The notes below the pieces were generated by a model that saw nothing but the letters and a program-made list of their open reading frames with translations, was not told where the DNA came from and did not search any database. The position numbers were made by a program, and so were the translations under genes. This document shows, piece after piece, positions 1 to 64,000 of a stretch of 64,000 nt of DNA. Source of the stretch: Alphaproteobacteria bacterium (lineage in GTDB: Bacteria; Pseudomonadota; Alphaproteobacteria; GM7ARS4; G965262615). The DNA is taken from contig OZ253545.1 in the NCBI GenBank assembly GCA_965262615.1, positions 1,115,113 to 1,179,112 on the forward strand. The letters run 5' to 3'. The stretch's first letter is position 1; the number at the start of each line of letters is the position of its first letter.

Positions 1-877
1 GGAAGATGCTCTGACGCTGGAGCAGTTGGCGCAGCAGGAATCCGATGATGAGGTGTTGCGGGAGGTGGCGGAATCCTTGTTGCCGCTGCATGGCGAATTA
101 ATGCAGGCGCGGTTTTTGACCATGATGGAGGGCGAGGCTGACCATCGGGATTGTTTCGTTGAGATTCATGCGGGCTCCGGCGGCACAGAGGCACAAGACT
201 GGGCGGAGATGTTGCTGCGCATGTATATGCGCTGGGCGAATCGCCGTGATTTTGCCTGTGATTTCATTGAGAACAATGCCGGACAAGAAGCCGGCATCAA
301 ATCGGCAACCATTCGCATTGATGGTGAGTATGCCTATGGCTGGCTGAAGCGGGAGTCGGGGGTTCATCGCTTGGTGCGGCTCTCGCCGTTTGATTCCGCC
401 ATGCGCCGTCATACCAGTTTTGCCTCAATCAAATGCTATCCGGTGATTGATGACTCCATTGATATTGTCATTGAGGATAAAGATTTACGCATTGACACCT
501 ATCGCGCTTCGGGCGCGGGCGGACAGCATGTCAACAAAACCGACAGTGCGGTGCGGATTACCCATTTGCCCACATCGCTGGTGGTGCAGTGTCAAAATGA
601 TCGCTCGCAGCATCGCAACAAGGCGGCGGCGATGACCATGCTCAAAGCCAAACTGTTTGAGCTGGAACTGCAAAAGCGCGAATCAGAAAAACAAGCCGGC
701 AGACAGGCGGAAAAGGACATCTCGTGGGGCAATCAAATTCGCTCCTATGTGCTCCATCCCTATCGCATGATCAAAGACCTGAGAACTCACCACGAGAGCG
801 GCAACACCGATGCGGTATTAGGTGGCGAAATTGATGCCTTCCTGCAGGCATCTCTTACCGCCCAGCTGGAGTCATGA
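1..877 (+). CDS. prfB: Peptide chain release factor 2 (RF2), 5'-truncated at window edge
   Basis: Reading frame is open from nt 2. Contains the GGQ motif region ([24 protein letters not shown]) and an RF2-type C-terminal domain. The N-terminal part, including any programmed frameshift site, lies outside the window. Confidence 0.9.
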
Positions 878-2203
878 GGATAAATTGATTTCATTCAAAA
901 CTTTTTGAGCTTCGGCATAACCTTGTTTGGCAGATTCCTTTAGCCATTTCAACGCTTCTTTAACATCCTGCGTTACACCCTCGCCTTTGAAATACACTCC
1001 ACCCAGAAGATATTGAGCTTTGGCAAGACCTTGTTCAGCAGCTTTTTTGTACCAATTGAACGCCTCTTTTTGATCCTGTGCTACACCCTCGCCATCGAAA
1101 TAAATCACACCTAGATTATACTGGGCTTCATCCAATCCTTGTTCAGCAGCTTTTTTAATCCACTTGACTGCTTCTTTTTGATTATGCGTCACAGCCTCGC
1201 CTTTGTGATACATCACACCTAGATTATATTGTGCTTCGGCATGACCTTGCCCAGCAGCTTTTTCAAACCACTTAACTGCTTCTTTTATATCCTGTGTCAC
1301 ACCCTCGCCATTGAAATAAGCCAAGCCTAGATTACATTGGGCTGGAACATGACCTTGCTGGACAGCTTTTTTATACCAATTGACTGCTTGGGTTGTATCT
1401 TTCGTAATACCATCGCCTTCATGATAAACCACACCAAGATTGTATTGGGCTTCGACAATACCTTGTTCAGCAGCTTTTTTGTACCAATTGAACGCTTGGG
1501 CTTTATCCTGTGCCACACCCTTGCCATTGGTATAAAACACCCCTAGATTATATTGTGCTTCGGCAAGACCTTGTTCAGCAGCTTTTTCAAACCACTTGAT
1601 TGCTTTTGTTTGATCTTGCGTCACACCATCGCCATTGGCATAAAACACCCCTAGATTACATTGGGACTCGGCATGACCTTGTTCAGCAGCTTTTTTGTAC
1701 CATTTCGCCGCTTTTTTATAATCTTGCGTCACTCCTTCACCCTTGGCATACATGATACCAAGATTGCATTGGGCTTTGGCATAACCTCGTTGGGCAGCTT
1801 TTTCAAACCATTTGGCAGCTTCGTTGTAATTCTTAATAGAAACACATTCTAAACCGTAGTTGAAATACCCCTGTGGAGAGCCAAAAAACAAACCCTCTAT
1901 AAATAAAACCAAATTTTTAATGCCAGTAGGAATGTCAGCATCTATGTTATTTGTCATTAGTTGCAACAGTTTAATAATTTTGTGGGGAAATCTAGCAATG
2001 CCAAAGAGGACAATCGCAAAGATTCCCAATTCTACTAACAATTCTTCCAGCTTATTCACTATTAAGCCAAAAGCGAAAAGCAATACACAGATGCCAACTG
2101 CCCCTACACAGAGACAAAGTAACATCGCAAGGGCTTTCTTCCAATTGCGAGGCGCGTACTCTTTGATGAATTCTAATATGATTTTCAAATTAGAATCAGC
2201 CAT
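872..2203 (-). CDS. Sel1-like repeat (SLR) protein with N-terminal membrane domain (two predicted TM helices, FFGSPxGYFxYGxEC motif) and about 9 Sel1 repeats
   Basis: Repeated ~36-aa units AxAQxNLGxMYxxGxGVxQDxxKAxxWxxKAAEQG are typical of Sel1/TPR-like repeats. The N-terminal architecture is shared with ORF 3511..4620. Confidence 0.85.
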
Positions 2204-2295
2204 GCACTGGACATACCATACTTGCCCCCCCTCCGTCCATGTTTTTCACAACACTGAGGCGATTAGGCGGCGACATTGACGAATTCCTGCAAGCA

Positions 2296-3495
2296 TCACT
2301 CACTGAGCAGCTGAAGTAAAGCTTCTTGGGCTGGAGCAAGTCCTTGCTCGGCAGCTTTTTGATACAATTCCATGGCTTTTTTCTTATTCTTTTCTAATCC
2401 CCCATAACCATCTTCATACATGAGACCAAGATTGAATTGTGCTTGGGCATACCCTTGATTGGCAGCTTGTTGCCACCAAAACACCGCTTTTTTTATATTC
2501 TCCTTCAATCCCCCCTCACCTTTGCCATACATCAGACCAAGAGAGGTTTGGGCTGAGGCAAATCCTTGCTCGGCAGCTTGTTGCCACCATTCCACCGCTT
2601 TTTTCTTATTCACCTTCACCCCCAGCCCGTTGTAATACATTATACCAAGATTGTTTTGGGCTTGGGTATACTCTTGTTGGGCAGATTTTTGATACAATTT
2701 CAACGCTTCTTCCATATCCCGCTTCAATCCCCCTTCGCCGTTTTGATACATCACACCAAGGTTGTTTTGGGCTGGAGCAAATCCTTGGTCGGCAGATTTT
2801 TGATACAATTCCAACGCTTTTTCATCATCTTGCGTCACCCCATAACCGTTGGAATACATCACACCAAGATTGTATTGAGCTTCGGCATGTTTTTGTTGGG
2901 CAGCTTTTTGATACCATTGCACCGCCTTTTCATAATCCTGCGTCACTCCATAACCGTTGGCATACATCACACCAAGATTGGATTGGGCTTCGGTATTCTC
3001 TTGCTCGGCAGCTTTTTGATACCAATACACCGCTTTTTCATAATCCTGCGTGACACCTATGCCATTTTCATACATCACACCAAGATTGTATTGAGCTTCG
3101 GCATGTTTTTGTTGGGCAGCTTTTTGATACCATTGCACCGCCTTTTCATCATCCTGTGTCACTCCCCAACCATTGTCATACATCACACCAAGATTGTTTT
3201 GGGAATCGGCATGACCTTGTTCAGCAGATTTTTGCCACCATTGCACCGCCTCTTCATCATCCTGCGTCACCCCATCACCGTTGAGATACATCCAACCAAG
3301 CTCTGCTTGAGATTCGGCATCCCCTTGTTTGGCAGATTGCAATATCTCATAGTGGGAGTCTGATAAGGCATCATTCGCCGCGCTCAAGGAAAAACATGTC
3401 ATGACAATGGCGAACAAAAACGCCGTGCGACTCACACGCCCCGCCGAGATATTTGCTTTATGCCAATTCATCCAATCACTATATCCCTCGTCCAT
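2296..3495 (-). CDS. Secreted Sel1-like repeat protein (signal peptide plus about 9 Sel1 repeats)
   Basis: Sel1 consensus repeats. N-terminus MDEGYSDWMNWHKANISAGRVSRTAFLFAIV; the true start is probably the internal ATG at 3471 (MNWHK), because the upstream codons coincide with a TTGCAA-N17-TATAGT promoter. Confidence 0.85.
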   Translation of the reverse strand: MDEGYSDWMNWHKANISAGRVSRTAFLFAIVMTCFSLSAANDALSDSHYEILQSAKQGDAESQAELGWMYLNGDGVTQDDEEAVQWWQKSAEQGHADSQNNLGVMYDNGWGVTQDDEKAVQWYQKAAQQKHAEAQYNLGVMYENGIGVTQDYEKAVYWYQKAAEQENTEAQSNLGVMYANGYGVTQDYEKAVQWYQKAAQQKHAEAQYNLGVMYSNGYGVTQDDEKALELYQKSADQGFAPAQNNLGVMYQNGEGGLKRDMEEALKLYQKSAQQEYTQAQNNLGIMYYNGLGVKVNKKKAVEWWQQAAEQGFASAQTSLGLMYGKGEGGLKENIKKAVFWWQQAANQGYAQAQFNLGLMYEDGYGGLEKNKKKAMELYQKAAEQGLAPAQEALLQLLSE

Positions 3496-3506
3496 GTTTT
3501 TGCAAC
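3472..3506 (-). promoter_or_regulatory. Sigma70-like promoter (TTGCAA-N17-TATAGT) ending 6 nt before the ATG at 3471; predicted leaderless transcript
   Basis: Read directly from the sequence. The same TTGCAA/TTGTGA-N16-17-TATAGT/TATAAT/TATGGT-N6-ATG arrangement recurs at 5676..5709, 7055..7088, 13078..13110 and 13675..13707. Confidence 0.5.
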
Positions 3507-3510
3507 ACTG

Positions 3511-4620
3511 TCATAATCTTTCTTTGATTTTATTCAAGGCTTCTTGAGCATCGCCATGACCTTGCTCGGCGGCTTGTTGCCACCATTCCATCGCTTTTTC
3601 CGTGTCTTGCGGGACACCCTCGCCAGTGAAATAAATGATGCCCAGATAGAACTGAGATTGGGTAAAACCTTGCTGGGCGGCTTTGGTAATCCATTGTGCC
3701 GCCTGCCGATCATTTGCTTCCACACCGTAGCCATCGTAATAAGCCACGCCCAGATTATGCTGAGCGAAAACAAAACCCTGTCCAGCCGCTTTTTTGAACC
3801 ATTTCACGGCTTGTGTTTGATCCCTCGTAATGCCATCACCATTGGCATACGCCATACCGAGATTATGCTGGGCGAGAACAAAACCCTGTCCAGCCGCTTT
3901 TTTATACCACCTGACGGCTTCTTTTTGATTCTGCGCGATGCCATCACCATTGGCATACGCCACAGCGAGATTGTGTCGGGCGAGAACAAAGCCTTTGTGG
4001 GCGGCTTTTGTGTACCATTTGACGGCTTCTTCTTGATCCTTCGTAATCCCATCACCGTTGGCATACGCCACGCCGAGATTGTATTGAGCAGCGCCAAGAT
4101 TTTGCTCCGCCGCTTTTGTGTACCACTTGACGGCTTGTGTTTGATCCTTCATAATCCCATAGCCATTGTGATAAGCCACACCCAGATTGAATTGGGCTTG
4201 GGCAAGACCTTGTTCAGCAGCTTTTTGAAACCATTTGCCAGCTTCGGTGTCATTCTGGCTCAAAAGACATTCCACACCGTATTGAAAATACCCGCGCGGC
4301 GAGCCGAAAAACAAACCCTCCACGAAGAAAAGCGATTTTTTAATGGAAGTTGCCATGTCATCATGTGACATCGGCGGCAATGATTGAATCATGGCGGGGG
4401 AAAACGCGGCAACGAGAAAGAGACAATTCAACAACAATCCCAAGACTTCTGGCAGTCTTCCCAGCCCATCCGTTGCCGCCATAAGGAGCAGAACAGGAAA
4501 ATTGCAACAAATAAGTCTTGCAAGAGCCTCCGACAAATCGCGAGGCAGTTGTTCTTTGATGAATTCTAATGTGATTTTGGTATCAGAAGCAATCATGCGC
4601 CGGACATACCACGACTGCAC
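3511..4620 (-). CDS. Sel1-like repeat protein with N-terminal membrane domain (paralog of 872..2203)
   Basis: Sel1 repeats plus the shared motif [23 protein letters not shown]. Likely start is MIASDTKITLEF (ATG at about 4596), preceded by the conserved sequence GGTATGTCCGGCGC-ATG. Confidence 0.85.
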   Translation of the reverse strand: MQSWYVRRMIASDTKITLEFIKEQLPRDLSEALARLICCNFPVLLLMAATDGLGRLPEVLGLLLNCLFLVAAFSPAMIQSLPPMSHDDMATSIKKSLFFVEGLFFGSPRGYFQYGVECLLSQNDTEAGKWFQKAAEQGLAQAQFNLGVAYHNGYGIMKDQTQAVKWYTKAAEQNLGAAQYNLGVAYANGDGITKDQEEAVKWYTKAAHKGFVLARHNLAVAYANGDGIAQNQKEAVRWYKKAAGQGFVLAQHNLGMAYANGDGITRDQTQAVKWFKKAAGQGFVFAQHNLGVAYYDGYGVEANDRQAAQWITKAAQQGFTQSQFYLGIIYFTGEGVPQDTEKAMEWWQQAAEQGHGDAQEALNKIKERL

Positions 4621-4711
4621 TTTTCAATCAATATTTTGACAACACCAAGAGGCGGTATTAGGTGGCGACATTGACAAATTTTTGCAGGCATCTTTGACTG
4701 CCCAATTGGAG

Positions 4712-5675
4712 TCATGATGATTTTTTAACTACACTCAAGGCTCTTCGAGCTGGGACATAACCTTGTTCATCAGCTTTTTCAAGCCACTTGACACCTTCTT
4801 TTTGATCCTGCGTCACACCCTCGCCTTTACCATAAGCCACACCTAGATTATATTGAGCTGGGGCATCACCTTGTTCGGCGGCTTTTCGCCACCACCGCAC
4901 CGCCTCCTCTTTATCCTTATCCACACCGTTGCCATTAAGATAAGCCAAGCCAAGATTGTATTGAGCTTTGGCATAATTTTGTTTGACAGCTTCTTTGTAC
5001 CATCGCACTGCTTTCTCTTCATCCTTACCCACACCATTGCCATTTTCATACATCACGCCAAGATTATATTGAGCTTGAACAATTCCTTGTTGGGCAGCTT
5101 CTTGCCACCACCGCACGGCTTCTGTTTGATTCTGCGTCACACCCTCGCCATTGAAATACATCACACCGAGATTATATTGTGCTTCGGCATGACCCTTCTG
5201 GGCTGCGCTTTTGAAGTGCTGCAACGCTTTTACCTTATTTGGCTTCATCACTATCACCACTGTAATACCTCATACCAAGCCTGAATGCTTCTTCGGCTTC
5301 GTATTTATTTTTCTTGTCTCGCATGAATAAAAGCTCGCCAAGAATTGGAATTCCGATGACTAAAACAATACTAATTGCAAAACCTGACAAAAGAACGAGC
5401 AGAACAACAAACCCCCAAAAAATGAAGGATGCATCCATATGTGCCACCAGCCAGTTTTCTTGCAAACTTGACAGAGCATCCGCCAATGCACTAATAGCTA
5501 GGGATGAAAAATAAACAATGGGAAGAAAGAATACCGCAAGCCAAAAAAAGTTATGCCAATACCTTGGCAGGTTCTTCATGAAGGCTGAAACTTCAGATTC
5601 TCTAAGGTCACCTATTACTTGATGCTCTGGACGCACAGAGGCTACAAAACCGCTAGTATTTTCATTCTCACCCAT
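4712..5675 (-). pseudogene. Sel1-like repeat gene split by a single-base frameshift (membrane N-terminal ORF 5235..5675 plus Sel1 C-terminal ORF 4712..5260)
   Basis: The two ORFs overlap by 26 nt in different frames. Removing one A from the homopolymer run in CCAAATAAGG near 5240 restores a continuous Sel1 repeat (GDSDEANKVKALQHFKSAAQKG). A perfect TTGCAA-N16-TATAAT promoter lies at 5682..5709. Confidence 0.6.
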
Positions 5676-5770
5676 CCTCCTATTATATCCCCGTCCATAT
5701 TTTTTGCAACACTTTGCGGGGATTCATCACAAGGGGTGGAGCTGGCGAGGGCGCAATTGATGCCTTGGCA

Positions 5771-7078
5771 TCACTCACTGTACAGTTGAAGTAAAGCCTC
5801 TCGGGCATCGGCATGACCTTGCTCAGCAGCTTTTTGCCACCATTTCACCACTTTTTCATAATTTCGCGCCACCCCCTCACCGTTGGCATACATCTCACCA
5901 AGATTGAATTGGGCTTCAGCATTCCCTTGTTTGGCAGCTTTTTGATACCACTGCACCGCTTTTTTCTGATCCTGCGTTACCCCCTCACCTTCGTCATACA
6001 TCATACCAAGATATAATTGTGCTAGGGCATAACCTTGTTTGGCAGCTTTTTGCCACCATTCTATCGCTTTTTCCATATTCTGCCTCAATCCCCCCTCACC
6101 ATCGGCATACATGACAGCAAGCATGAATTGGGCTTTGGCGACACCTTGTTGGGCAGCTTGTTGTAACCAGAACACCGCTTTTCCCTTATCCTGTGCCACC
6201 TCCTCACCGTTCACATACATGACACCAAGAGCTGTTTGAGCTAGGGCATCACCTTGTTGGGCAGCTTTTTGCCACCATTCTATCGCTTTTTCCTTATCCT
6301 GCCTCAATCCCCCCTGCCCTTTGCCGTACATGAGACCAAAATTATATTGGGCTTCAGCATTCCCTTGTTCAGCAGCTTTTTGCCACAATTCCACCGCTTT
6401 TTCATAATCTTGCGTCACTCCCTTACCGCCATGATACATCAAGCCAAGATTAAATTGAGCATCAGCATAATCTTGTTGGGCAGCTTTTGTGTACCACTTG
6501 ACCGCTTCTTTTTTATCCTGCGTCACACCATAGCCATTGGCATAAGCCACACCAAGATTATATTGAGCTGGAGCATCACCTTGCTCAGCTGCTTTTTGAT
6601 ACCATTGCACCGCTTTTTCATAATTTTGCGTCACCCCCTTACCGGACTCATACATGACACCAAGACCGAATTGGGCTTCGGCAATACCTTGCTCGGCAGC
6701 TTTTAGCCACCATTCCGCCGCTTTTTCATAATTCTGAGTCACCCCATAACCATTGGCATACATGACACCAAGAGAAAATTGGGCTTGAACAATATCTTGT
6801 TGGGCAGCTTTTTGATACCAGAACATCGCTTTTTCATAATCCTGCGTCACCCCCTCACCGTTGAAATACATAAAGCCAAGATTGTGTTGGGCTTCGGCAT
6901 CCCCTTGTTTGGCAGATTGCAATATCTCATATTGCTCATCTGATAACGCTACCGCCACTGAGCTCAAGGCAGGGAATGTAATAAAGACAGTGACAAGCAA
7001 GAACGCCGCGCGACTCACACGCCGCGCCGATATCTTTGTTTCGTTCCAATTCATCCAATCACTATACCCCTCGCCCAT
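5771..7078 (-). CDS. Secreted Sel1-like repeat protein (about 10 repeats)
   Basis: Sel1 consensus repeats and the MGEGYSDWMNWNETKISARRVSRAAFLL N-terminus. Probable true start at 7054 (MNWNE), downstream of the TTGCAA(7083-7088)-N16-TATAGT(7061-7066) promoter. Confidence 0.85.
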   Translation of the reverse strand: MGEGYSDWMNWNETKISARRVSRAAFLLVTVFITFPALSSVAVALSDEQYEILQSAKQGDAEAQHNLGFMYFNGEGVTQDYEKAMFWYQKAAQQDIVQAQFSLGVMYANGYGVTQNYEKAAEWWLKAAEQGIAEAQFGLGVMYESGKGVTQNYEKAVQWYQKAAEQGDAPAQYNLGVAYANGYGVTQDKKEAVKWYTKAAQQDYADAQFNLGLMYHGGKGVTQDYEKAVELWQKAAEQGNAEAQYNFGLMYGKGQGGLRQDKEKAIEWWQKAAQQGDALAQTALGVMYVNGEEVAQDKGKAVFWLQQAAQQGVAKAQFMLAVMYADGEGGLRQNMEKAIEWWQKAAKQGYALAQLYLGMMYDEGEGVTQDQKKAVQWYQKAAKQGNAEAQFNLGEMYANGEGVARNYEKVVKWWQKAAEQGHADAREALLQLYSE

Positions 7079-7116
7079 CTTTTTGCAACACTTAGCGACA
7101 CTGTGTCACCAATGGT

Positions 7117-7736
7117 GCATGAAACATTTGACCCTTTGTCTTTTATCTTCGTTTTTTCTATCGTCTGTGGCATTGGCGGAGTCCTCGTCGCCGTTTGATG
7201 CCATGGGGGTGCGTGATGTGATGGCATCGGCGCGGGCTGGCGACAAAGAGGCGCAACATGCCCTCGCCATGCGCTATTATCACGGACGCGGCATCAAGCA
7301 GAATCTGGAAAAGGCCTATGAGTGGCACACCAAAGCCGCCATGCAAGATCACAGCGAGTCGCTGAACGAATTGGGATGGATGCACCTCAACGGTGAGTTC
7401 GTGCCGCAAGACGAAGACATCGCCATCGCCTTTTATGAGCGTTCGGCGGCGTTGGGCAATCCTCATGGGTGTGCGCATCTGGCGGAGATTTTTGCCATGC
7501 GCGGCGACTTCATGAACGCCACCATGCACCTGATGATGGCCAGCGACCCCACCGCAAGCCGCTATGTCATGAGCATGGGACACGCCGACCCAGAACTCCT
7601 CAAAATGCAAATCATGGATGAACTCACCCCCGAGCAGCTCATCACCGCTCGCCACAACGCCATGACATGGCAGCATCAACGGCGCGACACCATGAACAAT
7701 CAATCGCCCCTGCCCTTTGCGGTGAGCTTTCAATAA
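7117..7736 (+). CDS. Divergent Sel1-like repeat lipoprotein/secreted protein
   Basis: Signal peptide MKHLTLCLLSSFFLSSVALA, then degenerate Sel1 repeats (DKEAQHALAMRYYHGRGIKQNLEKAYEWHTKAA...). Start chosen at the first ATG with a signal peptide; the ORF-track start at 6861 overlaps the converging Sel1 gene. Confidence 0.6.
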
Positions 7737-7875
7737 ATTATCGCTCATTCGCCCCGCTCCCCTTCACCGGGGGGCGAGGCGCGCGGCTTGTTTTGATGAT
7801 CGCTCACATGAATTGCCACACAGAGCGTGGCGCGCGAGGCATTGTTTTAATGATCACTTTTTGCTACAGTCCTTC

Positions 7876-9022
7876 TATGGATGGTCAGACACATGTCTCA
7901 CTGCGTCAAAAAATTGACCACATCCGCACGATCCTGTCGCAAGAATATCAAAGAAAACACAAAGTCCCCTGGATTATCGCCTATTCGGGCGGTAAAGACA
8001 GCACATTTCTTTTGCATCTTGTCATGGAGTGCCTGCACAATGTGCCTGAAGAAAAGCGGGTGCGTCCTGTTTATGTTGTGTCCAATGATACCCTTGTGGA
8101 AAGTCCGCTTGTGAGTGAGCATTTACACAAAAGCATGAAGAAAATCAAATCATCGGCAAAAAAGCTTAATCTGCCCATCACCGCCACAATCACAGAGCCA
8201 GCACATTCCGATTCCTTTTGGGTGCAAGTCATTGGCAAAGGATACCCAACGCCCAATCGTATGTTTCGCTGGTGCACCGACCGTCTTAAAATCAAGCCCT
8301 CAACGGAATTCATCAAAAAGCAAGTGAGCCAAAGCGGCAATGTGATTTTACTCATGGGGACACGCAAATCAGAAAGTGCCTCAAGAGCCGCATCCATCAA
8401 TCGCCACAAACGCAAAGGCAACAGCATTTACAGTGACCACAATTCGCTGGAGCATTGCAAGGTCTTGTCCCCCATCGTGGATTTTGAGGATGATGAACTA
8501 TGGACATTTCTTTTGCAATCCAAGCCCCCCTGGGGAGGCAGCTATCGCAATTTGATTACATTGTATCGCAATGCGCGCGGCGGCGAATGCCCCACCGTCT
8601 TGAGCAAAACCGAAGCCCCAGGGTGCGGTTCGGCATCGCCGCGTTTTGGCTGTTGGGTCTGCACCGTGGTGGAAAAGGATAGCAGTCTTGAAGGATTGGT
8701 GGATTCGGGCTTTGAGCAGTTTGAGGCATTGGTGGATTTTCGCTTATGGCTACTGGAAATAAGAAGTGACCCCACATATCGCCTCGCCATTGACCGCAGA
8801 GGCAAAATCCGCACGAGAAAAGACGGCACAATCATGCCAAGAGCCTTTACAATTAAGGCGCGTGAGAAAATTTTGCAAAAACTATTGGAACTGCAAGAAG
8901 AAATGGCGATGAAATTAATTACGCCCCAAGAGATTGAAACAATTCGCGAAATATGGCAAAAAGACAAAGTGATGTTGAACAAGTCACCACACAAAAACAC
9001 ACGCCCCGTGTGTGTCATCTAA
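7876..9022 (+). CDS. PAPS-reductase superfamily protein, DndC/SspD-like (PP-loop ATP pyrophosphatase with C-terminal cysteine cluster)
   Basis: PP-loop motif IAYSGGKDST, followed by a Cys-rich segment GGECPTV...PGCGS...FGCWVC typical of DndC-type DNA sulfur-modification proteins. AT-richer than surrounding genes. Start chosen at MDGQTHV (7876) to avoid overlap with the upstream gene. Confidence 0.6.
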
Positions 9023-9040
9023 TCAGTCGGAGTATTCCAA

Positions 9041-10825
9041 ATGACGACAGAAAATGACGACTTGACAATCAGAGAAATGCCTGTTGGGGAAATTCTCGGA
9101 GGAAAATTTCTCGTTCCAGAATATCAGCGCGGCTATCGTTGGAGTAGAGACGAGGTTATAGAACTTCTTGAAGACATTCAAGATGCCCTCAATGATGGCG
9201 ATGACTACTATTTCATTGGCTCTTTCAATTTGATTAACGATAATCCAAACAAACCTTTTGAGGTTGTTGATGGGCAACAAAGATTGACAACAATTTCATT
9301 AATCGCAAGAGAAGCGCGCTTTTTGTTGCAAAAAGAGACTTCTAATTTGGGAGAAGAAGGGGTGGTTCATCTTATGTCAGCCCTTCTTAAAATTTCAGAC
9401 GAGGTTGTTCACTTTGATCGAAAAAGTGAACGAGAAGGATTTGAAAAACTTATGAAAGGCGACGCTACGAGCCACGACCAAATGTCAGTTGCTTCGAAAG
9501 AAGTAAAAGAATTTATAAAAAGAAAAAAAGAAGAGACCTCTCATGTAGGAAATACCGATGAGCTTGTTAGGTATATGAATTACCTTCTCAACAATGTGAA
9601 GGTAGTTTTTATCGTTGTTAAAGATGAAAAGATTGCATACAAAATTTTTGAAGCTCTTAATCTTCGGGGCAAACCTCTTGGCACGATAGATTCAATAAGA
9701 ATTTTTGTGTTCCGAAATATCAACAGGGAAAAATTTGAGTACTGCTTCAAATTGTGGGAAGACTTGGAGAATACCATGAGAATGACCCACAAAAGAGTTG
9801 ATGACCTTATGACTCAAATGTTTAATACATTCTTTGAGTGTCATAGAGGCATTAGAATTGAGGAAAATCACTTGTTCTCTAAAGTGGAGAATTCCTTTAA
9901 GCAGGAAGCACAAGATGAAAAAGAAAAAGAAAAAGAAAGCCAGAAAATATATCTGGATTTTTTTGAGAAAATCGTATCTATAGATGGTGGTAGCAAGAAA
10001 AATTTTCCTAACTATTACTTGGCTTCTGTTAAGCATGACCATGACCTGTGGAAAAAATTGGATGTGCCGATTTTTTTCAGAGAAGCTTTGTGCGGAACTA
10101 AAATATGGGATGGAAATAAAATATGCAGAGCTCCCATTGCTGCTATGTTTCATGCGTTAAATATGCCAAAACCTCGCATTACAACAGAACAAGCTAACAA
10201 TATTATGCATGACATGTACAGCTTAATTTCTCGCCTTGAAGCGTTGGGAATTCTTCGCGGGCAAAATGTATCAAAATGCAATTCTCGGCTAGCTGCTTTT
10301 GCTAAAAAACTCATCTATACAGAAGAAAATTTTGAGACAATCGCTCAAGAACTTTTTCAAGGCATCCATGACCAAGTTGATGGGGTCATGTCTGATAAAG
10401 ATTTTAGAGTTGAAATGACGGCTAATAAAAAAGTCAGAAGAGACAAAGCAAAAAGATTATTGCGGGATATTGAATTTGCCCGTAACAAGCAACTTGCCAA
10501 TGTGGGTAAAGAAATTCACATTGAACACATTTTGCCTCAAAATCCAAATGAAAAAGATTGGAAAGATTTTTCAGTGGAAGATAGGGATTACCACACAAAT
10601 CGCATTGGTAATTTTGCTTTGTTATTGGATGTTGATAATCAAAGAATCGGCAATAAGCCTTTTGCTGATAAAGTGCTTGTATACGCCGAAAACACGATAA
10701 CAACAACGAATGAATTAGCCAAAAACACAGATTGGACAAAAGATGATATTGATGAACGCAGTAAGCGGCTGGCAAAAGAGATTGCTGGTGTATGGAATTT
10801 CCATTACTACAACCCCTCACCCTGA
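9041..10825 (+). CDS. DUF262 (ParB-like NTPase) plus DUF1524 (HNH/His-Me nuclease) protein, GmrSD/SspE-like modification-dependent restriction enzyme candidate
   Basis: N-terminal DUF262 signature (YQRGYRW...FIGSF...VVDGQQRLTT) and C-terminal DUF1524-like HxxH...N motif (IHIEHILPQNP...NRIGNFALL). Markedly AT-rich, with poly-A/T tracts. Confidence 0.65.
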   Translation: MTTENDDLTIREMPVGEILGGKFLVPEYQRGYRWSRDEVIELLEDIQDALNDGDDYYFIGSFNLINDNPNKPFEVVDGQQRLTTISLIAREARFLLQKETSNLGEEGVVHLMSALLKISDEVVHFDRKSEREGFEKLMKGDATSHDQMSVASKEVKEFIKRKKEETSHVGNTDELVRYMNYLLNNVKVVFIVVKDEKIAYKIFEALNLRGKPLGTIDSIRIFVFRNINREKFEYCFKLWEDLENTMRMTHKRVDDLMTQMFNTFFECHRGIRIEENHLFSKVENSFKQEAQDEKEKEKESQKIYLDFFEKIVSIDGGSKKNFPNYYLASVKHDHDLWKKLDVPIFFREALCGTKIWDGNKICRAPIAAMFHALNMPKPRITTEQANNIMHDMYSLISRLEALGILRGQNVSKCNSRLAAFAKKLIYTEENFETIAQELFQGIHDQVDGVMSDKDFRVEMTANKKVRRDKAKRLLRDIEFARNKQLANVGKEIHIEHILPQNPNEKDWKDFSVEDRDYHTNRIGNFALLLDVDNQRIGNKPFADKVLVYAENTITTTNELAKNTDWTKDDIDERSKRLAKEIAGVWNFHYYNPSP

Positions 10826-11190
10826 GGGTGATTCTAGCAAATCTAATAACGCTTGAATTTTTATTGGTTTTTTCATGAGATGGAGCGTCATGCCGCGAGG
10901 TGATTCCACCGAATTTCGTGATTCCATCGCCTCGCCGCTGAGCATAATCAGATGGGTGATGCCCAGCGCGCGCCACTCATCTGCTGGTGGGGTGCGTGCG
11001 GCGTGGGAGGCTGTCTGGCGGTCGTAAATGAGAGTCACTCGTTTGTGCGGCGGCGGTGCGGTGAGCTCCTTCTTTTGCTTGACCTCTATTTTTGCTATGA
11101 CTTGCTCTATGATGCGTTTGAGTTCCCGCAAGAACAATGCGTCACTGACATCCAGAATCACAAGGTGATGGCGACTTTTCATATTTTTCA
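10817..11190 (-). CDS. Possible single-domain response-regulator receiver (CheY-like) protein
   Basis: C-terminal ...GITHLIMLSGEAME...HLMKKPIKIQALLDLLE resembles the receiver-domain alpha4-beta5-alpha5 region. Its start overlaps the divergent L,D-transpeptidase start, so the call is weak. Confidence 0.3.
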
Positions 11191-11704
11191 CACCCCTCAC
11201 ACTCCTTTTCGCGCCCATGCGGGCATTGTCAGATGGCGGCACCATACCATCTCTTGCCTGCTGGGCAAAGCGGGCGTGACGCGCCACAAGAAAGAAGGCG
11301 ATGGCGCAACGCCCGTGGGCATCATGCGGGGACACGCATTGTTCTACCGCAGCGACCGCATCCCGCCGCCGCCGTGCCCCATCACCCCCCGACCCATCCG
11401 CCGCTCCATGCGCTACTGTGATGACCCCGCCTCCCCTCTTTACAACCGCCTGTTTTTCACCTCATCCCCGCCGTCATGTTCTCATGAGCGATTGTGGCGC
11501 AATGACGGCATCTACGACATCATCCTCATCCTCACCCACAATCGCCACCCCAAAGTCGCGGGACACGGCAGCGCAATCTTCATTCATCTAGCAGACAATG
11601 AAACCTCCCACACCCAAGGCTGCATAGCTTGTCACTATGACGATTTGTGCAATTTGTTGTCTCATGTCTCTCGCTCAAGTCGCTTTATCATCCATCCCTC
11701 ATGA
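11174..11704 (+). CDS. L,D-transpeptidase (YkuD/ErfK) domain protein
   Basis: GDGATPVG ... HGSAIFIHLADNETSHTQGCIACHYDDL matches the YkuD catalytic His / S-x-GC-I-R/A motif. The exact start is uncertain. Confidence 0.55.
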   Translation, partial: TFHIFHTPHTPFRAHAGIVRWRHHTISCLLGKAGVTRHKKEGDGATPVGIMRGHALFYRSDRIPPPPCPITPRPIRRSMRYCDDPASPLYNRLFFTSSPPSCSHERLWRNDGIYDIILILTHNRHPKVAGHGSAIFIHLADNETSHTQGCIACHYDDLCNLLSHVSRSSRFIIHPS

Positions 11705-11766
11705 TGCGTCTTTCCCCGCACCCCGTCCAATTGCAACAAAGCGATGGAATATGGTAGGATAAGGGT

Positions 11767-13053
11767 ATGTCTGACAAAGCACCCAAAGCCATTGACAAAA
11801 CTAGTGAACCTGTGCCTGAGCCCACAAAAGACACTACCAGCAGTGGGTTGGATTATGTGCATCCTGATGCCGTTAACAAATTTATGAACCTGACGTTGGA
11901 CAAAATACCTGAGCAATTGCTCGAGCTTTTAGGTGGAACTGCTTTTTTATTAGCTCTTTTTTATTTTTCTGCCATCATTATTAAAAAATGGTTGGAAGCT
12001 TTAACACTTTATTCCAAAGATGTTACTGCACATTCGGCTATGAAGCGTTCCCTCTATGCCTCCCTCTATGCCTTTATCGTTATATTTGCTACAACAGCTA
12101 TTTATTCAGCGATTGTAACTATCGAAGATTTATTGCCCGAAGAAGGGCAAGATGAATACGAGCGTGGTATAAGGTATTATTACGGGATTGGCGTACCAAA
12201 AGATTACAAGAAAGCAGCTGAATGGTATCAAGAAGCTGCCGACCAAGGACTCGCCCAAGCCCAAAATAATCTTGGTGTGAGGTATGAGCGCGGCGAGGGT
12301 GTACCACAGGATTATGAAAAAGCGGTGGAATGGTATCAAGAGGCTGCCGACCAAGGACTCGCCCAAGCCCAAAACAATCTTGGTGTGATGTATGCCAACG
12401 GTTATGGGGTGACACAGGATTATAAAAAAGCGGTGGAATGGTATCAAAAAGCTGCCAAGCAAGGAAATGCCCAAGCCCAAAACAATCTTGGTGATATGTA
12501 TTACAGTGGTGATGGTGTGCCACAGGATTATAAAAAAGCGGTGAAATTCTATCAAGAAGCTGCCGACCAAGGACTCGCCCAAGCCCAAAGCAATCTTGGT
12601 TGGATGTATTACAACGGTTATGGTGTGACGCAGGATAGAAAAGAAGCTGTGGAATGGTGGCAAAAAGCTGCCGAGCAAGGATTCGCCAAAGCCCAGTTTA
12701 ATCTTGGTGCGGCGTATATCAAAGGTGATGATGTTAAGCAGGATTATGAAAAAGCGTTTGAATGGTATCAAAAAGCTGCCGAGCAAGGTTATGTCCAAGC
12801 CCAAACCAGTTTTGGTTTCATGTATGCCATGGGGCAGGGGGTGACGCAGGATTATAGAAAAGCGAAGGAGTGGTGGGAAAAAGCTGCCGACCAAGGGGAT
12901 GCCCAAGCCCAATTCAATCTTGGTTGGATGTATGAACACGGTGACGGGGTGACGAAAGATATAAAAAAAGCGATTGAATGGTATGAAAAAGCTGCCAAGC
13001 GAGGTCTTGAGGTAGCTATAGATGCTCTCAAAAGATTAAATAAAAACAAGTGA
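11767..13053 (+). CDS. Sel1-like repeat protein with N-terminal TM segments
   Basis: About 8 Sel1 repeats and a C-terminal ...AIDALKRLNKNK tail shared with paralogs. Upstream TTGCAA-N17-TAGGAT. Confidence 0.85.
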   Translation: MSDKAPKAIDKTSEPVPEPTKDTTSSGLDYVHPDAVNKFMNLTLDKIPEQLLELLGGTAFLLALFYFSAIIIKKWLEALTLYSKDVTAHSAMKRSLYASLYAFIVIFATTAIYSAIVTIEDLLPEEGQDEYERGIRYYYGIGVPKDYKKAAEWYQEAADQGLAQAQNNLGVRYERGEGVPQDYEKAVEWYQEAADQGLAQAQNNLGVMYANGYGVTQDYKKAVEWYQKAAKQGNAQAQNNLGDMYYSGDGVPQDYKKAVKFYQEAADQGLAQAQSNLGWMYYNGYGVTQDRKEAVEWWQKAAEQGFAKAQFNLGAAYIKGDDVKQDYEKAFEWYQKAAEQGYVQAQTSFGFMYAMGQGVTQDYRKAKEWWEKAADQGDAQAQFNLGWMYEHGDGVTKDIKKAIEWYEKAAKRGLEVAIDALKRLNKNK

Positions 13054-13077
13054 TACCATCGCCATCTCTTCCGTGTT

Positions 13078-13650
13078 GTGAAGAATGTGGCGATGGGATA
13101 TGGTGAGGGGATGGGTTGGAATAAAGCAAATGTATTGGCGAGGCGTGGTGGTGGCACGGCGTTTTTGTTTGCCATTGTCGTCATTGCTCATACGGGCTGG
13201 ATGGCGAGCGTGGCTCATGCTGATGCAACGGAAGAAGTGCAACAATGGATAGAATTCGCGAAGGGAGGCAGTGCCTTTTACCAAAACGAGGTTGGTTCTG
13301 CGTATGCCGATGGTCGGGGTGTCACGAAGGATTATGAAGAAGCGGTGTTCTGGTATCGCAGAGCCGCCGAACAAGGAAATGCCCTCGCCCAAGCCAATCT
13401 TGGGGTGATGTATAGGGATGGGATGGGTGTCACGCAGGATGATGAGGAAGCGGTGGAATGGTGGAAAAAAGCCGCCGAGCAAGAGAATGCCATAGCTCAA
13501 TTCAATCTTGGGGTGATGTATGGCAAGGGGATAGGCGTGGCACAGAGTGATGAAAAAGCCGTCTATTGGCTCACAAAAGCCGCCGAACAAGGCGATGAAG
13601 ATGCAACAGAAGTTCTCAAAACATTAGAAGAGTTAGAAAACAACAAGTGA
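13078..13650 (+). CDS. Secreted Sel1-like repeat protein (4 repeats)
   Basis: Signal peptide ...IAHTGWMASVAHA. Probable start at 13111 (MGWNK), after TTGTGA-N17-TATGGT-N6. The 3' 250 bp is about 95% identical to 37385..37630. Confidence 0.85.
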   Translation: MKNVAMGYGEGMGWNKANVLARRGGGTAFLFAIVVIAHTGWMASVAHADATEEVQQWIEFAKGGSAFYQNEVGSAYADGRGVTKDYEEAVFWYRRAAEQGNALAQANLGVMYRDGMGVTQDDEEAVEWWKKAAEQENAIAQFNLGVMYGKGIGVAQSDEKAVYWLTKAAEQGDEDATEVLKTLEELENNK

Positions 13651-13674
13651 TACTATCCCCATCTCTTCCGTGTT

Positions 13675-14565
13675 GTGAAGAATGTGGCGATGGGATATGG
13701 TGGGGGCATGAATTGGAATAAAGCAAATGTATTGGCGAGGCGTGGTGGTGGCATGGCTTTTTTGTTTGTCATTGTCGTCACATCTTTTTCCTTGAGTGCG
13801 GTGGCGGAGGATGACTTATCACAATTGGAAATTCTGGCAGAACAGGGGAATCCCTACGCCCAAAACGATCTTGGTGTCATGTATGAGGGCGGTGAGAGGG
13901 TGACGCAGGATTATGAAAAAGCGGTGTTTTGGTATCAACGCGCCGCTGAGCAGGGGTATGATGTCGCCCAATCCAATCTTGGCAATATGTATGACAGAGG
14001 CGATGGGGTGGCGCAGGATTATGAAGAGGCGGCTGAGTGGTATCAAAAAGCTGCTGAACAAGGCTATGCCCAAGCCCAATACAATCTTGGTGTGATGTAT
14101 GCTGAAGGTGAAGGGGTGATGCGAGATTATGAAAAGGTGGTGGAATGGTGGCAAAAAGCTGCCGACCAAGGTTTTGCCGATGCCCAATACAATCTTGGCT
14201 GGCTCTATTACTACGGCGAGGGAGTGACGCAGGATTATCAAAAAGCGGCTGAGTGGTATAGGCAAGCTGCTGGGCAAAATCATCACATTGCTCAGGCTCG
14301 GCTGGGTGTCATGGTTGCCAAGGGTTATGGGGTGAGGCAGGATGATGAAAAAGCGATGGAATGGTATCAAAAAGCGGAGGGACAAATCAAAAAGGATGCT
14401 GAGCGGGGCGATGACTATGCTCAATACACTCTTGGCTGGCTTTATGCTCAAGGTGGCGGAGCCAATCCCAGCATGCAACAGGCGATAAAATGGCTACGCA
14501 AAGCCGCAGAGCAAGGGAGTTCATTTGCTCACGATGAGCTCAAAAGATTAGAAAAAAACAACTAA
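13675..14565 (+). CDS. Secreted Sel1-like repeat protein
   Basis: Sel1 repeats. Probable start at 13708 (MNWNK), after the same promoter arrangement. Confidence 0.85.
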   Translation: MKNVAMGYGGGMNWNKANVLARRGGGMAFLFVIVVTSFSLSAVAEDDLSQLEILAEQGNPYAQNDLGVMYEGGERVTQDYEKAVFWYQRAAEQGYDVAQSNLGNMYDRGDGVAQDYEEAAEWYQKAAEQGYAQAQYNLGVMYAEGEGVMRDYEKVVEWWQKAADQGFADAQYNLGWLYYYGEGVTQDYQKAAEWYRQAAGQNHHIAQARLGVMVAKGYGVRQDDEKAMEWYQKAEGQIKKDAERGDDYAQYTLGWLYAQGGGANPSMQQAIKWLRKAAEQGSSFAHDELKRLEKNN

Positions 14566-14582
14566 TTCGCGCGCCTCTCTCA

Positions 14583-15257
14583 TCATTCGCGTTTTCCGAA
14601 TATTGCCGTGCCGATTCGGATGTGGGTTGCGCCGGCGTTGATGGCGTCTTCAAAGTCGTTGCTCATGCCCATGCTGAGCTGCGAGAGATGGCACCGTTTT
14701 GCCAGCTGTGCCAGCTCATTAAAATAGCGTTTGCCCTGACCGATGGGCGGCAGACACATCAGCCCCACGATTGGCAGGTGTGCGGAGCGCATGGCATCAA
14801 TGAGGCGGGGTGCGTCTTGGGGTGCGATTCCCGCTTTTTGCGTCTCTGCTGCCGCATTGACCTGCACAAACAAGGATGGATTTCTGCCCGTGCCGTCCCG
14901 CTCCCGCACGAATGGCTCAATGAGGCTGTGGCGATCAAACGCGTGAATGACATCACACACCCCCATGATTTTTTTCACCTGCCGCCGTTGCAACGCGCCG
15001 ATATGATGCAGCACCACATGAGGATGCTCTTGTTTCAGCTCATGCCATTTCCCATGAATCTCATCCATGCGATTCTCCCCAAAATCCCCATGCCCCACAT
15101 TGATGGCTTCACGAATAGAATCGCTGGATTGCTGTTTAGACACCGCAATCAAGGTGATTGATTGTCGCCGCTCCCCCGCCACAGCCGCAACCCGCCGTGT
15201 GATGGATTCAATCCGTTCCCTAATGGTTGTGTCATTGCCCATAATGTGTCTTTTCAC
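14583..15257 (-). CDS. yggS: YggS/PLPHP family pyridoxal-phosphate homeostasis protein
   Basis: LIAVSKQQSSDSIREAINVGHGDFGENRMDE matches the YggS N-terminal PLP-binding region. About 220 aa, typical length. Confidence 0.8.
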   Translation of the reverse strand: MKRHIMGNDTTIRERIESITRRVAAVAGERRQSITLIAVSKQQSSDSIREAINVGHGDFGENRMDEIHGKWHELKQEHPHVVLHHIGALQRRQVKKIMGVCDVIHAFDRHSLIEPFVRERDGTGRNPSLFVQVNAAAETQKAGIAPQDAPRLIDAMRSAHLPIVGLMCLPPIGQGKRYFNELAQLAKRCHLSQLSMGMSNDFEDAINAGATHIRIGTAIFGKRE

Positions 15258-15306
15258 GCCCGCAAATCAATTGCAACAAAATGATGAAATGTGGTAGGGT
15301 GGAGGC

Positions 15307-16536
15307 ATGAGCGACCAAGAAACAAAAACAGAGCTTCAACAGAATATCTTTTCCGTCACGCAAACAATTCCTAAAGAGTGGCAAAAGCCTACGGTGATAG
15401 GTATTTTGTTGCTCACTTTTTATTATTTTTCAACCACTATTATTAAGGATTGGCTTCGCCTTGTCATTATTTATGATTACGACTACCTACAGGATGCTTT
15501 AGATGCACTTTTTCATTTTTTTATTGTAGCATCTGTTTTATTTGCACTATGGCTAGTGGTGCAAATTGCCAAGCTATTACTGGAAGAAACTCAAGATGAA
15601 GCAAAAAAAGCTGCTGAGAAAGGAATACCTGAAGGTCAATACAGTCTTGGTTTGAAGTACTACTTTGGCAATGATGTGCCACAAGATTACGAGAAAGCGG
15701 TGGAATGGTGGCAAAAAGCTGCCCAACAAGGGATTGTCGAAGCCCAATACAATCTTGGTGTGATGTATGAGCGCGGTATGGGGGTGACGCAAAATTATGA
15801 AAAAGCGGTGGAATGGTATGAAAAAGCTGCCCAACAAGGGCTTGCCAAAGCCCAATACAATCTTGGTGTGATGTATGAGTTCAGTAAGGGAGTGGTGCAG
15901 AATTATGAAAAAGCGGTGCAATGGTATCAACAAGCTGCCCAACAAGGCGATGCCGATGCCCAATTCAATCTTGGTGGAATGTATGACAGAGGTTATGGGG
16001 TGGTGCAGGATTATGAAAAAGCGGTGGAATGGTATGAAAAAGCTGCCCAACAAGGGCTTGCCAAAGCCCAATACAATCTTGGTGGAATGTATAACAGAGG
16101 TGATGGGGTGACGCAGGATTACGAAAAAGCGGTGCAATGGTTTCAAAAAGCTGCCGAACAAGGTCTTGCAGAAGCTCAATACAATCTTGGTGGAATGTAT
16201 AACAGAGGTAATGGGGTGATGCAGAATTATGAAAAAGCGGTGGAATGGTGGCAAAAAGCTGCCCAACAAGGGATTGTCGAAGCCCAATCCAATCTTGGTA
16301 CGATGTATGATTTGGGTAGAGGAGTAAAGAAGAGTAAAGAAAAAGCTTTGGAATGGTATCAAAAAGCTGCCCAACAAGGTAATGCCCCAGCCCAATTCAA
16401 TCTTGGTTTAATGTATGCCAACGCTGATGGGGTGACGCAGGATTTGGAAAAAGCGAAGGAATGGATTAAAAAAGCTGCCGACCAAGGGCTTGAGGTAGCT
16501 ATAGATGCTCTCAAGGAATTAGAAAAAAAGAAGTGA
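15307..16536 (+). CDS. Sel1-like repeat protein with N-terminal TM segments
   Basis: About 9 Sel1 repeats. Upstream TTGCAA-N18-TAGGGT. C-terminal AIDALKELEKKK. Confidence 0.85.
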   Translation: MSDQETKTELQQNIFSVTQTIPKEWQKPTVIGILLLTFYYFSTTIIKDWLRLVIIYDYDYLQDALDALFHFFIVASVLFALWLVVQIAKLLLEETQDEAKKAAEKGIPEGQYSLGLKYYFGNDVPQDYEKAVEWWQKAAQQGIVEAQYNLGVMYERGMGVTQNYEKAVEWYEKAAQQGLAKAQYNLGVMYEFSKGVVQNYEKAVQWYQQAAQQGDADAQFNLGGMYDRGYGVVQDYEKAVEWYEKAAQQGLAKAQYNLGGMYNRGDGVTQDYEKAVQWFQKAAEQGLAEAQYNLGGMYNRGNGVMQNYEKAVEWWQKAAQQGIVEAQSNLGTMYDLGRGVKKSKEKALEWYQKAAQQGNAPAQFNLGLMYANADGVTQDLEKAKEWIKKAADQGLEVAIDALKELEKKK

Positions 16537-16604
16537 CACAGCCCTTGTCTTTTCACGAACGCCGTTCAGTTGCAACGCCTCATGAGCTGTGGTAGGGTGG
16601 CAAT

Positions 16605-17348
16605 GTGACAGATATTATCTCATCCCTCAAAGATATATTCCAAGAGTGGCACACGCTTATAGTGTTCCTTGCTGTTGCTTATTTTTTACCCAATATTATT
16701 AATAAATGGTCAGCTTTTGGGAAAAAAGATACAGACGCAACTAGAAAAATTGCCGAGAACGGAGAGCCCGACGGTCAAGACAATCTTATTTTTGTGCCAC
16801 AGGATGACGAGCAAACGGTGGAGTGGTGTCAAGAAGCTGCCGACCAAGGGATTGCCGAAGCCCAATACAATCTTGGTGAGATGTATCGCAGAGGTTATGG
16901 AGTAACGCAGAATTATGAAAAAATGGTGGAATGGTGGCAAAAAGCTGCCGACCAAGGATTTGCCGAAGCTCAATACAATCTTGGTGTGGCTTACGAAAAT
17001 GGGGTTGGTGTAAAAAAGGACTATAAAAAGGCGGTGCAATGGTATCAAAAAGCCGCGATGCAAGGTCATGCCAATACCCAAAACAATCTTGGTGGGATGT
17101 ATTCCAACGGTTATGGGGTAACGCAGAATATGGAAAAAGCGGTGGAATGGTGGCAAAAAGCTGCCAAACAAGAAAATGCCTCAGCCCAATACAATCTTGG
17201 CTTGATGTATGCCAACGGTGATGGTGTGACGCAGGATTATGAAAAAGCGAAGGAATGGTTGCAAAAAGCTGCACTGCAGGGGCATGATGATGCAGGGAAA
17301 ACTATTTTTAAATTAGAGGTATTGGAAGAATTAGCAAAAAAGAAGTGA
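16605..17348 (+). CDS. Sel1-like repeat protein
   Basis: About 5 Sel1 repeats with an N-terminal hydrophobic segment. Upstream TTGCAA-N17-TAGGGT. Confidence 0.8.
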   Translation: MTDIISSLKDIFQEWHTLIVFLAVAYFLPNIINKWSAFGKKDTDATRKIAENGEPDGQDNLIFVPQDDEQTVEWCQEAADQGIAEAQYNLGEMYRRGYGVTQNYEKMVEWWQKAADQGFAEAQYNLGVAYENGVGVKKDYKKAVQWYQKAAMQGHANTQNNLGGMYSNGYGVTQNMEKAVEWWQKAAKQENASAQYNLGLMYANGDGVTQDYEKAKEWLQKAALQGHDDAGKTIFKLEVLEELAKKK

Positions 17349-17932
17349 CACGATTCTTGTCTCTCTGGTTCATGACATCGGCTCACCACGCCGAGAGTGA
17401 CAGCGATGCCACAATTATAAGCCTTCTGCCAAGAGGACGCATCGCTTGTGTGGTGCGTTATTATGATGCCGCCGTTCCGCACCGCGCCGCCATCATCGCC
17501 CGCTTGCACACCATCGCGCGCGCCCGCCGAATTCAATTGTTCGTCTCTGTCATGAAGGGTCACCCTCTGCCGCACACCATCAAAACCATTCACATCTCAT
17601 CATGGTATTGTGCGCGCAATCTTGTCTCTTCATGGCGGCACAAACACTATACCGTCAGCACCTCTATTCATTCAGTGGCAGAATGGACACGCGCGCTACA
17701 ATACAATCCCACCTATTGCCTGATTTCGCCGATTTATGCAACAGGCGACAAAAAGGCTTTGCCGCGTTCCATCCGTTCCGCCATTCTTGCATCATCACAA
17801 CCCCACAACTTTCCTCGCCTGTTGGCATTGGGAGGCATCACGAATCGCACACCCATAGACAAGCGGTTCTATGGCAGAGCGATGCGGCGCGGTTTTACAT
17901 CCGCCATCAATCCATCTACAATAAAAACATGA
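17345..17932 (+). CDS. Possible thiamine-phosphate synthase/TenI-family protein
   Basis: C-terminal YCLISPIYATGDKKALP...LLALGGIT resembles the ThiE motif (GvGpifpTxTK ... aIGGI). Weak. Confidence 0.35.
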   Translation: MTRFLSLWFMTSAHHAESDSDATIISLLPRGRIACVVRYYDAAVPHRAAIIARLHTIARARRIQLFVSVMKGHPLPHTIKTIHISSWYCARNLVSSWRHKHYTVSTSIHSVAEWTRALQYNPTYCLISPIYATGDKKALPRSIRSAILASSQPHNFPRLLALGGITNRTPIDKRFYGRAMRRGFTSAINPSTIKT

Positions 17933-20451
17933 AAAACGATTCCTATCAGCACCAAACTCAGGAACTCTATTGGCAGCAGCAGTGGAAGCAAAACGGAGTC
18001 TTTCGCACCGACCTCACTCGCGCGGGCAGCGTTTATTATGTCTTAGAGATGTTTCCGTATCCGTCTGGGCGGATTCACATGGGGCATGTGCGCAACTACA
18101 CGCTGGGTGACATCGTGGCGCGGCTGAAAAAAATGCAAGGACACACGGTGCTGCATCCGATGGGATGGGATGCGTTCGGTCTGCCCGCCGAAAACGCCGC
18201 CCGATTGAAAAACTCCCATCCAAGAGACTGGACTTATGACAACATCAAAACAATGCGCGCTCAACTGCAACGCATGGGGTTTGGCTACGATTGGACGCGT
18301 GAAATCGCCAGCTGTCACCCCGACTACTACAAGCACGAGCAAAAAATGTTTCTGGACTTTCTCGCAAAAGATTTGCTTTATCGCAAGGAATCCATCGTCA
18401 ATTGGGACCCGGTGGAGCAAAGCGTCCTCGCCAATGAACAGGTCATAGACGGCAGAGGATGGCGGTCGGGAGCGGAGGTGCAGCAGAAAAAACTCACCCA
18501 ATGGTTCATGCGCATCTCGCGCTATAGTCAAGAACTGCTGGATGACCTGGCACACCTCACCCAATGGTCGCCCAAAGTCATTCACATGCAGGAAAACTGG
18601 ATTGGCAAAGGCACAGGGGCTCGGGTGCATTTTCGCCATGATAGCCAGCCCGCCATTGATGTCTTCACCACCCGCCCTGATACATTGTTTGGCGCGTCCT
18701 TTCTCGCCATCGCCGCCGCCCATCCCCTTGCCGAACGCCTCGCACGCGACGATGCCAAACTCGCCCGATTCATCAAGGAGTGCCTGCAATCATCCACCAA
18801 AGAACAAGACCAAGCCACCACCGACAAAAAAGGCTACGACACAGGGCTGCGCTATCCTCATCCGCTGGTGGAGGGGCAAGACCTGCCTTTGTATGTCGCC
18901 AATTTCATCATCATGGAGTATGGCACGGGGGCGATTTTTGGGTGTCCCGCTCATGATGAGCGCGATCACGAATTTGCCCGCCGCCACCACCTGCCCATTC
19001 GCCAAGTCATTGAACCGCCTTCAGGCGAACCCCATCACGACTGCTGGACGGGAGACGGAACGCTCATCAATTCGCAATTTCTCAATGGACTCACCGTGGA
19101 ACAAGCAAAGCAAAAAATGATTGACCATCTCACAAGGCACAAACACGGCGCAAGCGAGGTGACCTATCGTTTGCGGGATTGGTGCGTGTCGCGCCAGCGT
19201 TACTGGGGATGCCCCATTCCTGTCGTCTATTGTGATGCCTGCGGCATGATGCCCCTCTCCCCCGCCGACCTCCCCGTGCTGCTGCCCGAAGATGTGGATT
19301 TCAGCCAGCAAGGCAATCCGCTCAGCCGTCACGAAGGGTGGCTGGCGGCGCAATGCCCTCAATGCGGCGGCACGGCGCGGCGAGAATCCGACACATTGGA
19401 TACTTTTTTTGAGTCCTCATGGTATTTTGCTCGCTTCGTCTCACCCCGAGCCAGCACCGCCTATGACGCCGATGCCTTCGCCAAAGCCATGCCGGTGGAT
19501 CTCTATGTGGGAGGCATTGAACACGCCGTGCTGCACCTGCTCTATGCTCGTTTTTTCATGCGGGCATTGCGGGATTGCGGCTACCGTGCCGTCAATGAAC
19601 CCTTTGCCGCTTTGCTCACCCAAGGGATGGTGTGTCATCAAAGTTATCAGCGAGCGGACGGCTCATGGGTTGAACCCAAAGATGTGCGCGCGCAAGATGG
19701 TGGATGGGTGGATGCTCACGGCATGACGGTCACCCCGCAACGCATTGAGAAAATGAGCAAGTCCAAATCCAATGTGATAGACCCCGATGATATTCTGCAC
19801 ACCTACGGCGCGGATGTGGCGCGCCTGTTTATTGTGTCGGATTCGCCGCCGATGCGCGATTTTGAATGGCGCGAGGATGGAGTCAAGGGCACGGCGCGCT
19901 ATCTCAAGCGGCTGTGGAAAGTTGTCACGCAATCATCCACTGAGCCGCCAGCCGCCAGCGACACCACACAAGACGAGCTCTTGCAAAAAAAACAACACCA
20001 AACCATTGATGCCGTCACCCAAGCCTACGACCAGCACCATTTCAATCGCGTGGTGGCACTGCTCCACAGCTTCACCAATGACATTGAAAACACCCCCCAT
20101 GTCTCGCCATCAATACGCCACAATGCCGCATTAACACTGGTGCAATTGTTTCATCCCATCATTCCCCACATCACCGAAGAAATGCACAAAAAGCTGGGCG
20201 GCAAATCGCTGTTGGCAACATCGGCTTTTCCTATTGCCGATGGAGCATTTTTGACAGATGACACCGTGACCATCGCCGTGCAAATCAATGGCAAACTGCG
20301 CGGACAAATAAAAATGGTAACGGGCAGTGATGAGGAATCCGTTATTGCCGCCGCCAAACAACTGGACAACGCGGCAAAATACCTGCAAAAAGGTAAGATT
20401 GGTAAGGTTATTTTCGTTCCCAACCGCCTAATCAATTTGATCGTGTCGTGA
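17930..20451 (+). CDS. leuS: Leucine--tRNA ligase
   Basis: HIGH motif (HMGHVRNYT), KMSKS motif, and CP1 editing-domain-like regions. Start at MKNDSYQ. Confidence 0.93.
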
Positions 20452-20463
20452 GTGAGGGCTATG

Positions 20464-22020
20464 TCAATTGTGTTGTGTTAGTTTTTTGAGAATATCTTGA
20501 GCTTTGGCATCGCCTTGTTCGGCAGCTTTTTGCAACCAAAGCACCGCTTTTACAAGATTCTTCTTTACCCCCTCACCTCTGCCATACATCACACCAAGAT
20601 TGTATTGGGCTTCAGTATGACCCTGATCGGCAGCTTGTTGCCACCATTCCACCGCTTTTTGCTTATTCTTCGTCCCCCCCTCACCTTTGCCATACATCAC
20701 ACCAAGAATGTATTGGGCATCGGCATCCCCTTGGTCGGCAGCTTTTTGCAACCATTTTGACGCTTCTTTCTTATTCTCCTTCAATCCCCCCTCACCGTTG
20801 TAATACATCCCACCAAGATTGTGCTGAGCTAGAGCATGACCTTGGTCGGCAGATTTTTGAAGCCATTTTAAGGCTTCTTTCTTATTCTCCTTCAATCCCC
20901 CTTCACCGTTGTAATACATCACGCCAAGATTGGCTTGGGCGTTGGCAAGTCCTTGGTCGGCAGCTTTTTGATACCATTCCACCGCTTTTTCATAATCCTG
21001 CTTCACCCCCTTACCGTTGTAATACTTGATACCAAGATTGTATTGGGCTTCTGCAAGCCCTTGTTGGGCAGCTTTTTCATAACATTTCACCGCCTCCTTT
21101 GTATCAGTGTCAACGCCTCGCCCAGATTCATACATCCCACCAAGATTGATTTGAGCTAGAGCATAGCCCTGTTTGGCAGCTTTTTGATACCATTCCACCG
21201 CTTTTTCATAATCCTGCTTCAGTCCCCCATCACCGTTGGCATACATCACACCAAGATTAGATTGCGCTTCGGCATGACCTTGGTCGGCAGCTTTTTGATA
21301 CCATTCCACCGCTTTTTTCTTATCCTGCGTCACACCCCTACCATGCTCATACATCACACCAAGATTGTATTGGGCTGGGATAAGTCCTTGTTTAGCAGAT
21401 TTTTTCATCCATTTCAAAGATTCTTCCTTATTTTCCTTCACTCCCTCGCCGTTGTAATACATCACGCCAAGATTGAGTTGGGCTGGAGCATCCCCTTGGT
21501 CGGCAGCTTTATGATACCAAAACACCGCTTTTTCATCATCCTGTGCAACGCCATCCCCCAATTTATAAGCCACACCAAGATTGTATTGGGCTAGGGCAAT
21601 ACCTTGCTCCGCAGCTTGTTGCCACCATTCCAACGCTTTTTTCTTATCCTGCGTTACCCCTTTAGGACTGTGATACATCACACCAAGATTGAATTGGGCT
21701 AGGGCATCCCCTTGTTGGGCAGCTTTTTGATACCATTCCGCCATTTGCTCGTCATCCTGTGGCACACCATTGCCAAAGTAATTATAATTATAATTATAAT
21801 TATTGATAATTTGATTATTGATAAAAGTATTGTTTTGACCTTCGGGCTTGCCTTTCTCGGCAGCTTTATCTTTTTTAAACAAAGATTTAACAATGAGGAT
21901 GCACCCCAAAACACCCAAAACAAAAATGAGTGACAGAAAAACTACCACTATATCCTTGTAATCCTCTGGAAAAATCTCTTTGAGGAATGGGGTCATATCT
22001 GCAAGACCTGATAAAGTCAT
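20464..22020 (-). CDS. Sel1-like repeat protein with N-terminal TM and an Asn/Tyr low-complexity linker (NNYNYNYNY)
   Basis: About 11 Sel1 repeats. The linker is encoded by an (AATTAT)x4 hexanucleotide repeat at 21780..21803. Confidence 0.85.
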   Translation of the reverse strand: MTLSGLADMTPFLKEIFPEDYKDIVVVFLSLIFVLGVLGCILIVKSLFKKDKAAEKGKPEGQNNTFINNQIINNYNYNYNYFGNGVPQDDEQMAEWYQKAAQQGDALAQFNLGVMYHSPKGVTQDKKKALEWWQQAAEQGIALAQYNLGVAYKLGDGVAQDDEKAVFWYHKAADQGDAPAQLNLGVMYYNGEGVKENKEESLKWMKKSAKQGLIPAQYNLGVMYEHGRGVTQDKKKAVEWYQKAADQGHAEAQSNLGVMYANGDGGLKQDYEKAVEWYQKAAKQGYALAQINLGGMYESGRGVDTDTKEAVKCYEKAAQQGLAEAQYNLGIKYYNGKGVKQDYEKAVEWYQKAADQGLANAQANLGVMYYNGEGGLKENKKEALKWLQKSADQGHALAQHNLGGMYYNGEGGLKENKKEASKWLQKAADQGDADAQYILGVMYGKGEGGTKNKQKAVEWWQQAADQGHTEAQYNLGVMYGRGEGVKKNLVKAVLWLQKAAEQGDAKAQDILKKLTQHN

Positions 22021-22054
22021 CTCCCCATCCTATCACATTCCATCATTTTTTGTG

Positions 22055-23326
22055 CTATGAAATTGAGCGAATCATTTTTTTTCTTTTGTTGAGAAGATAT
22101 TCCATTGGTCTGTCACCCTTGATGCGATTGCAATTGCCACACAATAATTGCAGATTTTCCAACTCATTAGACCCGCCAAGGGATTTGGGGATGATGTGGT
22201 CTATTTCAAGATGCTGTGGTTCAAACGAAGTTCCACAGCCATTGCATTTTCCGCCTTGCTTGCCAAACAAGGTTTCTTTATCGGTATTGGTGATTTTTCT
22301 TTTGTGGTCTATATCCGTGCGTTTGGGGATGTCTTCTCGGTAGATGGGTTCTGTGCCTAACAGGTCTTGAACTTCTTTATGAAGACGCATTTTGACCAGT
22401 TCAAAAGCTTTTTCCGACACATCAATGCCAATCCATTGTCGCCCTAGTTTTTCAGCCGCCACACAAGTTGTCGCGCAGCCGCAAAATGGATCAAGCACCA
22501 CATCCCCTTCATTGCTGGAAGCCTCAATGACGCGGGTGAGAAGCTTCAGTGGCTTTTGCGTGGGATAGCCCACATATTCTGTTTTGCTTCTGGCGGCGAT
22601 GCGTATAATCCACCAGTTTTCCAGCAATTTGCCGCGCTTTCTTTGTTCCAACACATCTTCTTGGGAAACAGAGCCATCGGCAGACATCGCACCGACTAAT
22701 CCCTGCTCTTTTTTTTTGTAAGGAACACGCATGGCGGTGTTGTTAAAAGTCCATTGGTCGGTTTTGGCATACCAGAAAATCGTATCACTTTTTCTGTTGA
22801 ACTGCTTCATGTTGGGTGAGCCGGGGCCATGATAGCACCACACAATCTCATTGATGAGACGATTATTGCCAAAAATGGTATCCATGAGTAGTTTCAAATA
22901 GTGGCTTGCTGTGGGGTCACAATGCAGATAGACACTGCCCGTATCTTTAAGAATACGCTTTATTTCCATCAGCCTCACCGCCATATAGATGAGATAATAC
23001 TTTGCCGAACGGCTGCCGATGCGTCCGACGGCATCAAGATACTCATACAGGTTGGGGTGGCGATCATTGATTTGATTGTGCCACGCATCGTCCATTGTGT
23101 CGGGCGACCATATGTCGGTAAAAGATGCTCCCTCTGCCGTTGTGCCAATGGGTGCGTGAAATTGTCTGCCTTTATTGAAGGGCGGGTCAAGATAAATCAA
23201 GTCTATGGAATTGCTGTTGATTCCTCGCAAAATGGGAAGATTGTCGTGACAAAAAATCGTGCTTGGTTTGAGAGTGGCTTGATGCAACATCCCTTTTACT
23301 ATCCATATTTTTTGCATCAAATGCAA
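22055..23326 (-). CDS. DNA methyltransferase (beta-class N6-adenine/N4-cytosine, DPPF motif) fused to a C-terminal HNH endonuclease domain
   Basis: Motif IV IYLDPPF precedes motif I VLDPFCGCATTC (beta-class order). C-terminal CNGCG...HLEIDHIIPKSLGG...NLQLLCGNCNRIKGDRP is an HNH signature. Confidence 0.8.
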   Translation of the reverse strand: MHLMQKIWIVKGMLHQATLKPSTIFCHDNLPILRGINSNSIDLIYLDPPFNKGRQFHAPIGTTAEGASFTDIWSPDTMDDAWHNQINDRHPNLYEYLDAVGRIGSRSAKYYLIYMAVRLMEIKRILKDTGSVYLHCDPTASHYLKLLMDTIFGNNRLINEIVWCYHGPGSPNMKQFNRKSDTIFWYAKTDQWTFNNTAMRVPYKKKEQGLVGAMSADGSVSQEDVLEQRKRGKLLENWWIIRIAARSKTEYVGYPTQKPLKLLTRVIEASSNEGDVVLDPFCGCATTCVAAEKLGRQWIGIDVSEKAFELVKMRLHKEVQDLLGTEPIYREDIPKRTDIDHKRKITNTDKETLFGKQGGKCNGCGTSFEPQHLEIDHIIPKSLGGSNELENLQLLCGNCNRIKGDRPMEYLLNKRKKMIRSIS

Positions 23327-23337
23327 GAGTGATGATG

Positions 23338-24726
23338 TTAATCAAGCAAATACAATGTGGCGAGGCTTAGGAAGGTGAAAAATCCGATGACATCGGTGAG
23401 GGCGGTGACGCATGGACCCGATGCCACGGCGGGGTCAATGGTGAGGCGATGAAAAAGCCACGGCATGAGTGCGCCCAGCAATCCCGCCAATGCCAGATTG
23501 GCGATCATGGCGACCAGCAGCAATAATCCCAAAGACAGATCCCCGAGCCACAACCAGATGACACCAATGGCAACGCATCCCAACAAAACGCCGCCGATGG
23601 TATTGACGAAAACCTCGCGGGTGATGGTGCGGATGAGATTGTCGCCTCCCAACTCCTTCATGGCAAGGGCGCGCACGGTGACTGTCAGGCTTTGGACGGC
23701 GGCAATGCCGCTCATGGATGCCACCATGGGCATGAACATGGCAAGGGCGACAATTTGTTCAATGGCATGGGTGAATTGGGCAACCACCAATGCGGTGGCA
23801 AAAGTGGCACACAAATTGAACATGAGCCATCCCACCCGAGAGCGCAGAATTCCCCATTGGCTGGGTGTGCCGCCATCGGTGGCAACGCCTCCCAAATGCA
23901 GAAAGTCTTCTTTTGCCTGATCATCAATGACGCCCACCACATCATCAATGGTGATGATGCCCAGCAGGCGTCCTTCAGAATCCACCACCGGATGGGAGGC
24001 GATGTTTTGATCGCGAAAGAAAAAGGCAACCTCTTCTTGCGATGTGGTCACTTCAATGGGACGCAAATGATCTCGCATCAGTGATGTCACACTTTGATTG
24101 CGCTTGCCTCGCACCAGTGTGTCCAGCGTCACCACCCCCAACGGATGTTGACGCACATCCACCACCTGTACATCAAAAAAATTGGCGGGCAGGGAGTCGT
24201 CTTGTTGCAGATGGGAAAGAGTTTGTCCCACCGTCCAATGAGAGGGAATGGCAACGATTTCGCTTTGCATCAAGCGTCCTGCGGTTTTCTCGGGATAGGA
24301 TAAGCCCACCTCAAGAAAACGCCGCTTTTGTTTGGAAAGACGATGACCAATATCAGCGCGCATATCCACAGGCAATGATTCCACAACCGCCGTGACATCA
24401 TCGGTGGGCAGATGCTCCAATGCTTTGGCAATGCGCGCCACGCCCAGTGAGGAAACCACCCCATGCCATGACGAATCATCCAGTTCGGTGAGAATATGAG
24501 GCAAAACATCATCGCTCATGCGAGAGAGCAGCGTGCGGGCTCGTTCCTGCTCCATTTGTTTGACAATGCGCGCCACCACCGCCCCGCCCCACGCCGAGCC
24601 ATGACGATGCAGGGCGGCATCATCATCGTGATTCAAAGCATCCGACATCAATTGATACTGCTGTTCAAATTCCAGCGCGTCAGATTGCCGTCCATCTCCC
24701 TTGACCGAGTGGCGATCATGAGCCAT
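23338..24726 (-). CDS. mgtE: Magnesium transporter MgtE
   Basis: MgtE N-domain, a tandem CBS pair and a five-TM C-terminal domain with typical MgtE motifs. Start set at MAHDRH (24726); the ORF-track start would run across the tRNA gene. Confidence 0.85.
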   Translation of the reverse strand: MAHDRHSVKGDGRQSDALEFEQQYQLMSDALNHDDDAALHRHGSAWGGAVVARIVKQMEQERARTLLSRMSDDVLPHILTELDDSSWHGVVSSLGVARIAKALEHLPTDDVTAVVESLPVDMRADIGHRLSKQKRRFLEVGLSYPEKTAGRLMQSEIVAIPSHWTVGQTLSHLQQDDSLPANFFDVQVVDVRQHPLGVVTLDTLVRGKRNQSVTSLMRDHLRPIEVTTSQEEVAFFFRDQNIASHPVVDSEGRLLGIITIDDVVGVIDDQAKEDFLHLGGVATDGGTPSQWGILRSRVGWLMFNLCATFATALVVAQFTHAIEQIVALAMFMPMVASMSGIAAVQSLTVTVRALAMKELGGDNLIRTITREVFVNTIGGVLLGCVAIGVIWLWLGDLSLGLLLLVAMIANLALAGLLGALMPWLFHRLTIDPAVASGPCVTALTDVIGFFTFLSLATLYLLD

Positions 24727-24779
24727 CTTAATTACTCCTATGACATTTGTGCCCGACAATGCTCTGCCCGACAATGCGA

Positions 24780-24866
24780 TGGTGCGGTCGAGAAGACTCG
24801 AACTTCCACGGGATCGCTCCCACAACGCCCTCAACGTTGCGCGTCTACCAGTTCCGCCACGACCGC
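24780..24866 (-). tRNA. tRNA-Leu (anticodon GAG), type II with long variable arm, CCA encoded
   Basis: Reverse complement reads GCGGTCG...CAACG-TTGAGGG-CGTTG...long variable arm...TCGACCGCACCA. The 7/7 acceptor stem, anticodon stem-loop and TpsiC-like GTTCGAGTC were folded by eye. Confidence 0.8.
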
Positions 24867-24907
24867 ACAACCATCACAATACCCCTAGCACATCTGATGA
24901 TGCCATT

Positions 24908-25051
24908 CAATGGACGGTCAGTGATTGTGTTCCCTATCCTGATGCCGTGCAATTCATGGAAGACACCATTGCCGCCATTCAATGGACGGTCAGTGATTGC
25001 GTTCCCTACCCTGATGCCGTGCAATTCATGGAAAACACCATTGCCGCCATT
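24908..25051 (+). repeat. 72-bp perfect-phase tandem duplication (2 copies, 3 mismatches) covering the lipB start region
   Basis: Seen directly in the sequence: CAATGGACGGTCAGTGATTG(T/C)GTTCCCTA(T/C)CCTGATGCCGTGCAATTCATGGAA(G/A)ACACCATTGCCGCCATT occurs twice. Confidence 0.9.
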
Positions 25052-25585
25052 CATCATGGCAAAGCGGCGGAAACCGTGTGGCTCTTGTCTCATCCTCACT
25101 GTTATGTGAGTGGCAAACGCACCGAATATGCTCACATTCTCAATCAATCGGCAGCTCTGCCTTTGTATTGCTCCGTCAGAGGCGGCTCGGTCAGCTGGCA
25201 TGGAACGGGGCAGCGCATCGCTTACATCATGGTGAATCTGAAAAAACGCGGCTGGCACGACATCAGACAATTTGTCGTGGCACTGGAGAACTGTCTCATT
25301 GACACAATGGGCGAATGGAACATCAAAGCACAACGCAATGACAGACATCATGGCGTGTGGGTGAATGGTTCTATGGTGGCATCTGTTGGTTTGGCGGTGC
25401 GTCATGGCATCAGTTGGCATGGCGTGGCGGTCAATCTCACCAATGATTTGACTCCCTACGATGCCATCCTGCCCTGTGGCATGAAGCCGCAATTGGTGAG
25501 CTCTCTCGCCGCACAAGGATATAGCATCACACATGATGCATGGGATGCCGCCTTTGCTCATCACTGTGCCAGATGGCTTCAATGA
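24956..25585 (+). CDS. lipB: Octanoyltransferase (lipoyl(octanoyl) transferase)
   Basis: N-terminus MEDTIAAIQWTVSDCVPYPDAVQFME... aligns with the E. coli LipB N-terminus. Conserved VWLLSHP, RGGxxTYHGPGQ-like (RGGSVSWHGTGQ) and catalytic-region motifs. Confidence 0.8.
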   Translation: MEDTIAAIQWTVSDCVPYPDAVQFMENTIAAIHHGKAAETVWLLSHPHCYVSGKRTEYAHILNQSAALPLYCSVRGGSVSWHGTGQRIAYIMVNLKKRGWHDIRQFVVALENCLIDTMGEWNIKAQRNDRHHGVWVNGSMVASVGLAVRHGISWHGVAVNLTNDLTPYDAILPCGMKPQLVSSLAAQGYSITHDAWDAAFAHHCARWLQ

Positions 25586-25593
25586 GGGCTTCA

Positions 25594-26907
25594 ATGAGCG
25601 ATTCTCCTCTCATTCTTCCTTTTACCAATCATCAGTTGTTTCATGATGCGCCGCGTCAAGTGGTGGCGGCAAAGGGTGTGTATTACACCAAAGACAATGG
25701 CGAGCCACTGCTGGACGGCACATCCGGCTTGTGGTGCGTCAATGCGGGACACAGCCGCACCGCCATCACCAAAGCCATTGCCGCTCAAACCGAGACGCTG
25801 GATTATGCTCCCGCCTTTCAGATGGGACATCCCACCGCTTTTGCCTTGGCGGAGCGTTTGAGCTCCCTCATGCCGCCGCCCATTCATCATGTGATGTTTG
25901 TCTCATCGGGGTCTGAGGCGGTGGAGAGCGCGCTTAAATTGGCTATACGCTATCACCGTTTGCGTCATCCTTCTTTTGAAGGCACACCTTTCGTTATTGC
26001 GCGACAGCGTAGTTATCATGGTGTCTGTTGGGGAGGCGTGACGGTGGGCGGCATTGTCAATAACCGAGTGCCCTTTGAGCGATGGACTCACACGGCGGTG
26101 GAATTTGTCAGAGCCTTTGATGATATACCCCAAAACCTCATGCAGCCGCACTTTCCGCCTCATGGCGGCATTGAGCGCGCCGATGATGTTCTTGCCATCA
26201 TTGAAAAACACGGCGCAGATGCCATTGCCGCCGTCATCATGGAGCCCGTCTCTGGCTCGGCGGGCGTTCTCGTGCCGCCTGATGGTTATTTGCAGCGAGT
26301 CAATGACATCTGTCAAACCTACGAGATTCCGCTCATTTTGGATGAGGTCATCACCGCCTTTGGGCGACTGGGTGACATCACCGCCGCCAGTCGTTTTCAT
26401 CTCAAGCCAGACATGATTTGTTGTGCCAAAGGTCTCACCAATGGCACTGTTCCCATGGGCATGGTGGGGGTTTCTCGTGCCATTATGGACACCATTAGAA
26501 ACGCTGTGTCTCATCCCTATCAGATTGAATTTCCGCACGGCTTTACCTATAGCGGCCATCCCCTTGCCTGTGCGGCGGCTGATGCCGCGCTCACCATTTA
26601 TCAAACGGAAGACCTATTTGCGCGGTCAAGAGAGATGGAGTCGTTTTTTGCCGATGGGATTCATTCTTTGGGTGATCTTGCCGCCGTTTGCGACATCCGC
26701 TCCATCGGCATGATGGCAGCCATTGAGCTGAAGCCGCAAGGTCATTCAAGTCAGCGGGCGTTTGATGTTTACAATCGCCTGTTTCACAAGGGATTTCTCG
26801 TGCGCACCACCGGTGACACCATTGCCCTGTCGCCCCCTCTCATCATTGGACACGAACACATTGAGCAATTGATTGAAAATCTGCGAACGGAAATTGCCGC
26901 CAGCTGA
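25594..26907 (+). CDS. Class-III (omega) aminotransferase, beta-alanine/omega-amino acid--pyruvate type
   Basis: SGSEAVESALKLA, DEVITAFGRLG and the PLP-lysine motif CCAKGLTNG. Confidence 0.85.
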   Translation: MSDSPLILPFTNHQLFHDAPRQVVAAKGVYYTKDNGEPLLDGTSGLWCVNAGHSRTAITKAIAAQTETLDYAPAFQMGHPTAFALAERLSSLMPPPIHHVMFVSSGSEAVESALKLAIRYHRLRHPSFEGTPFVIARQRSYHGVCWGGVTVGGIVNNRVPFERWTHTAVEFVRAFDDIPQNLMQPHFPPHGGIERADDVLAIIEKHGADAIAAVIMEPVSGSAGVLVPPDGYLQRVNDICQTYEIPLILDEVITAFGRLGDITAASRFHLKPDMICCAKGLTNGTVPMGMVGVSRAIMDTIRNAVSHPYQIEFPHGFTYSGHPLACAAADAALTIYQTEDLFARSREMESFFADGIHSLGDLAAVCDIRSIGMMAAIELKPQGHSSQRAFDVYNRLFHKGFLVRTTGDTIALSPPLIIGHEHIEQLIENLRTEIAAS

Positions 26908-26920
26908 ACTATTTTTGCGG

Positions 26921-27190
26921 CTATGTCTGCGCCATGTTTTTGATTGCCTTGTTGAGGCGTGACACCATGCGGGACACTGTCTTTTGGTGAAAAATCCCCT
27001 TGCGGGCGGCTCGTTGCAGTTCGGGTTCTACCTGTTTGAAGCCGAGCCGCGCGGCTTGTTCATCGTTATTGGCGATGGCGAGGCGTGTTTTTTTCACCAT
27101 CGTGCGCACTCGCGAGCGTCGCTCACGATTGATCTGCGTATGGCGCGCCGTCACACGCATACGCTTGATGGCTGAACGAATATTTGGCAT
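26921..27190 (-). CDS. rpsT: 30S ribosomal protein S20
   Basis: MPNIRSAIKRMRVT...RERRSRVRT is the characteristic S20 N-terminus; 89 aa. Confidence 0.9.
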   Translation of the reverse strand: MPNIRSAIKRMRVTARHTQINRERRSRVRTMVKKTRLAIANNDEQAARLGFKQVEPELQRAARKGIFHQKTVSRMVSRLNKAIKNMAQT

Positions 27191-27235
27191 GAATACCTCT
27201 CAATCCATTTGTGCCAATCATTGCGTGTCCTGTCA

Positions 27236-28048
27236 ATGCCCGAGCTGCCAGAAATTGAGACTCTCAAACGCTCCCTTGAGCCACTGGTGCTGAGACGGCG
27301 CATTGAGCGGGTCACCGTCTTTCAGCCTCATTTACGTTTTGCGGTGGCGGCGGATTTTGCTCGCCGTTGCCGTCATCAAACCATTCATGAATTGCAACGG
27401 CGCGGCAAGTATTTGTTGTGGAGAATGGACACAGACCAATTGCTCATTCATTGCGGCATGGCGGGCAGTCTGCACTACCATGCACGCAGAAGCGACCGCC
27501 GCAAGCATGACCATGTCATCATTGAACTGTCGGACGGCTTTGTTCATTATCATGATTCCCGCCGCTTCGGCTTAATGAGACTGATTTCCCACGAACACAA
27601 CGACACGGCTCTTGATACTTTAGGCAAAGAGCCTCTCAGTGATGACTTTACCGCAGACTGGCTATTAGATGTCTGTGGCGCGCAAAAAAGCGTCACCATA
27701 AAAACATTGCTGATGAATCAACATCTAATCGCGGGCTTGGGCAATATTTATGTGTGTGAGGCTTTGTATGAGGCACGAATTCATCCCGCTCGCACCGCAA
27801 AAACTATTTCGGGTGACGAAAGCATCATTCTTGTTGATGCCATCCGCCACACACTGCTCGCCGCCATTCAAAGCGGCGGCTCCACCATTCGTGATTACCG
27901 CAACAGTATGGGGGATACCGGATATTTTCAACATCATTTTAAGGTGTATGGAAGAGATAATGAACCATGCGCGAATTGTGATAATTACATTGTCAAAGAA
28001 AAAATGAACGGAAGAAGTAGTTTTTTTTGTCCTTCTTGTCAAAAATAA
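27236..28048 (+). CDS. mutM: Formamidopyrimidine-DNA glycosylase
   Basis: N-terminal MPELPEIETLKRSLE (catalytic Pro2/Glu3), H2TH region and a C-terminal CxxC...CxxC zinc finger. Confidence 0.9.
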   Translation: MPELPEIETLKRSLEPLVLRRRIERVTVFQPHLRFAVAADFARRCRHQTIHELQRRGKYLLWRMDTDQLLIHCGMAGSLHYHARRSDRRKHDHVIIELSDGFVHYHDSRRFGLMRLISHEHNDTALDTLGKEPLSDDFTADWLLDVCGAQKSVTIKTLLMNQHLIAGLGNIYVCEALYEARIHPARTAKTISGDESIILVDAIRHTLLAAIQSGGSTIRDYRNSMGDTGYFQHHFKVYGRDNEPCANCDNYIVKEKMNGRSSFFCPSCQK

Positions 28049-28063
28049 TGTGGTAGGTTAGAC

Positions 28064-28285
28064 ATGTCAGTTATGAAAATCCCACACCTAACAGAAGAAA
28101 TACTGAAAGCAAATGCAGATTATGACGCATGGCAAAATACACAGCGTCCATATAAGCAAGACAAAAAGATTGCCGAAGTCATGAGAGAAGCAAAAGGGCG
28201 CGGCTACATGACAAAAGATGACCTTGTGGCAGCTGCAGAAGTGGAAAGCACTCTAGAAATAAAACAGGTGCAAAGAAAATTCTGA
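28064..28285 (+). CDS. Hypothetical small protein in a low-GC islet
   Basis: ORF only. The adjacent out-of-frame ORF 28312..28590 may be a continuation, which would make this a disrupted gene. Confidence 0.25.
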   Translation: MSVMKIPHLTEEILKANADYDAWQNTQRPYKQDKKIAEVMREAKGRGYMTKDDLVAAAEVESTLEIKQVQRKF

Positions 28286-28603
28286 CACAATCATCAAACA
28301 GGTTACCGAAATTGCCTTTGCTCCTGATTGTGATGAGAAAAATCCGCGTTACAATTTTACAAAGAATTCACGGTGTCAACTGGGCGATGGCAAGTGTTAT
28401 TTTGCATTTTATTTTCCTGAAAGAATATCCGATTGTGGATATAAGAGCGATGGCAAGCGTAGGTGGTGTAACAAATTACAATTACAGCTTTGATAAATGG
28501 TGGGAATATACTTTGATTTGTCGCGAAGCTGCTAAAAAACACAATATAACCATGCGTGAGCTGGACAGAGTATTGGATGATAGACAGGCAAAGGAATTGA
28601 TGA

Positions 28604-28816
28604 TTATTTCTTCTTTGGCTTTGCATCCAACTTTTCGGCTTCCGCCTCCAACAAAATCGCGATGCCTTCTTTTATTGGATATGCCAGTTTCGCCTTGTCA
28701 CTAATTAGGCGTTGGGTTTTTTCGTCATACCGTAGTTTTCCGCCGCTCACCGGGCAGATTAAAAACTCAAGCAGCGAGGTATCAAAAGAATTAGACATCA
28801 AAGGAATTCCCGTCAT
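28604..28816 (-). CDS. Trm112/YcaR-like (UPF0434) small zinc-ribbon protein
   Basis: LLEFLICPVSGGKLRYDEKTQRLISDKAKLAYPIKEGIAILLEAEA matches the Trm112p-like family pattern. Confidence 0.6.
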   Translation of the reverse strand: MTGIPLMSNSFDTSLLEFLICPVSGGKLRYDEKTQRLISDKAKLAYPIKEGIAILLEAEAEKLDAKPKKK

Positions 28817-28824
28817 CAGTCATC

Positions 28825-29373
28825 TTATCTCATCCATTCATCATTTTGCAAGACTATTGGTTCATGGTGATGATGACGGGCAAACCGCCAGACATCCTCG
28901 CCGCGTAACGCCAGTGTCATGTCATTGACGAGAGGATGCACATAGACGCGTCCACCATTTCGCACTTGGTCATCCAGCAATAATCGCACCCGATGGTGGG
29001 TGTCGTTCATCACAGCCAGTGGCGTGACCGAACCAACGGGAACATGAAGACATTTCAGCACGCGCGCCTCATCGGCAAACGAGAGCCGCCGTGTGCCTAG
29101 ATTTTTTGCCACCGTCTGCCATGAGACGCGACAATTCGCACGGCATGTCAAAAGATACAAAGTCTTTGCATCACTTTCCGTTACACAGAGATTTTTGGTG
29201 TGAATGCCGTTGGGCAGTGCGTCATGAACGGCGGACGCATCCTCCACGCGCGGCGTGGGCGGATGCCGCCACAACTGCCATTCAATGGCAAGGGAATCCA
29301 ATTGGTGCAACAGATGAGTGACAACGGGCGGTAATGTGCCGTCAGCCTCACCGTTCCACAATGTAATGGTCAT
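28825..29373 (-). CDS. YbaK/ProX-like aminoacyl-tRNA deacylase domain protein
   Basis: KNLCVTESDAKTLYLLTCRANCRVSWQTVAKNLGTRRLSFADEARV...GSVTP resembles the YbaK editing-domain core. Confidence 0.45.
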   Translation of the reverse strand: MTITLWNGEADGTLPPVVTHLLHQLDSLAIEWQLWRHPPTPRVEDASAVHDALPNGIHTKNLCVTESDAKTLYLLTCRANCRVSWQTVAKNLGTRRLSFADEARVLKCLHVPVGSVTPLAVMNDTHHRVRLLLDDQVRNGGRVYVHPLVNDMTLALRGEDVWRFARHHHHEPIVLQNDEWMR

Positions 29374-29915
29374 CTATCGTCGGCAAAGCGGTCATGATTA
29401 AAGACATAGTCGCGTCCTTCCGCCGCCGCATGGCACAAAATACACCCGGTGCGTTCGCCCTTTGCCACTCGTCCAGCCAACGCAATGGCTCTGTTGTTTT
29501 TCATCACCGTGCCATCGGGGGCATACTTGACCCAAAACCAATTGCGGTTTTCCTCATCATATCCCTTCTCACGCTGCACCATCACGGTGATTGCCTTGAG
29601 ATAGCGCGCGGGATTGGCTGACACCCGTTCCACCGTCACCCCCGCAGGACCGTAATTGCGTTTGACAAGCACCCACATTTTTTTGCCGCCAATGCTCATT
29701 TGACGCTCCAAAAACTCCAGCACAAAACCGTGTGGCTCAACGCCCTCATAGAATTTCACATGAACGGGATTATCCCCCACCAGACGCATTTTCTTCAAGC
29801 CAAACCACAAGCCTTGAGCAAAACGAATGTCATCGGACTTGCCAAACTGCTGAGCGGAAGCATCAACCGTCCATAAGAGTGCAACGGACAATGTCCATGC
29901 CCATAGCCATCTCAT
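29370..29915 (-). CDS. Periplasmic mono-haem c-type protein, cytochrome P460/c'-beta-like
   Basis: Signal peptide; about 160-aa mature protein with a single CxxCH (CILCH) near the C-terminus, as in the P460 family. Confidence 0.4.
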   Translation of the reverse strand: MRWLWAWTLSVALLWTVDASAQQFGKSDDIRFAQGLWFGLKKMRLVGDNPVHVKFYEGVEPHGFVLEFLERQMSIGGKKMWVLVKRNYGPAGVTVERVSANPARYLKAITVMVQREKGYDEENRNWFWVKYAPDGTVMKNNRAIALAGRVAKGERTGCILCHAAAEGRDYVFNHDRFADDR

Positions 29916-32677
29916 TTTATTTTCTCCAGGCGCGCGGCGCAGTATTTGACCTCCGCAATCTTGCCAAAGGGATCCAAGGCATCATTGGTGAGTTTATTGA
30001 CGGCGGCATCCTCATAGCAAAACGGCATAAAAACCATGCCTTCGGGAATCTGCCTGTCCTCTCGCACATGGGTTTCAATGCGTCCCCGCCGCGTCTCCAA
30101 CGCGACACTGTCACCGATGCCCAGACGCAAGCGTTTCATTTCCTTAGGGGATAAATGCACAAAGGCGCGCGGCTCAATGGCATCCAGCACGCCCGCCCGC
30201 CGCGTCATAGAGCCGGTGTGCCAGTGCTCCAGCAAGCGTCCCGTGGTGAGAATGAGCGGATACTCCTCATCGGGCTGTTCATCGGGCGGCACAATGTCGG
30301 CACTGACCAAGCGTCCGCGTCCCGATTCGGTGGGAAAGCCATCGCCGAAAATGACAAACTCGCCCTCGGATTCCTCGCTGTCACAGGGATACACCACCCA
30401 TCCCTCTTTTTGCAAACGCTTCCACGAAATGCCCTTCATAGACGGCACACAGCTGCGCAATTCCTCATAAATCTCGCCCTCATCGGTGTAGCTCCAATTG
30501 AGTCCCATGCGATTGGCGAGGTCTTGAATAATCCGCCAATCATGACGCGCCTCACCGGGGGGCGACACCGCTTGGCGTCCCAACTGCACATAGCGGTCGG
30601 TGTTGGTGAAACTGCCGGTCTTTTCGGGAAACGCAGAGGCGGGCAGAATCACATCGGCAAGATAGGCGGTCTCGGTGAGGAAAATATCCTGCACCACCAA
30701 ATGCTCAAGGCGAGCCAATGCCTCGCGCGCATGGTGCGCGTCTGGGTCTGACATGGCGGGGTTCTCGCCCATGATGTACAAGCCCTTGATGGAACGCTCA
30801 TAGATGGCTTTCATAATCTCCACCACCGTCAAGCCCTTGTTGGCATTGAGGCTTGTGCCCCATTTTTTCTCAAAAAAGGCGCGCGTGTCATCATCATCCA
30901 CAGGCTGATAGTCGGGAAAGACCATGGGAATGAGCCCCATGTCGGACGCGCCCTGCACATTGTTTTGTCCCCGCAAAGGATGAAGCCCCGTGCCTTGTCT
31001 GCCCACCTGCCCGGTGAGCAGTGCCAGTGAGATCAAACAGCGAGCATTGTCAGTGCCATGCACATGCTGCGAGACGCCCATGCCCCAAAAAATCATGGCT
31101 CGGTCGGCTTTGCCATACAAAAGAGCCATCTCACGAATGACTTCGGCATCCACGCCACAAATGGGCGACATGGCTTCGGGGGAGAAATCCGCCACATGAT
31201 TTTTAATCTCTTCAAAGCCTTGCGTGTGAGTCTCCACATATTGTTTGTCCACCAAGCCCTCACTGATGATGACATTAATCATGGCGTTCAGCAGAGCCAC
31301 ATCAGTGCCCGCTCTGAACTGCACCGCGTGGGTGGCGTAGCGCGCCAGTTCATTGGCGCGCGGGTCTAGCACAATCAGCTGCGTTCCCTTCTTGGCGGCA
31401 TTTTTGATAAAAGTCGCCGCCACAGGATGATTTTGTGCCGGGCGCGCCCCAATCACAATGGCGACATCGGCGTGTGCCACATCAGAGACGGGAGCGGTCA
31501 CCGCACCGGAGCCAATGGTCTCCATCAATGCCGCCACCGATGACGCATGGCACAAGCGCGTGCAGTGATCCACATGATTATTACGAAAGCCCGTCCGCAC
31601 CAATTTTTGAAACAAATAAGCTTCCTCATTAGAGCCCTTAGCACAGCCAAATCCCGCCAGAGCATCAATGCCCGCCTCATCGCGCAGACGCACCAAGCCA
31701 GAGGCGGCGTAATCCAGAGCCTCATCCCAACTGGCTTCGCGAAAATGAGTCAACGGATTGCTGGGATCAAGGCGTTCTTCGGCGTTTTTGGGCGCGCCCT
31801 CACGGCGAATCAGCGGCTTGGTCAGACGATGAGGATGAGTCACATAGTCAAAGCCAAAGCGTCCCTTGACACACAAGCGTTGTTCATTGGCAGGGCCATC
31901 TCGTCCATCCACCGCAATGATGTCATTGCCCTTGGTGTGAAAGGTCAATTGACACCCCACCCCGCAATAAGGACACAAACTCTCCACATGGTCATCCGCC
32001 TTCAATGCACCCATGCCTTTGTCATCCAGCAGTGAGCTCTCCATCAATGCCCCCGTCGGACACGCCTGCACACACTCTCCGCATGACACACAACTGCTCG
32101 CGCCCATAGGGTCATCAAAGTCAAAGACAATCTTCGCCCCCGCCCCCCGATACGCCATGCCAATCACATCATTGACCTGCACATCGCGACACGCCCGCAC
32201 ACACAAATTACAATGAATACACGCATCCAAATGCACCGCCATGGCGTGATGACTGAGGTCAGGTGACGGCACATGAGATGATTCGCGCGCCGCAAAACGA
32301 CTGGAGGTGACTTCAACCGCATCCGCCATTTTCCAAAAATGCGAGTCATCATCATGGGCGCGCGTGCGTGGCGGCTGGTCAGCGACAAGCAATTCCATCA
32401 CCATGCGGCGAGAATCACGAGAGCGGTCATCTTTGCTCTGCACCACCATGCCTTCGGTGGGCTGGCGAATACAGGATGCCGATAGCACGCGCTCGCCCTC
32501 AATGTGCACCATGCAGGCGCGACAATTGCCGTCAGGCTCATAACCCACCTCATCGGCGTGACACAAATGGGGCAGCAGTGTGCCTTCTCGTTTGGCAACC
32601 TGCCAGATGGTCTCCCCTTCCCGAGCCTCCACATCACGCCCGTCCAAGCGAAACCGTATCGTTCTGTCCATTTTCAT
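29912..32677 (-). CDS. NAD-dependent formate dehydrogenase alpha subunit (FdsA/FdhF-type molybdopterin oxidoreductase with NuoG-like N-terminus)
   Basis: N-terminal 2Fe-2S ferredoxin and 4Fe-4S clusters (NuoG-like), the CPYCGVGCQL molybdopterin 4Fe-4S motif, then MopB and MopB-CT domains. Start at MKMDRTIRF overlaps the upstream stop (ATGA). Confidence 0.85.
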   Translation of the reverse strand: MKMDRTIRFRLDGRDVEAREGETIWQVAKREGTLLPHLCHADEVGYEPDGNCRACMVHIEGERVLSASCIRQPTEGMVVQSKDDRSRDSRRMVMELLVADQPPRTRAHDDDSHFWKMADAVEVTSSRFAARESSHVPSPDLSHHAMAVHLDACIHCNLCVRACRDVQVNDVIGMAYRGAGAKIVFDFDDPMGASSCVSCGECVQACPTGALMESSLLDDKGMGALKADDHVESLCPYCGVGCQLTFHTKGNDIIAVDGRDGPANEQRLCVKGRFGFDYVTHPHRLTKPLIRREGAPKNAEERLDPSNPLTHFREASWDEALDYAASGLVRLRDEAGIDALAGFGCAKGSNEEAYLFQKLVRTGFRNNHVDHCTRLCHASSVAALMETIGSGAVTAPVSDVAHADVAIVIGARPAQNHPVAATFIKNAAKKGTQLIVLDPRANELARYATHAVQFRAGTDVALLNAMINVIISEGLVDKQYVETHTQGFEEIKNHVADFSPEAMSPICGVDAEVIREMALLYGKADRAMIFWGMGVSQHVHGTDNARCLISLALLTGQVGRQGTGLHPLRGQNNVQGASDMGLIPMVFPDYQPVDDDDTRAFFEKKWGTSLNANKGLTVVEIMKAIYERSIKGLYIMGENPAMSDPDAHHAREALARLEHLVVQDIFLTETAYLADVILPASAFPEKTGSFTNTDRYVQLGRQAVSPPGEARHDWRIIQDLANRMGLNWSYTDEGEIYEELRSCVPSMKGISWKRLQKEGWVVYPCDSEESEGEFVIFGDGFPTESGRGRLVSADIVPPDEQPDEEYPLILTTGRLLEHWHTGSMTRRAGVLDAIEPRAFVHLSPKEMKRLRLGIGDSVALETRRGRIETHVREDRQIPEGMVFMPFCYEDAAVNKLTNDALDPFGKIAEVKYCAARLEKIK

Positions 32678-34401
32678 GAGATTCCTACCTCCTGTGGAAA
32701 AAATCTTAACGCACAGTCTATCGGATTTCCAGCCGCTTGTCCAAGCCCACAAATAGAGGCATCTCGCATGGCACTCACCAGCTGTGTGAGCAGTGGTGCG
32801 TTCCACTGATTTTTCTCCAGCAACGCCACCGCCTTTTCCGTTCCCACACGACAGGGGGTGCATTGTCCGCAGCTCTCATCTTCAAAAAAGCGCAACAGAT
32901 TGACAACCACATCGCGCACCGAATCTTTGTCAGAAAACACCACCACCGCCGCCGAGCCCAAAAAGCACCCGTGTTCCTCCAATTGACCAAAATCCAATGG
33001 AATGTCCGCCATGCTGGCAGGCAGCACCCCACCTGATGCCCCACCGGGCAGATAGCCTTTGAATTCATGTCCGTCTTCCATGCCATCACAATGCTCATGG
33101 AGCAATTCGTTCATGGTGATGCCCGCCGCCGCCACCTTAACACCGGGATTTTTCACCCTGCCCGAGACCGAAAAGGAATGAATTCCCTTGAAATCCCCCT
33201 TGCCCAAAGAGGCATACCATGACGCTCCTTTTTCCATGATGTCACGAATCCAATACACCGTCTCCACATTTTGATTGAGTGTGGGTTTGCCAAAGAGTCC
33301 CACCGTTGAAATATACGGCGGCTTGTGACGAGGCATCCCCCGCTTGCCTTCAATGCTTTCAATCATGGCGGATTCTTCGCCGCAGATATATGCTCCCGCG
33401 CCGCGCCGCACATGAATGGCGGGCAAGGACGGCAATGAGGTATTCACAACGGTCAATTCTTTCATCAGCATGTGATGAATGGCGGGATACTCATCTCGCA
33501 GATAGATATAGATGGCTTGTGCCTCCACCGCCCATGCGGCAATGAGCGCGCCCTCCAAGAAACGATGAAGATCCTTTTCCATGTAGTATTTGTCTTTGAA
33601 GGTGCCTGGCTCGCCTTCATCGGCATTGATGGTCAGCAAGCGCGGTTTGGAGGCGGCTCGCACAAATTTCCATTTTTGCGCCGCAGGAAAGCCCGCGCCG
33701 CCTTTGCCGCGCAGATTCGCCTGCCCCAGCTGTTCAATCACCTGTTCGGGATCATGTTGCCCCGCCACGCACGCCTCATACAAACGATACCCCCCCTCGC
33801 GGCGATAGATGCCAAAATCTCTGTAGGATGGCACGACAGGGGCGATGTCTTTTTTGCTGACGGTCTTTTTGATGTCCGCCAAAGTGCTGTGTGCCAAATG
33901 GTGCTGCCCCACGACCGTGACGGGAGCTTCATCGCATCGTCCCATGCAGGGAGCCGCCACCACCCGCACGGAATCATCGTTTTGCCACTGTTTTTGAGCC
34001 TCCGCCAACAGGGATGATGCTCCCCGCAACGCACAACTGATGCTGTCACACACCCGCACGGTGATGTGCGGCACGGTGGCATCATCGGCACAAATATCAA
34101 AGTGAGCGTAAAAGCTCGCCACTTCAAACACTTCGGCAAGGGGCAGACGCAAAATCTCCGCCAGTGCCACCAAATGACGATGAAACAATGCTCTTTGCGA
34201 ATCCTGCAATCGGTGCAAATACTCCACCAACAAATCTCGGCGCAAGGGCATTGCTCCTAACAGAGCGCGCACTTCCTTGAGTGATGCCTCATCGGCTTGC
34301 CGTCCCTTCGGATAAGGGACATACATGCTTTGCGGCATATTTTTGCGTCCTTCCTTCAGGGTCTTGGTGTTCATGAATTGACAATGACCCATAACCACCA
34401 T
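32674..34401 (-). CDS. Fused gamma-beta subunit of NAD-linked formate dehydrogenase (NuoE-like 2Fe-2S plus NuoF-like FMN/NADH/4Fe-4S)
   Basis: NuoE-type cysteines (CDSISC), the NuoF FMN motif GKGGAGFPAAQKW, and 4Fe-4S ESCGQCTPCR. Confidence 0.85.
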   Translation of the reverse strand: MVVMGHCQFMNTKTLKEGRKNMPQSMYVPYPKGRQADEASLKEVRALLGAMPLRRDLLVEYLHRLQDSQRALFHRHLVALAEILRLPLAEVFEVASFYAHFDICADDATVPHITVRVCDSISCALRGASSLLAEAQKQWQNDDSVRVVAAPCMGRCDEAPVTVVGQHHLAHSTLADIKKTVSKKDIAPVVPSYRDFGIYRREGGYRLYEACVAGQHDPEQVIEQLGQANLRGKGGAGFPAAQKWKFVRAASKPRLLTINADEGEPGTFKDKYYMEKDLHRFLEGALIAAWAVEAQAIYIYLRDEYPAIHHMLMKELTVVNTSLPSLPAIHVRRGAGAYICGEESAMIESIEGKRGMPRHKPPYISTVGLFGKPTLNQNVETVYWIRDIMEKGASWYASLGKGDFKGIHSFSVSGRVKNPGVKVAAAGITMNELLHEHCDGMEDGHEFKGYLPGGASGGVLPASMADIPLDFGQLEEHGCFLGSAAVVVFSDKDSVRDVVVNLLRFFEDESCGQCTPCRVGTEKAVALLEKNQWNAPLLTQLVSAMRDASICGLGQAAGNPIDCALRFFPQEVGIS

Positions 34402-34705
34402 GATTGCAAGCTCAGCTATCCGATAAAATCAGCTGAATATCGCGCAATCTTTATTGACGAGGCGAGTCTTTTGCCAGTCATGTTTTGGGATGCCTCACCT
34501 TTTGGGATGCCTCATCGGCCTGCCGTCCCTTCGGATAAGGGACATACATGCTTTGCGGCATATTTTTGCGTCCTTCCTTCAGGGTCTTGGTGTTCATGAA
34601 GCGACAATGACCCATAACCGCCATGATTGCAAGCTCAGCTATCCGATAAAATCAGCTGAATATCGCGCAATCTTTGTTGATGGGGTGAGTCTTTTGCGAG
34701 CCATG
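34283..34705 (+). repeat. Tandem duplication, period 223 bp (two ~200-bp copies, about 97% identical), covering the fdsGB 5' end and intergenic region
   Basis: GATGCCTCATCGGC(T/C)TGCCGTCCCTTCGGATAAGGGACATACATGC... recurs at 34283 and 34506. Confidence 0.9.
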
Positions 34706-35954
34706 TGTTGGCGCGCTGCGTGTGACGCTGTGCACTTTCGCCATCCCCCATGAGCAGGCTGCGTTCTGCCAGAGCCAGTTCGGCGAGTCCCATGTTGCCA
34801 TTGCGTCCTGCCGCCGTGCTGTAAAAATGCCACGCCATGATGTTGTCGGATTCCTCCACCAGCACCAATTCCAATGCCTGCAACACCAGTGGCAGCAACG
34901 ATTCATCATTCATCGCCAGTGCGGCTTGCGCCCATCCCATTAAAATGAGCGGATGATTATCGCTCAGCTCCACCGCGCGCGCATACGATATGACGGCGGC
35001 ATGAGGCTGACCGTGTTCAAACAAAATCTGCCCTCGCAGTTCGTGCAGGTATGGGTCGTTTTCTCGCCCTTGCAAAAGTCCATCAATGATTGCCAGTGCA
35101 GTGTTCACATCCCCCGCTCGGTGGTGCACAATGGCTTTGGCGTAGTGACTGCCGAAGGAGTTGGGGTGAGTGGCGTAGAAATCAAGCACTTCATTGGGGG
35201 GCAGTAAAAACCCTTTGAGTTTGGCAACCATGCGCTCATGACGCATCTCATCGTGGGGATGATGGCAGCAGTCGTGCGGTTCATGATGCAGATGCTCCGC
35301 CATGAGGCGAATGCGCTCACCACTGAGAGGGTGGGTGAGTTGATAGGGGTCTATGTCCAAGCCTTGTTCTTTTTCTGCCAGCATGGAGAGGAATGAGTAT
35401 AGCCCTCCCACCGATTGTCCGCTGTTTTGCAGATAACTGACGGCGGCTTGGTCTGCCAGCGTCTCGTTGTGACGAAATTCCTCCAGCAACAGGCGATTGC
35501 CCACATTGGGCATGGCGATGACCCCCGCCAGCCCCACATCAAACTGCCCGCCTGCCATGGCGGCGGCACTGAGCAGCATGGTCATGAGATTGAAGATGCT
35601 GGTGTCAAAGGCGGCATCCTGCAGACGCAACAAATGCCCGCCGGTGATGTGTCCGATTTCGTGCGCCAGCACCCCCTTGACCTCATCGGCATTGCGGGTG
35701 TTCATCAAAAGCCCACTGTGCAAAAACATCCGTTGCCCCTCGGTGACAAAGGCATTGATGGATGAGTCGTTCAGCACCACCATCTGCACGGTGCCGAAAT
35801 CCAGCCCGCCCGCCGCAGCCAAAGGATACGCCCAAGAGTTAAGAGTGTCTTCAATTTCAGCGTCGCGAATGATGCTCGCAGCGGGGGTTGATGACGCAAC
35901 CACGCTCACCCACGACATCAGCACAAGAAAAATAAAGCGTTTCATAAAGGTCAT
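34635..35954 (-). CDS. M48-family zinc metalloprotease with C-terminal TPR domain (BepA/YfgC-like), periplasmic
   Basis: Signal peptide, HEIGHITGGH zincin motif and C-terminal TPR-like repeats. The 3' end lies inside copy 2 of the tandem duplication. Confidence 0.8.
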   Translation of the reverse strand: MTFMKRFIFLVLMSWVSVVASSTPAASIIRDAEIEDTLNSWAYPLAAAGGLDFGTVQMVVLNDSSINAFVTEGQRMFLHSGLLMNTRNADEVKGVLAHEIGHITGGHLLRLQDAAFDTSIFNLMTMLLSAAAMAGGQFDVGLAGVIAMPNVGNRLLLEEFRHNETLADQAAVSYLQNSGQSVGGLYSFLSMLAEKEQGLDIDPYQLTHPLSGERIRLMAEHLHHEPHDCCHHPHDEMRHERMVAKLKGFLLPPNEVLDFYATHPNSFGSHYAKAIVHHRAGDVNTALAIIDGLLQGRENDPYLHELRGQILFEHGQPHAAVISYARAVELSDNHPLILMGWAQAALAMNDESLLPLVLQALELVLVEESDNIMAWHFYSTAAGRNGNMGLAELALAERSLLMGDGESAQRHTQRANTWLAKDSPHQQRLRDIQLILSDS

Positions 35955-35999
35955 AGTATGATATAATCATGACGGTTAGCAAGGCAAAGGGCAAGAATC

Positions 36000-37652
36000 A
36001 TGAACAACAAAAAACTCATCGCATGGATTGCCATCACCGTCATTGCCCACACGGGATGGACAATGGGCGTGGCTCATGCCGATGAAACGGTAGATTTGCA
36101 CCAATTGATGGAAGACGCTCAACAAGGCGATGCCGATGCCCAATTCTATCTTGGGTTGATGTATGGCAATGGCGCGGGTGTCACGCAGGATTATGAGGCA
36201 GGCATCTATTGGGTCACAAAAGCCGCGGAACAATGGCATGCCGATGCCCAATACGCTCTTGGGGTGTTTTATAAAAATGGCGATGGTGTGGCACAGAATT
36301 ATGAGAAAGCCGTGTATTGGTATCAAAAAGCCGCGGCGCAAGGAAATGCCGATGCCCAATACGATCTTGGGTTGATGTATGGCAAGGGCGCAGGTGTCAC
36401 GCAGGATTATGAGGCAGGCATCTATTGGTTCACAAAAGCCGCAGAGCAAAACCATGCTGATGCAATAGAAATACTCAAGGAATTAGGCATGGCTCATGAA
36501 ACGGACGAATTGCACCATTTGATGGAACGCGCCCAGCAAGGCGACTCCGTATCCCAATTCTATCTTGGGACGATGTATGAACAGGGCAGAGGTGTCTCTC
36601 GAGATGTTGGACAAGCGGTGCAATGGTATCAAAAAGCCGCCAAGCAAGGATTTGCCCAAGCCCAATACAACCTTGGGTGGATGTATGAAAATGGCACAGG
36701 TGTTCCGCAAGATGATGAACAGGCGGTAGAATGGTATCAAAAAGCCGCGGCACAAGGACTTGCCAATGCTCAAAACAATCTGGCGGAGATGTATCGCGAG
36801 GGCAGAGGTGTTCCGCAGGATGATGAGCAAGCGTTGGAATTGTATCTAAAATCCGCCGAGCAAGGATATGATCGCGCTCAAACCACTATGGGCTGGATGT
36901 ATGACAATGGCATTGGTGTTGTGCAAGATTATGAGCAAGCCGCGCAATGGTTCACAAAAGCCGCGGTGCAAGGATTTGCCCGAGCTCAAAGTAATCTTGC
37001 TATGATGTATCTTCATGGCAGAGGTGTTCCGCAGGATTATGAGCAAGCCGCGCAATGGTGGAGAAAAGCCGCAAGGCAAGGCTATGCCAAGGCTCAATTC
37101 AATCTTGGGCTGATGTATCACAATGGAGATGGGGTTGCACAGGACGATGAGCAAGCTTTGTATTGGTGGGAGAAAGCCGCAAGACAAGGAAATAAAGATG
37201 CAATAGAAGCTCTCAAAATATTAGGCATGGCTGATGAAACGGACGAATTGCACCAATTGAGAGAACGCGCCGAGCAAGGCGATGCCGATGCCCAAAACTA
37301 TCTTGGTGTGATGTATAACACTGGCATGGGTGTGACGCAGGATAAAAAAGAAGCCGTGGAATGGTTCAAAAAATCCGCCGAACAAGGAAATGCCCTCGCC
37401 CAAGCCAATCTTGGAGTGATGTATAGGGATGGGATGGGTGTCACGCAGGATGATGAGGAAGCTGTGGAATGGTGGAAAAAAGCCGCAGAGCAAGAAAATG
37501 CCGTAGCCCAATACAATCTTGCTGTGATGTATGGCAAGGGAATCGGCGTGGCACAGAGTGATGAAAAAGCCGTCTATTGGTTCACAAAAGCCGCCAAACA
37601 AGGCGATGTTGATGCAATAGAAGTTCTCAAGAAATTAGGCATCACCGACTGA
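36000..37652 (+). CDS. Secreted Sel1-like repeat protein (550 aa; three tandem modules each ending DAIE-LK-LGM)
   Basis: Signal peptide ...IAHTGWTMGVAHA and about 13 Sel1 repeats. The last module is about 95% DNA-identical to 13380..13625. Confidence 0.85.
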   Translation: MNNKKLIAWIAITVIAHTGWTMGVAHADETVDLHQLMEDAQQGDADAQFYLGLMYGNGAGVTQDYEAGIYWVTKAAEQWHADAQYALGVFYKNGDGVAQNYEKAVYWYQKAAAQGNADAQYDLGLMYGKGAGVTQDYEAGIYWFTKAAEQNHADAIEILKELGMAHETDELHHLMERAQQGDSVSQFYLGTMYEQGRGVSRDVGQAVQWYQKAAKQGFAQAQYNLGWMYENGTGVPQDDEQAVEWYQKAAAQGLANAQNNLAEMYREGRGVPQDDEQALELYLKSAEQGYDRAQTTMGWMYDNGIGVVQDYEQAAQWFTKAAVQGFARAQSNLAMMYLHGRGVPQDYEQAAQWWRKAARQGYAKAQFNLGLMYHNGDGVAQDDEQALYWWEKAARQGNKDAIEALKILGMADETDELHQLRERAEQGDADAQNYLGVMYNTGMGVTQDKKEAVEWFKKSAEQGNALAQANLGVMYRDGMGVTQDDEEAVEWWKKAAEQENAVAQYNLAVMYGKGIGVAQSDEKAVYWFTKAAKQGDVDAIEVLKKLGITD

Positions 37653-37682
37653 TTCCCCCTCGCCTTGAGGCAAGGACAGGCA

Positions 37683-38114
37683 TCAAAAAAGTGCCGTGGC
37701 AACCATTCCCAACAGAGCCACCATCACGCTCACAAGAACAACAATCACCCGCGTCGCAAAGAGATTGAAAGCCTGCAACAACACATTGATATCTTCCTTA
37801 ATTTCAGTTCGCGCCTGAGCGATTTGAGTTTCCAGTTTGGCGATTTGAGTTTCCAGTTTGGCGTTATTTTCATTATTTTCAGCTCGCGCCTGAGCGATTT
37901 GAGCTTCCAGTTTGGCGATTTGAGCTTCCAGTTTGGCGATTTTGGTCTCCAGTTTGGCGATATCTTCCTTCGTGGCAAAATTCTTGCCTTGCTCTTTGAT
38001 GGTGGCAACATCCACCTTCAGAGCAACCACATCCGCTTTGAGGGCGACCACATCATCATACAAGCCATTCGCCTTGCGATGTTCGGTTGGTTTTTGTTCC
38101 GTCTGGATAGTCAT
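37683..38114 (-). CDS. Small coiled-coil protein with C-terminal TM anchor (DUF1640/CCDC90-like, tail-anchored)
   Basis: ...ALKADVVALKVDVATIKE...FATKEDIAKLE(IAKLEAQ)n...RVIVVLVSVMVALLGMVATALF. The ATKxDL/I motif and C-terminal TM resemble DUF1640. Start set at MTIQTEQ because the ORF-track extension is the promoter. Confidence 0.55.
   Translation of the reverse strand: MTIQTEQKPTEHRKANGLYDDVVALKADVVALKVDVATIKEQGKNFATKEDIAKLETKIAKLEAQIAKLEAQIAQARAENNENNAKLETQIAKLETQIAQARTEIKEDINVLLQAFNLFATRVIVVLVSVMVALLGMVATALF
37804..37957 (-). repeat. In-frame 21-bp tandem repeats (about 5 copies; heptad IAKLE(A/T)Q) nested within a ~75-bp repeat
   Basis: GATTTGAG(T/C)TTCCAGTTTGGC repeated on the plus strand. 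Confidence 0.85.
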
Positions 38115-38183
38115 GGTGGTTAGAATATGTGCATTTGCAGGGTTTGTCAATGCCAAGATGCCTTACGGTCATTGCAGATGACC
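38115..38183 (-). promoter_or_regulatory. Conserved promoter TTGACA-N17-TATTCT-N7-ATG plus upstream palindrome GGTCATTGCAGATGACC (38167..38183)
   Basis: Promoter and palindrome are conserved upstream of 4 of the 5 DUF1640-like paralogs (41657..41735, 45649..45715, 46249..46300). Confidence 0.5.
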
Positions 38184-38294
38184 ATGAGCAAGAGAAAACA
38201 TCACTCAAAACATTGGGCATACCCAACTAATTCGCCCTCGCTCTTGCTTTTTGCCATTGGTTTTTGTATGGGTGGCGTGCCCAATGGCAATCAA

Positions 38295-39476
38295 ATGAGG
38301 ATAGCTCCATTGAATGATCGACATCTCCCGTCTCGCCGCAGTGCCATTCCCTCATTTATTGTGATGGACATGATGGCGAAGGCATCGGCACTGGAACGGC
38401 GCGGGGTGAAGGTCATGCGTTTGGAGGCGGGCGCGCCGGACACCGCTCCGCCGCCCGCCATCCTCAAACAACTGGCACACACCCTCACCAAGCGCAATTT
38501 TGGCTACACCGATTCCACCGGAACGCCCCAGCTCAAAGAACGCATTGCATGGCTCTATGGGCATCGCTATGGGCTTGAGATTGACCCATCCCGCATCGTC
38601 ATCTCCAGTGGCTCATCGGCGTGTCTGACTCTGGCACTGCTGGCGGCGTTTGAGCATGGGGATGTGATTGCTCTGCCGCGTCCGTGTTATCCCGCCTATC
38701 GCCCCATGGCGGAGGCGTTGGGTCTGCGGGTGGTGGATATGCCGCTCACGGATGAGGACGGCTGGTGTCTGACGGCGCGTCATATTGAGCAGTGTGAGAC
38801 CAAACCGAGCGGCATCATTCTCACCAATCCCGCCAACCCCACCGGCGCACTGATGGACGAACACCAACTGGCAACCATTGCTGATTATTGCCGACATAAT
38901 GGTATCCGCATCATCAGCGATGAGATTTATCACGATGTCACCGATGATGACCACACAGCTCACAGCATCCTCTCGTTTGACCCCGATGCCATCGTGACCA
39001 GTGGCTTTTCCAAGTTTTTTGCGCTGCCGGGCTGGCGTGTGGGCTGGATGATCGCGCCTGTCGCTTTTGCCTCCTCCCTGCTGGCATTACAGCAAAATCT
39101 CTATGTCGCGCCGCCCAGCGCAGGACAAGAACTCGCGATTTCCATGCTACAAGAAGAGGTTATGGACACCATGAAACACCATGTACGGCGATGGAATGAC
39201 AACCGCAATGTTTTGTTGCGGTTTATTGAGCAAAGCCCACTCAGTCTGACGGCTCAGCCGCGCGGCGGATTTTACATTTATTGCGATGCCGCCGCCGTCA
39301 CCCATGACAGCGTGGCGTGGTGTGATGAGATATTGCATCGTCATCATGTGGCACTGGCGGCGGGCGTGGATTTTGACCCCGTGGACGGTCATAAATTCGT
39401 GCGTTTTTCCTTCTGCCGACCAAACAATGAGATTACTACTGCCTGCAAGATTCTCGACAAAGTGTTTAATTCTTAA
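38295..39476 (+). CDS. Class I/II (aspartate/aromatic-type) PLP aminotransferase
   Basis: PLP-lysine motif SGFSKFFALPGWRVGW and N-terminal ...SAIPSFIVMDMMAKASALERRG. Confidence 0.8.
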   Translation: MRIAPLNDRHLPSRRSAIPSFIVMDMMAKASALERRGVKVMRLEAGAPDTAPPPAILKQLAHTLTKRNFGYTDSTGTPQLKERIAWLYGHRYGLEIDPSRIVISSGSSACLTLALLAAFEHGDVIALPRPCYPAYRPMAEALGLRVVDMPLTDEDGWCLTARHIEQCETKPSGIILTNPANPTGALMDEHQLATIADYCRHNGIRIISDEIYHDVTDDDHTAHSILSFDPDAIVTSGFSKFFALPGWRVGWMIAPVAFASSLLALQQNLYVAPPSAGQELAISMLQEEVMDTMKHHVRRWNDNRNVLLRFIEQSPLSLTAQPRGGFYIYCDAAAVTHDSVAWCDEILHRHHVALAAGVDFDPVDGHKFVRFSFCRPNNEITTACKILDKVFNS

Positions 39477-39553
39477 CCGTGAAAAAGCTGTTTTATCAGC
39501 CTCATCAGTGTGATACAATCGCGGCGGTCAATTGATGGCGCGAGGAGTTTGGT

Positions 39554-41077
39554 GTGGAAAAATTCTTTGAATACATTTTCCCAAAAAAAATCAGTACGAG
39601 GTCGCGAGTCTGTCTCTTATTCCTTGTACCCGCATTGTCCATTTTAATCCTTCTTCCATCAATTCTTGAAGCTTGGAATCAACCTCCATTGCCAAGCCAA
39701 TTTTTCTATTCTTTAATTACGGTAACAGGATTTCTGCTTTTTGCTTTGATTTTATCATTAATAAAAGATTTTGAAAAATCATCCGAGCCAACGCGTGACA
39801 TAGCTAAAGACTTACATGATATGCTTCCTGAATTGGCGTTGTATATCACCGAACAATTGGTATCGGATAACATAAAAAATATGCAAAAGAAAGAAGCAAC
39901 AAGACAATTTAATCTTGGTGTCAAACATTTATTTGGCAAGGGTGTTAAAAAAAATGCACAAAAAGCATTCCTCCACTTTGAAGCAGCCGCCCAACAAGGG
40001 GATGCCTACGCCCAATTCAATCTTGCTTTGATGTATAGGAATGGCAAAGGAGTGGCACAAAATGATAAGAAAGCCCTGTATTGGTATCAAAAAGCCGCCC
40101 AACAAGGGGATGCTAGAGCCCAATTCAATCTTGCTTGGATGTATCATGAGGGCAAAGGAGTGGCACAGAATGATGAGAAAGCCCTGTATTGGTATCAAGA
40201 ATCCGCCCAACAAGGGGATGCTAGAGCCCAATTCAATCTTGCTTTAATGTATCATGAGGGCAAAGGAGTGGCACAAAATGATGAGAAAGCCCTGTATTGG
40301 TATCAAAAAGCCGCCCAACAAGGGAATGCCAAAGCCCAATTCAATCTTGCTTGGATGTATGATGAGGGCAAAGGAGTGGCACAGAATGATGAGAAAGCTG
40401 TGTATTGGTATCAAGAATCCGCCCAGCAAGGGGATGCCAAAGCCCAATTCAATCTTGCTTGGATGTATGATGAGGGCAAAGGAGTGGCACAAAATGATAA
40501 GAAAGCACTATATTGGTATCAAGAATCCGCACAACAAGGAAGTGCCAGAGCCCAAATCAGTCTTGGGATGGCTTATGTTGGCGGAAAAGGTATTTCACAG
40601 GATTATCATGAGGCGATGCAATGGTTCAAAAAAGCCGCAGAACAAGGGAGTACCGATGCCCAAAACAATATTGGCTTTATGTATGCCACTGGCATGGGTA
40701 TTAAACCAAATGAGAAAAAAGCAGTGCATTGGCTCACAAAAGCTTCAGAGCAAGGATTTGCCATAGCCCAATTCAATCTCGCTGTGGTGTATGAAAGTGT
40801 GACACAGAATGATCAAAAAGCGAAGCACTGGTATCAAAAAGCCGTCCAGCAAGTTAGTGACGAAACCAAATTCACTCAGCAAGAAGAGCAGGAGAGGATC
40901 AAAGAAGCGGAACAAGAAGGGGATGCCAATTCCTTGTATCTTCTTGGCGTGAGATACGCCATTGGCGAAGAAGTCACGCGAGATTATGAAAAAGCGGCGC
41001 ACTGGTTCACCCAAGCATCTCAGCTGAACTTTATTCAAGCCACGCGAGCTCTTGAATTGCTGAAAAAAGTCAAATAA
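39554..41077 (+). CDS. Sel1-like repeat protein with N-terminal TM segments (AQFNLAxMYxEGKGVAQNDxKA variant)
   Basis: About 11 Sel1 repeats. Confidence 0.85.
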   Translation: MEKFFEYIFPKKISTRSRVCLLFLVPALSILILLPSILEAWNQPPLPSQFFYSLITVTGFLLFALILSLIKDFEKSSEPTRDIAKDLHDMLPELALYITEQLVSDNIKNMQKKEATRQFNLGVKHLFGKGVKKNAQKAFLHFEAAAQQGDAYAQFNLALMYRNGKGVAQNDKKALYWYQKAAQQGDARAQFNLAWMYHEGKGVAQNDEKALYWYQESAQQGDARAQFNLALMYHEGKGVAQNDEKALYWYQKAAQQGNAKAQFNLAWMYDEGKGVAQNDEKAVYWYQESAQQGDAKAQFNLAWMYDEGKGVAQNDKKALYWYQESAQQGSARAQISLGMAYVGGKGISQDYHEAMQWFKKAAEQGSTDAQNNIGFMYATGMGIKPNEKKAVHWLTKASEQGFAIAQFNLAVVYESVTQNDQKAKHWYQKAVQQVSDETKFTQQEEQERIKEAEQEGDANSLYLLGVRYAIGEEVTRDYEKAAHWFTQASQLNFIQATRALELLKKVK

Positions 41078-41101
41078 AGCTCAAACTACACGGGGTAAAC
41101 A

Positions 41102-41312
41102 ATGGACATGGCTCATACTGATTTGCAACAATTGATGGAGCGCGCTCAACAAGGCGATGCCCTCAGCCCAAAACAGTCTGGGGTGCATGTATGAACAAGG
41201 CAGAGGTGTCACGCAGGATTATGAAGAAGCCGTGCGATGGTTCAAAAAAGCCGCGAGGCAAGGAAATAAAGCTGCCATAAAATCCCTCAAAATTTTAGGC
41301 ATGACCGACTAA
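41102..41312 (+). pseudogene. Degenerate fragment of a Sel1-like repeat gene (internal stop), ending ...KILGMTD*
   Basis: MDMAHTDLQQLMERAQQGDA...(stop)...RGVTQDYEEAVRWFKKAARQGNKAAIKSLKILGMTD is homologous to the module boundaries of the 36000..37652 gene. Confidence 0.6.
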
Positions 41313-41326
41313 TTCAAGGGTTTTCG

Positions 41327-41656
41327 TCACTTCAAAATAAGTGTCACCAGAATGCCCACAAGGGACACAATCACTCCCGCCAGAGCCACAATCACTCGCG
41401 CAGCGGCGCGATTGACGGCATCCAACAACTCATTTTTCGCCTTATCAATCTTGCCATCCACGACCGATATTTTGTCCAGCAGTTCAGCTCGCAAATCGGC
41501 AACATCTTCCTTCGTGGCAAAATGATTGCACTGCTCCTTGATGGTGGCAACATCCACTTTGAGAGTCACCACATCCGCTTTGAGAGCGACCACATCATCA
41601 TGCAAGCCATTCGCACCGCGATGCTTTGGTGGTTCTTGATTCGTTTCTATCGTCAT
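41327..41656 (-). CDS. DUF1640/CCDC90-like small coiled-coil tail-anchored protein
   Basis: Paralog of 37683..38114, with the same C-terminal TM and the FATKEDVADL motif. Confidence 0.55.
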   Translation of the reverse strand: MTIETNQEPPKHRGANGLHDDVVALKADVVTLKVDVATIKEQCNHFATKEDVADLRAELLDKISVVDGKIDKAKNELLDAVNRAAARVIVALAGVIVSLVGILVTLILK

Positions 41657-41808
41657 GGTGATGAGAGTATGGGCATTTCAAGAATTTGTCAATGGCAAGA
41701 CGCATTACGATCATTGCAGATGACCATGAGGCAAGAGTCACCATCATTCAAAAAAGAGCAGTTGCAATTGCGTCTTAACTTTGCCATCCAAAAGCGGTAT
41801 AAAAGCCC

Positions 41809-42307
41809 CATGATGATTGCACGGTTGCTCGCCATCATAATGTTGCTCATGAGTGTCACCGCAACTTCCAGTCACGGCGAGATGATGCGCGTCAAAGGCA
41901 TGGGGGGAATCTTCAATTTTGCCAAGGACAATAATTTTGCCTACGGCGCGGAGGTCACCCTGCCTTCACTCTTTTTGCCTTTGGGCTTGAATTTTGATGT
42001 GGGATTTCTCGCCACCGACCGCCGCGCCGTCTACGGCTACGCCGCCATTGAACGCGCTTTTTATGTTGATGACGACTGGCGCATCATCCCCTCATTGGCG
42101 ATGGGATACTACGAACAAAAGGACGATAAAGATCTCGGATTTGAACTCAACTTCAAATCGGGCGGCGAGATTGCCTACCGCTTTGCTCACAACGCATGGG
42201 CGGGAATTTCGGCTTTTCATATCTCCAACGCCTCGCTCAGCAGTCATAATCCGGGCACGGAGCTCTTTGTCTTCACCCTCACCTACGATGTCAGTATAAT
42301 TCCATGA
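41809..42307 (+). CDS. Possible outer-membrane lipid A deacylase (PagL-like) / small beta-barrel protein
   Basis: Signal peptide, about 145-aa mature protein with alternating hydrophobic beta-strand pattern, and an FHISNAS (His-x-Ser) motif near the C-terminus. Confidence 0.35.
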
Positions 42308-43254
42308 GCGAGCGCATTCACGACTCCATCACCGACCTCATTGGCAAAACGCCTCTGTTGCGCCTCAATCGCTTTGCGCGCTTTCACCAGTGCGAGGCGG
42401 AGCTCATCGCCAAACTGGAGCTTCTCAATCCTCTTTCATCGGTGAAGGATCGCATCGGGCTTGCCATGATTGATGATGCCGTGGCAGCGGGACGCATCAC
42501 CGCAAACACCACCATCATAGAACCCACATCCGGCAACACGGGCATTGCTCTGGCATTCGTGGCAGCCGCCCGAGGGCTGAAACTCATTTTAACCATGCCC
42601 GCCAGCATGTCTGTGGAACGCCGCAAAATGCTCCAATTGCTGGGCGCACAAACCCATCTCACCGACCCCGCCCGAGGCATGAAGGGCGCGATTGAAAAAG
42701 CACACGAACTGCACAAAGAAATCAAGGATTCCATCATTTTGCAACAGTTTGAAAATCCCGCCAATCCAACCATTCATCGCCACACCACGGCGCAAGAAAT
42801 ATGGCACGATGTGGGCAGGCGGCTGGATATTTTCGTCTCGGGCGTGGGAACGGGCGGCACGGTGACCGGCGTGAGTGAGGTCATCAAAGAGCAGCACCCC
42901 GCCCTTCATGTGGTGGCGGTAGAACCCGAAGACTCCCCCGTTCTGTCGGGAGGCACGGCGGGACCCCACAAAATTCAAGGCATTGGCGCAGGCATGATTC
43001 CCAAAAATCTCAACCAACAAATGATTGATGAGGTCATCACCATCAGCAACGAGACGGCGTTTGAGACGGCGCGCACGGTGGCGCGTCTTGAGGGCTTGGC
43101 GGTAGGCATTTCATCGGGGGCGGCTCTGGCGGCGGCTTTAGAGGTGGGACAGCGAGCCCAAAACAAAGGCAAACGAATCCTTGTCATTCTGCCGTCCGCC
43201 GCCGAACGCTACCTCTCCACCGAGCTTTTTTCCGATGGCATGGATACCAAATAA
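42304..43254 (+). CDS. cysK: Cysteine synthase A (O-acetylserine sulfhydrylase)
   Basis: PLP-lysine motif SVKDRIG, GNTGIALA, and TGGT/SSGA loops. Confidence 0.9.
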   Translation: MSERIHDSITDLIGKTPLLRLNRFARFHQCEAELIAKLELLNPLSSVKDRIGLAMIDDAVAAGRITANTTIIEPTSGNTGIALAFVAAARGLKLILTMPASMSVERRKMLQLLGAQTHLTDPARGMKGAIEKAHELHKEIKDSIILQQFENPANPTIHRHTTAQEIWHDVGRRLDIFVSGVGTGGTVTGVSEVIKEQHPALHVVAVEPEDSPVLSGGTAGPHKIQGIGAGMIPKNLNQQMIDEVITISNETAFETARTVARLEGLAVGISSGAALAAALEVGQRAQNKGKRILVILPSAAERYLSTELFSDGMDTK

Positions 43255-43308
43255 CCGTGAAGAATTTTGGTATTGACAAATTCTGCAAATTCACATATTC
43301 TCACCATC

Positions 43309-43590
43309 ATGACGACAGAGACGAAGCAAAAAAAAGAATATCTCACGGTGACGGCAAAAACCTATCGCTTGAAGAGCGGTCGCGCTCTTCTCATGGTGGA
43401 TTTTACCACTCATGAAAGTGTCGCCGCCCTGCAAAGTGACGATGCTGTCAGTTTGTTGCGGGGAGATATCGCTCAACTGCGTGAAGAAATTGAGAGGGCG
43501 AAAAATGAAGTGATCTATGCCATCAATCGCGCCGCTGTGGGAGTCATTGTTTCTTGTGTGATCGTTATGGTGGCAATCATTCTTAAGTGA
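43309..43590 (+). CDS. DUF1640/CCDC90-like small coiled-coil tail-anchored protein
   Basis: Paralog. Preceded by TTGACA-N17-TATTCT-N7-ATG. Confidence 0.5.
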   Translation: MTTETKQKKEYLTVTAKTYRLKSGRALLMVDFTTHESVAALQSDDAVSLLRGDIAQLREEIERAKNEVIYAINRAAVGVIVSCVIVMVAIILK

Positions 43591-44348
43591 CCCTCTCTCG
43601 CCATGAGATGGAATTCTATGCCAGCCACATCATGCTCCCGCAGATTGGCGGCAGGGGACAAGAAAAAATCGGGCGTGCCAAAGTGCTGGTGGTGGGTGCG
43701 GGAGGCATCGGCACACCCCTCATCATCTATCTGACTACTGCGGGCGTGGGAACAATCGGCATCGCCGATGATGACACCGTTGAAACCAGCAATTTGCAAC
43801 GCCAAATTCTCTACCGCCAAAACCACATCGGCGCGCTCAAAACCACCACCGCCATTGATGAAGCACGCGCCATCAATTCCGCCGTCACCCTCATTCCTCA
43901 CCCCCAACGCATGGATGATGACACTCTTGCCCACATCCTGCCGAGCTATGACATCATTGCCGATGGCTCGGACAACATCACCACCGCTCACTGTCTCAAT
44001 AAAGCGGCGGTCAAACAGGGCAAAATCCTCATCAAGGCATCGGTGAGCGGCTGGAGCGGACAAATCACCACCATCATGGGCGGCAATACAAACGCTCCCT
44101 GCTACGCCTGCCTCTTTCCACCATCGGACACCGATGCCAACGCTCCTTCATGCGTTGAGCAAGGGGTTCTCAATATGGCGGTGTGTGTCATGGCGGGATG
44201 GCTCGGTGCGGAGGTCATCAAGTGCATTATCGGGACGGGACAATCCCTCAAAGGACGACTCCTCCTCTATGACGCGCTGCAAGCGTCCATGCACACCATC
44301 CAATACGATAAAAATCCCAGCTGCCCCGTCTGTGCCGCTAGGGTTTGA
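43587..44348 (+). CDS. ThiF/MoeB/HesA-family E1-like adenylyltransferase
   Basis: Rossmann motif VLVVGAGGIGTP, and CxxC pairs (CYAC ... CPVC). Confidence 0.8.
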   Translation: MTLSRHEMEFYASHIMLPQIGGRGQEKIGRAKVLVVGAGGIGTPLIIYLTTAGVGTIGIADDDTVETSNLQRQILYRQNHIGALKTTTAIDEARAINSAVTLIPHPQRMDDDTLAHILPSYDIIADGSDNITTAHCLNKAAVKQGKILIKASVSGWSGQITTIMGGNTNAPCYACLFPPSDTDANAPSCVEQGVLNMAVCVMAGWLGAEVIKCIIGTGQSLKGRLLLYDALQASMHTIQYDKNPSCPVCAARV

Positions 44349-44871
44349 CCTGAATGCTACAGCCCCTCGTCATGTAATAGCGCGGGCTATCATCATCGTC
44401 TCTTGCCAACAAGCCAAAGCGTTGCGGGTCATAGGCGTAGGAAATGGTCTGTTCGCGCGGGCGATAGCGATAGGGAAACTGACGAATATACATTGATTGA
44501 ATGTCATGAGCCTCTTGTTCTCGCATTGCATAGCGCACGCGCTCGCTGTAGTCACCAAAGCGTTCCTGATGCTTATTGCGGTGCTGCATATGATGCACCA
44601 GTTCATGCACCAAAATAGAGACTGCGCACACATTCATCGCCCGTCCCATATCGTCACGCAAATAAACCGTCCGCTCCTCAATGTGATAAAATGCCACCAC
44701 CGCACACCGTCGTCCCCCACACGCCATCTCTTGCAACGAATCCGATGACGCAAAAACCACCGAAGGGGTCTCCGAAGGCATGTCATAGCCAGAGACGCTC
44801 GCCACCCACAGCAATAACGAGGCAACCATATCTGTCAAAGAACTGACTCCAGAGTGAATCATGATACTCAC
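44338..44871 (-). CDS. Putative secreted HExxH zinc metallopeptidase-like protein
   Basis: N-terminal hydrophobic segment and a single HELVHHMQH motif. The family was not recognised. Confidence 0.3.
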   Translation of the reverse strand: MSIMIHSGVSSLTDMVASLLLWVASVSGYDMPSETPSVVFASSDSLQEMACGGRRCAVVAFYHIEERTVYLRDDMGRAMNVCAVSILVHELVHHMQHRNKHQERFGDYSERVRYAMREQEAHDIQSMYIRQFPYRYRPREQTISYAYDPQRFGLLARDDDDSPRYYMTRGCSIQVKP

Positions 44872-44981
44872 CTATAGTCTCAATGACAAGATGAATGAGG
44901 CATGAATTGGGAAAGAATTTCAAGCTGTGAGATTCTTGGCAAAGTGTTTAATTCTTAATGGGAATATGGTAAGCTGCCACC

Positions 44982-45352
44982 ATGAGAACCACCCGCCTTA
45001 TCACATGGATTGCCATTGTCGTCATTGCTCATACGGGCTGGATGCCGAGCGTGGCTCATGCCGAAGAAGATGCCATAGCCCAATACAATCTTGGGGTGGA
45101 TTATTACAACGACAAGGACTACCTACAAGCAGCGTATTGGTGGAAAAAAGCCGCCGAACAAGGGAATGCCAATGCTCAAACCACTCTGGCGTTGATGTAT
45201 TACGATGGCACAGGTGTCACACAGGACGGTCTGCAGGCGGCGTATTGGTTCAAAAAAGCCGCAGAACAAGGACATAAAGGGGCGATAAAAGCCCTCAAGA
45301 AGGAAATAAAGATGCGATAAAAGCCCTCAAAACATTAGGCATGACCAACTAA
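44982..45352 (+). CDS. Short secreted Sel1-like repeat protein, C-terminus disrupted by a 32-bp duplication
   Basis: Signal peptide IAHTGWMPSVAHA and 2 Sel1 repeats. The GCGATAAAAGCCCTCAA direct repeat causes a premature stop at 45320; removing the insertion restores ...KALKTLGMTN*. Confidence 0.6.
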
Positions 45353-45366
45353 TTCAAGGGGTTTTA

Positions 45367-45648
45367 TCATTTAAGAATTAGTGTTACCAGAATGCCGCCC
45401 AGAGCCACAATCACTCCCACGAGAGCCACAATCACCCGCACGGCAAAGCGATTGATGGCTTCCAACAACTCATTTTTCGCCTCAATGACATCTTTTTTGG
45501 TGGCAAAATGATTGCACCGCTCCTTGATGGTGGCAACATCCACCTTGAGATCCACCATATCATCACGCGAGCCATTGGCACCGCGATGCTTGGGTGTTTT
45601 CTGCACCTCGCGATGCTTTGGTGGTTCTTGCTGCGTTTCCATTGTCAT
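45367..45648 (-). CDS. DUF1640/CCDC90-like small coiled-coil tail-anchored protein
   Basis: Paralog with the same promoter and C-terminal TM. Confidence 0.5.
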   Translation of the reverse strand: MTMETQQEPPKHREVQKTPKHRGANGSRDDMVDLKVDVATIKERCNHFATKKDVIEAKNELLEAINRFAVRVIVALVGVIVALGGILVTLILK

Positions 45649-45735
45649 GGTGATGAGAATATGTGCGTTTGCAGGGTTTGTCAATAACAAAATTCTTCAC
45701 GGTCATTTGGCATGACCATGAGGCAAGGGTTTTCG

Positions 45736-46248
45736 TCACTTCAAAATAAGTGTCACCAAGATGCCCACAAGAGACACAATCACTCCCACAAGAGTCACAA
45801 TCACCCGCGTAGCAACGCGATTGAAAGCTTCTAACACCTCATTTTTTGCCTTCTCAATCTTGTGATCCGTGGCTGACATTTTCTCCAGCAGTTCAGCTCG
45901 CAGTTCAGCCATGTCAGCTCGCAGTTCGGCGATGTTTTCCCTATTGTCAGCTCGCAGTTCGGCGATGTTTTCCCTATTGTCAGCTCGCAGTTCGGCGATG
46001 TTTTCCTTATTGTCAGCTCGCGCCTCAGCAATTTGAGTTTCCAGCTTGGCGATTTGAGCTTCCAGTTTGGCGATTTTGGTCTCCAACTTGGCGATATCTT
46101 CCTTCGTGGCAAAATTCTTGCCTTGCTCTTTGATGGTGGCAACATCCACCTTCAGAGCGACCACATCCGCTTTGAGGGCGACCACATCATCATACAAGCC
46201 ATTCGCCTTGCGATGTTCGGTTGGTTTTTGTTCCGTCTGGATAGCCAT
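45736..46248 (-). CDS. DUF1640/CCDC90-like small coiled-coil tail-anchored protein with two in-frame repeat arrays
   Basis: Paralog. Contains (ADNRENIAELR)x3 and the IAKLE heptad array. Confidence 0.55.
   Translation of the reverse strand: MAIQTEQKPTEHRKANGLYDDVVALKADVVALKVDVATIKEQGKNFATKEDIAKLETKIAKLEAQIAKLETQIAEARADNKENIAELRADNRENIAELRADNRENIAELRADMAELRAELLEKMSATDHKIEKAKNEVLEAFNRVATRVIVTLVGVIVSLVGILVTLILK
45913..46011 (-). repeat. In-frame 33-bp tandem repeat (3 copies)
   Basis: GTCAGCTCGCAGTTCGGCGATGTTTTCCCTATT occurs 3 times on the plus strand. Confidence 0.9.
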
Positions 46249-46280
46249 AGTGGTTAGAATATGTGCATGTCAAGCGTTTG

Positions 46281-47615
46281 TCAATCACAAGATGCCTCAC
46301 GGTCATTTGGCATGAATTGGGCAAGAATTTCATGCAGCTGCTGCCACGCTTCACGCAGTGCCTGTGGTGCGATGCAATACGGTGGCATCATATAGACCAC
46401 ATTACCCAACGGACGCAGCAACAGCCCGCGCCGCAACGCCTCTTCGCCAATGGCTGTGCCAATGGTGGCGTGATAGCCTTCATCCTTGCCATCAATGGTG
46501 AAGGCGGCAATCGTTCCCATGATGCGCGGCTTGGTGATGTGAGGCAGAGTCATGATGTCTTGCATGGCGGTGTGATGAATGTGTTCTATGGCGCGAATGC
46601 GCGTCCATGTGTCGTCCGCATCAAACAGCTGCAATGATGCCAGTGCCGCGGCGCATGCCAATGGATTGGCGGTGTAGGAATGACCATGAGCAAAAAAGTG
46701 TCCCCCATCATGAGCAAAAGCCTCATAGATATGGTTCTGAATGATGGTCGCCGCAAGGGGAAGCGTGCCACCAGTCAATCCTTTGGCACAACAGAGAATG
46801 TCCGGCTGGTGTGCCAATTGGTCGCTGGCGAACAATGAGCCCAAGCGTCCAAAGGCGGTCATGACTTCGTCAAAAATAATAAGCGCATCGCTTTTGGTGC
46901 GAATCATGGCAACCGCCTCATTGAAAAAACGCCTTGAGCTCATCCGCATGCCACTCGCTCCCTGCACCAACGGCTCTAAAATGACCGCATTGAGAGTGTG
47001 CCCGTTGGTGTGCAAGTGTTCAGATAGTGTCTCAAGGGCGCGCTCTTCGGTCACGCCCATTGCGTTGTCATGCAGCCATGTCTCGGGATACGAGGTGAAA
47101 TGAAACGGATAGAGCAAGGATTCAAACCCCTCATAGAGCTGGCATGAGACCCCCGCCGCCATCGCCCCCATGGTGTCACCGTGATAGCCTCCCTCCAATG
47201 CCAGAAAGTGCTTGGGTTCTTTGCCCTTTTTGCGCCAGTAGAGCCATGCCATTTTGAGAGCAATTTCAACGGCGCACGAGCCATTATCGGAGAAAAACAC
47301 CCGCTGCAATGATGATGGTGTCACCCGCGCCAGATGCTCTGCCACCCGCACCGCGCCCTCATGAGTCACACCGGCAAACAACACATGAGACAATCGCTCA
47401 CTTTGTTTGTGAATGGCTTTCATGATGGCAGGATGACGATGACCGTGGGTCACCACCCACCACGAAGAGATGAGATCCTGATAGCCGCGATCCGTTTCAT
47501 CATAGAGAACACTGCCTTCAGCTCGCGTGATGACCAACGGCGCACCGCCCTTATCAAACGGATGCCACAAATGAGTCGCGTCTAAAGACGAAAGATTATG
47601 TGGAAACGCCATCAA
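46281..47615 (-). CDS. bioA: Adenosylmethionine-8-amino-7-oxononanoate aminotransferase
   Basis: Class-III aminotransferase with PLP-lysine motif CCAKGLTGG, in a bio operon. Confidence 0.88.
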   Translation of the reverse strand: MMAFPHNLSSLDATHLWHPFDKGGAPLVITRAEGSVLYDETDRGYQDLISSWWVVTHGHRHPAIMKAIHKQSERLSHVLFAGVTHEGAVRVAEHLARVTPSSLQRVFFSDNGSCAVEIALKMAWLYWRKKGKEPKHFLALEGGYHGDTMGAMAAGVSCQLYEGFESLLYPFHFTSYPETWLHDNAMGVTEERALETLSEHLHTNGHTLNAVILEPLVQGASGMRMSSRRFFNEAVAMIRTKSDALIIFDEVMTAFGRLGSLFASDQLAHQPDILCCAKGLTGGTLPLAATIIQNHIYEAFAHDGGHFFAHGHSYTANPLACAAALASLQLFDADDTWTRIRAIEHIHHTAMQDIMTLPHITKPRIMGTIAAFTIDGKDEGYHATIGTAIGEEALRRGLLLRPLGNVVYMMPPYCIAPQALREAWQQLHEILAQFMPNDREASCD

Positions 47616-48010
47616 ACAAGATGGTGAATTTTTTCATGATGCCCTTGAGGGGATTTTGAGTTTTTGCCATCACGACCATCCAAATAGGTCTTGTAGAAAA
47701 GATTGTGATAGTGAGCAATGAGCTGTGTGACATCATTGTCATCTTCCACTCTAAAAACACGCACATTTCTGACACACTGACCAAACCACTCATGATGTGC
47801 CACCATCTCTTGCAAGGCACTGACGCACTCCAGCCAAGAAGATGCTCCCAAATAGACACTGCCCTGCACATTGACCAAAGCATACTTCTTGAAAACATCA
47901 CCAATGGCTTTGTAGGCATTTTGATAGGAAGTGGGACATTCTCGCTCCAGACACTTTGTGTCCATATCAAACACCACGGCATAAGTTGAACTGCTGGTTT
48001 TCGGTGTCAT
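47612..48010 (-). CDS. vapD: VapD-family (Cas2-fold) endoribonuclease-like protein
   Basis: YAVVFDMD...YQNAYKAIGDVFKKYALVNVQGSVYLG...EWFGQCVRNVRVFRVEDDNDVTQ parallels H. pylori/Haemophilus VapD (YALAFDL...QGSVYV...EWFKKSVRDIRAFKVEDFSD). Confidence 0.75.
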   Translation of the reverse strand: MTPKTSSSTYAVVFDMDTKCLERECPTSYQNAYKAIGDVFKKYALVNVQGSVYLGASSWLECVSALQEMVAHHEWFGQCVRNVRVFRVEDDNDVTQLIAHYHNLFYKTYLDGRDGKNSKSPQGHHEKIHHLV

Positions 48011-48027
48011 GGTTCTAATTTAATCAA

Positions 48028-48807
48028 TTACGATAACGATAGCAAGCTTGTGTCATAAGGCGGATGGCGGGCAAAAAATTCTTCTGACAATGGCTGATGA
48101 AACGGCAGATGACCGACAATTGACACATCACCATAACGCTCAATTGCGGACGCGTTTTCATCATCGGCGTCTCCCACCAACACGACTCCCGCCACCTCAA
48201 TGCCGTGCAGACGCAATGCCTGCAGTGTCAAACAGGTATGATTGATCGTTCCCAGAGCGGTGCGCGCCACCACAATCGCCGATGCTTGCCACAAGGCAAA
48301 GGCATCAATCATGAATTGGGAATCATTGAGAGGCACCATCACGCCGCCTGCGCCTTCAATGATGAGAGGGGCATCATCAGGAGTTGGCGGTGTCAATTGG
48401 TCAAGGGCAATGGTGACTCCTTCGGCGGCGGCGGCTTCATGAGGCGAGCGCGCCAGCTGAAAATCATAGGCGGGAGGTGCGGCAACCACGCCGCCCAGTG
48501 ATGCCACACGAGATGAATCATCCGTGCCGCTCTCGTCTCGTCCGCATTGAATCGCCTTCCAGTAAGCCCCGCCACCATGATGCAGCAACCACGCCGCCAC
48601 CACGGTTTTACCCACATTGGTATCGCTTCCTGTGACAATCATACGAGGTGTCATATTGTCTTTTTGGCTGTCTTTTTGGGTCATGATAGCCGCCGCGCCA
48701 CACGATAGGCAATTTTCCAATCCACAATCAAGGGTGTCTGTTGACGCACCACCCACGCTCGCTCGCCGAAGGGCGCGCCTTTGTATGAGGCGGCGGCGGT
48801 GTGACAT
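48028..48807 (-). CDS. bioD: Dethiobiotin synthetase
   Basis: P-loop VTGSDTNVGKT. True start is probably the internal Met (MTPRMIVTG). Confidence 0.85.
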   Translation of the reverse strand: MSHRRRLIQRRALRRASVGGASTDTLDCGLENCLSCGAAAIMTQKDSQKDNMTPRMIVTGSDTNVGKTVVAAWLLHHGGGAYWKAIQCGRDESGTDDSSRVASLGGVVAAPPAYDFQLARSPHEAAAAEGVTIALDQLTPPTPDDAPLIIEGAGGVMVPLNDSQFMIDAFALWQASAIVVARTALGTINHTCLTLQALRLHGIEVAGVVLVGDADDENASAIERYGDVSIVGHLPFHQPLSEEFFARHPPYDTSLLSLS

Positions 48808-49463
48808 CCTGTCATTTTCAATTGACGCACAAAGGCGCGCGGGGAGGCGGCAAACTGCTCATGAACAATGGTCTCAGATGCGAGTGTATCGCAATGAGCG
48901 AGACGCAGCCATTCATCCAGTTCAGACGCGCACGGCAGAGGCAGCAATCCATGACGCAACGCCCGCGAGCCAATCAATCGCCGCCATGACGACCAGCTCT
49001 GTGCCAACGGCACAGAAAACGCCAGCAAGCCTCCATCCGCCACCAACGATGCCAGTTTTTCCAGTGCTCGCGCGCCATCATTCATCCAGTGAAGCCCCAT
49101 GTTGATGGTGACAAGATCAAAGATGCCCGCCCGCACCGCCAGCCGATTCACATCCCCCACCACACGCCCCACAGATGATGACACTTCCCGCATCATGGCA
49201 TGACTGCAATCCATCATCACGACACGACCCGTCGCCACCGTTCCATAACGACAACGCGCCTCATACAATGCACCCGTGCCACACGCCACATCCAACCAGT
49301 GGCGCGGCGCATCATGAACCGACAGCATCCGCGCCAAATGGGCGGCAATGGTCTTTTGCACCGTTGCCCATTCATCATAGTGAGGCGCGGCGCGTGAGAA
49401 ATTAGCATGACACTCACGAACCGACATGAGACATACAGTCACGAATGGCGGCGGCACAGTCAT
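48681..49463 (-). CDS. bioC: Malonyl-ACP O-methyltransferase
   Basis: SAM motif I LDVACGTGAL, and MGLHWMND. Confidence 0.8.
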   Translation of the reverse strand: MTVPPPFVTVCLMSVRECHANFSRAAPHYDEWATVQKTIAAHLARMLSVHDAPRHWLDVACGTGALYEARCRYGTVATGRVVMMDCSHAMMREVSSSVGRVVGDVNRLAVRAGIFDLVTINMGLHWMNDGARALEKLASLVADGGLLAFSVPLAQSWSSWRRLIGSRALRHGLLPLPCASELDEWLRLAHCDTLASETIVHEQFAASPRAFVRQLKMTGCHTAAASYKGAPFGERAWVVRQQTPLIVDWKIAYRVARRLS

Positions 49464-50043
49464 GAGGATGGGTCACAGGCAGCAGGTGATTGCCATCATC
49501 ACACCAGCGCACAGGCTTTATGGTGCATTGTGGTGACACAATGGCATCGCGCCGTCCCGCCAAAGACACAATGGGAACATGGCTCTTGTGCAGTTGCTCA
49601 AGAGGTTTCCGTCCATCCCATGTGGCAAGCCAGTGCAATCCCTCGTCCAGACGCTGCCAGTTGTAGCGGCAGTGCGGCATGGATGACACACCACACGCTC
49701 TATGAAAATTCGCCACCGTCTCTTGCGGCGATGTTTGCAGACGCTGCCTCATGGCGCGCAACGCGGCTTTGGTGTCAGAAGTGACAAAATGACTAAACCC
49801 ATTGATGCTCACATATCCATCATACACGACTGGCTGCATGAGCAGCCATAAAAATCCGAGAGAATGTCCCACCGCCACAGTTTTGTGTGCCGTCTTCTCA
49901 TGCCATTGCGGCGTGCCACTAAATCCCAAATTGATGTGGTTCACGGGTTCATCATGCCACAGCGAATCAACGAACCGCCACAGACGCTCATCCCACGCCC
50001 AGCCATGAACAAAAAGGATGGTCATGATGATTTCTCCTGCCAT
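49414..50043 (-). CDS. bioH: Pimeloyl-ACP methyl ester esterase (BioH-like alpha/beta hydrolase)
   Basis: LFVHGWAWDERLW and the nucleophile elbow GHSLG, in bio-operon context. Confidence 0.75.
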   Translation of the reverse strand: MAGEIIMTILFVHGWAWDERLWRFVDSLWHDEPVNHINLGFSGTPQWHEKTAHKTVAVGHSLGFLWLLMQPVVYDGYVSINGFSHFVTSDTKAALRAMRQRLQTSPQETVANFHRACGVSSMPHCRYNWQRLDEGLHWLATWDGRKPLEQLHKSHVPIVSLAGRRDAIVSPQCTIKPVRWCDDGNHLLPVTHPHDCAAAIRDCMSHVGS

Positions 50044-51197
50044 GACAACAAAAGGCTCGCCACACGGTCTATATCATCCTTGCGATGCGCGGCAGACAAG
50101 GAAAGACGCAAGCGCGCCGTGTGCGGCGGCACGGTGGGCGGACGCACAGCAGGCACAAAAAAGCCATGCTCATAAAGAAAATCCGATGCCGCCAGAGCGC
50201 GCTCATTAGAACCCATAATAATAGGCACAATAGGCGTGTCATGGGACGGGCAATTCAATTGATCGCCTAGAAATTGTCTGAGGCGTTTGCCATGTGCCAT
50301 AACACTCTGTCTCAGGTAATTCCATTGATTCATATTGTCAAACACCGCCTCAATGGCTCCCAGCACGGGCGGCGGCAGAGCGGTGGAATAAACCAGTCCC
50401 CCCGCTTTTTGCAGCAACAGCTGAGCGATGGTGTCATTGCAAAAACACACCGCGCCATAACAGCCATACGCCTTGCCAAAAGTCGCCGTGATGATGCCGC
50501 TCGGCATGGCGCGCGCCAAGCCGTGTCCATTTTTGCCCAACACACCAAAGGCATGGGCATCATCCAACAGCAGCAACGCATCGTATTCAGCTGCCAATGA
50601 TTGCAACATCGCCACATCACAGCAATCACCATCCATGCTAAACAGCGTGTCTGACACAATAAAACGACACAAATTTTTATCTCGGTCACGCTCAAGCAAT
50701 GATGCCAAGTGGTCATAATCCAAATGACGATATCGCCGCATACGCGCACCCGCCGTGCGCACGCCGTGATACAAACTGGCATGATTGAGACGATCCATAT
50801 AGACCATAGAATCAAAAGGTAGAAGTGATTTATCCAAAACAGACGCTAACACACTGCCGTTACAGGAAAATCCATTGCCAAAAATAATGGCACGGGGCAT
50901 TTCTTTCGCCGCCGCCATGCGCGCCTCCAATTGCGCCACCGCCGTGAGTGATGCTCCCAGCAGGCGCGAGCCATTCATCCCCGTGCCATAGCGTTGCAAC
51001 CATCGCTGCGCACCCTCACGCACCACCTCATGATGACTCAGTCCCAAATAGTCATTGCTGGCGTAATTGACCAGTGTCCGACCACCAATGACCACCTCAC
51101 CAGCATCATAAGTCTCCACATGGGTTAAATGACGCAACGCTCCCTGCCTTTGCAATGCGCGCAAATAATCATCATAATAGGACAGCAATTGAGTCAT
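50022..51197 (-). CDS. bioF: 8-amino-7-oxononanoate synthase
   Basis: AONS/KBL family; PLP lysine in TFGKAYG; LDDAHAFGVLG. Confidence 0.85.
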   Translation of the reverse strand: MTQLLSYYDDYLRALQRQGALRHLTHVETYDAGEVVIGGRTLVNYASNDYLGLSHHEVVREGAQRWLQRYGTGMNGSRLLGASLTAVAQLEARMAAAKEMPRAIIFGNGFSCNGSVLASVLDKSLLPFDSMVYMDRLNHASLYHGVRTAGARMRRYRHLDYDHLASLLERDRDKNLCRFIVSDTLFSMDGDCCDVAMLQSLAAEYDALLLLDDAHAFGVLGKNGHGLARAMPSGIITATFGKAYGCYGAVCFCNDTIAQLLLQKAGGLVYSTALPPPVLGAIEAVFDNMNQWNYLRQSVMAHGKRLRQFLGDQLNCPSHDTPIVPIIMGSNERALAASDFLYEHGFFVPAVRPPTVPPHTARLRLSLSAAHRKDDIDRVASLLLSWQEKSS

Positions 51198-52194
51198 GAG
51201 CGACACACTATCACATTTTGGCAGATATCCCACCACGCGTCTGCGGCGTTTGCGTCAGCATGAGTGGCTGCGTCTTTTGGTGCGAGAGCATGAGCTGCGT
51301 CCTCATCACCTGATCATGCCTCTGTTTGTTCATGACCATCCTTCCACTCCCATTGAATCTCTGCCCACCCACCACAGATTGAGCCTTGATGACCTTTTGC
51401 ACAAAGCGGACGAATGTCTGCAGCACGGCATCACCGCCATTGCCCTGTTTGCCGTGATTGACGACACACTCAAAGATGACAAAGGCTCGCACGCCCTGCA
51501 AGAGGATAATCTGCTCTGTCGCGCCATAGCCCATGTGAAGAAGCATCACCCCCAATTGGGAGTCATTGCCGATGTGGCTCTTGACCCTTTCACCAGTCAC
51601 GGACACGATGGCATCGTGCGTGACGGCACAATTCTCAATGATGAGACCGTGGCGGTGCTGTGTCGCCAAGCGGTGCTGCAAGCTCACGCGGGAGCAGACA
51701 TCATCGCCCCCTCCGACATGATGGATGGACGCATTGCCGCCATTCGGCAGTCACTGGACGAATCACATCACACCCATTGTCTGATTTTATCTTATGCCGC
51801 AAAGTATGCCTCGGCATTTTATGGTCCTTTTCGTGATGCCGTGGGCAGCCGCTCTTTGCTGGGCACGAGTGATAAAAAAACCTACCAGATGGATTGTCAC
51901 AACAGACGCGAGGCATTGCGAGAAATCGCCCTTGATATTGATGAAGGAGCGGACATGGTCATGGTGAAGCCAGCCCTGCCCTATTTGGATGTCATTTGTC
52001 ATGCGGCGCAATCGTTTGCCGTGCCTTTGTTTGCCTATCAGGTGAGCGGTGAGTATGCCATGCTGCGTCATGGCAGCTCGCACCTCTCTTATGATGATTG
52101 TCTGCTGGAGTCTTTGGTCGCCATTCGCCGTGCGGGCGCACAAGCCATTGTGTCGTATGGCGCATTGGATGCCGCACGACTGCTCACATCATGA
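51196..52194 (+). CDS. hemB: Porphobilinogen synthase (delta-aminolevulinic acid dehydratase)
   Basis: Active-site region SDMMDGRI plus other conserved ALAD motifs. Confidence 0.88.
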   Translation: MSDTLSHFGRYPTTRLRRLRQHEWLRLLVREHELRPHHLIMPLFVHDHPSTPIESLPTHHRLSLDDLLHKADECLQHGITAIALFAVIDDTLKDDKGSHALQEDNLLCRAIAHVKKHHPQLGVIADVALDPFTSHGHDGIVRDGTILNDETVAVLCRQAVLQAHAGADIIAPSDMMDGRIAAIRQSLDESHHTHCLILSYAAKYASAFYGPFRDAVGSRSLLGTSDKKTYQMDCHNRREALREIALDIDEGADMVMVKPALPYLDVICHAAQSFAVPLFAYQVSGEYAMLRHGSSHLSYDDCLLESLVAIRRAGAQAIVSYGALDAARLLTS

Positions 52195-53309
52195 CCACAC
52201 CGCCACTGCAAGGCATCACCGTCATTGACTGCAGCCGTGTGCTGGCGGGACCCTTTGCCACCATGATTTTGAGCGATCTTGGCGCGCGCGTCATCAAAGT
52301 AGAATCCGAGACCGGTGATGACGCACGCGCCATTGGGCCCTTTGTCAATGGACAATCCCTCTATTTTGCCTCACTCAATCGCGGCAAGGAAAGCGTCACC
52401 CTCAATCTCAAAAAAGACAGCCACCGCTCGCTCTTTGAAGACATGCTCGCCACCGCCGACATTCTGGTGGAGAACTTTCGCCCCGGCGTGATGCAACGAC
52501 TGGGCTACGACTGGCTCACCCTTCATGAACGCTATAAACGGCTGATTCTGGCATCCATCAGTGGCTTTGGGCAGGAAGGGACGCGGCGCGCAAAGCCCGC
52601 CTATGACATCATCATTCAAGCCATGAGCGGCATGATGAGCATCAATGGTGAGGAAAACAGCGAGGGGGTGCGGGTCGGCACATCCATCGGCGACATGACG
52701 GCTGGACTCTATGGCGTGGCGGGCATTCTCGCCGCCCTTCACAAGCGGCACAGCAGCGGCGTGGGGTCTCATGTGGACATCGCCATGCTGGATTGTCAGG
52801 TCGCCCTGCTGGAAAATGCCCTCGTGCGCTATGCCAGTGACGGCATTGTGCCGCGCCCCATTGGTAATCGTCATCCCAGCATCACCCCCTTTGCCAGTTT
52901 TCAAACCAAAGATCGTCCCATTGTCATTGCCTGTGGCAATGACGCACTGTTTGCCTCTTTGTGTCGGGCTCTCAAGCAGCCGCAGTGGCTTGATGACACA
53001 CGCTTTGCCACCAATGACCAACGCACCAAACATCACCATCAGCTGCACCAACTGATTGAATCGTGCCTTGCCACCAAGACCGCCGATGAATGGATTGATA
53101 TGCTGGAGAAAAACGCCATCCCCGTGGGACTCATTCGCACCGTGGCTGAGGTGTGTGACGACAAGAATCTACGCGCCCGCCGTATGCTGGTCGCGGTGCA
53201 TGACACCGCCGCAGGCCCCATCACCGTGAGTGGCAACCCCATCAAAATCAGCAACTGCCCCGATGATGACACACGACCACCACCACCCCTCAAAAAGCCT
53301 CTTGCATAA
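52191..53309 (+). CDS. Family III CoA-transferase (CaiB/BaiF-like)
   Basis: N-terminal GITVIDCSRVLAGPFATMILSDLGARVIKVE is a family-III CoA-transferase signature. Confidence 0.8.
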   Translation: MTTPPLQGITVIDCSRVLAGPFATMILSDLGARVIKVESETGDDARAIGPFVNGQSLYFASLNRGKESVTLNLKKDSHRSLFEDMLATADILVENFRPGVMQRLGYDWLTLHERYKRLILASISGFGQEGTRRAKPAYDIIIQAMSGMMSINGEENSEGVRVGTSIGDMTAGLYGVAGILAALHKRHSSGVGSHVDIAMLDCQVALLENALVRYASDGIVPRPIGNRHPSITPFASFQTKDRPIVIACGNDALFASLCRALKQPQWLDDTRFATNDQRTKHHHQLHQLIESCLATKTADEWIDMLEKNAIPVGLIRTVAEVCDDKNLRARRMLVAVHDTAAGPITVSGNPIKISNCPDDDTRPPPPLKKPLA

Positions 53310-53348
53310 TCAATAAAGTCATGGCAAAAGAAAACGAGGAATAATACG

Positions 53349-54860
53349 ATGATAAAATCGGGCAGTCTTGCAAAAGGCATTACGACAATCTTTTTCTTTG
53401 GCATCATTGCGTATGGTTTGGCTCTCGCCTTTCCCATAGAGGGAGCGTGTAGCCTCACCAGTGCTTCATTGGATGCCCGTATCAATCACGCCATTTGCCC
53501 CATCAGCAGCAGTTTGGCGTCCTTGGTGTTTTTCACCGTGCCGTTTTTTGGTGGCGAAGCCATGTTTGTGGTCTTGTTGCTCATCGGCACGGCTCTTGTG
53601 CTCACTTTTTATCTCAATTTTGTCAATATCAGAGGCTTGAGGCAATCGTGGCGCGTGCTCAAAAAAGGACGCACAAAGGAAAAAGAAGGCGCAGGCGAAC
53701 TCAGTCACTTTCAAGCCATGACCGCCGCCCTTTCGGGAACGGTGGGACTGGGAAATATTGCTGGAGTCGCCATTGCCATCTCCATCGGAGGACCGGGCGC
53801 AATCTTTTGGATGGTGGTCGCAGGATTTCTCGCCATGGCAACCAAATTCGCCGAATGCACCATCGGACACCAATACCGACACATTCGCAAAGATGGCAGT
53901 GTCTCGGGCGGGGCGATGTATTATCTCACCATTGGACTTGGGGAACGGCGAATGCCCATGCTGGGCAGTGTTCTGAGCTCGGCTTTTGCGCTGTTTTGTG
54001 TGGGCGTTTCCCTCGGAGCCGGCAACATGTTTCAAGCCAACCAAGCCTTTGAACAACTGGACAGTGTGGTCTCTCACAGTCTGCTGGGTTATGGCTGGCT
54101 CTTTGGCACGGTGGTGGCGGTGATGGTGGCTTTTGTCATTATTGGCGGCATCAAAAGCATCGGCAGAGTCACCGAAAAACTCGTGCCCACCATGGGCGCG
54201 ATTTATATCATCGGCTGTCTTTTGATTATTATGACGCATATCGGTCAGCTGCCCGAAACTTTTGCTAAAATCATACACCAAGCCTTCACCCCCGATGCCC
54301 AATACGGCGGCATCATTGGCGTGATGATGTGGGGCTTTCGCCGCGCTCTGTTCTCCAATGAGGCGGGACTGGGCTCTGCCCCCATTGCCTATGCCGCCGT
54401 CAAGACAAAAAACTCCGCCTCCGTAGGATACATCGCCCTGCTGGGGCCCTTTATTGACACAGTCGTCATTTGCACCATGACGGGACTCGTGATTGTCATC
54501 AGTGGCTCCTATCTCGGCACGGAAGGGCTCACAGGAGTCACCATGACCTCCCAAGCCTTTGCATCGGTTGCTTCTTGGTTTCCCTATGTGCTCACGGTGG
54601 CGATTTTATTGTTCTCGTTCTCCACCCTCATCACATGGTCTTATTATGGACTGAAGGGCTGGAGCTTTTTGTTTGGTGAGAGCAAATTCACCGAAGGCGT
54701 GTTCAAGACACTCTTTTGCGTCTGTATTGTTGTGGGAGCGGCGATGGATGTGACCCAAATCGTCAATTTGTCCGATGCCATGATCTTCCTCATGCTTGTG
54801 CCTAATTTGGTGGGACTCATCATCTTCGCCCCCACCATCCGAAAACATTTGGCTTCATAA
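53349..54860 (+). CDS. Alanine/glycine:cation symporter (AGCS family)
   Basis: GGPGAIFWMVVAGFLAMATKFAEC motif; about 11 TM segments; 503 aa. Confidence 0.85.
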   Translation: MIKSGSLAKGITTIFFFGIIAYGLALAFPIEGACSLTSASLDARINHAICPISSSLASLVFFTVPFFGGEAMFVVLLLIGTALVLTFYLNFVNIRGLRQSWRVLKKGRTKEKEGAGELSHFQAMTAALSGTVGLGNIAGVAIAISIGGPGAIFWMVVAGFLAMATKFAECTIGHQYRHIRKDGSVSGGAMYYLTIGLGERRMPMLGSVLSSAFALFCVGVSLGAGNMFQANQAFEQLDSVVSHSLLGYGWLFGTVVAVMVAFVIIGGIKSIGRVTEKLVPTMGAIYIIGCLLIIMTHIGQLPETFAKIIHQAFTPDAQYGGIIGVMMWGFRRALFSNEAGLGSAPIAYAAVKTKNSASVGYIALLGPFIDTVVICTMTGLVIVISGSYLGTEGLTGVTMTSQAFASVASWFPYVLTVAILLFSFSTLITWSYYGLKGWSFLFGESKFTEGVFKTLFCVCIVVGAAMDVTQIVNLSDAMIFLMLVPNLVGLIIFAPTIRKHLAS

Positions 54861-54882
54861 TCCGAGCTCATGAAAATAGAAA

Positions 54883-54910
54883 AGCCCAAGCCCCGAAAGG
54901 CTTGAGCTTT
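54883..54910. terminator. Bidirectional rho-independent terminator hairpin (10-bp stem, 1 mismatch, loop CCGAAA)
   Basis: AGCCCAAGCC-CCGAAA-GGCTTGAGCT, flanked by T-rich sequence on the minus strand and TTT on the plus strand. It sits between the convergent symporter and the pqqA-like ORF. Confidence 0.6.
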
Positions 54911-54932
54911 CCCTACCGAATGGCTGAAGCTC

Positions 54933-55010
54933 TTAGACTTCGGCGCAAGCGTAGCTGTTGATTTCCAAACCAACGCTCACTTCGGTGACCTTAGGTGTGT
55001 TCCAAGACAT
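54933..55010 (-). CDS. pqqA: PqqA-like 25-aa RiPP precursor peptide (coenzyme PQQ precursor family)
   Basis: MSWNTPKVTEVSVGLEINSYACAEV aligns position-by-position with Methylorubrum PqqA (MKWAAPIVSEICVGMEVTSYESAEI), including the crosslinked E-x-x-x-Y pair. An AAGGAG RBS lies 7 nt upstream. Missing from the ORF track because it is under 60 aa. Confidence 0.7.
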   Translation of the reverse strand: MSWNTPKVTEVSVGLEINSYACAEV

Positions 55011-55161
55011 GGCACGACTCCTTTAGGGTTGACAAAACGATGAACTCCCGTTCACTTGTCGCCAACATAGACTTCTTGTGTGAATAGAAAATGAAAATGA
55101 TAATGATTTGCAAAAAAATACAACAAAATTAACTAAGGGAATTAATTTGACACACGGCAAA

Positions 55162-55458
55162 TTATGGCAGTTTTCTTGGGTCTTTTACCACCCTACGAAT
55201 TCTACGGTCTTTGATCATCTTGCGTCTTTTCGCAATCCCCTCTTTCAAGGGGAAGTCAGGGCACAACCCATGTGCTTTGGCATTAGCCATCATAACCAAA
55301 AAACTATGTGTGTATGGCGGCATCTCATCATCATCCTCCACCAAGATGGTGCTTGCGTTTTTACCTTCACGCAAAAGCTGTCTTTTTAATGCGATCGTTT
55401 CGGGCGGGTCATTAGGCTTGATCGGTGCTTGTTTGGGTGTCCATTCAAATGTGCTCAT
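55162..55458 (-). CDS. Hypothetical protein (98 aa)
   Basis: ORF only; no family recognised. Confidence 0.3.
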   Translation of the reverse strand: MSTFEWTPKQAPIKPNDPPETIALKRQLLREGKNASTILVEDDDEMPPYTHSFLVMMANAKAHGLCPDFPLKEGIAKRRKMIKDRRIRRVVKDPRKLP

Positions 55459-55472
55459 GACGACACCCTTAA

Positions 55473-55778
55473 CTAATCATCGCTGCCGCACTTGCCCTCG
55501 CCGATACAAATGGCATAGGCTGATGCGCCCACAACAATCATGGTGGGCACAGCCGATATGACCGTGGCGGCGGCATCACAGGTATCAAACTGTTTAATCA
55601 GCTGCTCCTTTGTGAACGGCGGACGACGCTTATTCTCAAGGGCATCCTTATAGCGCACCAGTTCCACCTCAAGGGCACTCTTACACGCCGAGCCATAAGG
55701 CACAAGCACCGTGGACTTGCCAACACTGCACCCCGTCAGCACAACAGACACCATCAATAAAGAAAAAATCCTCATCAT
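55473..55778 (-). CDS. Small lipoprotein (lipobox LTGC) with C-terminal hydrophobic segment; tandem paralog 1
   Basis: MMRIFSLLMVSVVLTGCSVGKSTVLVPYGSACKSALEVELVRYKDALE...; about 65% identical to the next gene. Confidence 0.55.
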   Translation of the reverse strand: MMRIFSLLMVSVVLTGCSVGKSTVLVPYGSACKSALEVELVRYKDALENKRRPPFTKEQLIKQFDTCDAAATVISAVPTMIVVGASAYAICIGEGKCGSDD

Positions 55779-56125
55779 CCACCTCCACCACCTTGACTAT
55801 TTGTCGGTGGCGGTGGCCCATCGTCATCATCAGAGCCGCATTTGCCTTCACCGAGACAGAAGGCATACGCCGATGCTCCCACAACAATAATCGCCGGCAC
55901 CGCCGAGACCACCGTCGCCACCGAATCACAGTCATCAAACTGATTGATCAAATCATCCTTTGAGAACGATGGGCGACGCTTGCGCTCCAACTCATCCTCA
56001 TGACGCACCAACTCCACTTCAAGAGCATCCTTACACGCCGTCCCAAAAGGAACAAGAACCGTGGACTTGCCAATGCTACACCCCGAAATCAAGGCACATA
56101 AACCCAGTAAGAACAAAAATCTCAT
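55775..56125 (-). CDS. Small lipoprotein (lipobox ISGC); tandem paralog 2 with Asp/Pro/Gly-rich tail
   Basis: MRFLFLLGLCALISGCSIGKSTVLVPFGTACKDALEVELVRHEDELE... The exact start is ambiguous (Met at 56125 or further upstream). Confidence 0.55.
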   Translation of the reverse strand: MRFLFLLGLCALISGCSIGKSTVLVPFGTACKDALEVELVRHEDELERKRRPSFSKDDLINQFDDCDSVATVVSAVPAIIVVGASAYAFCLGEGKCGSDDDDGPPPPTNSQGGGGG

Positions 56126-56173
56126 AACCTTTCTCTCCTCAACTCGTAGGGTCATTGTGCCACAAATTGTCAC

Positions 56174-57646
56174 TCAATTCAAATCTTTTTTGCCATAATT
56201 ATGCCCCCACGAAGGCACTCGCAAACTGCCCTCTTGCAATTCCACCGATGACGAGACTTCCACAGACTCCCTGTGTTCAGCAGGAATGGCATCATCCTCG
56301 CTTTGCTGCGGTGCTTGAAATAGTGGCAGCTCATCATTTGGCGGTTTGCGGTGTTCTGTCACCTGTGGTGAGTCATGATGAGAAACCTCATCGGTAAAAT
56401 CATTTTCTTTGGCGATGGATTCATGAACCGCCGCTGGCTGATGAGACGGTATCGGCGGTATCGGCGGTGACTGCGTCACCGCCTCTTGTGTCATCTTTTC
56501 CTCGTTTTTCCTCCACCAATTCCACCAGCTTTTTTTCTTGTCTGTCTGCTGCTCCTCGTGATGCACTGGCGGCGATGACGGCTGTGCTTCGCCCTGTCTC
56601 AAATCAAAGGGATGAGCCGCCCCATCGTCATGAGGCTCATAGTGGTGATTGTGTTGCTCAAATCCGGACGCAATGATGGTCACTCGCAAGGAATCATTCA
56701 TGGTGGTATCATGAATGACACCACAATTAATTTCCGCCAGTGCCATGCGCTGCCGCACCGCTTGAATAATCTTGGGCATTTCGTCAGCAGCCACATTGCC
56801 TGTCACATTGATGAGCATCCTCTTGGCTTGCCCCATTTGATGATTATCCAGCAATTGATGAGACGATAACGCCTTTTCCAAAGCCTTATGAGCGCGATCC
56901 TGACCGCGCGCCTGTCCGCTTGCCAGCTGGGCTCGCCCGCCGCGCAGCAGCACTCGTTTGACATCGGCAAAGTCCAAATTAATCAGCCCCTGCTTCAAAA
57001 CCAAATCACTCACCGCCCGCACCGATTCGGCAAGAACATCATTCATCATCGCCAAACCCTTTTGAAAACTGCCCTGTTCACCGTCTTGCTGAAATTCCAG
57101 CAGCTTTTCATTAGCTCCCACAATCAATGTATCGGTCAATGGAGCCAGTCGCTTCAGGGCATCTTGAGCAATGACCTGCTTGCCAAATTCCCAGTCAAAG
57201 GGCGTTGTCACAAAAGACACCGTCAAAATATTCATCTCTCGTGCCAGACGCGCCACAAAAGGAGTCGCCCCCGAACCCGTGCCGCCACCCAGTGTTGACA
57301 CAATAAACAATAAGCTCAAACCCTCAAGGGCGACACGCAACGCCTGCTCCGCCTCTTGAGCCGCACGATAGCCAATATCGGGATCCATGCCCGCTCCCGC
57401 TCCCCCCGTCAATTGAGGACCCAACTGAATGTGATAGGGAACATCAACACTGGCGAGATCTTGTGCATCCGTGTTGGCAGCCATCATGCGAATATCCGTG
57501 ATATCACGCTGCGCCAAACTATTGATCGCATTGCCGCCGCCGCCGCCAATACCAATGACACCAATTTCACATGTGCCAAAAGTAAGTCCAGCATCAGACC
57601 GAGAATGCGAGCCCCCATGAGGAATAGAAAAGTCACTGGTCATCAT
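56174..57646 (-). CDS. ftsZ: Cell division GTPase FtsZ (long C-terminal linker)
   Basis: GGGTGSG tubulin signature (STLGGGTGSGATPFVARLARE), NAINSL and T7-loop motifs. Confidence 0.92.
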   Translation of the reverse strand: MMTSDFSIPHGGSHSRSDAGLTFGTCEIGVIGIGGGGGNAINSLAQRDITDIRMMAANTDAQDLASVDVPYHIQLGPQLTGGAGAGMDPDIGYRAAQEAEQALRVALEGLSLLFIVSTLGGGTGSGATPFVARLAREMNILTVSFVTTPFDWEFGKQVIAQDALKRLAPLTDTLIVGANEKLLEFQQDGEQGSFQKGLAMMNDVLAESVRAVSDLVLKQGLINLDFADVKRVLLRGGRAQLASGQARGQDRAHKALEKALSSHQLLDNHQMGQAKRMLINVTGNVAADEMPKIIQAVRQRMALAEINCGVIHDTTMNDSLRVTIIASGFEQHNHHYEPHDDGAAHPFDLRQGEAQPSSPPVHHEEQQTDKKKSWWNWWRKNEEKMTQEAVTQSPPIPPIPSHQPAAVHESIAKENDFTDEVSHHDSPQVTEHRKPPNDELPLFQAPQQSEDDAIPAEHRESVEVSSSVELQEGSLRVPSWGHNYGKKDLN

Positions 57647-57661
57647 GATCTCCTTTGCATG

Positions 57662-58801
57662 TTACGAAAAACCCATTGCCGCGTTGCGATCACTGTTGGC
57701 AAAAGGCGACTGAAAAACTCGTTCATCCGTTGGGACTTTCGGATTCTCATTGGCAATGGGAGCAATGGGCAGTGGCTTGCTCTTTGAGAGTGGTGGCATC
57801 ACGCCGCCCATCACAGAATACGCCATTGCCAACAATTCCACCATGCGATCGGCAAAGAGAGGTTCTTGGGTCACCGTCCTCATGGCGCGATTCCATTGGC
57901 GTTGCATCAAACCAATCATGCCCTTTGCCCGCACTTTATCTTGTGCCACAATCCAATCAAACGCACCGCCAATGCCAACCTCCAACGGCTTGAGTTCATC
58001 AGCCAGCCAGACCACCATATCTTGCACAATGCCGCGCAAGCGATCCCCCAGCGCATCATTGCCACGCAAACCAAAAGACTTCAAAAACTGCCACGATTGA
58101 TAAACCGATAAAAGCAACGCCTTCCTCACACAGCGCACCAATTGATCAAAGCCCTTTTTGTCAAATCCTATGCGACACAATACATTATTCTTGAAAGCAA
58201 CATACAATACCTCCCCCTCACCCATGTGAATGTACGCCACCCCATCCTTTTTTTGCTGCTCCGATGCAAAGTACTGAGCCGCATCATAGGTCGCCGAGCG
58301 CACCCCCGCCAGACGAACGCCCATGTGCTCGGTCAATTGCTCCAATTTCTGATACAACTCTTCGGTCACCGCCAACGCACACACAGGATAACAGCCCACG
58401 CCATTCTCCAATCGCCGCGTTCCCACACTGGCATGACATTGGCGATATCCCCGCTGTTTCAGCAGCAATGACATTTCTTCCATCACCGCTTTCCGACAGA
58501 CTTGGTCATCAGGCACACCATGACACGCAATCTCGGCTTCAAAAGTCACAAACCAACTCTCACCAGAATCATGACACAGAGGAAGATCAATATACAACTG
58601 ATCAATGGTCACATTGGCTTTTTGTTCGGCATCACGCAACAATTGCGTCCACAGCTCTGTGGGGTCATCATCTTTATAGAGAGAGTCCGTGACATAAGAC
58701 TGAGGCATTAATTGCCGCCCATTGCCCACGCGCTCAATCATCACACAGCTGGGACGGGTTGTGCCGATGGATAAAATACCGATCAATTGTCGTCCCATCA
58801 T
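57662..58801 (-). CDS. ftsA: Cell division protein FtsA
   Basis: Actin-fold ATPase. Position between ftsQ and ftsZ; N-terminal LIGILSIGTT phosphate-1-like motif. Confidence 0.8.
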   Translation of the reverse strand: MMGRQLIGILSIGTTRPSCVMIERVGNGRQLMPQSYVTDSLYKDDDPTELWTQLLRDAEQKANVTIDQLYIDLPLCHDSGESWFVTFEAEIACHGVPDDQVCRKAVMEEMSLLLKQRGYRQCHASVGTRRLENGVGCYPVCALAVTEELYQKLEQLTEHMGVRLAGVRSATYDAAQYFASEQQKKDGVAYIHMGEGEVLYVAFKNNVLCRIGFDKKGFDQLVRCVRKALLLSVYQSWQFLKSFGLRGNDALGDRLRGIVQDMVVWLADELKPLEVGIGGAFDWIVAQDKVRAKGMIGLMQRQWNRAMRTVTQEPLFADRMVELLAMAYSVMGGVMPPLSKSKPLPIAPIANENPKVPTDERVFQSPFANSDRNAAMGFS

Positions 58802-59553
58802 CCCGCCTCTCCGTGATGAGCAATCATGGAAAAAAGAATATTGGCTGGCTGGCGGGCATCAATAATTTGAGGTTTTTTGTGCAAGTGCCGCTCCAGTGCA
58901 TCGGTACGCAAAAACGCACGCCACGAGGCGGCAACATCATTCTCCGCCAGCATGATGCGAGTGTCATGATTCACAAAAATATCCCAGCGACCATCCACAT
59001 AGTGATAAAGGGTCACATCATGCCCCAGCAACGGATAATTCAGCGTCAAATGCCACACAGCCATTGATTCCTGAGGTGACGGATTGCCTTTGAAAATGGG
59101 CAAATCATAGGCATTCAAGTCTTCCACATCGCTTAGATGAAACCCCTCTTCATCCAAAAGGGCAAAATTGCCATCGGCAGTGATGTGAATCATGGCAGGA
59201 ATGCGCTCGGTAATCATCAAACGCACCACACCATGACTCAAACGCTGAAGCTGAGCACTCGCCACCAACGGCAATGAGCTCACACGCCTCTGAGCCTCAC
59301 CCAATGAAAATCCATACAGAGCATCCCCTGTTGCAATCTGTAGTGCATCCAATAAGGTTTGTTCGGGTATTTTTGCTTCACCATAGATGTCAATCCGCTC
59401 TATGCGCGGCATGTCTTTGACACTCCACACCATCAAAGACATGAACAAGAGCCCCAGCACAATTGTGCGCCCGTGCCATCTGCCAAGAGTCACGCCTCGG
59501 TGCTCCTTAATCTCATCTTGACATGTGAAGGGATTATCATGCAATTGGCTCAT
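58798..59553 (-). CDS. ftsQ: Cell division protein FtsQ
   Basis: Single N-terminal TM, POTRA-like region, and position in the dcw cluster. Confidence 0.75.
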   Translation of the reverse strand: MSQLHDNPFTCQDEIKEHRGVTLGRWHGRTIVLGLLFMSLMVWSVKDMPRIERIDIYGEAKIPEQTLLDALQIATGDALYGFSLGEAQRRVSSLPLVASAQLQRLSHGVVRLMITERIPAMIHITADGNFALLDEEGFHLSDVEDLNAYDLPIFKGNPSPQESMAVWHLTLNYPLLGHDVTLYHYVDGRWDIFVNHDTRIMLAENDVAASWRAFLRTDALERHLHKKPQIIDARQPANILFSMIAHHGEAG

Positions 59554-60452
59554 TGTGCCGCCTCCAAAATAGTTGTGACCAATTGATCAAACGCAATGCC
59601 ACGATGCGCCGCCATTGCCGGCAGCAAAGAATGAGAGGTCAAACCGGGCTGAGTGTTGATTTCCAAAAAATACAATCCCGCCTCACCGTGACTTTCGTCA
59701 AACAAAAAGTCCGACCGACTGACGCAAGAACATCCCATCGTGCGATGCATGGCAAGAGCCCACCGCTGAGCTTGGGTCGTGATGGCATCAGGCACTGTGG
59801 CGGGAATATGATACTGCGTTGCGGCATCATCATACTTGGCGTTATAATCATAGAACGATTGCGCCGGGACAATTTCCATAACATCCAGTGGCTCATCATT
59901 GAGAATTCCCACGGTGAGTTCTCGCCCATCAATGTGCTGTTGCACCATCAAGACATCGCCGTGCTGCCATGACGCAATAACATCGGGCAGTTGTTTCTCA
60001 TCATGGACAATGGTCACGCCGACGCTAGAGCCCTCGCTGATGGGCTTGATGACAAACGGCAACGCCATGACATCGGCAATGGTATGCCATTTCTTTCTGG
60101 CAAGAAGCTGATGGTGCGGCACGCGCATAGAGAGCATGGAAGCAATGCTGGCAGAGGCGTGTTTATCCATCGCAATGGCAGAGGCATGCACCGAAGAGTG
60201 GGTATGGGGAATGTGCATGGATTCAAGCAAGCCCTGCACCGTGCCATCCTCACCCCATGTGCCGTGCAGGGCGTTAAAGACAATGGTGTTGTCATCAAGT
60301 GCGTCCATCCACGCACGATTGGGCGCATCGCCCACATCCACTGCCTTTACATGGTGGTGCTTTTTGAGCGCGTCCGCAACGCATCGCCCGCTCTCCAAAG
60401 AGACCTCGCGTTCCGCTGACCATCCACCCATCAAGACAACAATCTTTTTCAT
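59550..60452 (-). CDS. ddl: D-alanine--D-alanine ligase
   Basis: ATP-grasp motifs. MKKIVVLMGGWSAEREVSLESG is the typical Ddl N-terminus. Confidence 0.9.
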   Translation of the reverse strand: MKKIVVLMGGWSAEREVSLESGRCVADALKKHHHVKAVDVGDAPNRAWMDALDDNTIVFNALHGTWGEDGTVQGLLESMHIPHTHSSVHASAIAMDKHASASIASMLSMRVPHHQLLARKKWHTIADVMALPFVIKPISEGSSVGVTIVHDEKQLPDVIASWQHGDVLMVQQHIDGRELTVGILNDEPLDVMEIVPAQSFYDYNAKYDDAATQYHIPATVPDAITTQAQRWALAMHRTMGCSCVSRSDFLFDESHGEAGLYFLEINTQPGLTSHSLLPAMAAHRGIAFDQLVTTILEAAQ

Positions 60453-61360
60453 GACACTCTTCCCATGCGTTCAATCTCCCATTCCAGCGTAATGCCGCTG
60501 TGTTCAGCCACGGCATGGCGAATGGCGTTGCCCAGTTGCTCCAAATCTGAGGCGCGCGCGCCTCCTTTGTTGATCATAAAGTTGCAATGATGAGGTGCGA
60601 GAGCCGCGTCTCCCACTGTCATGTGACGGCATCCCGCTTGGTCAATCAGCTGCCACGCCTTATGCTGTGGCGGATTTTTGAAAATACTGCCGCCCGTGCG
60701 CGCCTTGATGGGCTGAGTGCGCCGTCTTTGGTGACGCATATCAGCCATGCGCGCGGCGATCTCATCACGAGATGCCTTCACGGTGCGTAAAATCGCCGCC
60801 ACAATAATCCAATCGCGAGGAATAGCACTGTGACGATAGCTAAAGTCATTTGATGTCATACCATGCTCATGCCACTGTCCGTTGCCATCAAAGGCGAAGA
60901 TGGTTTTGACACAATCACCCATGGCTCTGCCGTATGCTCCGGCATTCATGCGTAATGCGCCGCCGATGGTGGCGGGAATGTTGGCGAGAAATTCCAATCC
61001 CCCGCGCCCAGCCCGCAAACACGCTCGCGCCAACTGCACGGTGCGCACTCCTGCTTCCACAAACACCTCATCGGCAGACATTTCGTATTGATTCAAACGA
61101 TGCAAACGCACCGTCACGCCATCCAAACCGCCATCACGAATGATCACATTGGACATCGCCCCCACCACATGAACAGGCAAAACTGATGACTGCCGTGCCA
61201 CAAGAAATTTCCGCAATTGGTCGGTGTTGAATGGTTCAAAGAGCATGGCGGCATGCCCCCCCGCGCCAAACCATGACCACTGCCCCACAGGGGCATTCGC
61301 CTGCCAGTGTCCTTCAATATGCTCATAGGGTGTCATGGCGGGTGTCACGGCGGCTCTCAT
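60449..61360 (-). CDS. murB: UDP-N-acetylenolpyruvoylglucosamine reductase
   Basis: FAD-binding PCMH domain (GGGSN-like IGGALRMNAGAYG) and dcw-cluster position. Confidence 0.85.
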   Translation of the reverse strand: MRAAVTPAMTPYEHIEGHWQANAPVGQWSWFGAGGHAAMLFEPFNTDQLRKFLVARQSSVLPVHVVGAMSNVIIRDGGLDGVTVRLHRLNQYEMSADEVFVEAGVRTVQLARACLRAGRGGLEFLANIPATIGGALRMNAGAYGRAMGDCVKTIFAFDGNGQWHEHGMTSNDFSYRHSAIPRDWIIVAAILRTVKASRDEIAARMADMRHQRRRTQPIKARTGGSIFKNPPQHKAWQLIDQAGCRHMTVGDAALAPHHCNFMINKGGARASDLEQLGNAIRHAVAEHSGITLEWEIERMGRVS

Positions 61361-62793
61361 GATATTTTCCTCTGACTTTCATGACCCTCGCTGAGCCGAT
61401 GAAACAGTTGTTTGCTCCAACCTCCAATAGACCCCGCCCCCATGCAGACAACAATGGCATCATCGCCCGCCATGTCATGAACCATGCTTGCCAATTGGTG
61501 CGGTTGCTTCAGACGCATCACGGTGGGATGCCCTGCGGCGCGCAATTCATCCGCCAGACGGTCGGCATCATATCCCGCAATGGGACGCTCCCCCGCTTCA
61601 TAGACATCGGCAATGATGATGCCGTCAGCATCATTGAACGCCGCGAGAAATTGATTAAACACATCCCTAAGGCGAGAGTAGCGATGAGGCTGATGAACGG
61701 CAATCAATGACCGCTTGCCATAATGCTCCCGCGCCGCTTGCAGTGTGGCATGAATTTCTGTGGGATGATGGGCATAATCATTGATGACCACCACGCCTCG
61801 TGATGTCACCCCCATGATTTGAAAGCGTCTGTGGACACCGCCAAATGAGGCAATGCCCTTTTGAATGGCGGCAATATCAACGCCCATGCACAGTGCGGTG
61901 GCAATGGCTGCCAAAGCATTGGATAAATTATGACGCCCCACCATTGGTAGCGTGATGGCAAAAGAGTCACACGATTGCACGACTCCATCCCGCAGCACCA
62001 CATCACATTGCCATCCCAATCCTTTTTTCTTCGCATTGATGGCGCGCACATCGGCATGGGCTGCAAAGCCGTAGGTGATGACTCTTCTGCCGTCTCCCAT
62101 GCGGGCTCGCATTTCTTGAACATTGTGGGAATCCATATTGAGAATGGCGCATCCATAAAATGGGATGGTGGCGATGAATTCATCAAAGGCGCGCCGCAAG
62201 GCGGCAAAATCACCGTAATGATTGATGTGTTCGGCATCAATGTTGGTGACAACGGCAAATTCGGGATGATAATGAACAAACGACCCATCGGATTCATCGG
62301 TCTCCGCCAACAAAAAATCCCCCGTTCCCAAACGCACATTAGAGCCCCACTCCTCAATCACCCCGCCATTGACCACAGTGGGTGATAATTGAGCGTGCTC
62401 CAAAACATGCGCCAACAAGGATGTGGTGGTGGTTTTGCCATGGGACCCCGCAACGGCAATGGCGCGCTTGAAATGCATCAATTCCGCCAGCATGGTGGCA
62501 CGAGAAATGATGGGAATGCGCCGTTCACGCGCCCCTTGCAGTTCCACATTATCAGAGCCAATGGCGGAGGAATAAACCACCACAGATGCTTCACCCAGAT
62601 GAGCGACATCATGCCCGATGGCAATATCAATGCCGCGAGCGCGCAAGCGGTGCACATTGGCATTGTCGCTGATATCACTGCCGCGCACGGTGCATCCCAT
62701 GTCATGAAGCAGTTCGGCAATGCCACTCATGCCGATGCCGCCGATACCGACACAATGAATCACATAATCTTTGAATGGCAGTAAGGCGGTCAT
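61357..62793 (-). CDS. murC: UDP-N-acetylmuramate--L-alanine ligase
   Basis: Mur ligase P-loop GSHGKTTTT; N-terminal HCVGIGGIGMSGIAE. Confidence 0.9.
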   Translation of the reverse strand: MTALLPFKDYVIHCVGIGGIGMSGIAELLHDMGCTVRGSDISDNANVHRLRARGIDIAIGHDVAHLGEASVVVYSSAIGSDNVELQGARERRIPIISRATMLAELMHFKRAIAVAGSHGKTTTTSLLAHVLEHAQLSPTVVNGGVIEEWGSNVRLGTGDFLLAETDESDGSFVHYHPEFAVVTNIDAEHINHYGDFAALRRAFDEFIATIPFYGCAILNMDSHNVQEMRARMGDGRRVITYGFAAHADVRAINAKKKGLGWQCDVVLRDGVVQSCDSFAITLPMVGRHNLSNALAAIATALCMGVDIAAIQKGIASFGGVHRRFQIMGVTSRGVVVINDYAHHPTEIHATLQAAREHYGKRSLIAVHQPHRYSRLRDVFNQFLAAFNDADGIIIADVYEAGERPIAGYDADRLADELRAAGHPTVMRLKQPHQLASMVHDMAGDDAIVVCMGAGSIGGWSKQLFHRLSEGHESQRKIS

Positions 62794-63863
62794 AATTGTC
62801 TCCTCAGCATGGTGCGCGCCAATAATGCCAGTTTTGTCGCCGCTTTGAAATGAGACATCCGTTCTGAGGCACGGCTCATGGATGTCATTGTCTGAGGTGA
62901 TGTCATCAATTGATTCAAATGCCGATGCAGCTGCCGATCTGCTTGAGGCTGTTCATTCACCACGATGGCTGCACCGTGATGGGCAACGGCGCGCGCATTG
63001 TCATCTTGATGATGGTTCGCCGCATGGGGATACGGAATGAGGATGAGCGGCAGCCGCATGGCGGTTGCCTCGGCAATGGTGGATGCACCCGCACGGGCAA
63101 TCAACACATCACAGCGGCGATAGAAATCACTCATATCGTCAAAAAACGGACGCACATCGTGCGTCACCGCCAGTGATTCATAGTGCTGCCGCACCCGATT
63201 CTCATCCTCGCGCCGCGCTTGATGCAAAACGGTAATTGTCTCTTTGTGTGCCAGCTGTCCAATGGCGGACGGCACGATGTCGGATAGAGCGTGTGCTCCC
63301 TGTGAGCCCCCCAACACGCCAATAGTGAATGATGATGTGTCTTTTTTTGTGAATTCACGCGTCATTGCACGAATTGGGACACCCACAAGAGTTATTTTCT
63401 TTTTCCATCGCTTAATAACTGAATTTGGCTTGGTGTGGGCAAATGACAGAGCGATGGCGGATGCCAGCCGTGCGCCATAGCGATTGACTCGTCCCAGCAC
63501 GGCATTTTGTTCATGAATGATGAGGGGTAATGCCATCAGCCGTGCGGCAATCATGGCGGGAATGGCGGCATAGCTGCCGAAAGTCACCACCAGATGCACA
63601 TTTTTTTGCCGAAACAGCCGCATCACCCGCCAAAGCCACATCGGCATCAGCCACATCATGCGCAGAATTCGTCCTCGCACACCGTGCGGCATGGCAAGCA
63701 CAAGGCTTCCATCAGGTGTGCCGTAACGCGCCCCTCTGACATCGGTGACAAAATGACTGGCAACATGCTGCTCACCCAAAGCGTCAGCAAAGGCAAGAGC
63801 GGGAAAGACATGCCCTCCCGTGCCGCCAGTGGCAATCGCAACACACCCGCGCACCATGTTCAT
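62790..63863 (-). CDS. murG: UDP-GlcNAc:undecaprenyl-PP-MurNAc-pentapeptide GlcNAc transferase
   Basis: N-terminal IATGGTGGHVFPALA and GT28 C-terminal domain. Start at MNMVRG overlaps the ftsW stop (ATGA). Confidence 0.88.
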   Translation of the reverse strand: MNMVRGCVAIATGGTGGHVFPALAFADALGEQHVASHFVTDVRGARYGTPDGSLVLAMPHGVRGRILRMMWLMPMWLWRVMRLFRQKNVHLVVTFGSYAAIPAMIAARLMALPLIIHEQNAVLGRVNRYGARLASAIALSFAHTKPNSVIKRWKKKITLVGVPIRAMTREFTKKDTSSFTIGVLGGSQGAHALSDIVPSAIGQLAHKETITVLHQARREDENRVRQHYESLAVTHDVRPFFDDMSDFYRRCDVLIARAGASTIAEATAMRLPLILIPYPHAANHHQDDNARAVAHHGAAIVVNEQPQADRQLHRHLNQLMTSPQTMTSMSRASERMSHFKAATKLALLARTMLRRQL

Positions 63864-64000
63864 GACACCTCCTTTTGCCGACTCAAATTGAGCGATAGGG
63901 CAATGGTGAGCAATGCCCCCCACAACGCCGACCCGCCATAAGAGACAAATGGAAACGCAATGCCCGTGGGAGGCATCAGTTGCACATTGGTGGCAATATG
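63860..64000 (-). CDS. ftsW: Cell division protein FtsW, 3' end only
   Basis: Translates to ...QLMPPTGIAFPFVSYGGSALWGALLTIALSLNLSRQKEVS*, the conserved SEDS C-terminal motif (PxTGIPLPFISYGGSS). Confidence 0.75.
   Translation of the reverse strand, partial: HIATNVQLMPPTGIAFPFVSYGGSALWGALLTIALSLNLSRQKEVS

Follow-up and report, generated by a model that had tools for sequence, protein, structure and literature searches.

Between positions 872 and 45352 of the 64-kb stretch of DNA analysed here (the window), 16 loci, comprising 17 open reading frame (ORF) pieces, encode Sel1-like-repeat (SLR) proteins. They are tentatively read, with somewhat less than even confidence, as a lineage-specific, fast-turnover family of α/α-solenoids whose likeliest ligands would be host or grazer proteins of eukaryotic origin. 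Fourteen of the loci are intact ORFs; of the other two, one has been split by a 1-nt frameshift and the other survives as a C-terminal remnant. The initial annotation had recognised the expansion and correctly gave the gene sizes as 112–550 aa; its count of about 18 genes or fragments gives way to the figures above. Each gene consists of a targeting element followed by 2–12 near-consensus 36-aa repeats and nothing more, Pfam finding no enzymatic or other extra domain in any of them, and the 16 loci, with approximately 109 repeats in all, make up 37% of the DNA (16.5 kb of 44.5 kb). Fourteen ORFs score 59.7–471 bits against Pfam Sel1 (PF08238, cut-off 30.7 bits), whereas generic TPR models give about 17–40 bits, mostly under their own cut-offs; the repeats are true Sel1/SLR repeats and not generic TPRs. 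A six-frame search of the window with a repeat HMM built from its own repeats added two loci, 7119–7736(+) and 41136–41309(+), and found no SLR repeats past 45317 in the 64 kb. Among other Alphaproteobacteria, 80 leuS-centred loci (1.39 Mb) contain four repeats in total, a density roughly 800-fold below that of the cluster. Base composition is atypical, with a GC3 of 0.35–0.53 in the Sel1 genes and about 0.5–0.66 in core genes.

The leftmost genes lie on the reverse strand. The first (872–2203, 443 aa, 9 repeats, Sel1 351 bits) is membrane-class, and its N-terminal domain, here called class A, consists by hydropathy of an amphipathic helix and two transmembrane (TM) helices. It is followed by a signal-peptide-class gene (2296–3495, 9 repeats, 376 bits) whose true start is likely the ATG at 3471 (MNWHKAN...), the sequence TTGCAA-16-TATAGT ending 6 nt ahead of it. 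The membrane-class gene at 3511–4620 (7 repeats, 242 bits, start likely the ATG at 4596) has a class-A domain alignable with those of 872–2203 and P0001, and has orthologues about 90% identical in the relatives L083 and L084. A 1-nt insertion near 5255, read in the sequence as GGTGAT[A]GTGATG, splits the next membrane-class gene (4712–5675) into an N-terminal piece with two TM helices (5235–5675) and a piece of four to five repeats (4712–5260, 191 bits). The signal-peptide-class gene at 5771–7078 (10 repeats, 398 bits, start likely the ATG at 7054) has the Oxalobacter formigenes SLR protein 6ok3 as its top PDB sequence match (E 5.8e-115). A divergent secreted gene then follows on the forward strand (7119–7736, 205 aa, about 3 repeats, signal peptide MKHLTLCLLSSFFLSSVALA). 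It keeps 96–97% DNA identity in the strains L085 and L087 and is strain-conserved, the rest of the family not.

A second group begins beyond a defence hotspot, and an L,D-transpeptidase gene (10952–11704) lies inside the Sel1 cluster; in relatives, genes for PBP1A and an amidase occur just past the left end. On the forward strand are a membrane-class gene with two TM helices (11767–13053, 428 aa, 8 repeats, 330 bits), two signal-peptide-class genes (13078–13650, 3 repeats; 13675–14565, 6 repeats, 214 bits) and two membrane-class genes (15307–16536, 409 aa, 8 repeats, 324 bits; 16605–17348, 247 aa, 4–5 repeats, single TM, 189 bits). The membrane-class gene at 20464–22020 (518 aa, 12 repeats, 454 bits) is on the reverse strand, and by hydropathy and flanking charge has a single TM helix followed by a Lys-rich stretch. 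The remaining loci are on the forward strand. The largest, of the signal-peptide class (36000–37652, 550 aa, 12 repeats, 471 bits), is built from three modules of 3, 6 and 3 repeats, each closed by an AIExLKxLG cap. A membrane-class gene (39554–41077, 507 aa, 10 repeats, 334 bits) precedes the one-repeat C-terminal remnant (41136–41309, six-frame HMM, independent E 2.6e-20), which resembles the ends of the modules in the 36000 gene. The last locus is a signal-peptide-class gene (44982–45320, 112 aa, 2 repeats, 59.7 bits) with the signal peptide IAHTGWMPSVAHA.

The division into two architectural and localisation classes proposed initially is supported. Seven loci carry Sec-type signal peptides whose cleavage sites are AXA-like, and eight carry N-terminal membrane anchors, made up of either one TM helix or two, with a common short motif (hydrophobic-x-E/D-hydrophobic-hydrophobic-P-x-x-W) ahead of them. 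By hydropathy, six of these eight have two hydrophobic segments, near the N-terminus, with loops of 8–22 aa and the repeat array directly after; the other two have one, so that the two-TM domain claimed for the class holds for three-quarters of it. The sequence signatures proposed for the classes both exist and neither is class-wide: the IAHTGW...VAHA signal peptide is found in three of seven genes and FFGSPxGYFxYG-EC in two of eight. The latter had been placed in the membrane domain and instead corresponds to the first SLR helix (H110–122 of the AlphaFold model). The suggestion of a distinct subfamily holds for the class-A anchor domain, which is lineage-restricted: its three relatives among 1.84 billion protein representatives all belong to this lineage. 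The signal-peptide class would act in the periplasm or extracellularly, and the membrane class would be anchored in the inner membrane. The positive-inside rule, a heuristic, suggests that the repeat array is on the cytoplasmic face in five to six of the eight membrane-class genes.

The genes show how the family changes: by tandem gene duplication with the promoter included, by intragenic duplication of one or two repeats, by recombination between paralogues and by decay. The 13675 gene repeats in tandem the 5′ region of its neighbour at 13078, promoter region included; the two are near-identical across the first ~130 nt, with exact matches at 13062–13105 = 13659–13702 and 13116–13156 = 13713–13753. 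The 13078 gene is in turn a mosaic of three paralogues, since 13169–13223 is 96% identical to the signal-peptide DNA of the 44982 gene (45010–45064) and 13381–13596 is 92–96% identical to 37392–37607 over 216 nt. An internal 216-nt duplication in 2296–3495 includes the longest exact intragenic match, of 80 nt (2854–2933 = 3070–3149). The 15307 gene is internally homogenised, with seven of its eight repeats having their nearest neighbour within the gene and a 75-nt exact internal match, and five central repeats of the 39554 gene are mutually 89–94% identical (TRF period 108 with 90% matches at 39987–40565). The mosaic and the intragenic 216-nt duplications bear out the earlier proposal of diversification by duplication and gene conversion. 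The claim of near-identical shared DNA is borne out in part, by the 216-nt segment and by exact intergenic matches of up to 47 nt, but gene-to-gene identity is typically 72–80%. Each repeat has about 11 hypervariable positions, and the scaffold positions are conserved. The scaffold is under purifying selection (dN/dS 0.26–0.34); the variable positions give 1.0–1.3, a value biased upward because they were picked for their variability.

Turnover is also visible between strains. One complex metagenome contains at least six related strains side by side, at 3–10x coverage, and the sister-strain contigs come from this single source. The flanks in L085 and L087 are 92–97% identical to the window, whereas their Sel1 proteins are just 48–59% identical to any window paralogue; same-slot Sel1 genes have been replaced between conspecific strains while the flanks were kept. 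The slot of 16605–17348 is occupied in L082 by a gene of 466 aa and 11 repeats. Between the two Sel1 clusters lies a variable defence hotspot (7667–10825, +; PADLOC, NCBIfam) encoding a DndC-like protein (PADLOC DndC 394 bits; TIGR03183 357 bits, cut-off 290) and a GmrSD/HEC-06-like nuclease (PADLOC HEC-06 220 bits). Sister strains have CBASS, a Bub-like set or an AAA_15 ATPase there instead, and in L081 an Imm_superinfect gene adjoins a Sel1 gene. The relatives' contigs contain many fragmented Sel1 copies; those at 9–10x have intact genes, and the fragmentation in contigs at 3–5x may be assembly error.

The AlphaFold model of 872–2203 is of high confidence over the repeats (pLDDT >90 at residues ~110–443); the N-terminal domain is helical with pLDDT 43–68. 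Foldseek matches it to Legionella LceB (8sxq) with a TM-score normalised to the target of 0.88 (r.m.s.d. 1.8–2.0 Å, 42% identity). Further fold matches are LpnE (6deh), HcpC (1ouv) and O. formigenes SLR structures. The L. pneumophila proteins LpnE, EnhC, LidL and LceB share with the present family the SLR fold, a KAAEQG-type motif, N-terminal Sec signals and the lack of an enzymatic domain. However, Legionella has five scattered SLR genes (PMC10868440) as opposed to 16 loci in 45 kb. Paralogue recombination, strain-level replacement and TM anchors on half of the proteins are features of the window, where neither Dot/Icm nor any other translocation system is seen. The best PDB matches in sequence and fold are the Sel1-like proteins of O. 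formigenes (6ok3, 6onw, 6ork, 6ur7, 6orc), a betaproteobacterium and thus of another lineage, in which a single genome of a host-associated bacterium presumably holds many such paralogues; O. formigenes is not known to have TM-anchored members or slot-wise exchange among its strains. The secreted SLR paralogues of the Hcp family of Helicobacter pylori, also host-associated, share the fold and have reportedly undergone lineage-specific positive selection. Their repeats have a conserved disulfide-forming cysteine pair, whereas those of the window are essentially without cysteines at conserved positions. SEL1L/Hrd3 matches in sequence (E about 1e-53) and is a membrane-anchored SLR adaptor that brings clients to a membrane machine; unlike the window proteins it belongs to eukaryotic ERAD, is anchored at the C-terminus and comes from one gene with partner-specific regions, not from a hypervariable family. 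In sponge symbionts, Sel1 gene clusters in variable context have already been reported, and sponge-associated MAGs are, like the window, Sel1-rich (strongly enriched compared with free-living relatives). They represent another lineage and the sponge habitat; the membrane-anchored class and the evidence for mosaic recombination are additions of the window. The cluster is an extreme yet recognisable instance of an already known phenomenon.

The reading tentatively preferred above is that the proteins would be enzyme-free protein-binding modules whose ligand surfaces may be diversifying; eukaryotic proteins, from a host or a grazer, would be the likeliest ligands. If so, they would form a 'eukaryotic-like protein' repertoire of the kind known from Legionella and from the symbionts of amoebae and sponges. 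Precedents are LpnE, EnhC and LceB, active in Legionella (PMC10868440), and the TPR/SEL1 proteins of Amoebophilus, which are abundant and life-cycle-regulated (PMC8831229). Against this reading, the window carries no secretion-system gene, and were the membrane-class array to face the cytoplasm, half of the family could not touch host proteins unless translocated. It is rather unlikely that the family instead serves as immunity or decoy proteins that guard against interbacterial toxins (T6SS or polymorphic), one effector per SLR protein, in which case 'orphan immunity' genes would have piled up through strain-level arms races. The precedent is Klebsiella pneumoniae, where vgrG4 is followed by five tandem sel1 genes and Sel1E, modelled on the Pseudomonas aeruginosa SLR protein PA5087 (PDB 5jkp), is the VgrG4 immunity protein; specificity in such proteins is set by surface residues (PMC7108748). 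Like the window genes, these encode tandem small SLR-only proteins, and the replaced gene content of conspecific strains, the adjoining hotspot of swapping defence genes, the L081 Imm_superinfect gene and two localisation classes, which would suit toxins of different compartments, all fit. PA5087, which we take to be a T6SS immunity protein itself, is matched weakly here (E 3.9e-12), a likeness generic to SLR proteins. Arrays of up to 12 repeats exceed known immunity proteins, and T6SS Sel1 genes lie directly downstream of toxin genes, whereas a Pfam search of the 64-kb window and of the loci retrieved from relatives turns up no toxin gene, vgrG, PAAR, Rhs and CdiA included, and no T6SS gene is present in the window.

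Bacterial SLR proteins such as EnhC, AlgK, MotX and ExoR are also known as envelope adaptors (PMC10868440), and the family could be scaffolds for peptidoglycan remodelling, polysaccharide export, motility or signalling. The L,D-transpeptidase, PBP1A and amidase genes agree with this, as does 7119–7736, which is conserved among strains as a housekeeping member should be. The top NCBIfam matches are MerG, AlgK, ExoR and MotX, but at 92–219 bits against cut-offs of 330–700, reached by no SLR gene; adaptors are normally single-copy and conserved, not replaced amid 97% identical flanks, and machine-specific roles explain 16 near-consensus paralogues poorly, which makes this explanation unlikely. 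Quite improbable is that the membrane class comprises single-gene sensor-effectors, either abortive-infection-like, the array sensing a phage protein and the TM hairpin perturbing the cell's own membrane, or Inc-like, with a translocated hairpin in the host vacuole membrane displaying the array to the host cytosol. The closely spaced TM pair directly before the repeats in six of eight genes, the nearby defence genes, the extreme turnover and the lineage-confined class-A domain point this way. On the other side, PADLOC gives no meaningful match for the SLR genes, the window has no secretion-system genes (T3SS and T4SS included), TM hairpins are frequent in ordinary membrane proteins, and the N-domain model is of low confidence. 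That recombination-prone repeats merely spread and erode with little function has the least probability of all. The frameshifted gene, the remnant, the fragmented copies of relatives and the low GC3 would suit it, but 14 ORFs are intact, scaffold dN/dS is about 0.3, targeting elements and promoter-like sequences are conserved, and the fragments in low-coverage contigs may, as noted, be assembly error.

The organism is an uncultivated, deep-branching alphaproteobacterium, whose LeuRS shares no more than 56% identity with that of any species representative; its only sources are a single ENA metagenome assembly and a single SRA run. The host-associated or intracellular lifestyle that the initial annotation drew from the Sel1 density is not established. 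The organism is known from metagenome data alone, the window looks metabolically competent, and tandem Sel1 genes also have a non-host role in T6SS immunity (PMC7108748). With genes for biotin synthesis and formate dehydrogenase, cysK and a complete dcw cluster, the window does not resemble a reduced endosymbiont, and at least six co-occurring strains are not typical of an obligate intracellular symbiont. Near-consensus Sel1 arrays with 45–58% identity occur in many proteins, among them one of Nibrella viscosa as well as MAG proteins that bear the labels Planctomycetia and Nitrospinota. The window also contains a gene for a PagL lipid A deacylase, a weak hint towards host or grazer ligands.

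Sixteen loci in the window encode Sel1-like repeat (SLR) proteins, with approximately 109 repeats between them, and these occupy 16.5 kb of 44.5 kb (37%), rising to 68% in the first 16.5 kb. In Pfam scans of a greedy ORF map, 14 ORFs match the Sel1 model (PF08238) with whole-protein scores of 59.7–471 bits, against a gathering cut-off of 30.7 bits. Two further loci are recovered solely by a repeat HMM derived from the window and run on six frames: a divergent, putatively secreted three-repeat gene at 7119–7736(+) and a C-terminal remnant of one repeat at 41136–41309(+). The same six-frame scan finds no further repeats past 45317. Direct reading of the DNA demonstrates that 5235–5675 and 4712–5260 are a single gene split by one inserted base near 5255, GGTGAT[A]GTGATG. 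As a control, 80 leuS-centred loci of other Alphaproteobacteria, totalling 1.39 Mb, contain four Sel1 repeats.

The initial annotation regarded the repeats as Sel1 and named the generic 34-residue TPR as the alternative. The TPR_1, 2, 7, 8, 11, 12 and 16 models score approximately 17–40 bits, mostly under their own cut-offs, against 60–471 bits for Sel1, and the Sel1 assignment therefore stands. The 77 full repeats of 36 residues match the SMART SLR consensus A3-L7-G8-Y11-G14-G16-D20-A24-A31-A32-G35, as quoted in PMC10868440, with frequencies of 0.94 for A3, 0.96 for L7, 0.87 for G8, 1.0 for Y11, 0.96 for both G14 and G16, 0.68 for D20 (with N at 0.29), 0.91 for A24, 0.88 for A31, 0.95 for A32 and 0.82 for G35. 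Positions 2, 5, 9, 12, 13, 15, 18, 21, 26, 33 and 36 are hypervariable. No conserved cysteine position is found in the 77-repeat profile, whereas the Helicobacter Hcp family has a conserved cysteine pair in each repeat, and for this reason the repeats are not of the Hcp type. The NCBIfam equivalog cut-offs are not reached for MerG (204–219 against 350), AlgK (118–123 against 700), ExoR (92–110 against 450) or MotX (101–114 against 330). Searching the SLR proteins against PADLOC-DB gives short spurious matches, the best being to PtuA, with no stretch over threshold. A whole-protein search with one SLR gene returns approximately 7,000 matches of 45–58% identity from many sources, which is uninformative on origin because the repeats are near-consensus. 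Exact look-up of the window proteins in public assemblies finds no record, and an Rfam scan of the whole window gives no matches.

The AlphaFold model of the 872–2203 protein has a pLDDT above 90 from residue ~110 to the C-terminus (443), a region formed of regular helix pairs. The top Foldseek matches to this model are SLR crystal structures without exception. The best structural neighbours are Legionella LceB (TM-score normalised to target 0.88, rmsd ~2 Å), O. formigenes SLR proteins, EsiB, LpnE and HcpC. The model thus shows the α/α-solenoid fold of paired helices that characterises the SLR family.

Seven loci, named like all the SLR genes by their leftmost coordinate (2296, 5771, 7119, 13078, 13675, 36000 and 44982), form a putative signal-peptide class; the 41136 remnant resembles the C-terminal end of these proteins and would bring the class to eight. 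By inspection and hydropathy each of the seven shows the pattern of a positively charged n-region, a hydrophobic h-region and an AXA-type cleavage site, examples read by inspection being ...SVAHA↓D, ...SAVA↓ED and ...SVALA↓ES. The IAHTGW...VAHA signal peptide first used to describe the class does exist, and is confined to three of its genes. Four ORFs of this class seem to begin with an odd extension, e.g. MxEGYSDW. In these a promoter-like element, TTGCAA-16/17-TATAGT/TATGGT, ends 6 nt ahead of an internal ATG (MNW...), and the N-terminal extension is therefore probably promoter DNA read through. We infer that the mRNAs of these four MNW-start genes would carry little or no leader.

The putative membrane class comprises eight loci (872, 3511, the frameshifted 4712/5675, 11767, 15307, 16605, 20464 and 39554). 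Hydropathy identifies two hydrophobic segments in six of the genes and one in the other two; the segments are over threshold in seven, the eighth (16605) being called by eye. In the AlphaFold model of the 872 gene product long helices span residues 21–48 and 51–71. A short motif ahead of the first TM helix is common to all the loci, and the positive-inside rule, used as a heuristic, suggests that the SLR array lies on the cytoplasmic face in five or six of the eight. The motif FFGSPxGYFxYG-EC, previously placed in the N-terminal two-TM domain, is found in 872 and 3511 only and belongs to the first SLR helix, not the membrane domain: in alignments it coincides with the G-x-P-E-G-Q-Y-x-L-G that opens the first repeat in other members, and it corresponds to helix 110–122 of the AlphaFold model. 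The class-A N-domain of 872 and 3511, predicted as an amphipathic helix plus two TM helices, has one match in a word-indexed search of 5.8 billion proteins and three when 1.84 billion representatives are searched in full with a HMMER profile. All of these lie within the same lineage as the window, which bears out the suggestion of a distinct subfamily for this class-A domain.

A conserved upstream element is common to paralogues of both classes, and is located at 2203–2260, 3471–3520, 5675–5715, 7054–7100, 11720–11767, 13070–13111, 13670–13708, 15260–15307, 16560–16605, 22020–22065 and 44940–44982. In five SLR genes the sequence TTGCAA-16/17-TATAGT, TATAAT or TATGGT ends 6 nt ahead of the ATG, a spacing that suggests leaderless mRNAs, and a further seven have TATGGT, TGTGGT or a near variant (TGTGAT, CGTGGT) 11 nt ahead of the start. 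It seems that the promoter was copied along with the SLR gene. Sigma-70-like matches (TTGATA-17-CATAAT) also recur every 108 nt antisense to the SLR genes (900–6900 and 12200–17300). The promoter scan gives 69 sites against 26 expected; this excess was rejected as evidence of antisense transcription, being mainly a periodic artefact of the 108-nt repeat that carries these matches.

The SLR genes are 72–80% identical to one another over 0.8–1.2 kb, and the 108-nt units have a mean identity of 68% over all pairs. Two-repeat (216-nt) intragenic duplications are present in which exact matches of 75–80 nt remain, and in the 39554 gene the central repeats share 89–94% identity among themselves. The gene at 13078–13650 is a mosaic with three parents. 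Its upstream region and first ~130 nt are near-identical to the adjoining 13675 gene, the following 55 nt match the 44982 gene at 96% identity, and the last two repeats match the terminal part of the 36000 gene at 92–96% identity. These intragenic duplications and the mosaic support the earlier proposal of diversification by duplication and gene conversion. Pooled Nei–Gojobori dN/dS is 0.26–0.34 at scaffold positions and 1.0–1.3 at variable positions, the latter figure being inflated by the way in which those positions were picked. The SLR scaffold is under purifying selection. GC3 is 0.35–0.53 in the SLR genes compared with ~0.5–0.66 in core genes. A single mobile island was rejected, as the SLR genes interleave with the core genes prfB, yggS, leuS, mgtE, aminotransferase, cysK and thiF.

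The best matches to the window LeuRS among 185,579 species representatives are 52–56% identical (Stellaceae, Rhodospirillales and Rickettsiales MAGs). A large protein collection contains one cluster at ~92% identity, the next best match being 55%. This cluster has 11 members, from the ENA assembly ERZ26695794 and one Logan run, SRA SRR33343644. The lineage, no more than 56% identical in LeuRS to any species representative searched, has so far been seen in a single metagenome assembly and a single sequencing run. ERZ26695794 contains at least six different contigs of the lineage at 3–10x coverage; literature searches on the sample and run accessions gave no matches. The contigs are syntenic with the window. 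In two of these relatives, L087 and L085, the flanks are 96.8–97.2% and 92–96% identical to the window respectively, and the slots that hold SLR genes lie between ykuD, yggS, thiE-like/leuS and a methyltransferase. The SLR genes in these slots differ from those of the window in number, class and length, and their proteins are only 48–59% identical to any window paralogue; 7119–7736 is the only SLR gene conserved (96–97%). Recombination reshuffles the SLR family, and its genes are replaced from one conspecific strain to another. Frameshifts in the 3–5x contigs (L081–L084) were not taken as a sign of pseudogenisation, since they may be assembly errors.

A defence-gene hotspot sits between the two SLR clusters. 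In the window (7667–10825) it contains a DndC-like gene, which scores 357 bits with TIGR03183 (cut-off 290), together with a GmrSD/HEC-06-like nuclease, both also present in L087. Three other relatives have HNH-HIT with CD-NTase and Cap15, a CBASS-like set (L085, 654–3130), with Multi_ubiq, DUF6791, ThiF and BubE (L083, 4012–7137), or with an AAA_15 ATPase (L084, 4864–7620).

Around leuS, the block at 17358–21766 is 86% identical to L087 9398–13805 compared with 97% in both flanks, which suggests that a recombinant segment, leuS included, was imported. The thiE-like ORF at 17345–17932(+) scores 22.8 bits with TIGR00693 against a cut-off of 145 and overlaps the extended leuS ORF; its position is conserved in all relatives and it may be a degraded gene. 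At 22055–23326(-) an N6/N4 DNA methyltransferase is fused to a C-terminal HNH nuclease. Most relatives retain this fusion next to the Sel1 slot downstream of leuS, and the L085 gene at this position has the methyltransferase domain alone on record.

The SLR proteins are enzyme-free solenoids with targeting elements, and we infer that they serve as binding modules with ligand surfaces undergoing diversification. The ligands ranked first are proteins of a eukaryotic host or grazer, a reading held tentatively and at less than an even chance. Its main basis is that Sel1 expansions and clusters are known in symbionts (PMC12625764, PMC8831229, PMC10868440). For TPR/SEL1 proteins of sponge symbionts, PMC8831229 cites an uptake assay with amoebae or phagocytes (Reynolds and Thomas 2016). 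The bilobed hydrophobic region of six of the eight membrane-class genes may be compared with Dot/Icm-type or Inc-like translocated effectors; no secretion-system genes are found in the 64-kb window. The host-associated or intracellular lifestyle first suggested is no more than a possibility, and the window carries genes for biotin synthesis and formate dehydrogenase as well as cysK and an entire dcw cluster. Immunity to interbacterial toxins, which has a precedent in T6SS Sel1 proteins (PMC7108748), is rather unlikely: T6SS Sel1 immunity genes lie beside the cognate toxin or vgrG, whereas Pfam scans detect neither toxin nor T6SS genes anywhere in the window, although orphan immunity arrays would need no adjoining toxin gene.

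The known roles of bacterial SLR proteins would favour housekeeping adaptors of the envelope, which we consider improbable here. A similarly low probability is given to a two-compartment hypervariable recognition repertoire, in which periplasmic arrays and cytoplasm-facing arrays tethered by a TM hairpin would confer immunity against incoming interbacterial toxins or phage proteins. Recombination at fixed slots beside the defence-island hotspot would maintain this repertoire, and the TM hairpin might itself be the effector; if true, enzyme-free SLR arrays would represent a new bacterial 'innate receptor' family and not host-interaction factors. The combination of TM hairpin and repeat array could also indicate that the membrane class are sensor-effectors, which is very unlikely, and the frameshift, remnant and fragments could reflect largely neutral decay, the least probable of these readings.

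Expansions of SLR genes have been described before, as have Sel1 gene clusters whose genomic context varies. What goes beyond those cases is the extreme density over a short region, the membrane-anchored class specific to this lineage, the direct evidence for mosaic recombination, and the slot-wise replacement between strains beside a defence hotspot. In several co-occurring strains the repertoire is seen to change within a surrounding genome that remains 92–97% identical. Should the family recognise external proteins, ~109 repeats in 45 kb would form a very dense natural library of binding surfaces. The system makes it possible to test how repeat repertoires diversify when units are duplicated, paralogues recombine and slots are replaced, whether Sel1 expansions are a sign of host association or of a wider arms-race function, and whether the membrane-tethered, probably cytoplasm-facing class has a role of its own.

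The window also contains a second paralogue family, whose small coiled-coil products have a TM anchor at the C-terminus and give weak CCDC90/DUF1640-like matches, at 37683–38156(-), 43267–43590(+), 45367–45690(-) and 45736–46248(-). Three of the four adjoin Sel1 genes, tandem repeats of 21 and 33 nt alter the coiled-coil length, and 37854–38173 is 93% identical to 45988–46307. A small Cas2-like gene at 47612–48010(-) (PADLOC Cas2, E 1.1e-8; Pfam match under cut-off) lies within the biotin operon, flanked by bioA-like and bioD-like genes; the window has no CRISPR array and no other cas gene. A 223-bp tandem duplication at 34283–34711 (1.9 copies, 94% identical) straddles the junction of a formate dehydrogenase beta-subunit-like gene and an M48 peptidase/TPR gene. 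Finally, tRNA-Leu(GAG) lies at 24780–24866, and after it comes a 72-bp tandem repeat at 24902–25053 (2.1 copies, 96% identical).

Follow-up and report, generated by a model that had tools for sequence, protein, structure and literature searches.

Leaderless genes are a known phenomenon among bacteria. They have been mapped experimentally in Deinococcus deserti (PMC4007540), mycobacteria (PMC4633059) and Caulobacter crescentus (PMC4117421, PMC8459731), and were defined in silico as 'TA-led' genes by Zheng et al. 2011 (PMC3160421). In D. deserti, leaderless genes have a -10 motif immediately before their start codons, and transcription start site (TSS) data led to the re-annotation of 257 start codons, of which 152 were moved downstream (PMC4007540). 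In Caulobacter, leaderless translation requires a 5'-terminal AUG without extra nucleotides; this codon is strongly preferred as the 5'-terminal start, and the 5' end is accessible and unstructured, with a low dG-unfold (PMC8459731).

The Sel1 family reported here is a clear example of leaderless-type genes. As in TA-led genes, the modules that we designate class A have no Shine-Dalgarno (SD) sequence at a functional distance, ATG is strongly preferred, and start codons are mis-annotated upstream of the probable TSS, which we placed from the sequence. Several features set this locus apart, however. The host is an uncultured alphaproteobacterium, and within this class a TA-led signal was seen in just 2 of the 117 genomes surveyed in 2011 (PMC3160421); the signal is concentrated here in one expanded paralog family, whose module is duplicated as a unit. 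A -35 (TTGCAA) and a TGn element are conserved, whereas no widely conserved -35 was detected upstream of D. deserti TSSs. Compared with the -7T promoters of alphaproteobacterial sigma-70 (Myers et al. 2021, PMC8407463), these modules likewise keep A-11, and T-7 is present in 28 of 32; as in that minority class, the downstream genes are of accessory or lifestyle type rather than core functions. Most alphaproteobacterial sigma-70 promoters lack -7T (PMC8407463), whereas it dominates in this gene set.

The DNA analyzed is a stretch of 64,000 nucleotides, hereafter the window, and it was compared with eight syntenic contigs of relatives (92-97% nucleotide identity, gene calls independent) found via the 90% clusters of LeuS and RF2. 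Seven sites in the window combine a -35-like box, a spacer of 16-18 nt, a TAnnn(T/C) box, exactly 6 nt and an ATG; the original prediction that the -10 ends exactly 6 nt before the ATG thus agrees with the sequence at every one of them. The class A module of the Sel1 gene 2296..3471 (3469..3508, minus strand; box GTGTTGCAA) consists of -35 TTGCAA at 3500..3505, a 16-nt spacer, -10 TATAGT at 3478..3483, the segment GATTGG and ATG at 3469..3471, from which the protein begins MNWHKANISAGRVSR, a signal peptide; an in-frame ATG upstream, at 3493..3495, generates the artefactual peptide MDEGYSDW. The Sel1 gene 5771..7054 (module 7052..7091, minus strand) has TTGCAA at 7083..7088, 16 nt, TATAGT at 7061..7066, GATTGG and ATG at 7052..7054; its protein begins MNWNETKISARR and its upstream ATG, at 7076..7078, yields MGEGYSDW. 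Upstream of the membrane-protein gene 5235..5675 (module 5673..5712, minus strand), TTGCAA at 5704..5709 and a 16-nt spacer precede TATAAT at 5682..5687 and an AGGAGG abutting the ATG at 5673..5675, so that the predicted direct succession of -10, AGGAGG and ATG (at 5676..5709, spacing 0) is indeed there. On the plus strand, the Sel1 genes 13111..13650 and 13708..14565 carry class A modules at 13073..13113 (TTGTGA 13076..13081, N17, TATGGT 13099..13104, GAGGGG, ATG 13111; protein MGWNKANVLARR) and 13670..13710 (TTGTGA 13673..13678, N17, TATGGT 13696..13701, GGGGGC, ATG 13708; protein MNWNKANVLARR).

The remaining two sites are variants. In the module of the Sel1 gene 3511..4596 (4594..4645, minus strand), the box GTGTTGTCA occupies 4637..4645, and the working -35 is TTGATT at 4626..4631, followed by 17 nt, TGgTATGTC (-10 at 4603..4608), CGGCGC and ATG at 4594..4596; the protein begins MIASDTKITLEF, and the ORF finder runs back to a GTG at 4620. 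The gene 872..2203, also of the Sel1 family, has a long variant (2201..2254, minus strand), which had been described as similar to the others. This holds for TATGTC-N6-ATG, but a different -35 is needed: between box GTGTTGTGA (2246..2254) and the -10 TATGTC at 2210..2215 there are 30 nt, which is too far. The only properly spaced -35-like hexamer is the candidate TGGACG at 2234..2239, 18 nt from TGgTATGTC (-10 at 2210..2215), which is followed by CAGTGC and ATG at 2201..2203. The three genes tested contain Pfam Sel1 repeats (PF08238) above the gathering score (E = 2e-116, 2e-108 and 1.5e-101).

Four further window Sel1 genes carry a homologous module, TTGCAA-N17/18-TGnTAGGRT-N6-ATG/GTG (class B). 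On the plus strand, these are 11767..13053 (module 11731..11769: TTGCAA, N18, TGgTAGGAT, AAGGGT, ATG), 15307..16536 (15271..15309: TTGCAA, N18, TGgTAGGGT, GGAGGC, ATG) and 16605..17348 (16570..16607: TTGCAA, N17, TGgTAGGGT, GGCAAT, GTG), the last with a start codon that initiates leaderless translation poorly in Caulobacter (PMC8459731). The fourth, 20464..22020 (22018..22056, minus strand), has a weak -35 AGCACA, N18, TGaTAGGAT, GGGGAG and ATG. The class B -10, TAGGRT, holds an in-frame TAG stop, so that an upstream start is impossible there. Two other window Sel1 genes, at 36000 and 39554, have leaders with an SD.

The leaderless-type geometry also recurs on unrelated promoter sequences. As predicted, it is present on five DUF1640-like genes, with modules of the type TTGACA N17 TATTCT/TACTCT N7 ATG: that of gene 45736..46248 at 46246..46284 (minus strand; TTGACA N17 TATTCT N7 ATG), and others at 38112..38150 (minus), 41654..41692 (minus, TACTCT), 43273..43311 (plus) and 45646..45684 (minus). 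'DUF1640-like' is a label only, the best matches to the DUF1640/CCDC90-like family (PF07798) being 21.0 and 16.9 bits, below the gathering cut-off of 33.5. The DndC-like (PAPS_reduct) gene 7877..9022 has TTGTTT N17 TACAGT N6 ATG (7842..7879, plus strand), and the relative has TAAAGT TACCCA ATG, with five of six discriminator bases changed and the length unchanged. An M48 peptidase, 34635..35945 (35943..35982, minus strand), combines TTGCTA N18 TACTAT N7 ATG with a signal peptide (MKRFIFLVL...), which the ORF finder lengthens by MTF, taken from an ATG overlapping the 3' end of the -10 box. The first gene upstream of bioA, 47612..48010, has TTGCTA N17 TAAATT N6 ATG (48008..48045, minus strand). 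LeuS (TTTACA N17 TACAAT N6 ATG) was dropped as a candidate, because its ATG and the stop codon of the gene before it overlap (ATGA), and in relatives the distance is N9.

The pattern TTGNNN-N16-18-TANNNT-N5-7-ATG matches 20 times in the window, compared to 5.4 +/- 2.2 in first-order Markov simulations, and at 13 of these 20 sites the ATG begins an ORF of 100 codons or more; as the module copies are paralogous or orthologous they are not independent events, and the counts overstate independence. Among 123 non-identical starts in the relatives, the TAnnnT box falls at N6 in 17 and at N5 in 6, where some 1.9 would be expected at each offset; in the sampled loci, the signature of a -10 at N6 marks about one in five gene starts. 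A generic promoter scan was uninformative: read on the antisense strand, the Sel1 repeats resemble TTGATA-N17-CATAAT, and their matches swamped it.

Thirty-two unique modules were collected from the Sel1 arrays. The distance is N6 in 25 and N5-7 in 29, and the start codon is ATG in 29, the exceptions being the window gene at 16605 (GTG) and two L017 genes, at 4368 (GTG) and 5463 (TTG). Position 6 of the -10 is T in 28 modules and positions 3-5 vary; positions 1-2, T and A, were a selection criterion and so provide no evidence in this set. A TGn precedes the -10 in 23, positions 1-3 of the -35 are T (31), T or G (26 and 6, respectively) and G (31), the spacer measures 16-18 nt in 31, and in-frame stops occur 2-5 codons upstream in 17. 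Spacers differ between paralogs by 1-nt indels (16 versus 17 nt), while the distance from -10 to ATG holds at 6. Similarly, the 6-nt segment changes in sequence between orthologs at a fixed length (GATTGG/GAGAAG, CCTTCT/TACCCA, AGGAGG/GGGGGG/AGGGTA). Exceptions to the geometry are two L017 genes with ACT in place of the ATG, called with GTG or TTG at N9, and one L019 copy with N3. The predicted median dG-unfold of the 5' end is 0.7 kcal/mol for modules (n = 11), compared to 2.7 for internal ATGs and 2.1 for other starts, non-significant differences (p = 0.07 and 0.25, respectively); the gene starting at 2203 has a 12-bp hairpin directly after its ATG.

We consider it probable that these modules are sigma-70 promoters fused to start codons, with transcription from the A of the ATG and leaderless translation. 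All in-silico tests run support a functional -10 placed for a start at that A, and none favors a coding extension. The -35 would be TTGCAA, TTGTGA or TTGATT, separated by 16-18 nt from a TAnnnT -10 often preceded by TGn. With 6 nt (occasionally 5 or 7) between the end of the -10 and the ATG, transcription by RNA polymerase would begin at the A of the start codon and yield an mRNA without 5' UTR or SD on which initiation would be leaderless, at the 5'-terminal AUG. The recurrence of the promoter-plus-start module would reflect its copying along with Sel1 genes during expansion of the family, and wherever the promoter is open in the frame of the gene and offers an ATG or GTG, callers would run the ORF back and invent an N-terminal peptide. 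If so, an alphaproteobacterial lineage would possess a large, fast-evolving accessory family expressed almost entirely from leaderless transcripts. For annotation of the lineage, start codons should be assigned under a leaderless model. Moreover, a module of about 35 bp that supplies both transcription and translation signals would be well suited to tests of the self-sufficiency of duplicated or transferred genes. The claim that leaderless translation is widespread in the organism appears reasonable, since the geometry is found on non-Sel1 genes, but it does not extend to the dcw cluster and other operon-internal housekeeping genes, which rely on ordinary SD sites.

The boxes could serve other functions as well. 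Their conservation, which includes the A-tract and CATGGACGG, goes beyond what a -35 needs, and their distance to the ATG varies from 34 nt in short variants to about 46-50 nt in long ones. Reverse-complemented, the opening 6-7 nt of the box (GTGTTGC) correspond to the prfB codons G-N-T, and this is the precise point at which each additional copy of the prfB tail begins. Two between-strain breakpoints of the array lie beside or inside boxes (window 3512 and 7072), and in L018 and L020 the homology breaks off with no more than the first ~17-20 nt of the box retained. It is conceivable, if doubtful, that the box has a dual role, as Sel1 promoter and as arm of a recombination site, and that the prfB array arose by serial insertion of single-gene cassettes. 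The recombination core would then be CAACAC, in the last ~25 codons of prfB, and each cassette would bring a leaderless promoter and a replacement prfB tail, pushing the older tail outward. Such an integron-like cassette system would operate without attC hairpins or an integrase in cis. As in elements that integrate into the 3' end of a gene and bring a substitute for it, and as in integron arrays, repeated, diverged prfB tails are bounded by CAACAC, each tail stands beside a single promoter-bearing gene, and the array varies between strains. Unlike in integrons, no integrase was found among the called genes of the arrays and the boxes and tails have no attC-like inverted repeats, a lack for which an attC/integron identity was rejected; in addition, each cassette here comes with a promoter of its own, which is not the case for most integron cassettes, and some units have no tail. 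Unequal recombination between repeats could yield the same picture of the array.

A stricter version, in which the upstream half of the box, GTGTTGCAAAAACATGGACGG, is mainly a recombination junction or regulator site and not a -35, leaving only TAnnnT-N6-ATG as promoter-related, is unlikely: in the short variants 16-18 nt, the canonical spacing, separate TTGCAA from the -10, TTGCAA(C) is also kept in class B promoters located far away from prfB, and the arrays, devoid of inverted repeats at boxes or tails, contain no recombinase gene. This reading would in any case be compatible with leaderless expression rather than opposed to it.

It is also quite improbable that the purine-rich sequence before the ATG is an SD on a leadered mRNA, transcribed from a promoter further upstream, with the TAnnnT box a coincidence. 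SD sites are clearly in use elsewhere in the organism, and the class B boxes TAGGAT, TAGGGT and TAAGGT place AGGA, AGGG or AAGG 7 nt from the ATG, the ideal SD spacing, which makes the class B copies ambiguous on sequence alone. The SD reading is likewise natural for a Trm112-like gene of the relatives, where TAAGGTGAATC-ATG lies inside an operon, and in L017 4368 the GTG called as the start is preceded by GGAG at a distance of 5 nt. However, the class A boxes (TATAGT GATTGG, TATGTC CGGCGC, TATATT TAGCAC) stand at the same distance without an SD core, as do the variants TAAAAT, TATCAT and TACCAT, and T is conserved at positions 1 and 6 of the -10, which is not a requirement of an SD. G-rich hexamers at spacing 0-2 from the ATG are too close for SD function; the AGGAGG at 5676, which touches the ATG, is not conserved, the relatives having GGGGGG, AGGGTA or GAGAGG. 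Finally, the TTGCAA box is found at 16-18 nt, and no alternative conserved promoter lies upstream.

The false extensions arising from the leaderless modules differ from gene to gene. The prediction that the promoter is in frame and the ORF extended is correct for five starts: the ORF listing gives the extended N-terminus MDEGYSDW for 2296..3495, MGEGYSDW for 5771..7078, VQSWYVRR for 3511..4620 and another peptide, MKNVAMGYG(E/G)G, for the ORFs that start at 13078 and 13675; no extension is seen at 5675 or 2203, which had been said to behave likewise. The 'conserved' acidic peptide M(D/G)EGYSDW is thus an artefact of ORF extension, as had been proposed, but one limited to two window genes. In relatives, the false peptides are MGYNER, VQLWYIWH, MTKCGKMGG and VLQKCGNGGYNEK. 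Across eight diverged MNW/MGW family members, seven upstream columns are invariant (-12T, -11A, -7T and G at -16, -15, -14 and -6, counted from the A of the ATG), and an upstream ATG occurs at -24 in three and at -18 in two. The would-be first and second codon positions vary while a would-be third (-7T) never does, the reverse of what coding sequence would show. The 7078 gene has an L019 ortholog in which the upstream frame reads TDGGYNEK and has no start codon. In the 5675 and 2203 copies, the ATG of the conserved CATGGACG does not lie in the reading frame of the gene; at 5675 the sequence is ATGGACG, and there is no in-frame upstream start codon. Absence in one ortholog and loss of frame in other paralogs identify the extension as an ORF-finder artefact.

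Sec signal peptides have a positive n-region, a hydrophobic h-region and small residues at -3/-1 of the cleavage site. By inspection, such a peptide starts at the N6 ATG in the four MNW/MGW genes (3471, 7054, 13111 and 13708; for example, MNWHKANISAGRVSRT-AFLFAIVMTCFSL-SAA/ND); the good signal peptide attributed to all sites is not found at 2203, 4596 and 5675, where cytoplasmic N-termini are followed by membrane segments. In the MNW genes an internal GTG (VSRTAFLF...) also gives a textbook signal peptide, and was once (L019) the choice of the gene caller. Automated callers disagree between orthologs, adding false extensions of 6-13 residues or choosing internal starts, which affects signal-peptide prediction and alignments of secreted and membrane Sel1 proteins. 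That the upstream ATG is real and M(D/G)EGYSDW a genuine extension, made by re-initiation or SD-independent initiation, is very unlikely: the frame is open, two window genes and one relative share almost the same peptide, and the stop of 3511..4620, 15 nt before the ATG at 3495, would allow re-initiation, but that ATG is also absent in L023, the 13111, 13708 and L021 copies have a differently placed ATG or a GTG instead, no SD precedes it (CAAAAAC-ATG), the 7078 gene has no co-directional gene upstream, and MDEGYSDW, if added, would neutralize the n-region, whose charge is +3.

Database searches added little. Exact look-ups of both start versions of the 2296 gene and of FtsZ matched no records, a 60-residue N-terminus had no homologues, and no Rfam family was found in the window. 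A degenerate pattern of the box had no match in genome contigs, and its matches in metagenome contigs amounted to only 13 unrelated chance ones. The only match to LeuS in genome contigs was at 37%, in Clostridia; LeuS is ~55% identical to that of Rhodospirillales/Stellaceae MAGs.

A promoter-like module directly precedes the start codon of many Sel1-repeat genes of the window. At 3472..3506, 4597..4632, 5676..5709, 7055..7088, 13078..13110 and 13675..13707, the sequence matches the original prediction: a -35-like hexamer (TTGCAA, TTGTGA or TTGATT), a spacer of 16 to 17 nt, a -10-like hexamer (TATAGT, TATAAT, TATGGT or TATGTC), exactly 6 nt (N6), and an ATG (class A). For the Sel1 gene at 872..2203, credited with the same module, the -10, the gap and the ATG hold but the -35 does not: 30 nt separate its GTGTTGTGA box from the -10, and TGGACG (N18) is the sole well-spaced candidate. 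Four more Sel1 genes (starts 11767, 15307, 16605 and 22020) carry a class B module, (A/G)TTGCAAC, N17-18, TG(g/a)TAGG(A/G)T, N6, ATG or GTG, that is recognisably homologous to class A. The gap between -10 and ATG is 6 nt in 25 of 32 unique modules, and spacers differ by single nucleotides among paralogs (16 versus 17 versus 18). The 6-nt discriminator is 56% G, and a T at -7 is kept in most of these -10 boxes. Exceptions are a gap of 3 nt in one copy of L019, a syntenic segment from a relative, and a GTG start in one window gene.

A search of the window for TTGNNN-N16-18-TANNNT-N5-7-ATG gives 20 matches, compared with 5.4 +/- 2.2 in Markov simulations; at 13 of the 20, the ATG begins an ORF of 100 codons or more. 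Relatives, whose gene starts were called by another group's pipeline, provided an independent check. Through the 90% identity clusters of LeuS and RF2, eight syntenic segments of contigs were reached (L015 to L023 minus L022, left out for lack of a usable start); with one exception, the fetched contigs belong to ENA assembly ERZ26695794, and housekeeping genes are 92 to 97% identical to those of the window. Upstream of 123 non-identical called starts, TAnnnT peaked at N6 (17 cases) and N5 (6 cases), versus about 1.9 expected per offset. The nominal P of 3e-11 is too optimistic, given the relatedness of many copies; still, the peak draws support from no fewer than eight promoter sequences that are unrelated.

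The acidic N-terminus seemingly shared by Sel1 genes had been predicted to be a false extension into the promoter. This part stood; its supposed spread did not, as only two genes carry the acidic peptide. We compared eight diverged members of the MNW/MGW family, in which the N6 ATG opens a signal peptide (window starts 3471, 7054, 13111 and 13708, and relatives). Over the 24 nt that lead up to the ATG, the invariant columns are -16, -15 and -14 (GGG), -12T, -11A, -7T and -6G; positions -12, -11 and -7 (A of the ATG being +1) are the three key positions of a sigma-70 -10 hexamer. Read as codons, the invariant -7T would be a third position, in a codon whose first two positions vary (AGT, AAT, GGT). 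Only three of the eight members have the ATG of 'M(D/G)EGYSDW'. At that place, the L019 ortholog of the Sel1 gene 5771..7054, which the ORF finder extends to 7078, has TDGGYNEK and lacks a start codon as far back as the next stop, the L023 copy has GNGGYNEK, and the 13111, 13708 and L021 copies have ATG or GTG at other positions. The ATG of the conserved 'CATGGACG' does not share the reading frame of the gene in the 5675 and 2203 copies; class B -10 boxes start with an in-frame TAG; and the extension would put three acidic residues on a signal-peptide n-region whose charge is otherwise +3.

Among orthologs, the 6-nt segment is free in sequence and fixed in length (GATTGG/GAGAAG, CCTTCT/TACCCA, AGGAGG/GGGGGG/AGGGTA/GAGAGG). 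The last set shows that the AGGAGG abutting ATG 5675, rightly doubted as a ribosome-binding site, is not a conserved one. Another reading of the class B -10 boxes is as AGGA-type Shine-Dalgarno (SD) sites with a spacing of 7; against it, the distance is unchanged in homologous copies that have TAAAAT, TATCAT or TACCAT. As to annotation, where these modules chiefly matter, the ORF finder runs five window genes back into their promoters. The relatives' gene caller does likewise (extension/start: MGYNER/MSANEAK, VQLWYIWH/MADSNLK, MTKCGKMGG/MNLDI, LWYIGH/MADNEF and VLQKCGNGGYNEK/MNWDE), and once took an internal GTG (VSRAAFLF); elsewhere, it called orthologs at the N6 ATG.

From this geometry, we infer that transcription starts at the ATG and that translation is leaderless: RNA polymerase holoenzyme would bind the -35 and -10, transcription would start about 7 nt past the -10, at the purine A of the ATG, and the mRNA, with AUG as its 5' end, would be translated by leaderless initiation. 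The modules fit the accepted in silico signature of leaderless genes (PMC3160421) and match, by geometry, the leaderless arrangement mapped experimentally in Deinococcus deserti (PMC4007540). The proposed transcripts would also suit the requirements measured in Caulobacter, an alphaproteobacterium in which leaderless initiation needs AUG as the 5' terminus, without extra nucleotides, and a 5' end that is open (PMC8459731). A T at -7 is the mark of a minority, lifestyle-specific class of promoters in those Alphaproteobacteria that have been studied (PMC8407463). The predicted 5' ends are mostly unstructured, with a median unfolding energy of 0.7 kcal/mol that does not differ significantly from controls; the highest value, 8.1 kcal/mol at the start of gene 872..2203, is due to a 12-bp hairpin (ATTCTAATTTGA / TCATATTAGAAT; 2170..2196, reverse strand) that begins 8 nt past the ATG.

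The phenomenon is, as predicted, wider than the Sel1 family. The same geometry recurs on unrelated promoter sequences: five small coiled-coil genes, labelled DUF1640-like as their Pfam PF07798 matches fall below the gathering score, have TTGACA N17 TAYTCT N7 ATG, and the other cases are the DndC-like gene (start 7877), an M48 peptidase gene (35945) and the first bio cluster gene (48010). Two of the DUF1640-like paralogs, the 93-codon ORFs 43309..43590 (+) and 45367..45648 (-), both with TTGACA N17 TATTCT N7 ATG, were overlooked at the 120-aa threshold of the ORF listing and complete the set of five. Sel1 genes 36000 and 39554 have an extended -10 about 30 to 40 nt upstream and a normally spaced SD, and AGGAG-type SD sites of the ordinary kind precede the dcw genes, mgtE, fdhA and others; both modes would therefore be in use. 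The observation behind the original prediction is confirmed, once corrected for the two-gene spread of the acidic peptide, the different -35 of one copy and the coexistence of SD-led genes. Within its limits, sequence analysis supports the interpretation, namely the leaderless-type promoter, the false N-terminus and the reach past Sel1, and the feature is a new, unusually clean instance of an already known kind.

Several start regions stand apart. LeuS was not counted as a further N6 case; its ATG overlaps the upstream stop, and the gap is N9 in relatives. In L017, two neighbouring Sel1 genes (4368 and 5463, forward strand) have ACT precisely where their homologues have the N6 ATG (TAGGAT GGAGAT ACT GTG... 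and TAGGAT AGCGGC ACT TTG...), and their gene calls start at the GTG and TTG; start-codon loss or silencing of leaderless genes may be involved. The 7054 promoter has a palindromic TTGCAA, which also lies 17 nt upstream of TCACCA N7 ATG, the start of a divergent small Sel1 gene (7119, MKHLTLCLL...; region 7083..7120) with a poor -10, and the two genes may share a single -35 region. The divergent genes bioF (-) and hemB (+) share a CATG palindrome (51195..51198) in which their start codons overlap, so the promoter of each must sit within the other gene; upstream of bioF is TGaTAGTGT N7 ATG.

The window, at 50% G+C, comes from the chromosome of an uncultured alphaproteobacterium and bears prfB, leuS, a bio operon, hemB and the dcw cluster; its LeuS is only about 55% identical to those of named Rhodospirillales and Stellaceae MAGs. 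It holds 13 full-length Sel1-repeat genes (Pfam Sel1 E-values down to 1e-116, three genes tested), a short Sel1-like gene (7119..7736) and a split or truncated copy (4712..5260). The latter and a membrane N-terminal ORF (5235..5675), both on the reverse strand, overlap in different frames and jointly resemble one gene. L023 has the same split (16176..16616 and 15866..16189), so the arrangement is either deliberate or the outcome of an old frameshift.

A separate lead is the relation of the Sel1 array to prfB. The box, that is, the upstream half of class A modules (GTGTTGCAAAAACATGGACGG), is more conserved than a -35 needs, and it lies at different distances from the ATG in the short and long variants. 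It begins with GTGTTGC, the reverse complement of the prfB codons Gly-Asn-Thr. Besides the live prfB tail (788..877), the forward strand of the window has the last 20 or so codons in three further, diverged copies (about 2246..2318, 4637..4716 and 5704..5795), and others lie in L018 (8352..8414 and 10506..10529), L019 (14618..14659 and 15512..15571) and L020 (14755..14806). Each starts precisely at CAACAC, with box sequence on the opposite side, adjoins a Sel1 promoter box and overlaps the stop of a convergent Sel1 gene. Live tails vary among strains (TAQLES versus TEQLKS); the 2263..2318 copy resembles those of L019 and L020 (TEQLK), and about half of its codon differences from the live tail, read by eye, are synonymous.

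Two strain-to-strain synteny breakpoints of the array (window 3512 and 7072) fall beside or inside boxes. At the site of window 7091, L018 (12574, reverse strand) and L020 (16848, reverse strand) retain only the first 17 to 20 nt or so of the box, GTGTTGCAAAAAGATGG, followed by unrelated sequence. Neither inverted repeats, in the boxes and tails examined, nor a recombinase, among the called genes of the arrays, were found. Tail copies and breakpoints may reflect unequal recombination among repeated modules or cassette insertion at the prfB 3' end, where the copies look like an assembled cassette array; neither conflicts with the promoter reading. Between the Sel1 array and a YkuD-like gene (about 7700..11300), defence-type gene content differs from strain to strain: DndC-like and GmrSD in the window, L017 and L021; HNH/HIT, CD-NTase and Cap15 in L016 (654..3130); HNH/HIT and an SMC/AAA ATPase in L019 (17820..20576); and Multi_ubiq/DUF6791/ThiF/BubE in L023 (17387..20512). 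This slot is a variable defence-island hot spot.

What the first reader, a model, noticed from the sequence alone, without database searches (positions are those of the whole stretch)
7740..10830. Low-GC two-gene island: DndC/PAPS-reductase-like protein plus DUF262-DUF1524 nuclease, a candidate minimal DNA-modification-dependent defence module
Two co-oriented genes separated by 18 bp are inserted between a Sel1 gene and an L,D-transpeptidase gene. Both are visibly more AT-rich than their neighbours, which suggests horizontal acquisition. Gene 1 has the PP-loop SGGKDS and a Cys cluster (C..GC..FGCWVC) like DndC/SspD, the ATP-pyrophosphatase/Fe-S subunits of DNA phosphorothioation systems. Gene 2 combines DUF262 (the ParB-like NTPase found in DndB, SspE and GmrSD) with a C-terminal DUF1524 His-Me nuclease, the architecture of modification-dependent restriction enzymes such as SspE and GmrSD. 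In described Dnd and Ssp systems the DndC/SspD homologue works with DndA/D/E or SspA/B/C, none of which is present here. A stand-alone DndC-like plus SspE-like pair has not been described as far as I know. It could be a reduced or novel sulfur/base-modification sensing system, or the DndC-like enzyme could be a regulator or self-protection factor for the nuclease.
Basis: partly seen in the sequence, partly recalled or inferred. Interest (0 to 1): 0.82.

Follow-up and report, generated by a model that had tools for sequence, protein, structure and literature searches.

The report
DndC plus DndI-like nuclease module
Two adjacent genes, a DNA-sulfur-modification enzyme (DndC) and a DndI-like nuclease, belong to a widespread and apparently undescribed gene module that lacks the DndD/DndE partners thought essential for this chemistry, so it is a testable candidate for a new minimal phosphorothioate-type defence system.

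Summary
The two genes are real. Gene 1 (7877-9022) is a short DndC that scores above NCBI's DndC cut-off. Gene 2 (9041-10825) is an intact GmrSD-family ParB-NTPase/His-Me nuclease whose closest solved relative is DndI, not SspE. Only gene 2 is AT-rich, and that is a family-wide trait, so it does not show recent acquisition.

Short DndC proteins from 87 loci split into two clean clades. One is always followed by DndD/DndE. The other, which includes the window, is followed directly by a GmrSD-type nuclease in 23 of 25 assessable species loci and by another HNH nuclease in the other two. No DndD/E lies within 10 kb in this clade. dndA often sits upstream, and GIY-YIG+DndB or an SNF2 helicase often sit downstream.

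DndC and its nuclease co-diverge (Mantel r=0.91). In a reciprocal search, all six close relatives of the nuclease had DndC upstream. In sister strains the dndC 3' end plus gene 2 is replaced by a 46%-identical allele or by a HIT+CBASS cassette.

Most likely this is a DndDE-independent, phosphorothioate-type modification-restriction pair. The function is inferred, not shown. I found no paper that describes it as a system. I rate it a new variant of a known kind.

The parts
7774..7858 (+). Intergenic region upstream of dndC with two direct copies of a ~30-nt motif (GCG[A/T]GGCGCGCG..TTGTTTT[G/A]ATGATC[G/A]CT). Candidate promoter or operator. Copy number varies between strains.
   Evidence: the window and L085 have two copies; L001 and L086 have one (33-nt indel). 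The simple sigma-70 scan found no promoter consensus here. The regulatory role is inferred only.
7877..9022 (+). dndC, short form (381 aa; alternative start ATG 7850 gives 390 aa). PP-loop ATP pyrophosphatase / [4Fe-4S]-type sulfurtransferase of the DNA phosphorothioation family.
   Evidence: TIGR03183 357 bits (cut-off 290), covering profile positions 8-366 of 447. PADLOC DndC 2e-118. SGGKDS, FRWCTDR, GGECP, APxCG and RFGCWxC are invariant in 40 homologues. AlphaFold pLDDT 83, and the fold matches PAPS reductase, TtuA, NcsA and LarE. dN/dS is 0.14-0.18 against sister strains.
9029..9032 (+). GGAG ribosome-binding site for gene 2, 8 nt before ATG 9041, inside the 18-nt spacer.
   Evidence: Read directly from the sequence. 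No terminator lies between the genes on the + strand.
9041..10825 (+). DndI-like GmrSD-family protein (594 aa). It has an N-terminal ParB-like NTPase (DUF262, DGQQR at 77-81), a helical middle region and a C-terminal His-Me/HNH nuclease (DUF1524; E495-H496, N524, N533).
   Evidence: Pfam GmrSD_N 2.6e-32 and GmrSD_C 4e-21. PADLOC HEC-06 1.4e-65, Orf5 9e-54, SspE 5e-29. AlphaFold pLDDT 87. Best PDB fold match is DndI 9JFL at TM 0.62. The family profile against PDB gives DndI 2.2e-70 over the full length. Catalytic motifs are invariant in 23 DndC-partner homologues.
8700..10832 (.). Strain-variable cassette: the 3' end of dndC plus the whole of gene 2. Sister contigs from one metagenome carry either a 46%-identical allele or a HIT + CD-NTase + Cap15 (CBASS) block in its place.
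   Evidence: blastn breakpoints are 8896 and 10832 against L085. Identity to L086 decays from about 8700 and recovers after about 10900.

Best explanation
The pair is the minimal form of a distinct, DndD/DndE-less branch of the Dnd family.

Proposed mechanism:
- DndC is the modification enzyme. It takes sulfur from a cysteine desulfurase. That is a dedicated DndA in many relatives and presumably the housekeeping IscS/SufS here. It uses ATP through its PP-loop to put sulfur into DNA, most likely as a backbone phosphorothioate.
- The DndI-like protein encoded immediately downstream is its dedicated partner. Its ParB-type NTPase domain scans DNA and reads the mark. Its His-Me nuclease nicks DNA that lacks the mark, as shown for DndI.
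- Because this DndC has the same architecture as DndD-dependent DndC yet has no DndD/E, the partner probably also supplies the DNA-targeting (and perhaps nicking) function that DndD/E provide elsewhere. The two proteins would then act as one complex.

What is shown: gene identities, intact motifs, obligate adjacency, co-divergence, absence of DndD/E nearby, and strain-level cassette variation.

What is inferred: phosphorothioation itself, complex formation, the direction of discrimination (DndI-like rather than SspE-like), and anti-phage function.
For: 1. Gene 1 is a bona fide DndC with all catalytic motifs and is under purifying selection.
2. Gene 2 is an intact DndI-family protein. DndI with IscS-DndBCDE is an experimentally shown PT-sensing defence (PMC11662687).
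3. In an NJ tree of 87 short DndC proteins, the 32 from GmrSD/HNH contexts form one clade and the 55 from DndD/E contexts form the other, with no mixing.
4. In the first clade no DndD or DndE homologue lies within about 10 kb. The same queries find DndD/E in essentially every locus of the second clade. A family-free clustering of neighbours finds only DndA (17 loci), GIY-YIG (13), DndB (15), SNF2 (8) and ParB-HTH (8).
5. At least 13 pairs have a 4-bp stop/start overlap, which suggests translational coupling.
6. Pairwise identities of DndC and partner correlate strongly (Mantel r=0.91, 0 of 2000 permutations reach this). The partners are monophyletic against generic GmrSD proteins, and those generic proteins stand alone without DndC.
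7. Reciprocal test: a profile of the partner nucleases, searched in an independent metagenome collection, found 6 full-length relatives, and all 6 had DndC directly upstream.
8. There is an asymmetry typical of modification/restriction pairs. DndC occurs without the nuclease (L085), but no partner-type nuclease was seen without DndC.
9. Precedent that a PT writer need not have DndD/E: tdpC alone suffices for PT synthesis, as stated in PMC12914056 citing An et al. 2025.
Against: - No experiment links this clade to phosphorothioation.
- All characterised DndC enzymes need DndD and DndE. Rakesh et al. 2024 (PMC10853773) regard DndD/E as the obligate core.
- Whole genomes could not be searched, so DndD/E encoded elsewhere cannot be excluded.
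- Clade-specific differences in DndC are minimal, with only 4 discriminating columns. Nothing in DndC itself explains autonomy.
- In the window's own population the slot downstream of dndC also holds an unrelated CBASS cassette (L085). The gene 2 allele has also been replaced by a 46%-identical one while DndC stayed 97% identical. That pattern would also fit a generic defence hot spot.
- The best PADLOC hit of gene 2 is HEC-06, a candidate stand-alone system.
- Co-divergence of adjacent genes is expected to some degree from joint transfer alone.
Confidence: 0.5

Rival explanations
1. The DndI-like protein is part of the modification machinery only. Its NTPase plus nickase would replace the DndD ATPase and DndE nicked-DNA binder (or SspC plus SspB), so that DndC + GmrSD is a two-protein phosphorothioate writer. 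Restriction, if any, would then be done by other linked genes (GIY-YIG, SNF2 helicase) or would be absent in the minimal two-gene form.
For: GmrSD and DndD/E are mutually exclusive and occupy the same position directly after dndC. The DndC of the two clades is nearly identical in architecture, so something must replace DndD/E. Additional nucleases or helicases follow the pair in most relatives. DndI and SspE are nickases with NTPase activity (PMC11662687).
Against: Characterised members of this protein family (DndI, SspE, GmrSD, BrxU) are all restriction effectors. The gene's low GC, fast evolution and allele replacement look like a restriction or specificity component under arms-race pressure. 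In L021 and L022 the position is taken by unrelated HNH_4 nucleases that lack a ParB NTPase.
Confidence: 0.2
2. Coincidental neighbours. Gene 2 is an autonomous Type IV (HEC-06/GmrSD-type) modification-dependent restriction enzyme sitting in a variable defence slot. The adjacent dndC is an orphan or relic with an unrelated or lost function.
For: HEC-06 is the best PADLOC hit. Generic GmrSD homologues are stand-alone genes. A sister strain has HIT+CBASS in the same slot. Gene 2 has sharply lower GC than dndC.
Against: The same adjacency is seen in at least 30 loci across more than 10 phyla, with clade-level fidelity, co-divergence (r=0.91), 4-bp overlaps and a 6-of-6 reciprocal association. dndC is under purifying selection with all motifs intact. 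The low GC of the nuclease is universal in the family.
Confidence: 0.1
3. An ordinary Dnd system split across the genome. DndD/DndE (and DndA/IscS) are encoded elsewhere, and gene 2 is simply the DndI-type restriction partner, as in Salmonella IscS-DndBCDE-DndI.
For: Only 64 kb of this genome, and about 20 kb of each related genome, were visible. dndA is known to be dispensable or unlinked (PMC10853773, PMC11662687). DndI normally works with DndBCDE.
Against: No DndD/E is present in the window, in the 10 kb upstream seen in L001 and L086, or near any of the roughly 30 clade members. dndC and dndD are adjacent in all 52 loci of the other clade where the downstream sequence is visible and a partner was found. 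The clean split of the DndC tree by partner argues for a stable, different partnership.
Confidence: 0.12
4. The DndC-like enzyme makes a different product. This could be thiolation or another ATP-dependent modification of a DNA base or of RNA. The nuclease would read that mark or target invaders carrying it.
For: PP-loop/[4Fe-4S] relatives (TtuA, NcsA, LarE) thiolate bases and cofactors. No DndD/E is present.
Against: The sequence is about 50% identical to DndC proteins that sit in complete dndA-C-D-E clusters, and only 4 columns discriminate the clades. It scores above the DndC equivalog cut-off.
Confidence: 0.08

Closest known systems
IscS-DndBCDE-DndI phosphorothioation-sensing defence (Salmonella enterica Cerro 87; PMC11662687, PDB 9JFL)
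   Same: It has a DndC-family sulfurtransferase plus a DUF262-DUF1524 protein of about 595 aa. Gene 2's family profile matches DndI over its full length (E 2e-70), and the model superposes at TM 0.62. The DGQQR and HNH motifs and the Tyr equivalent to the PT-sensing Y25 (Y28 here) are present.
   Different: There is no DndD or DndE here, and the window has no DndB. The nuclease gene sits directly after dndC and co-evolves with it, whereas dndI sits in the dndFGHI operon. Sequence identity to DndI is only about 19%. In most relatives outside the window's own subclade the Y25-equivalent residue is His.
SspABCD-SspE
   Same: It pairs a PAPS-reductase-type writer with a DUF262-DUF1524 NTPase/nickase reader.
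   Different: Gene 1 is DndC-type, not SspD-type (PADLOC 2e-118 against 6e-11). There is no SspB nickase or SspC ATPase. SspE is about 770 aa and a weaker match than DndI.
Canonical DndABCDE modification module
   Same: The DndC has the same motifs and is about 50% identical to DndC proteins in dndA-C-D-E clusters. dndA and DndB accompany the module in many relatives.
   Different: [quoted passage not shown] The DndC is the short form, about 380 aa, lacking the last ~80 positions of the TIGR03183 profile.
TdpABC (single-enzyme PT writer TdpC)
   Same: It provides a precedent that PT synthesis can work without DndD/E-type partners, in a compact writer-plus-restriction layout (as stated in PMC12914056).
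   Different: No sequence or structural comparison with TdpC was possible, because it was not retrieved from PDB searches. The restriction partners (TdpAB) are unrelated to GmrSD.
GmrSD / BrxU / PADLOC HEC-06 stand-alone Type IV restriction enzymes
   Same: Same two-domain architecture. HEC-06 is the best PADLOC model for gene 2.
   Different: Those act alone on modified phage DNA. This subfamily is monophyletic and was always found next to DndC.

Membership tests
DndC (NCBIfam TIGR03183) | Whole-protein HMM score above the curated cut-off | tested here: met
   357.4 bits against a cut-off of 290.4. PADLOC DndC 2.2e-118.
DndC (NCBIfam TIGR03183) | PP-loop SGGKDS and conserved cysteines (FRWC, GGEC, APxC, RFGCWxC) for ATP pyrophosphatase / [4Fe-4S] function | tested here: met
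   All are present in gene 1 and invariant in 40 homologues. Cluster binding itself cannot be tested here.
DndC (NCBIfam TIGR03183) | Full-length coverage of the family profile | tested here: not met
   The match covers profile positions 8-366 of 447. The protein ends 16 residues later. This short form is shared by thousands of database proteins of about 380-400 aa, so it is not a truncation artefact.
Canonical Dnd modification system (DndABCDE) | [quoted passage not shown] | tested here: not met
   phmmer with DndD and DndE found none in the 64-kb window or in the ~10-kb flanks of about 30 clade members. The same queries hit every DndD-type locus. The rest of the genome could not be tested.
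Canonical Dnd modification system (DndABCDE) | Cysteine desulfurase DndA (or IscS in trans) | tested here: inconclusive
   None is present in the window. dndA lies directly next to the module in 17 of 31 related loci. A housekeeping IscS/SufS elsewhere cannot be checked.
Canonical Dnd modification system (DndABCDE) | Phosphorothioate present in genomic DNA | not testable with these tools
   This needs LC-MS/MS or iodine-cleavage sequencing.
Ssp system (SspABCD-SspE) | SspD-type PAPS reductase with SspB (DUF4007) and SspC ATPase | tested here: not met
   Gene 1 scores SspD 5.6e-11 against DndC 2e-118. The immediate neighbours are Sel1 and YkuD genes, and no conserved third family of this kind occurs in relatives.
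GmrSD family (DUF262+DUF1524) | N-terminal ParB-like NTPase with QR and DGQQR motifs, and C-terminal His-Me nuclease with EHxxP and Asn residues | tested here: met
   Pfam GmrSD_N 113 bits and GmrSD_C 76 bits. Q29 R30 D77-R81 H496 P499 N524 N533 are invariant.
GmrSD family (DUF262+DUF1524) | Modification-dependent cleavage as a stand-alone enzyme | not testable with these tools
   Context argues against a stand-alone role, because the gene is always next to DndC.
DndI | Full-length homology and fold similarity to DndI (9JFL) | tested here: met
   Profile E 2.2e-70 over residues 2-595 of DndI. Foldseek TM 0.62, the best PDB hit. By single-sequence phmmer the match is only 3.5e-9, so it is a distant member.
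DndI | Works with DndBCDE; gene linked to dndFGH | tested here: not met
   No dndB, dndD, dndE, dndF, dndG or dndH lies near the pair.

The most novel reading that the evidence does not exclude
A further, DndD/E-independent route to DNA phosphorothioation. In this reading a DndI-like ParB-NTPase/His-Me nickase both guides DndC to DNA and restricts unmarked DNA. The result would be a single two-protein writer-reader-effector complex, comparable in logic to Type IIG/ISP restriction-modification enzymes. It would be widespread in uncultured and symbiont bacteria, and its specificity would be swappable by exchanging the nuclease allele together with the DndC tail.
Probability: 0.3. Interest if true: 0.8.

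Novelty: new variant of a known kind. Interest (0 to 1): 0.66.

Why it matters
Current models treat the DndD ATPase and DndE as the indispensable DNA-scanning core of Dnd-type phosphorothioation. Surveys that define PT systems require dndCD or a P-loop NTPase next to dndC, so this module is filtered out or written off as an assembly gap.

A conserved DndC clade that never has DndD/E but always has a dedicated HNH-superfamily nuclease suggests one of two things. Either DndC can be targeted to DNA in another way, or it does something else. Both are directly testable with a 3-kb, two-gene construct.

If confirmed, it would add a very compact PT (or sulfur) modification-restriction system. It would revise estimates of how widespread PT epigenetics is, especially in sponge-symbiont and other uncultured lineages. 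It would also give a simpler system for working out how DndC chemistry is coupled to DNA recognition.

Tried and rejected
- **CysH/CysD sulfate assimilation.** Rejected. The DndC equivalog score is above cut-off, Pfam PAPS_reduct gives only 49 bits, and no cys genes are nearby.
- **Gene 1 as a truncated pseudogene of a 500-aa DndC.** Rejected. The ~380-aa form is a huge family, including members in complete dndA-C-D-E clusters, and dN/dS is about 0.15.
- **Low GC as evidence of a recently acquired two-gene island.** Rejected.
- **Recent exchange of gene 2 between the window and L001.** I first read the dN/dS table this way. The sliding identity plot shows instead that the two contigs are 99-100% identical throughout, except for a divergent patch at 7700-8000 (promoter repeat and dndC 5' end). 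I withdrew that reading.
- **First blastn of 22 kb against sister contigs.** Unusable because of Sel1-repeat cross-hits. I repeated it on 7000-12000.
- **PDB searches for a solved DndC or TdpC.** Neither sequence nor fold searches found one, only generic PP-loop enzymes.
- **Viral contigs.** 18 DndC loci, none with the GmrSD partner.
- **Promoter/terminator consensus scan.** Nothing above shuffled expectation.
- **The TdpC paper.** Not held in the library, so TdpC's domain make-up could not be compared.
- **Exact-sequence lookup of gene 2.** Not on record.
- **Literature searches (10 of 10 used).** No paper describes the DndC-GmrSD module as a system. There are only two passing mentions. PMC6790972 notes dndA, a dndB-like gene with DUF262/DUF1524, and dndC in sponge Thaumarchaeota. 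PMC12914056 lists DUF262 neighbourhoods of dndC among candidate PT systems.


Full report
**What is there**

The + strand carries two adjacent ORFs, 7667..9022 and 9041..10825. Homology to DndC begins at residue ~78 of the first ORF, and the 98%-identical database relative is called from the ATG equivalent to 7877. Gene 1 is therefore most likely 7877..9022, 381 aa. Eighteen nucleotides with a GGAG (9029-9032) separate it from gene 2, which is 594 aa.

Upstream is a Sel1-repeat gene. Downstream are a small unannotatable antisense ORF and a YkuD-domain ORF. The wider context is housekeeping genes (prfB, thiE, leuS) interspersed with many Sel1-repeat genes. There is no integrase or transposase.

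The LeuRS is at most 55% identical to any named protein; the named hits are Alphaproteobacteria, including Rhodospirillales and Stellaceae. The host is therefore a deep-branching uncultured alphaproteobacterium.

**Gene identities**

Gene 1 hits Pfam PAPS_reduct and exceeds the curated cut-off of the DndC equivalog TIGR03183 (357 against 290 bits). It covers only profile positions 8-366 of 447. PADLOC gives DndC 2e-118 against SspD 6e-11 and BrxP 7e-14. The PP-loop SGGKDS and the cysteines in FRWC, GGEC, APGC and RFGCWVC are invariant across 40 homologues. The AlphaFold model (pLDDT 83) has the PP-loop ATP-pyrophosphatase fold of PAPS reductase and the [4Fe-4S] thiolases TtuA and NcsA. The ~380-aa form is a very large family, not a truncation.

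Gene 2 has GmrSD_N and GmrSD_C. Its best PADLOC models are HEC-06 (1e-65), then Orf5 (9e-54), then SspE (5e-29). Its model (pLDDT 87) matches DndI (9JFL) best, at TM 0.62, ahead of SspE and BrxU. A profile of its family matches DndI over the full length at E 2e-70, against 1e-38 to 1e-43 for SspE-type chains. The NTPase motif DGQQR and the His-Me residues E495/H496, N524 and N533 are intact.

**Composition**

The window averages 0.504 GC. Gene 1 is 0.476, which is unremarkable. Gene 2 is 0.370, the minimum of the whole window. In all 28 DndC-GmrSD pairs examined, the nuclease gene has lower GC than dndC, by 9 points on average. The AT-richness is therefore a property of this gene family and not evidence of a recent two-gene insertion.

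**Comparative genomics**

A scan of one genome per GTDB species returned 80 loci with short DndC. With the metagenome loci and the window this makes 87 sequences. I classified the neighbours with phmmer, using gene 2 and the DndA/D/E proteins of a canonical Brevundimonas-type cluster (L004) as queries.

An NJ tree of the DndC proteins splits cleanly into two clades:
- 55 sequences are followed by a ~61-aa ORF, DndD and a DndE-domain protein.
- 32 sequences, including the window, are followed directly by a GmrSD-type protein.

Among the 26 species-level loci of the second clade:
- 23 have the GmrSD partner, split into two ORFs in two of them.
- 2 have a different HNH_4 nuclease in that position (L021; and L022, where it is fused to a methyltransferase).
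- 1 ends at a contig edge.

No DndD or DndE homologue occurs within about 10 kb in any of these loci, nor in the 64-kb window. An annotation-free clustering of all flanking ORFs found only these recurrent families:
- DndA: 17 loci, usually directly upstream.
- A GIY-YIG protein of ~112 aa: 13 loci.
- A DndB (PF14072): 15 loci.
- An SNF2 helicase: 8 loci.
- A ParB-HTH protein: 8 loci.

The window, L001, L086, L087, L002 and L010 carry only the core pair.

At least 13 pairs have a 4-bp stop/start overlap. The taxa span Alpha- and Gammaproteobacteria, Acidobacteriota, Chloroflexota, Gemmatimonadota, Nitrospirota, Nitrospinota, Thermodesulfobacteriota, Latescibacterota and Binatia. Many MAG names point to sponge symbionts.

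**Is the adjacency functional?**

- Pairwise identities of DndC and of the partner correlate at r=0.91, and none of 2000 permutations reach this.
- The partners form one group separate from 45 generic GmrSD homologues.
- Two of those generic proteins were checked and are stand-alone genes with no DndC.
- In the reciprocal direction, a profile of 20 partner nucleases searched in an independent metagenome collection returned six full-length relatives (37-62% identity). All six have DndC directly upstream. Four have DndA and three have GIY-YIG+DndB. The remaining weak hits are generic GmrSD proteins without DndC.

The DndC proteins of the two clades differ at only four consistently discriminating columns and share all motifs. 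The chemistry is therefore probably the same, and whatever DndD/E contribute must come from elsewhere. The obvious candidate is the partner.

**Strain-level variation at the window locus**

Four contigs from related strains share the locus; three come from one metagenome.
- L001 is 99-100% identical across 7200-10800. The exception is a patch at 7700-8000 that includes a 33-nt indel removing one of two copies of a ~30-nt repeat upstream of dndC.
- L086 is 99-100% identical up to about 8600. Identity then decays through the dndC 3' end, stays at about 40-65% across all of gene 2 (46% at the protein level, synonymous sites saturated), and returns to 95-100% after about 10900. DndC remains 97% identical.
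- L085 is 96% identical up to 8896. It then carries a diverged dndC tail followed by a HIT-domain protein, a CD-NTase and Cap15 (CBASS). It rejoins the window sequence at 10832, just after the gene 2 stop.

The exchangeable unit is therefore 'dndC tail plus downstream effector'. dndC itself is conserved and under purifying selection, with dN/dS 0.14-0.18.

**Interpretation**

The simplest reading is a modification-restriction pair. DndC writes a sulfur mark, most likely a backbone phosphorothioate. The DndI-like NTPase/nickase discriminates marked from unmarked DNA, as shown for DndI with IscS-DndBCDE (PMC11662687).

Two things go beyond known systems:
- The complete and consistent absence of DndD/E, which Rakesh et al. 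2024 (PMC10853773) regard as the obligate core.
- The position and co-evolution of the nuclease gene directly behind dndC.

The report that tdpC alone suffices for PT synthesis (stated in PMC12914056) makes a DndD/E-free writer plausible. The near-identity of DndC between the two clades suggests instead that the partner's ParB-type NTPase provides the DNA scanning. I cannot distinguish a reader/restriction role from a writer-accessory role, nor DndI-like from SspE-like logic. The asymmetry that DndC occurs without the nuclease, but never the reverse, fits a toxic nuclease that needs the mark.

**Prior knowledge**

Within the searchable library I found no paper that defines this module.
- Moeller et al. 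2019 (PMC6790972) noted genes resembling dndA, dndC and a 'dndB-like' gene with DUF262/DUF1524 in sponge Thaumarchaeota.
- The BREX type 4 study (PMC12914056) listed DUF262 neighbourhoods of dndC among candidate PT systems, but it required a P-loop NTPase neighbour.
- PADLOC would label gene 2 HEC-06 and gene 1 DndC separately.

**Limits**

- The trees are neighbour-joining without support values.
- The DndD/E searches used single-sequence queries, although these detected every locus of the other clade.
- The 80 species loci are the best-scoring of at least 596, so they are not a random sample.
- Nothing here measures DNA modification.

Noticed in passing
L085:4054-6365 (equivalent to window 8897-10831): In a sister strain the slot behind dndC holds a 242-aa HIT-domain protein (PADLOC ThsC-like HIT, 8e-11), a CD-NTase and a Cap15 effector (a CBASS system) instead of the nuclease. 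The left recombination breakpoint lies inside the dndC 3' end. I could not tell whether the HIT protein belongs with DndC or with CBASS.
   Followed up: partly
window 7774-7858: A ~30-nt GC-rich motif ending in TTGTTTTRATGATC is present in two copies upstream of dndC in the window and L085, but in one copy (33-nt indel) in L001 and L086. It could be an operator or promoter element with copy-number variation.
   Followed up: partly
window 22055-23326 (- strand): A 423-aa fusion of an N6/N4 DNA methyltransferase domain with a C-terminal HNH endonuclease lies about 11 kb from the pair. It is another candidate single-polypeptide restriction-modification element.
   Followed up: no
window 872-7736, 11767-14565, 15307-17348, 20464-22020: There are at least ten Sel1-repeat genes in 22 kb, many with signal-peptide-like N-termini, scattered among housekeeping genes. 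LeuRS is at most 55% identical to any named protein. Together these suggest a host-associated, deep-branching alphaproteobacterium.
   Followed up: partly
window 10817-11182 (- strand): A 121-aa ORF with no Pfam hit overlaps the stop codon of gene 2 by 9 nt and the probable YkuD start (ATG 11168). Gene callers on related contigs call this strand (L001 12941-13609, L086 11824-12186), not the YkuD ORF. The true coding strand is uncertain.
   Followed up: no
L004:11143-11328 and the equivalent position in about 20 DndD-type loci (e.g. L007, L042, L056): A conserved 61-66-aa ORF sits between short dndC and dndD. In most of these loci the DndE-like domain is part of a ~510-aa protein. I wondered whether the small ORF corresponds to the C-terminal part missing from short DndC, but did not test this.
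   Followed up: no
L087:2985-4776 (- strand): Directly downstream of a DndC-GmrSD pair, a second GmrSD is encoded convergently as separate GmrSD_N (433 aa) and GmrSD_C (167 aa) genes.
   Followed up: no
L006:11121-12886 and L009:11128-12919: In two complete MAG chromosomes the partner nuclease is split into two ORFs while dndC, GIY-YIG and DndB are intact. This could be inactivation of the nuclease or a sequencing frameshift.
   Followed up: no
gene 2 residue Y28 (window 9122-9124): The residue aligned with the PT-sensing Y25 of DndI is Tyr in the window subclade (3 sequences), His in 19 of the 23 DndC-partner nucleases (PxHQR instead of PxYQR) and Arg in one.
   Followed up: partly
gene 1 (window 7877-9022): The PADLOC model PDLC03333, named 'MTase_II', matches this DndC at 2.9e-74 over most of its length. 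That model appears to contain or represent a DndC-like domain rather than a methyltransferase.
   Followed up: no
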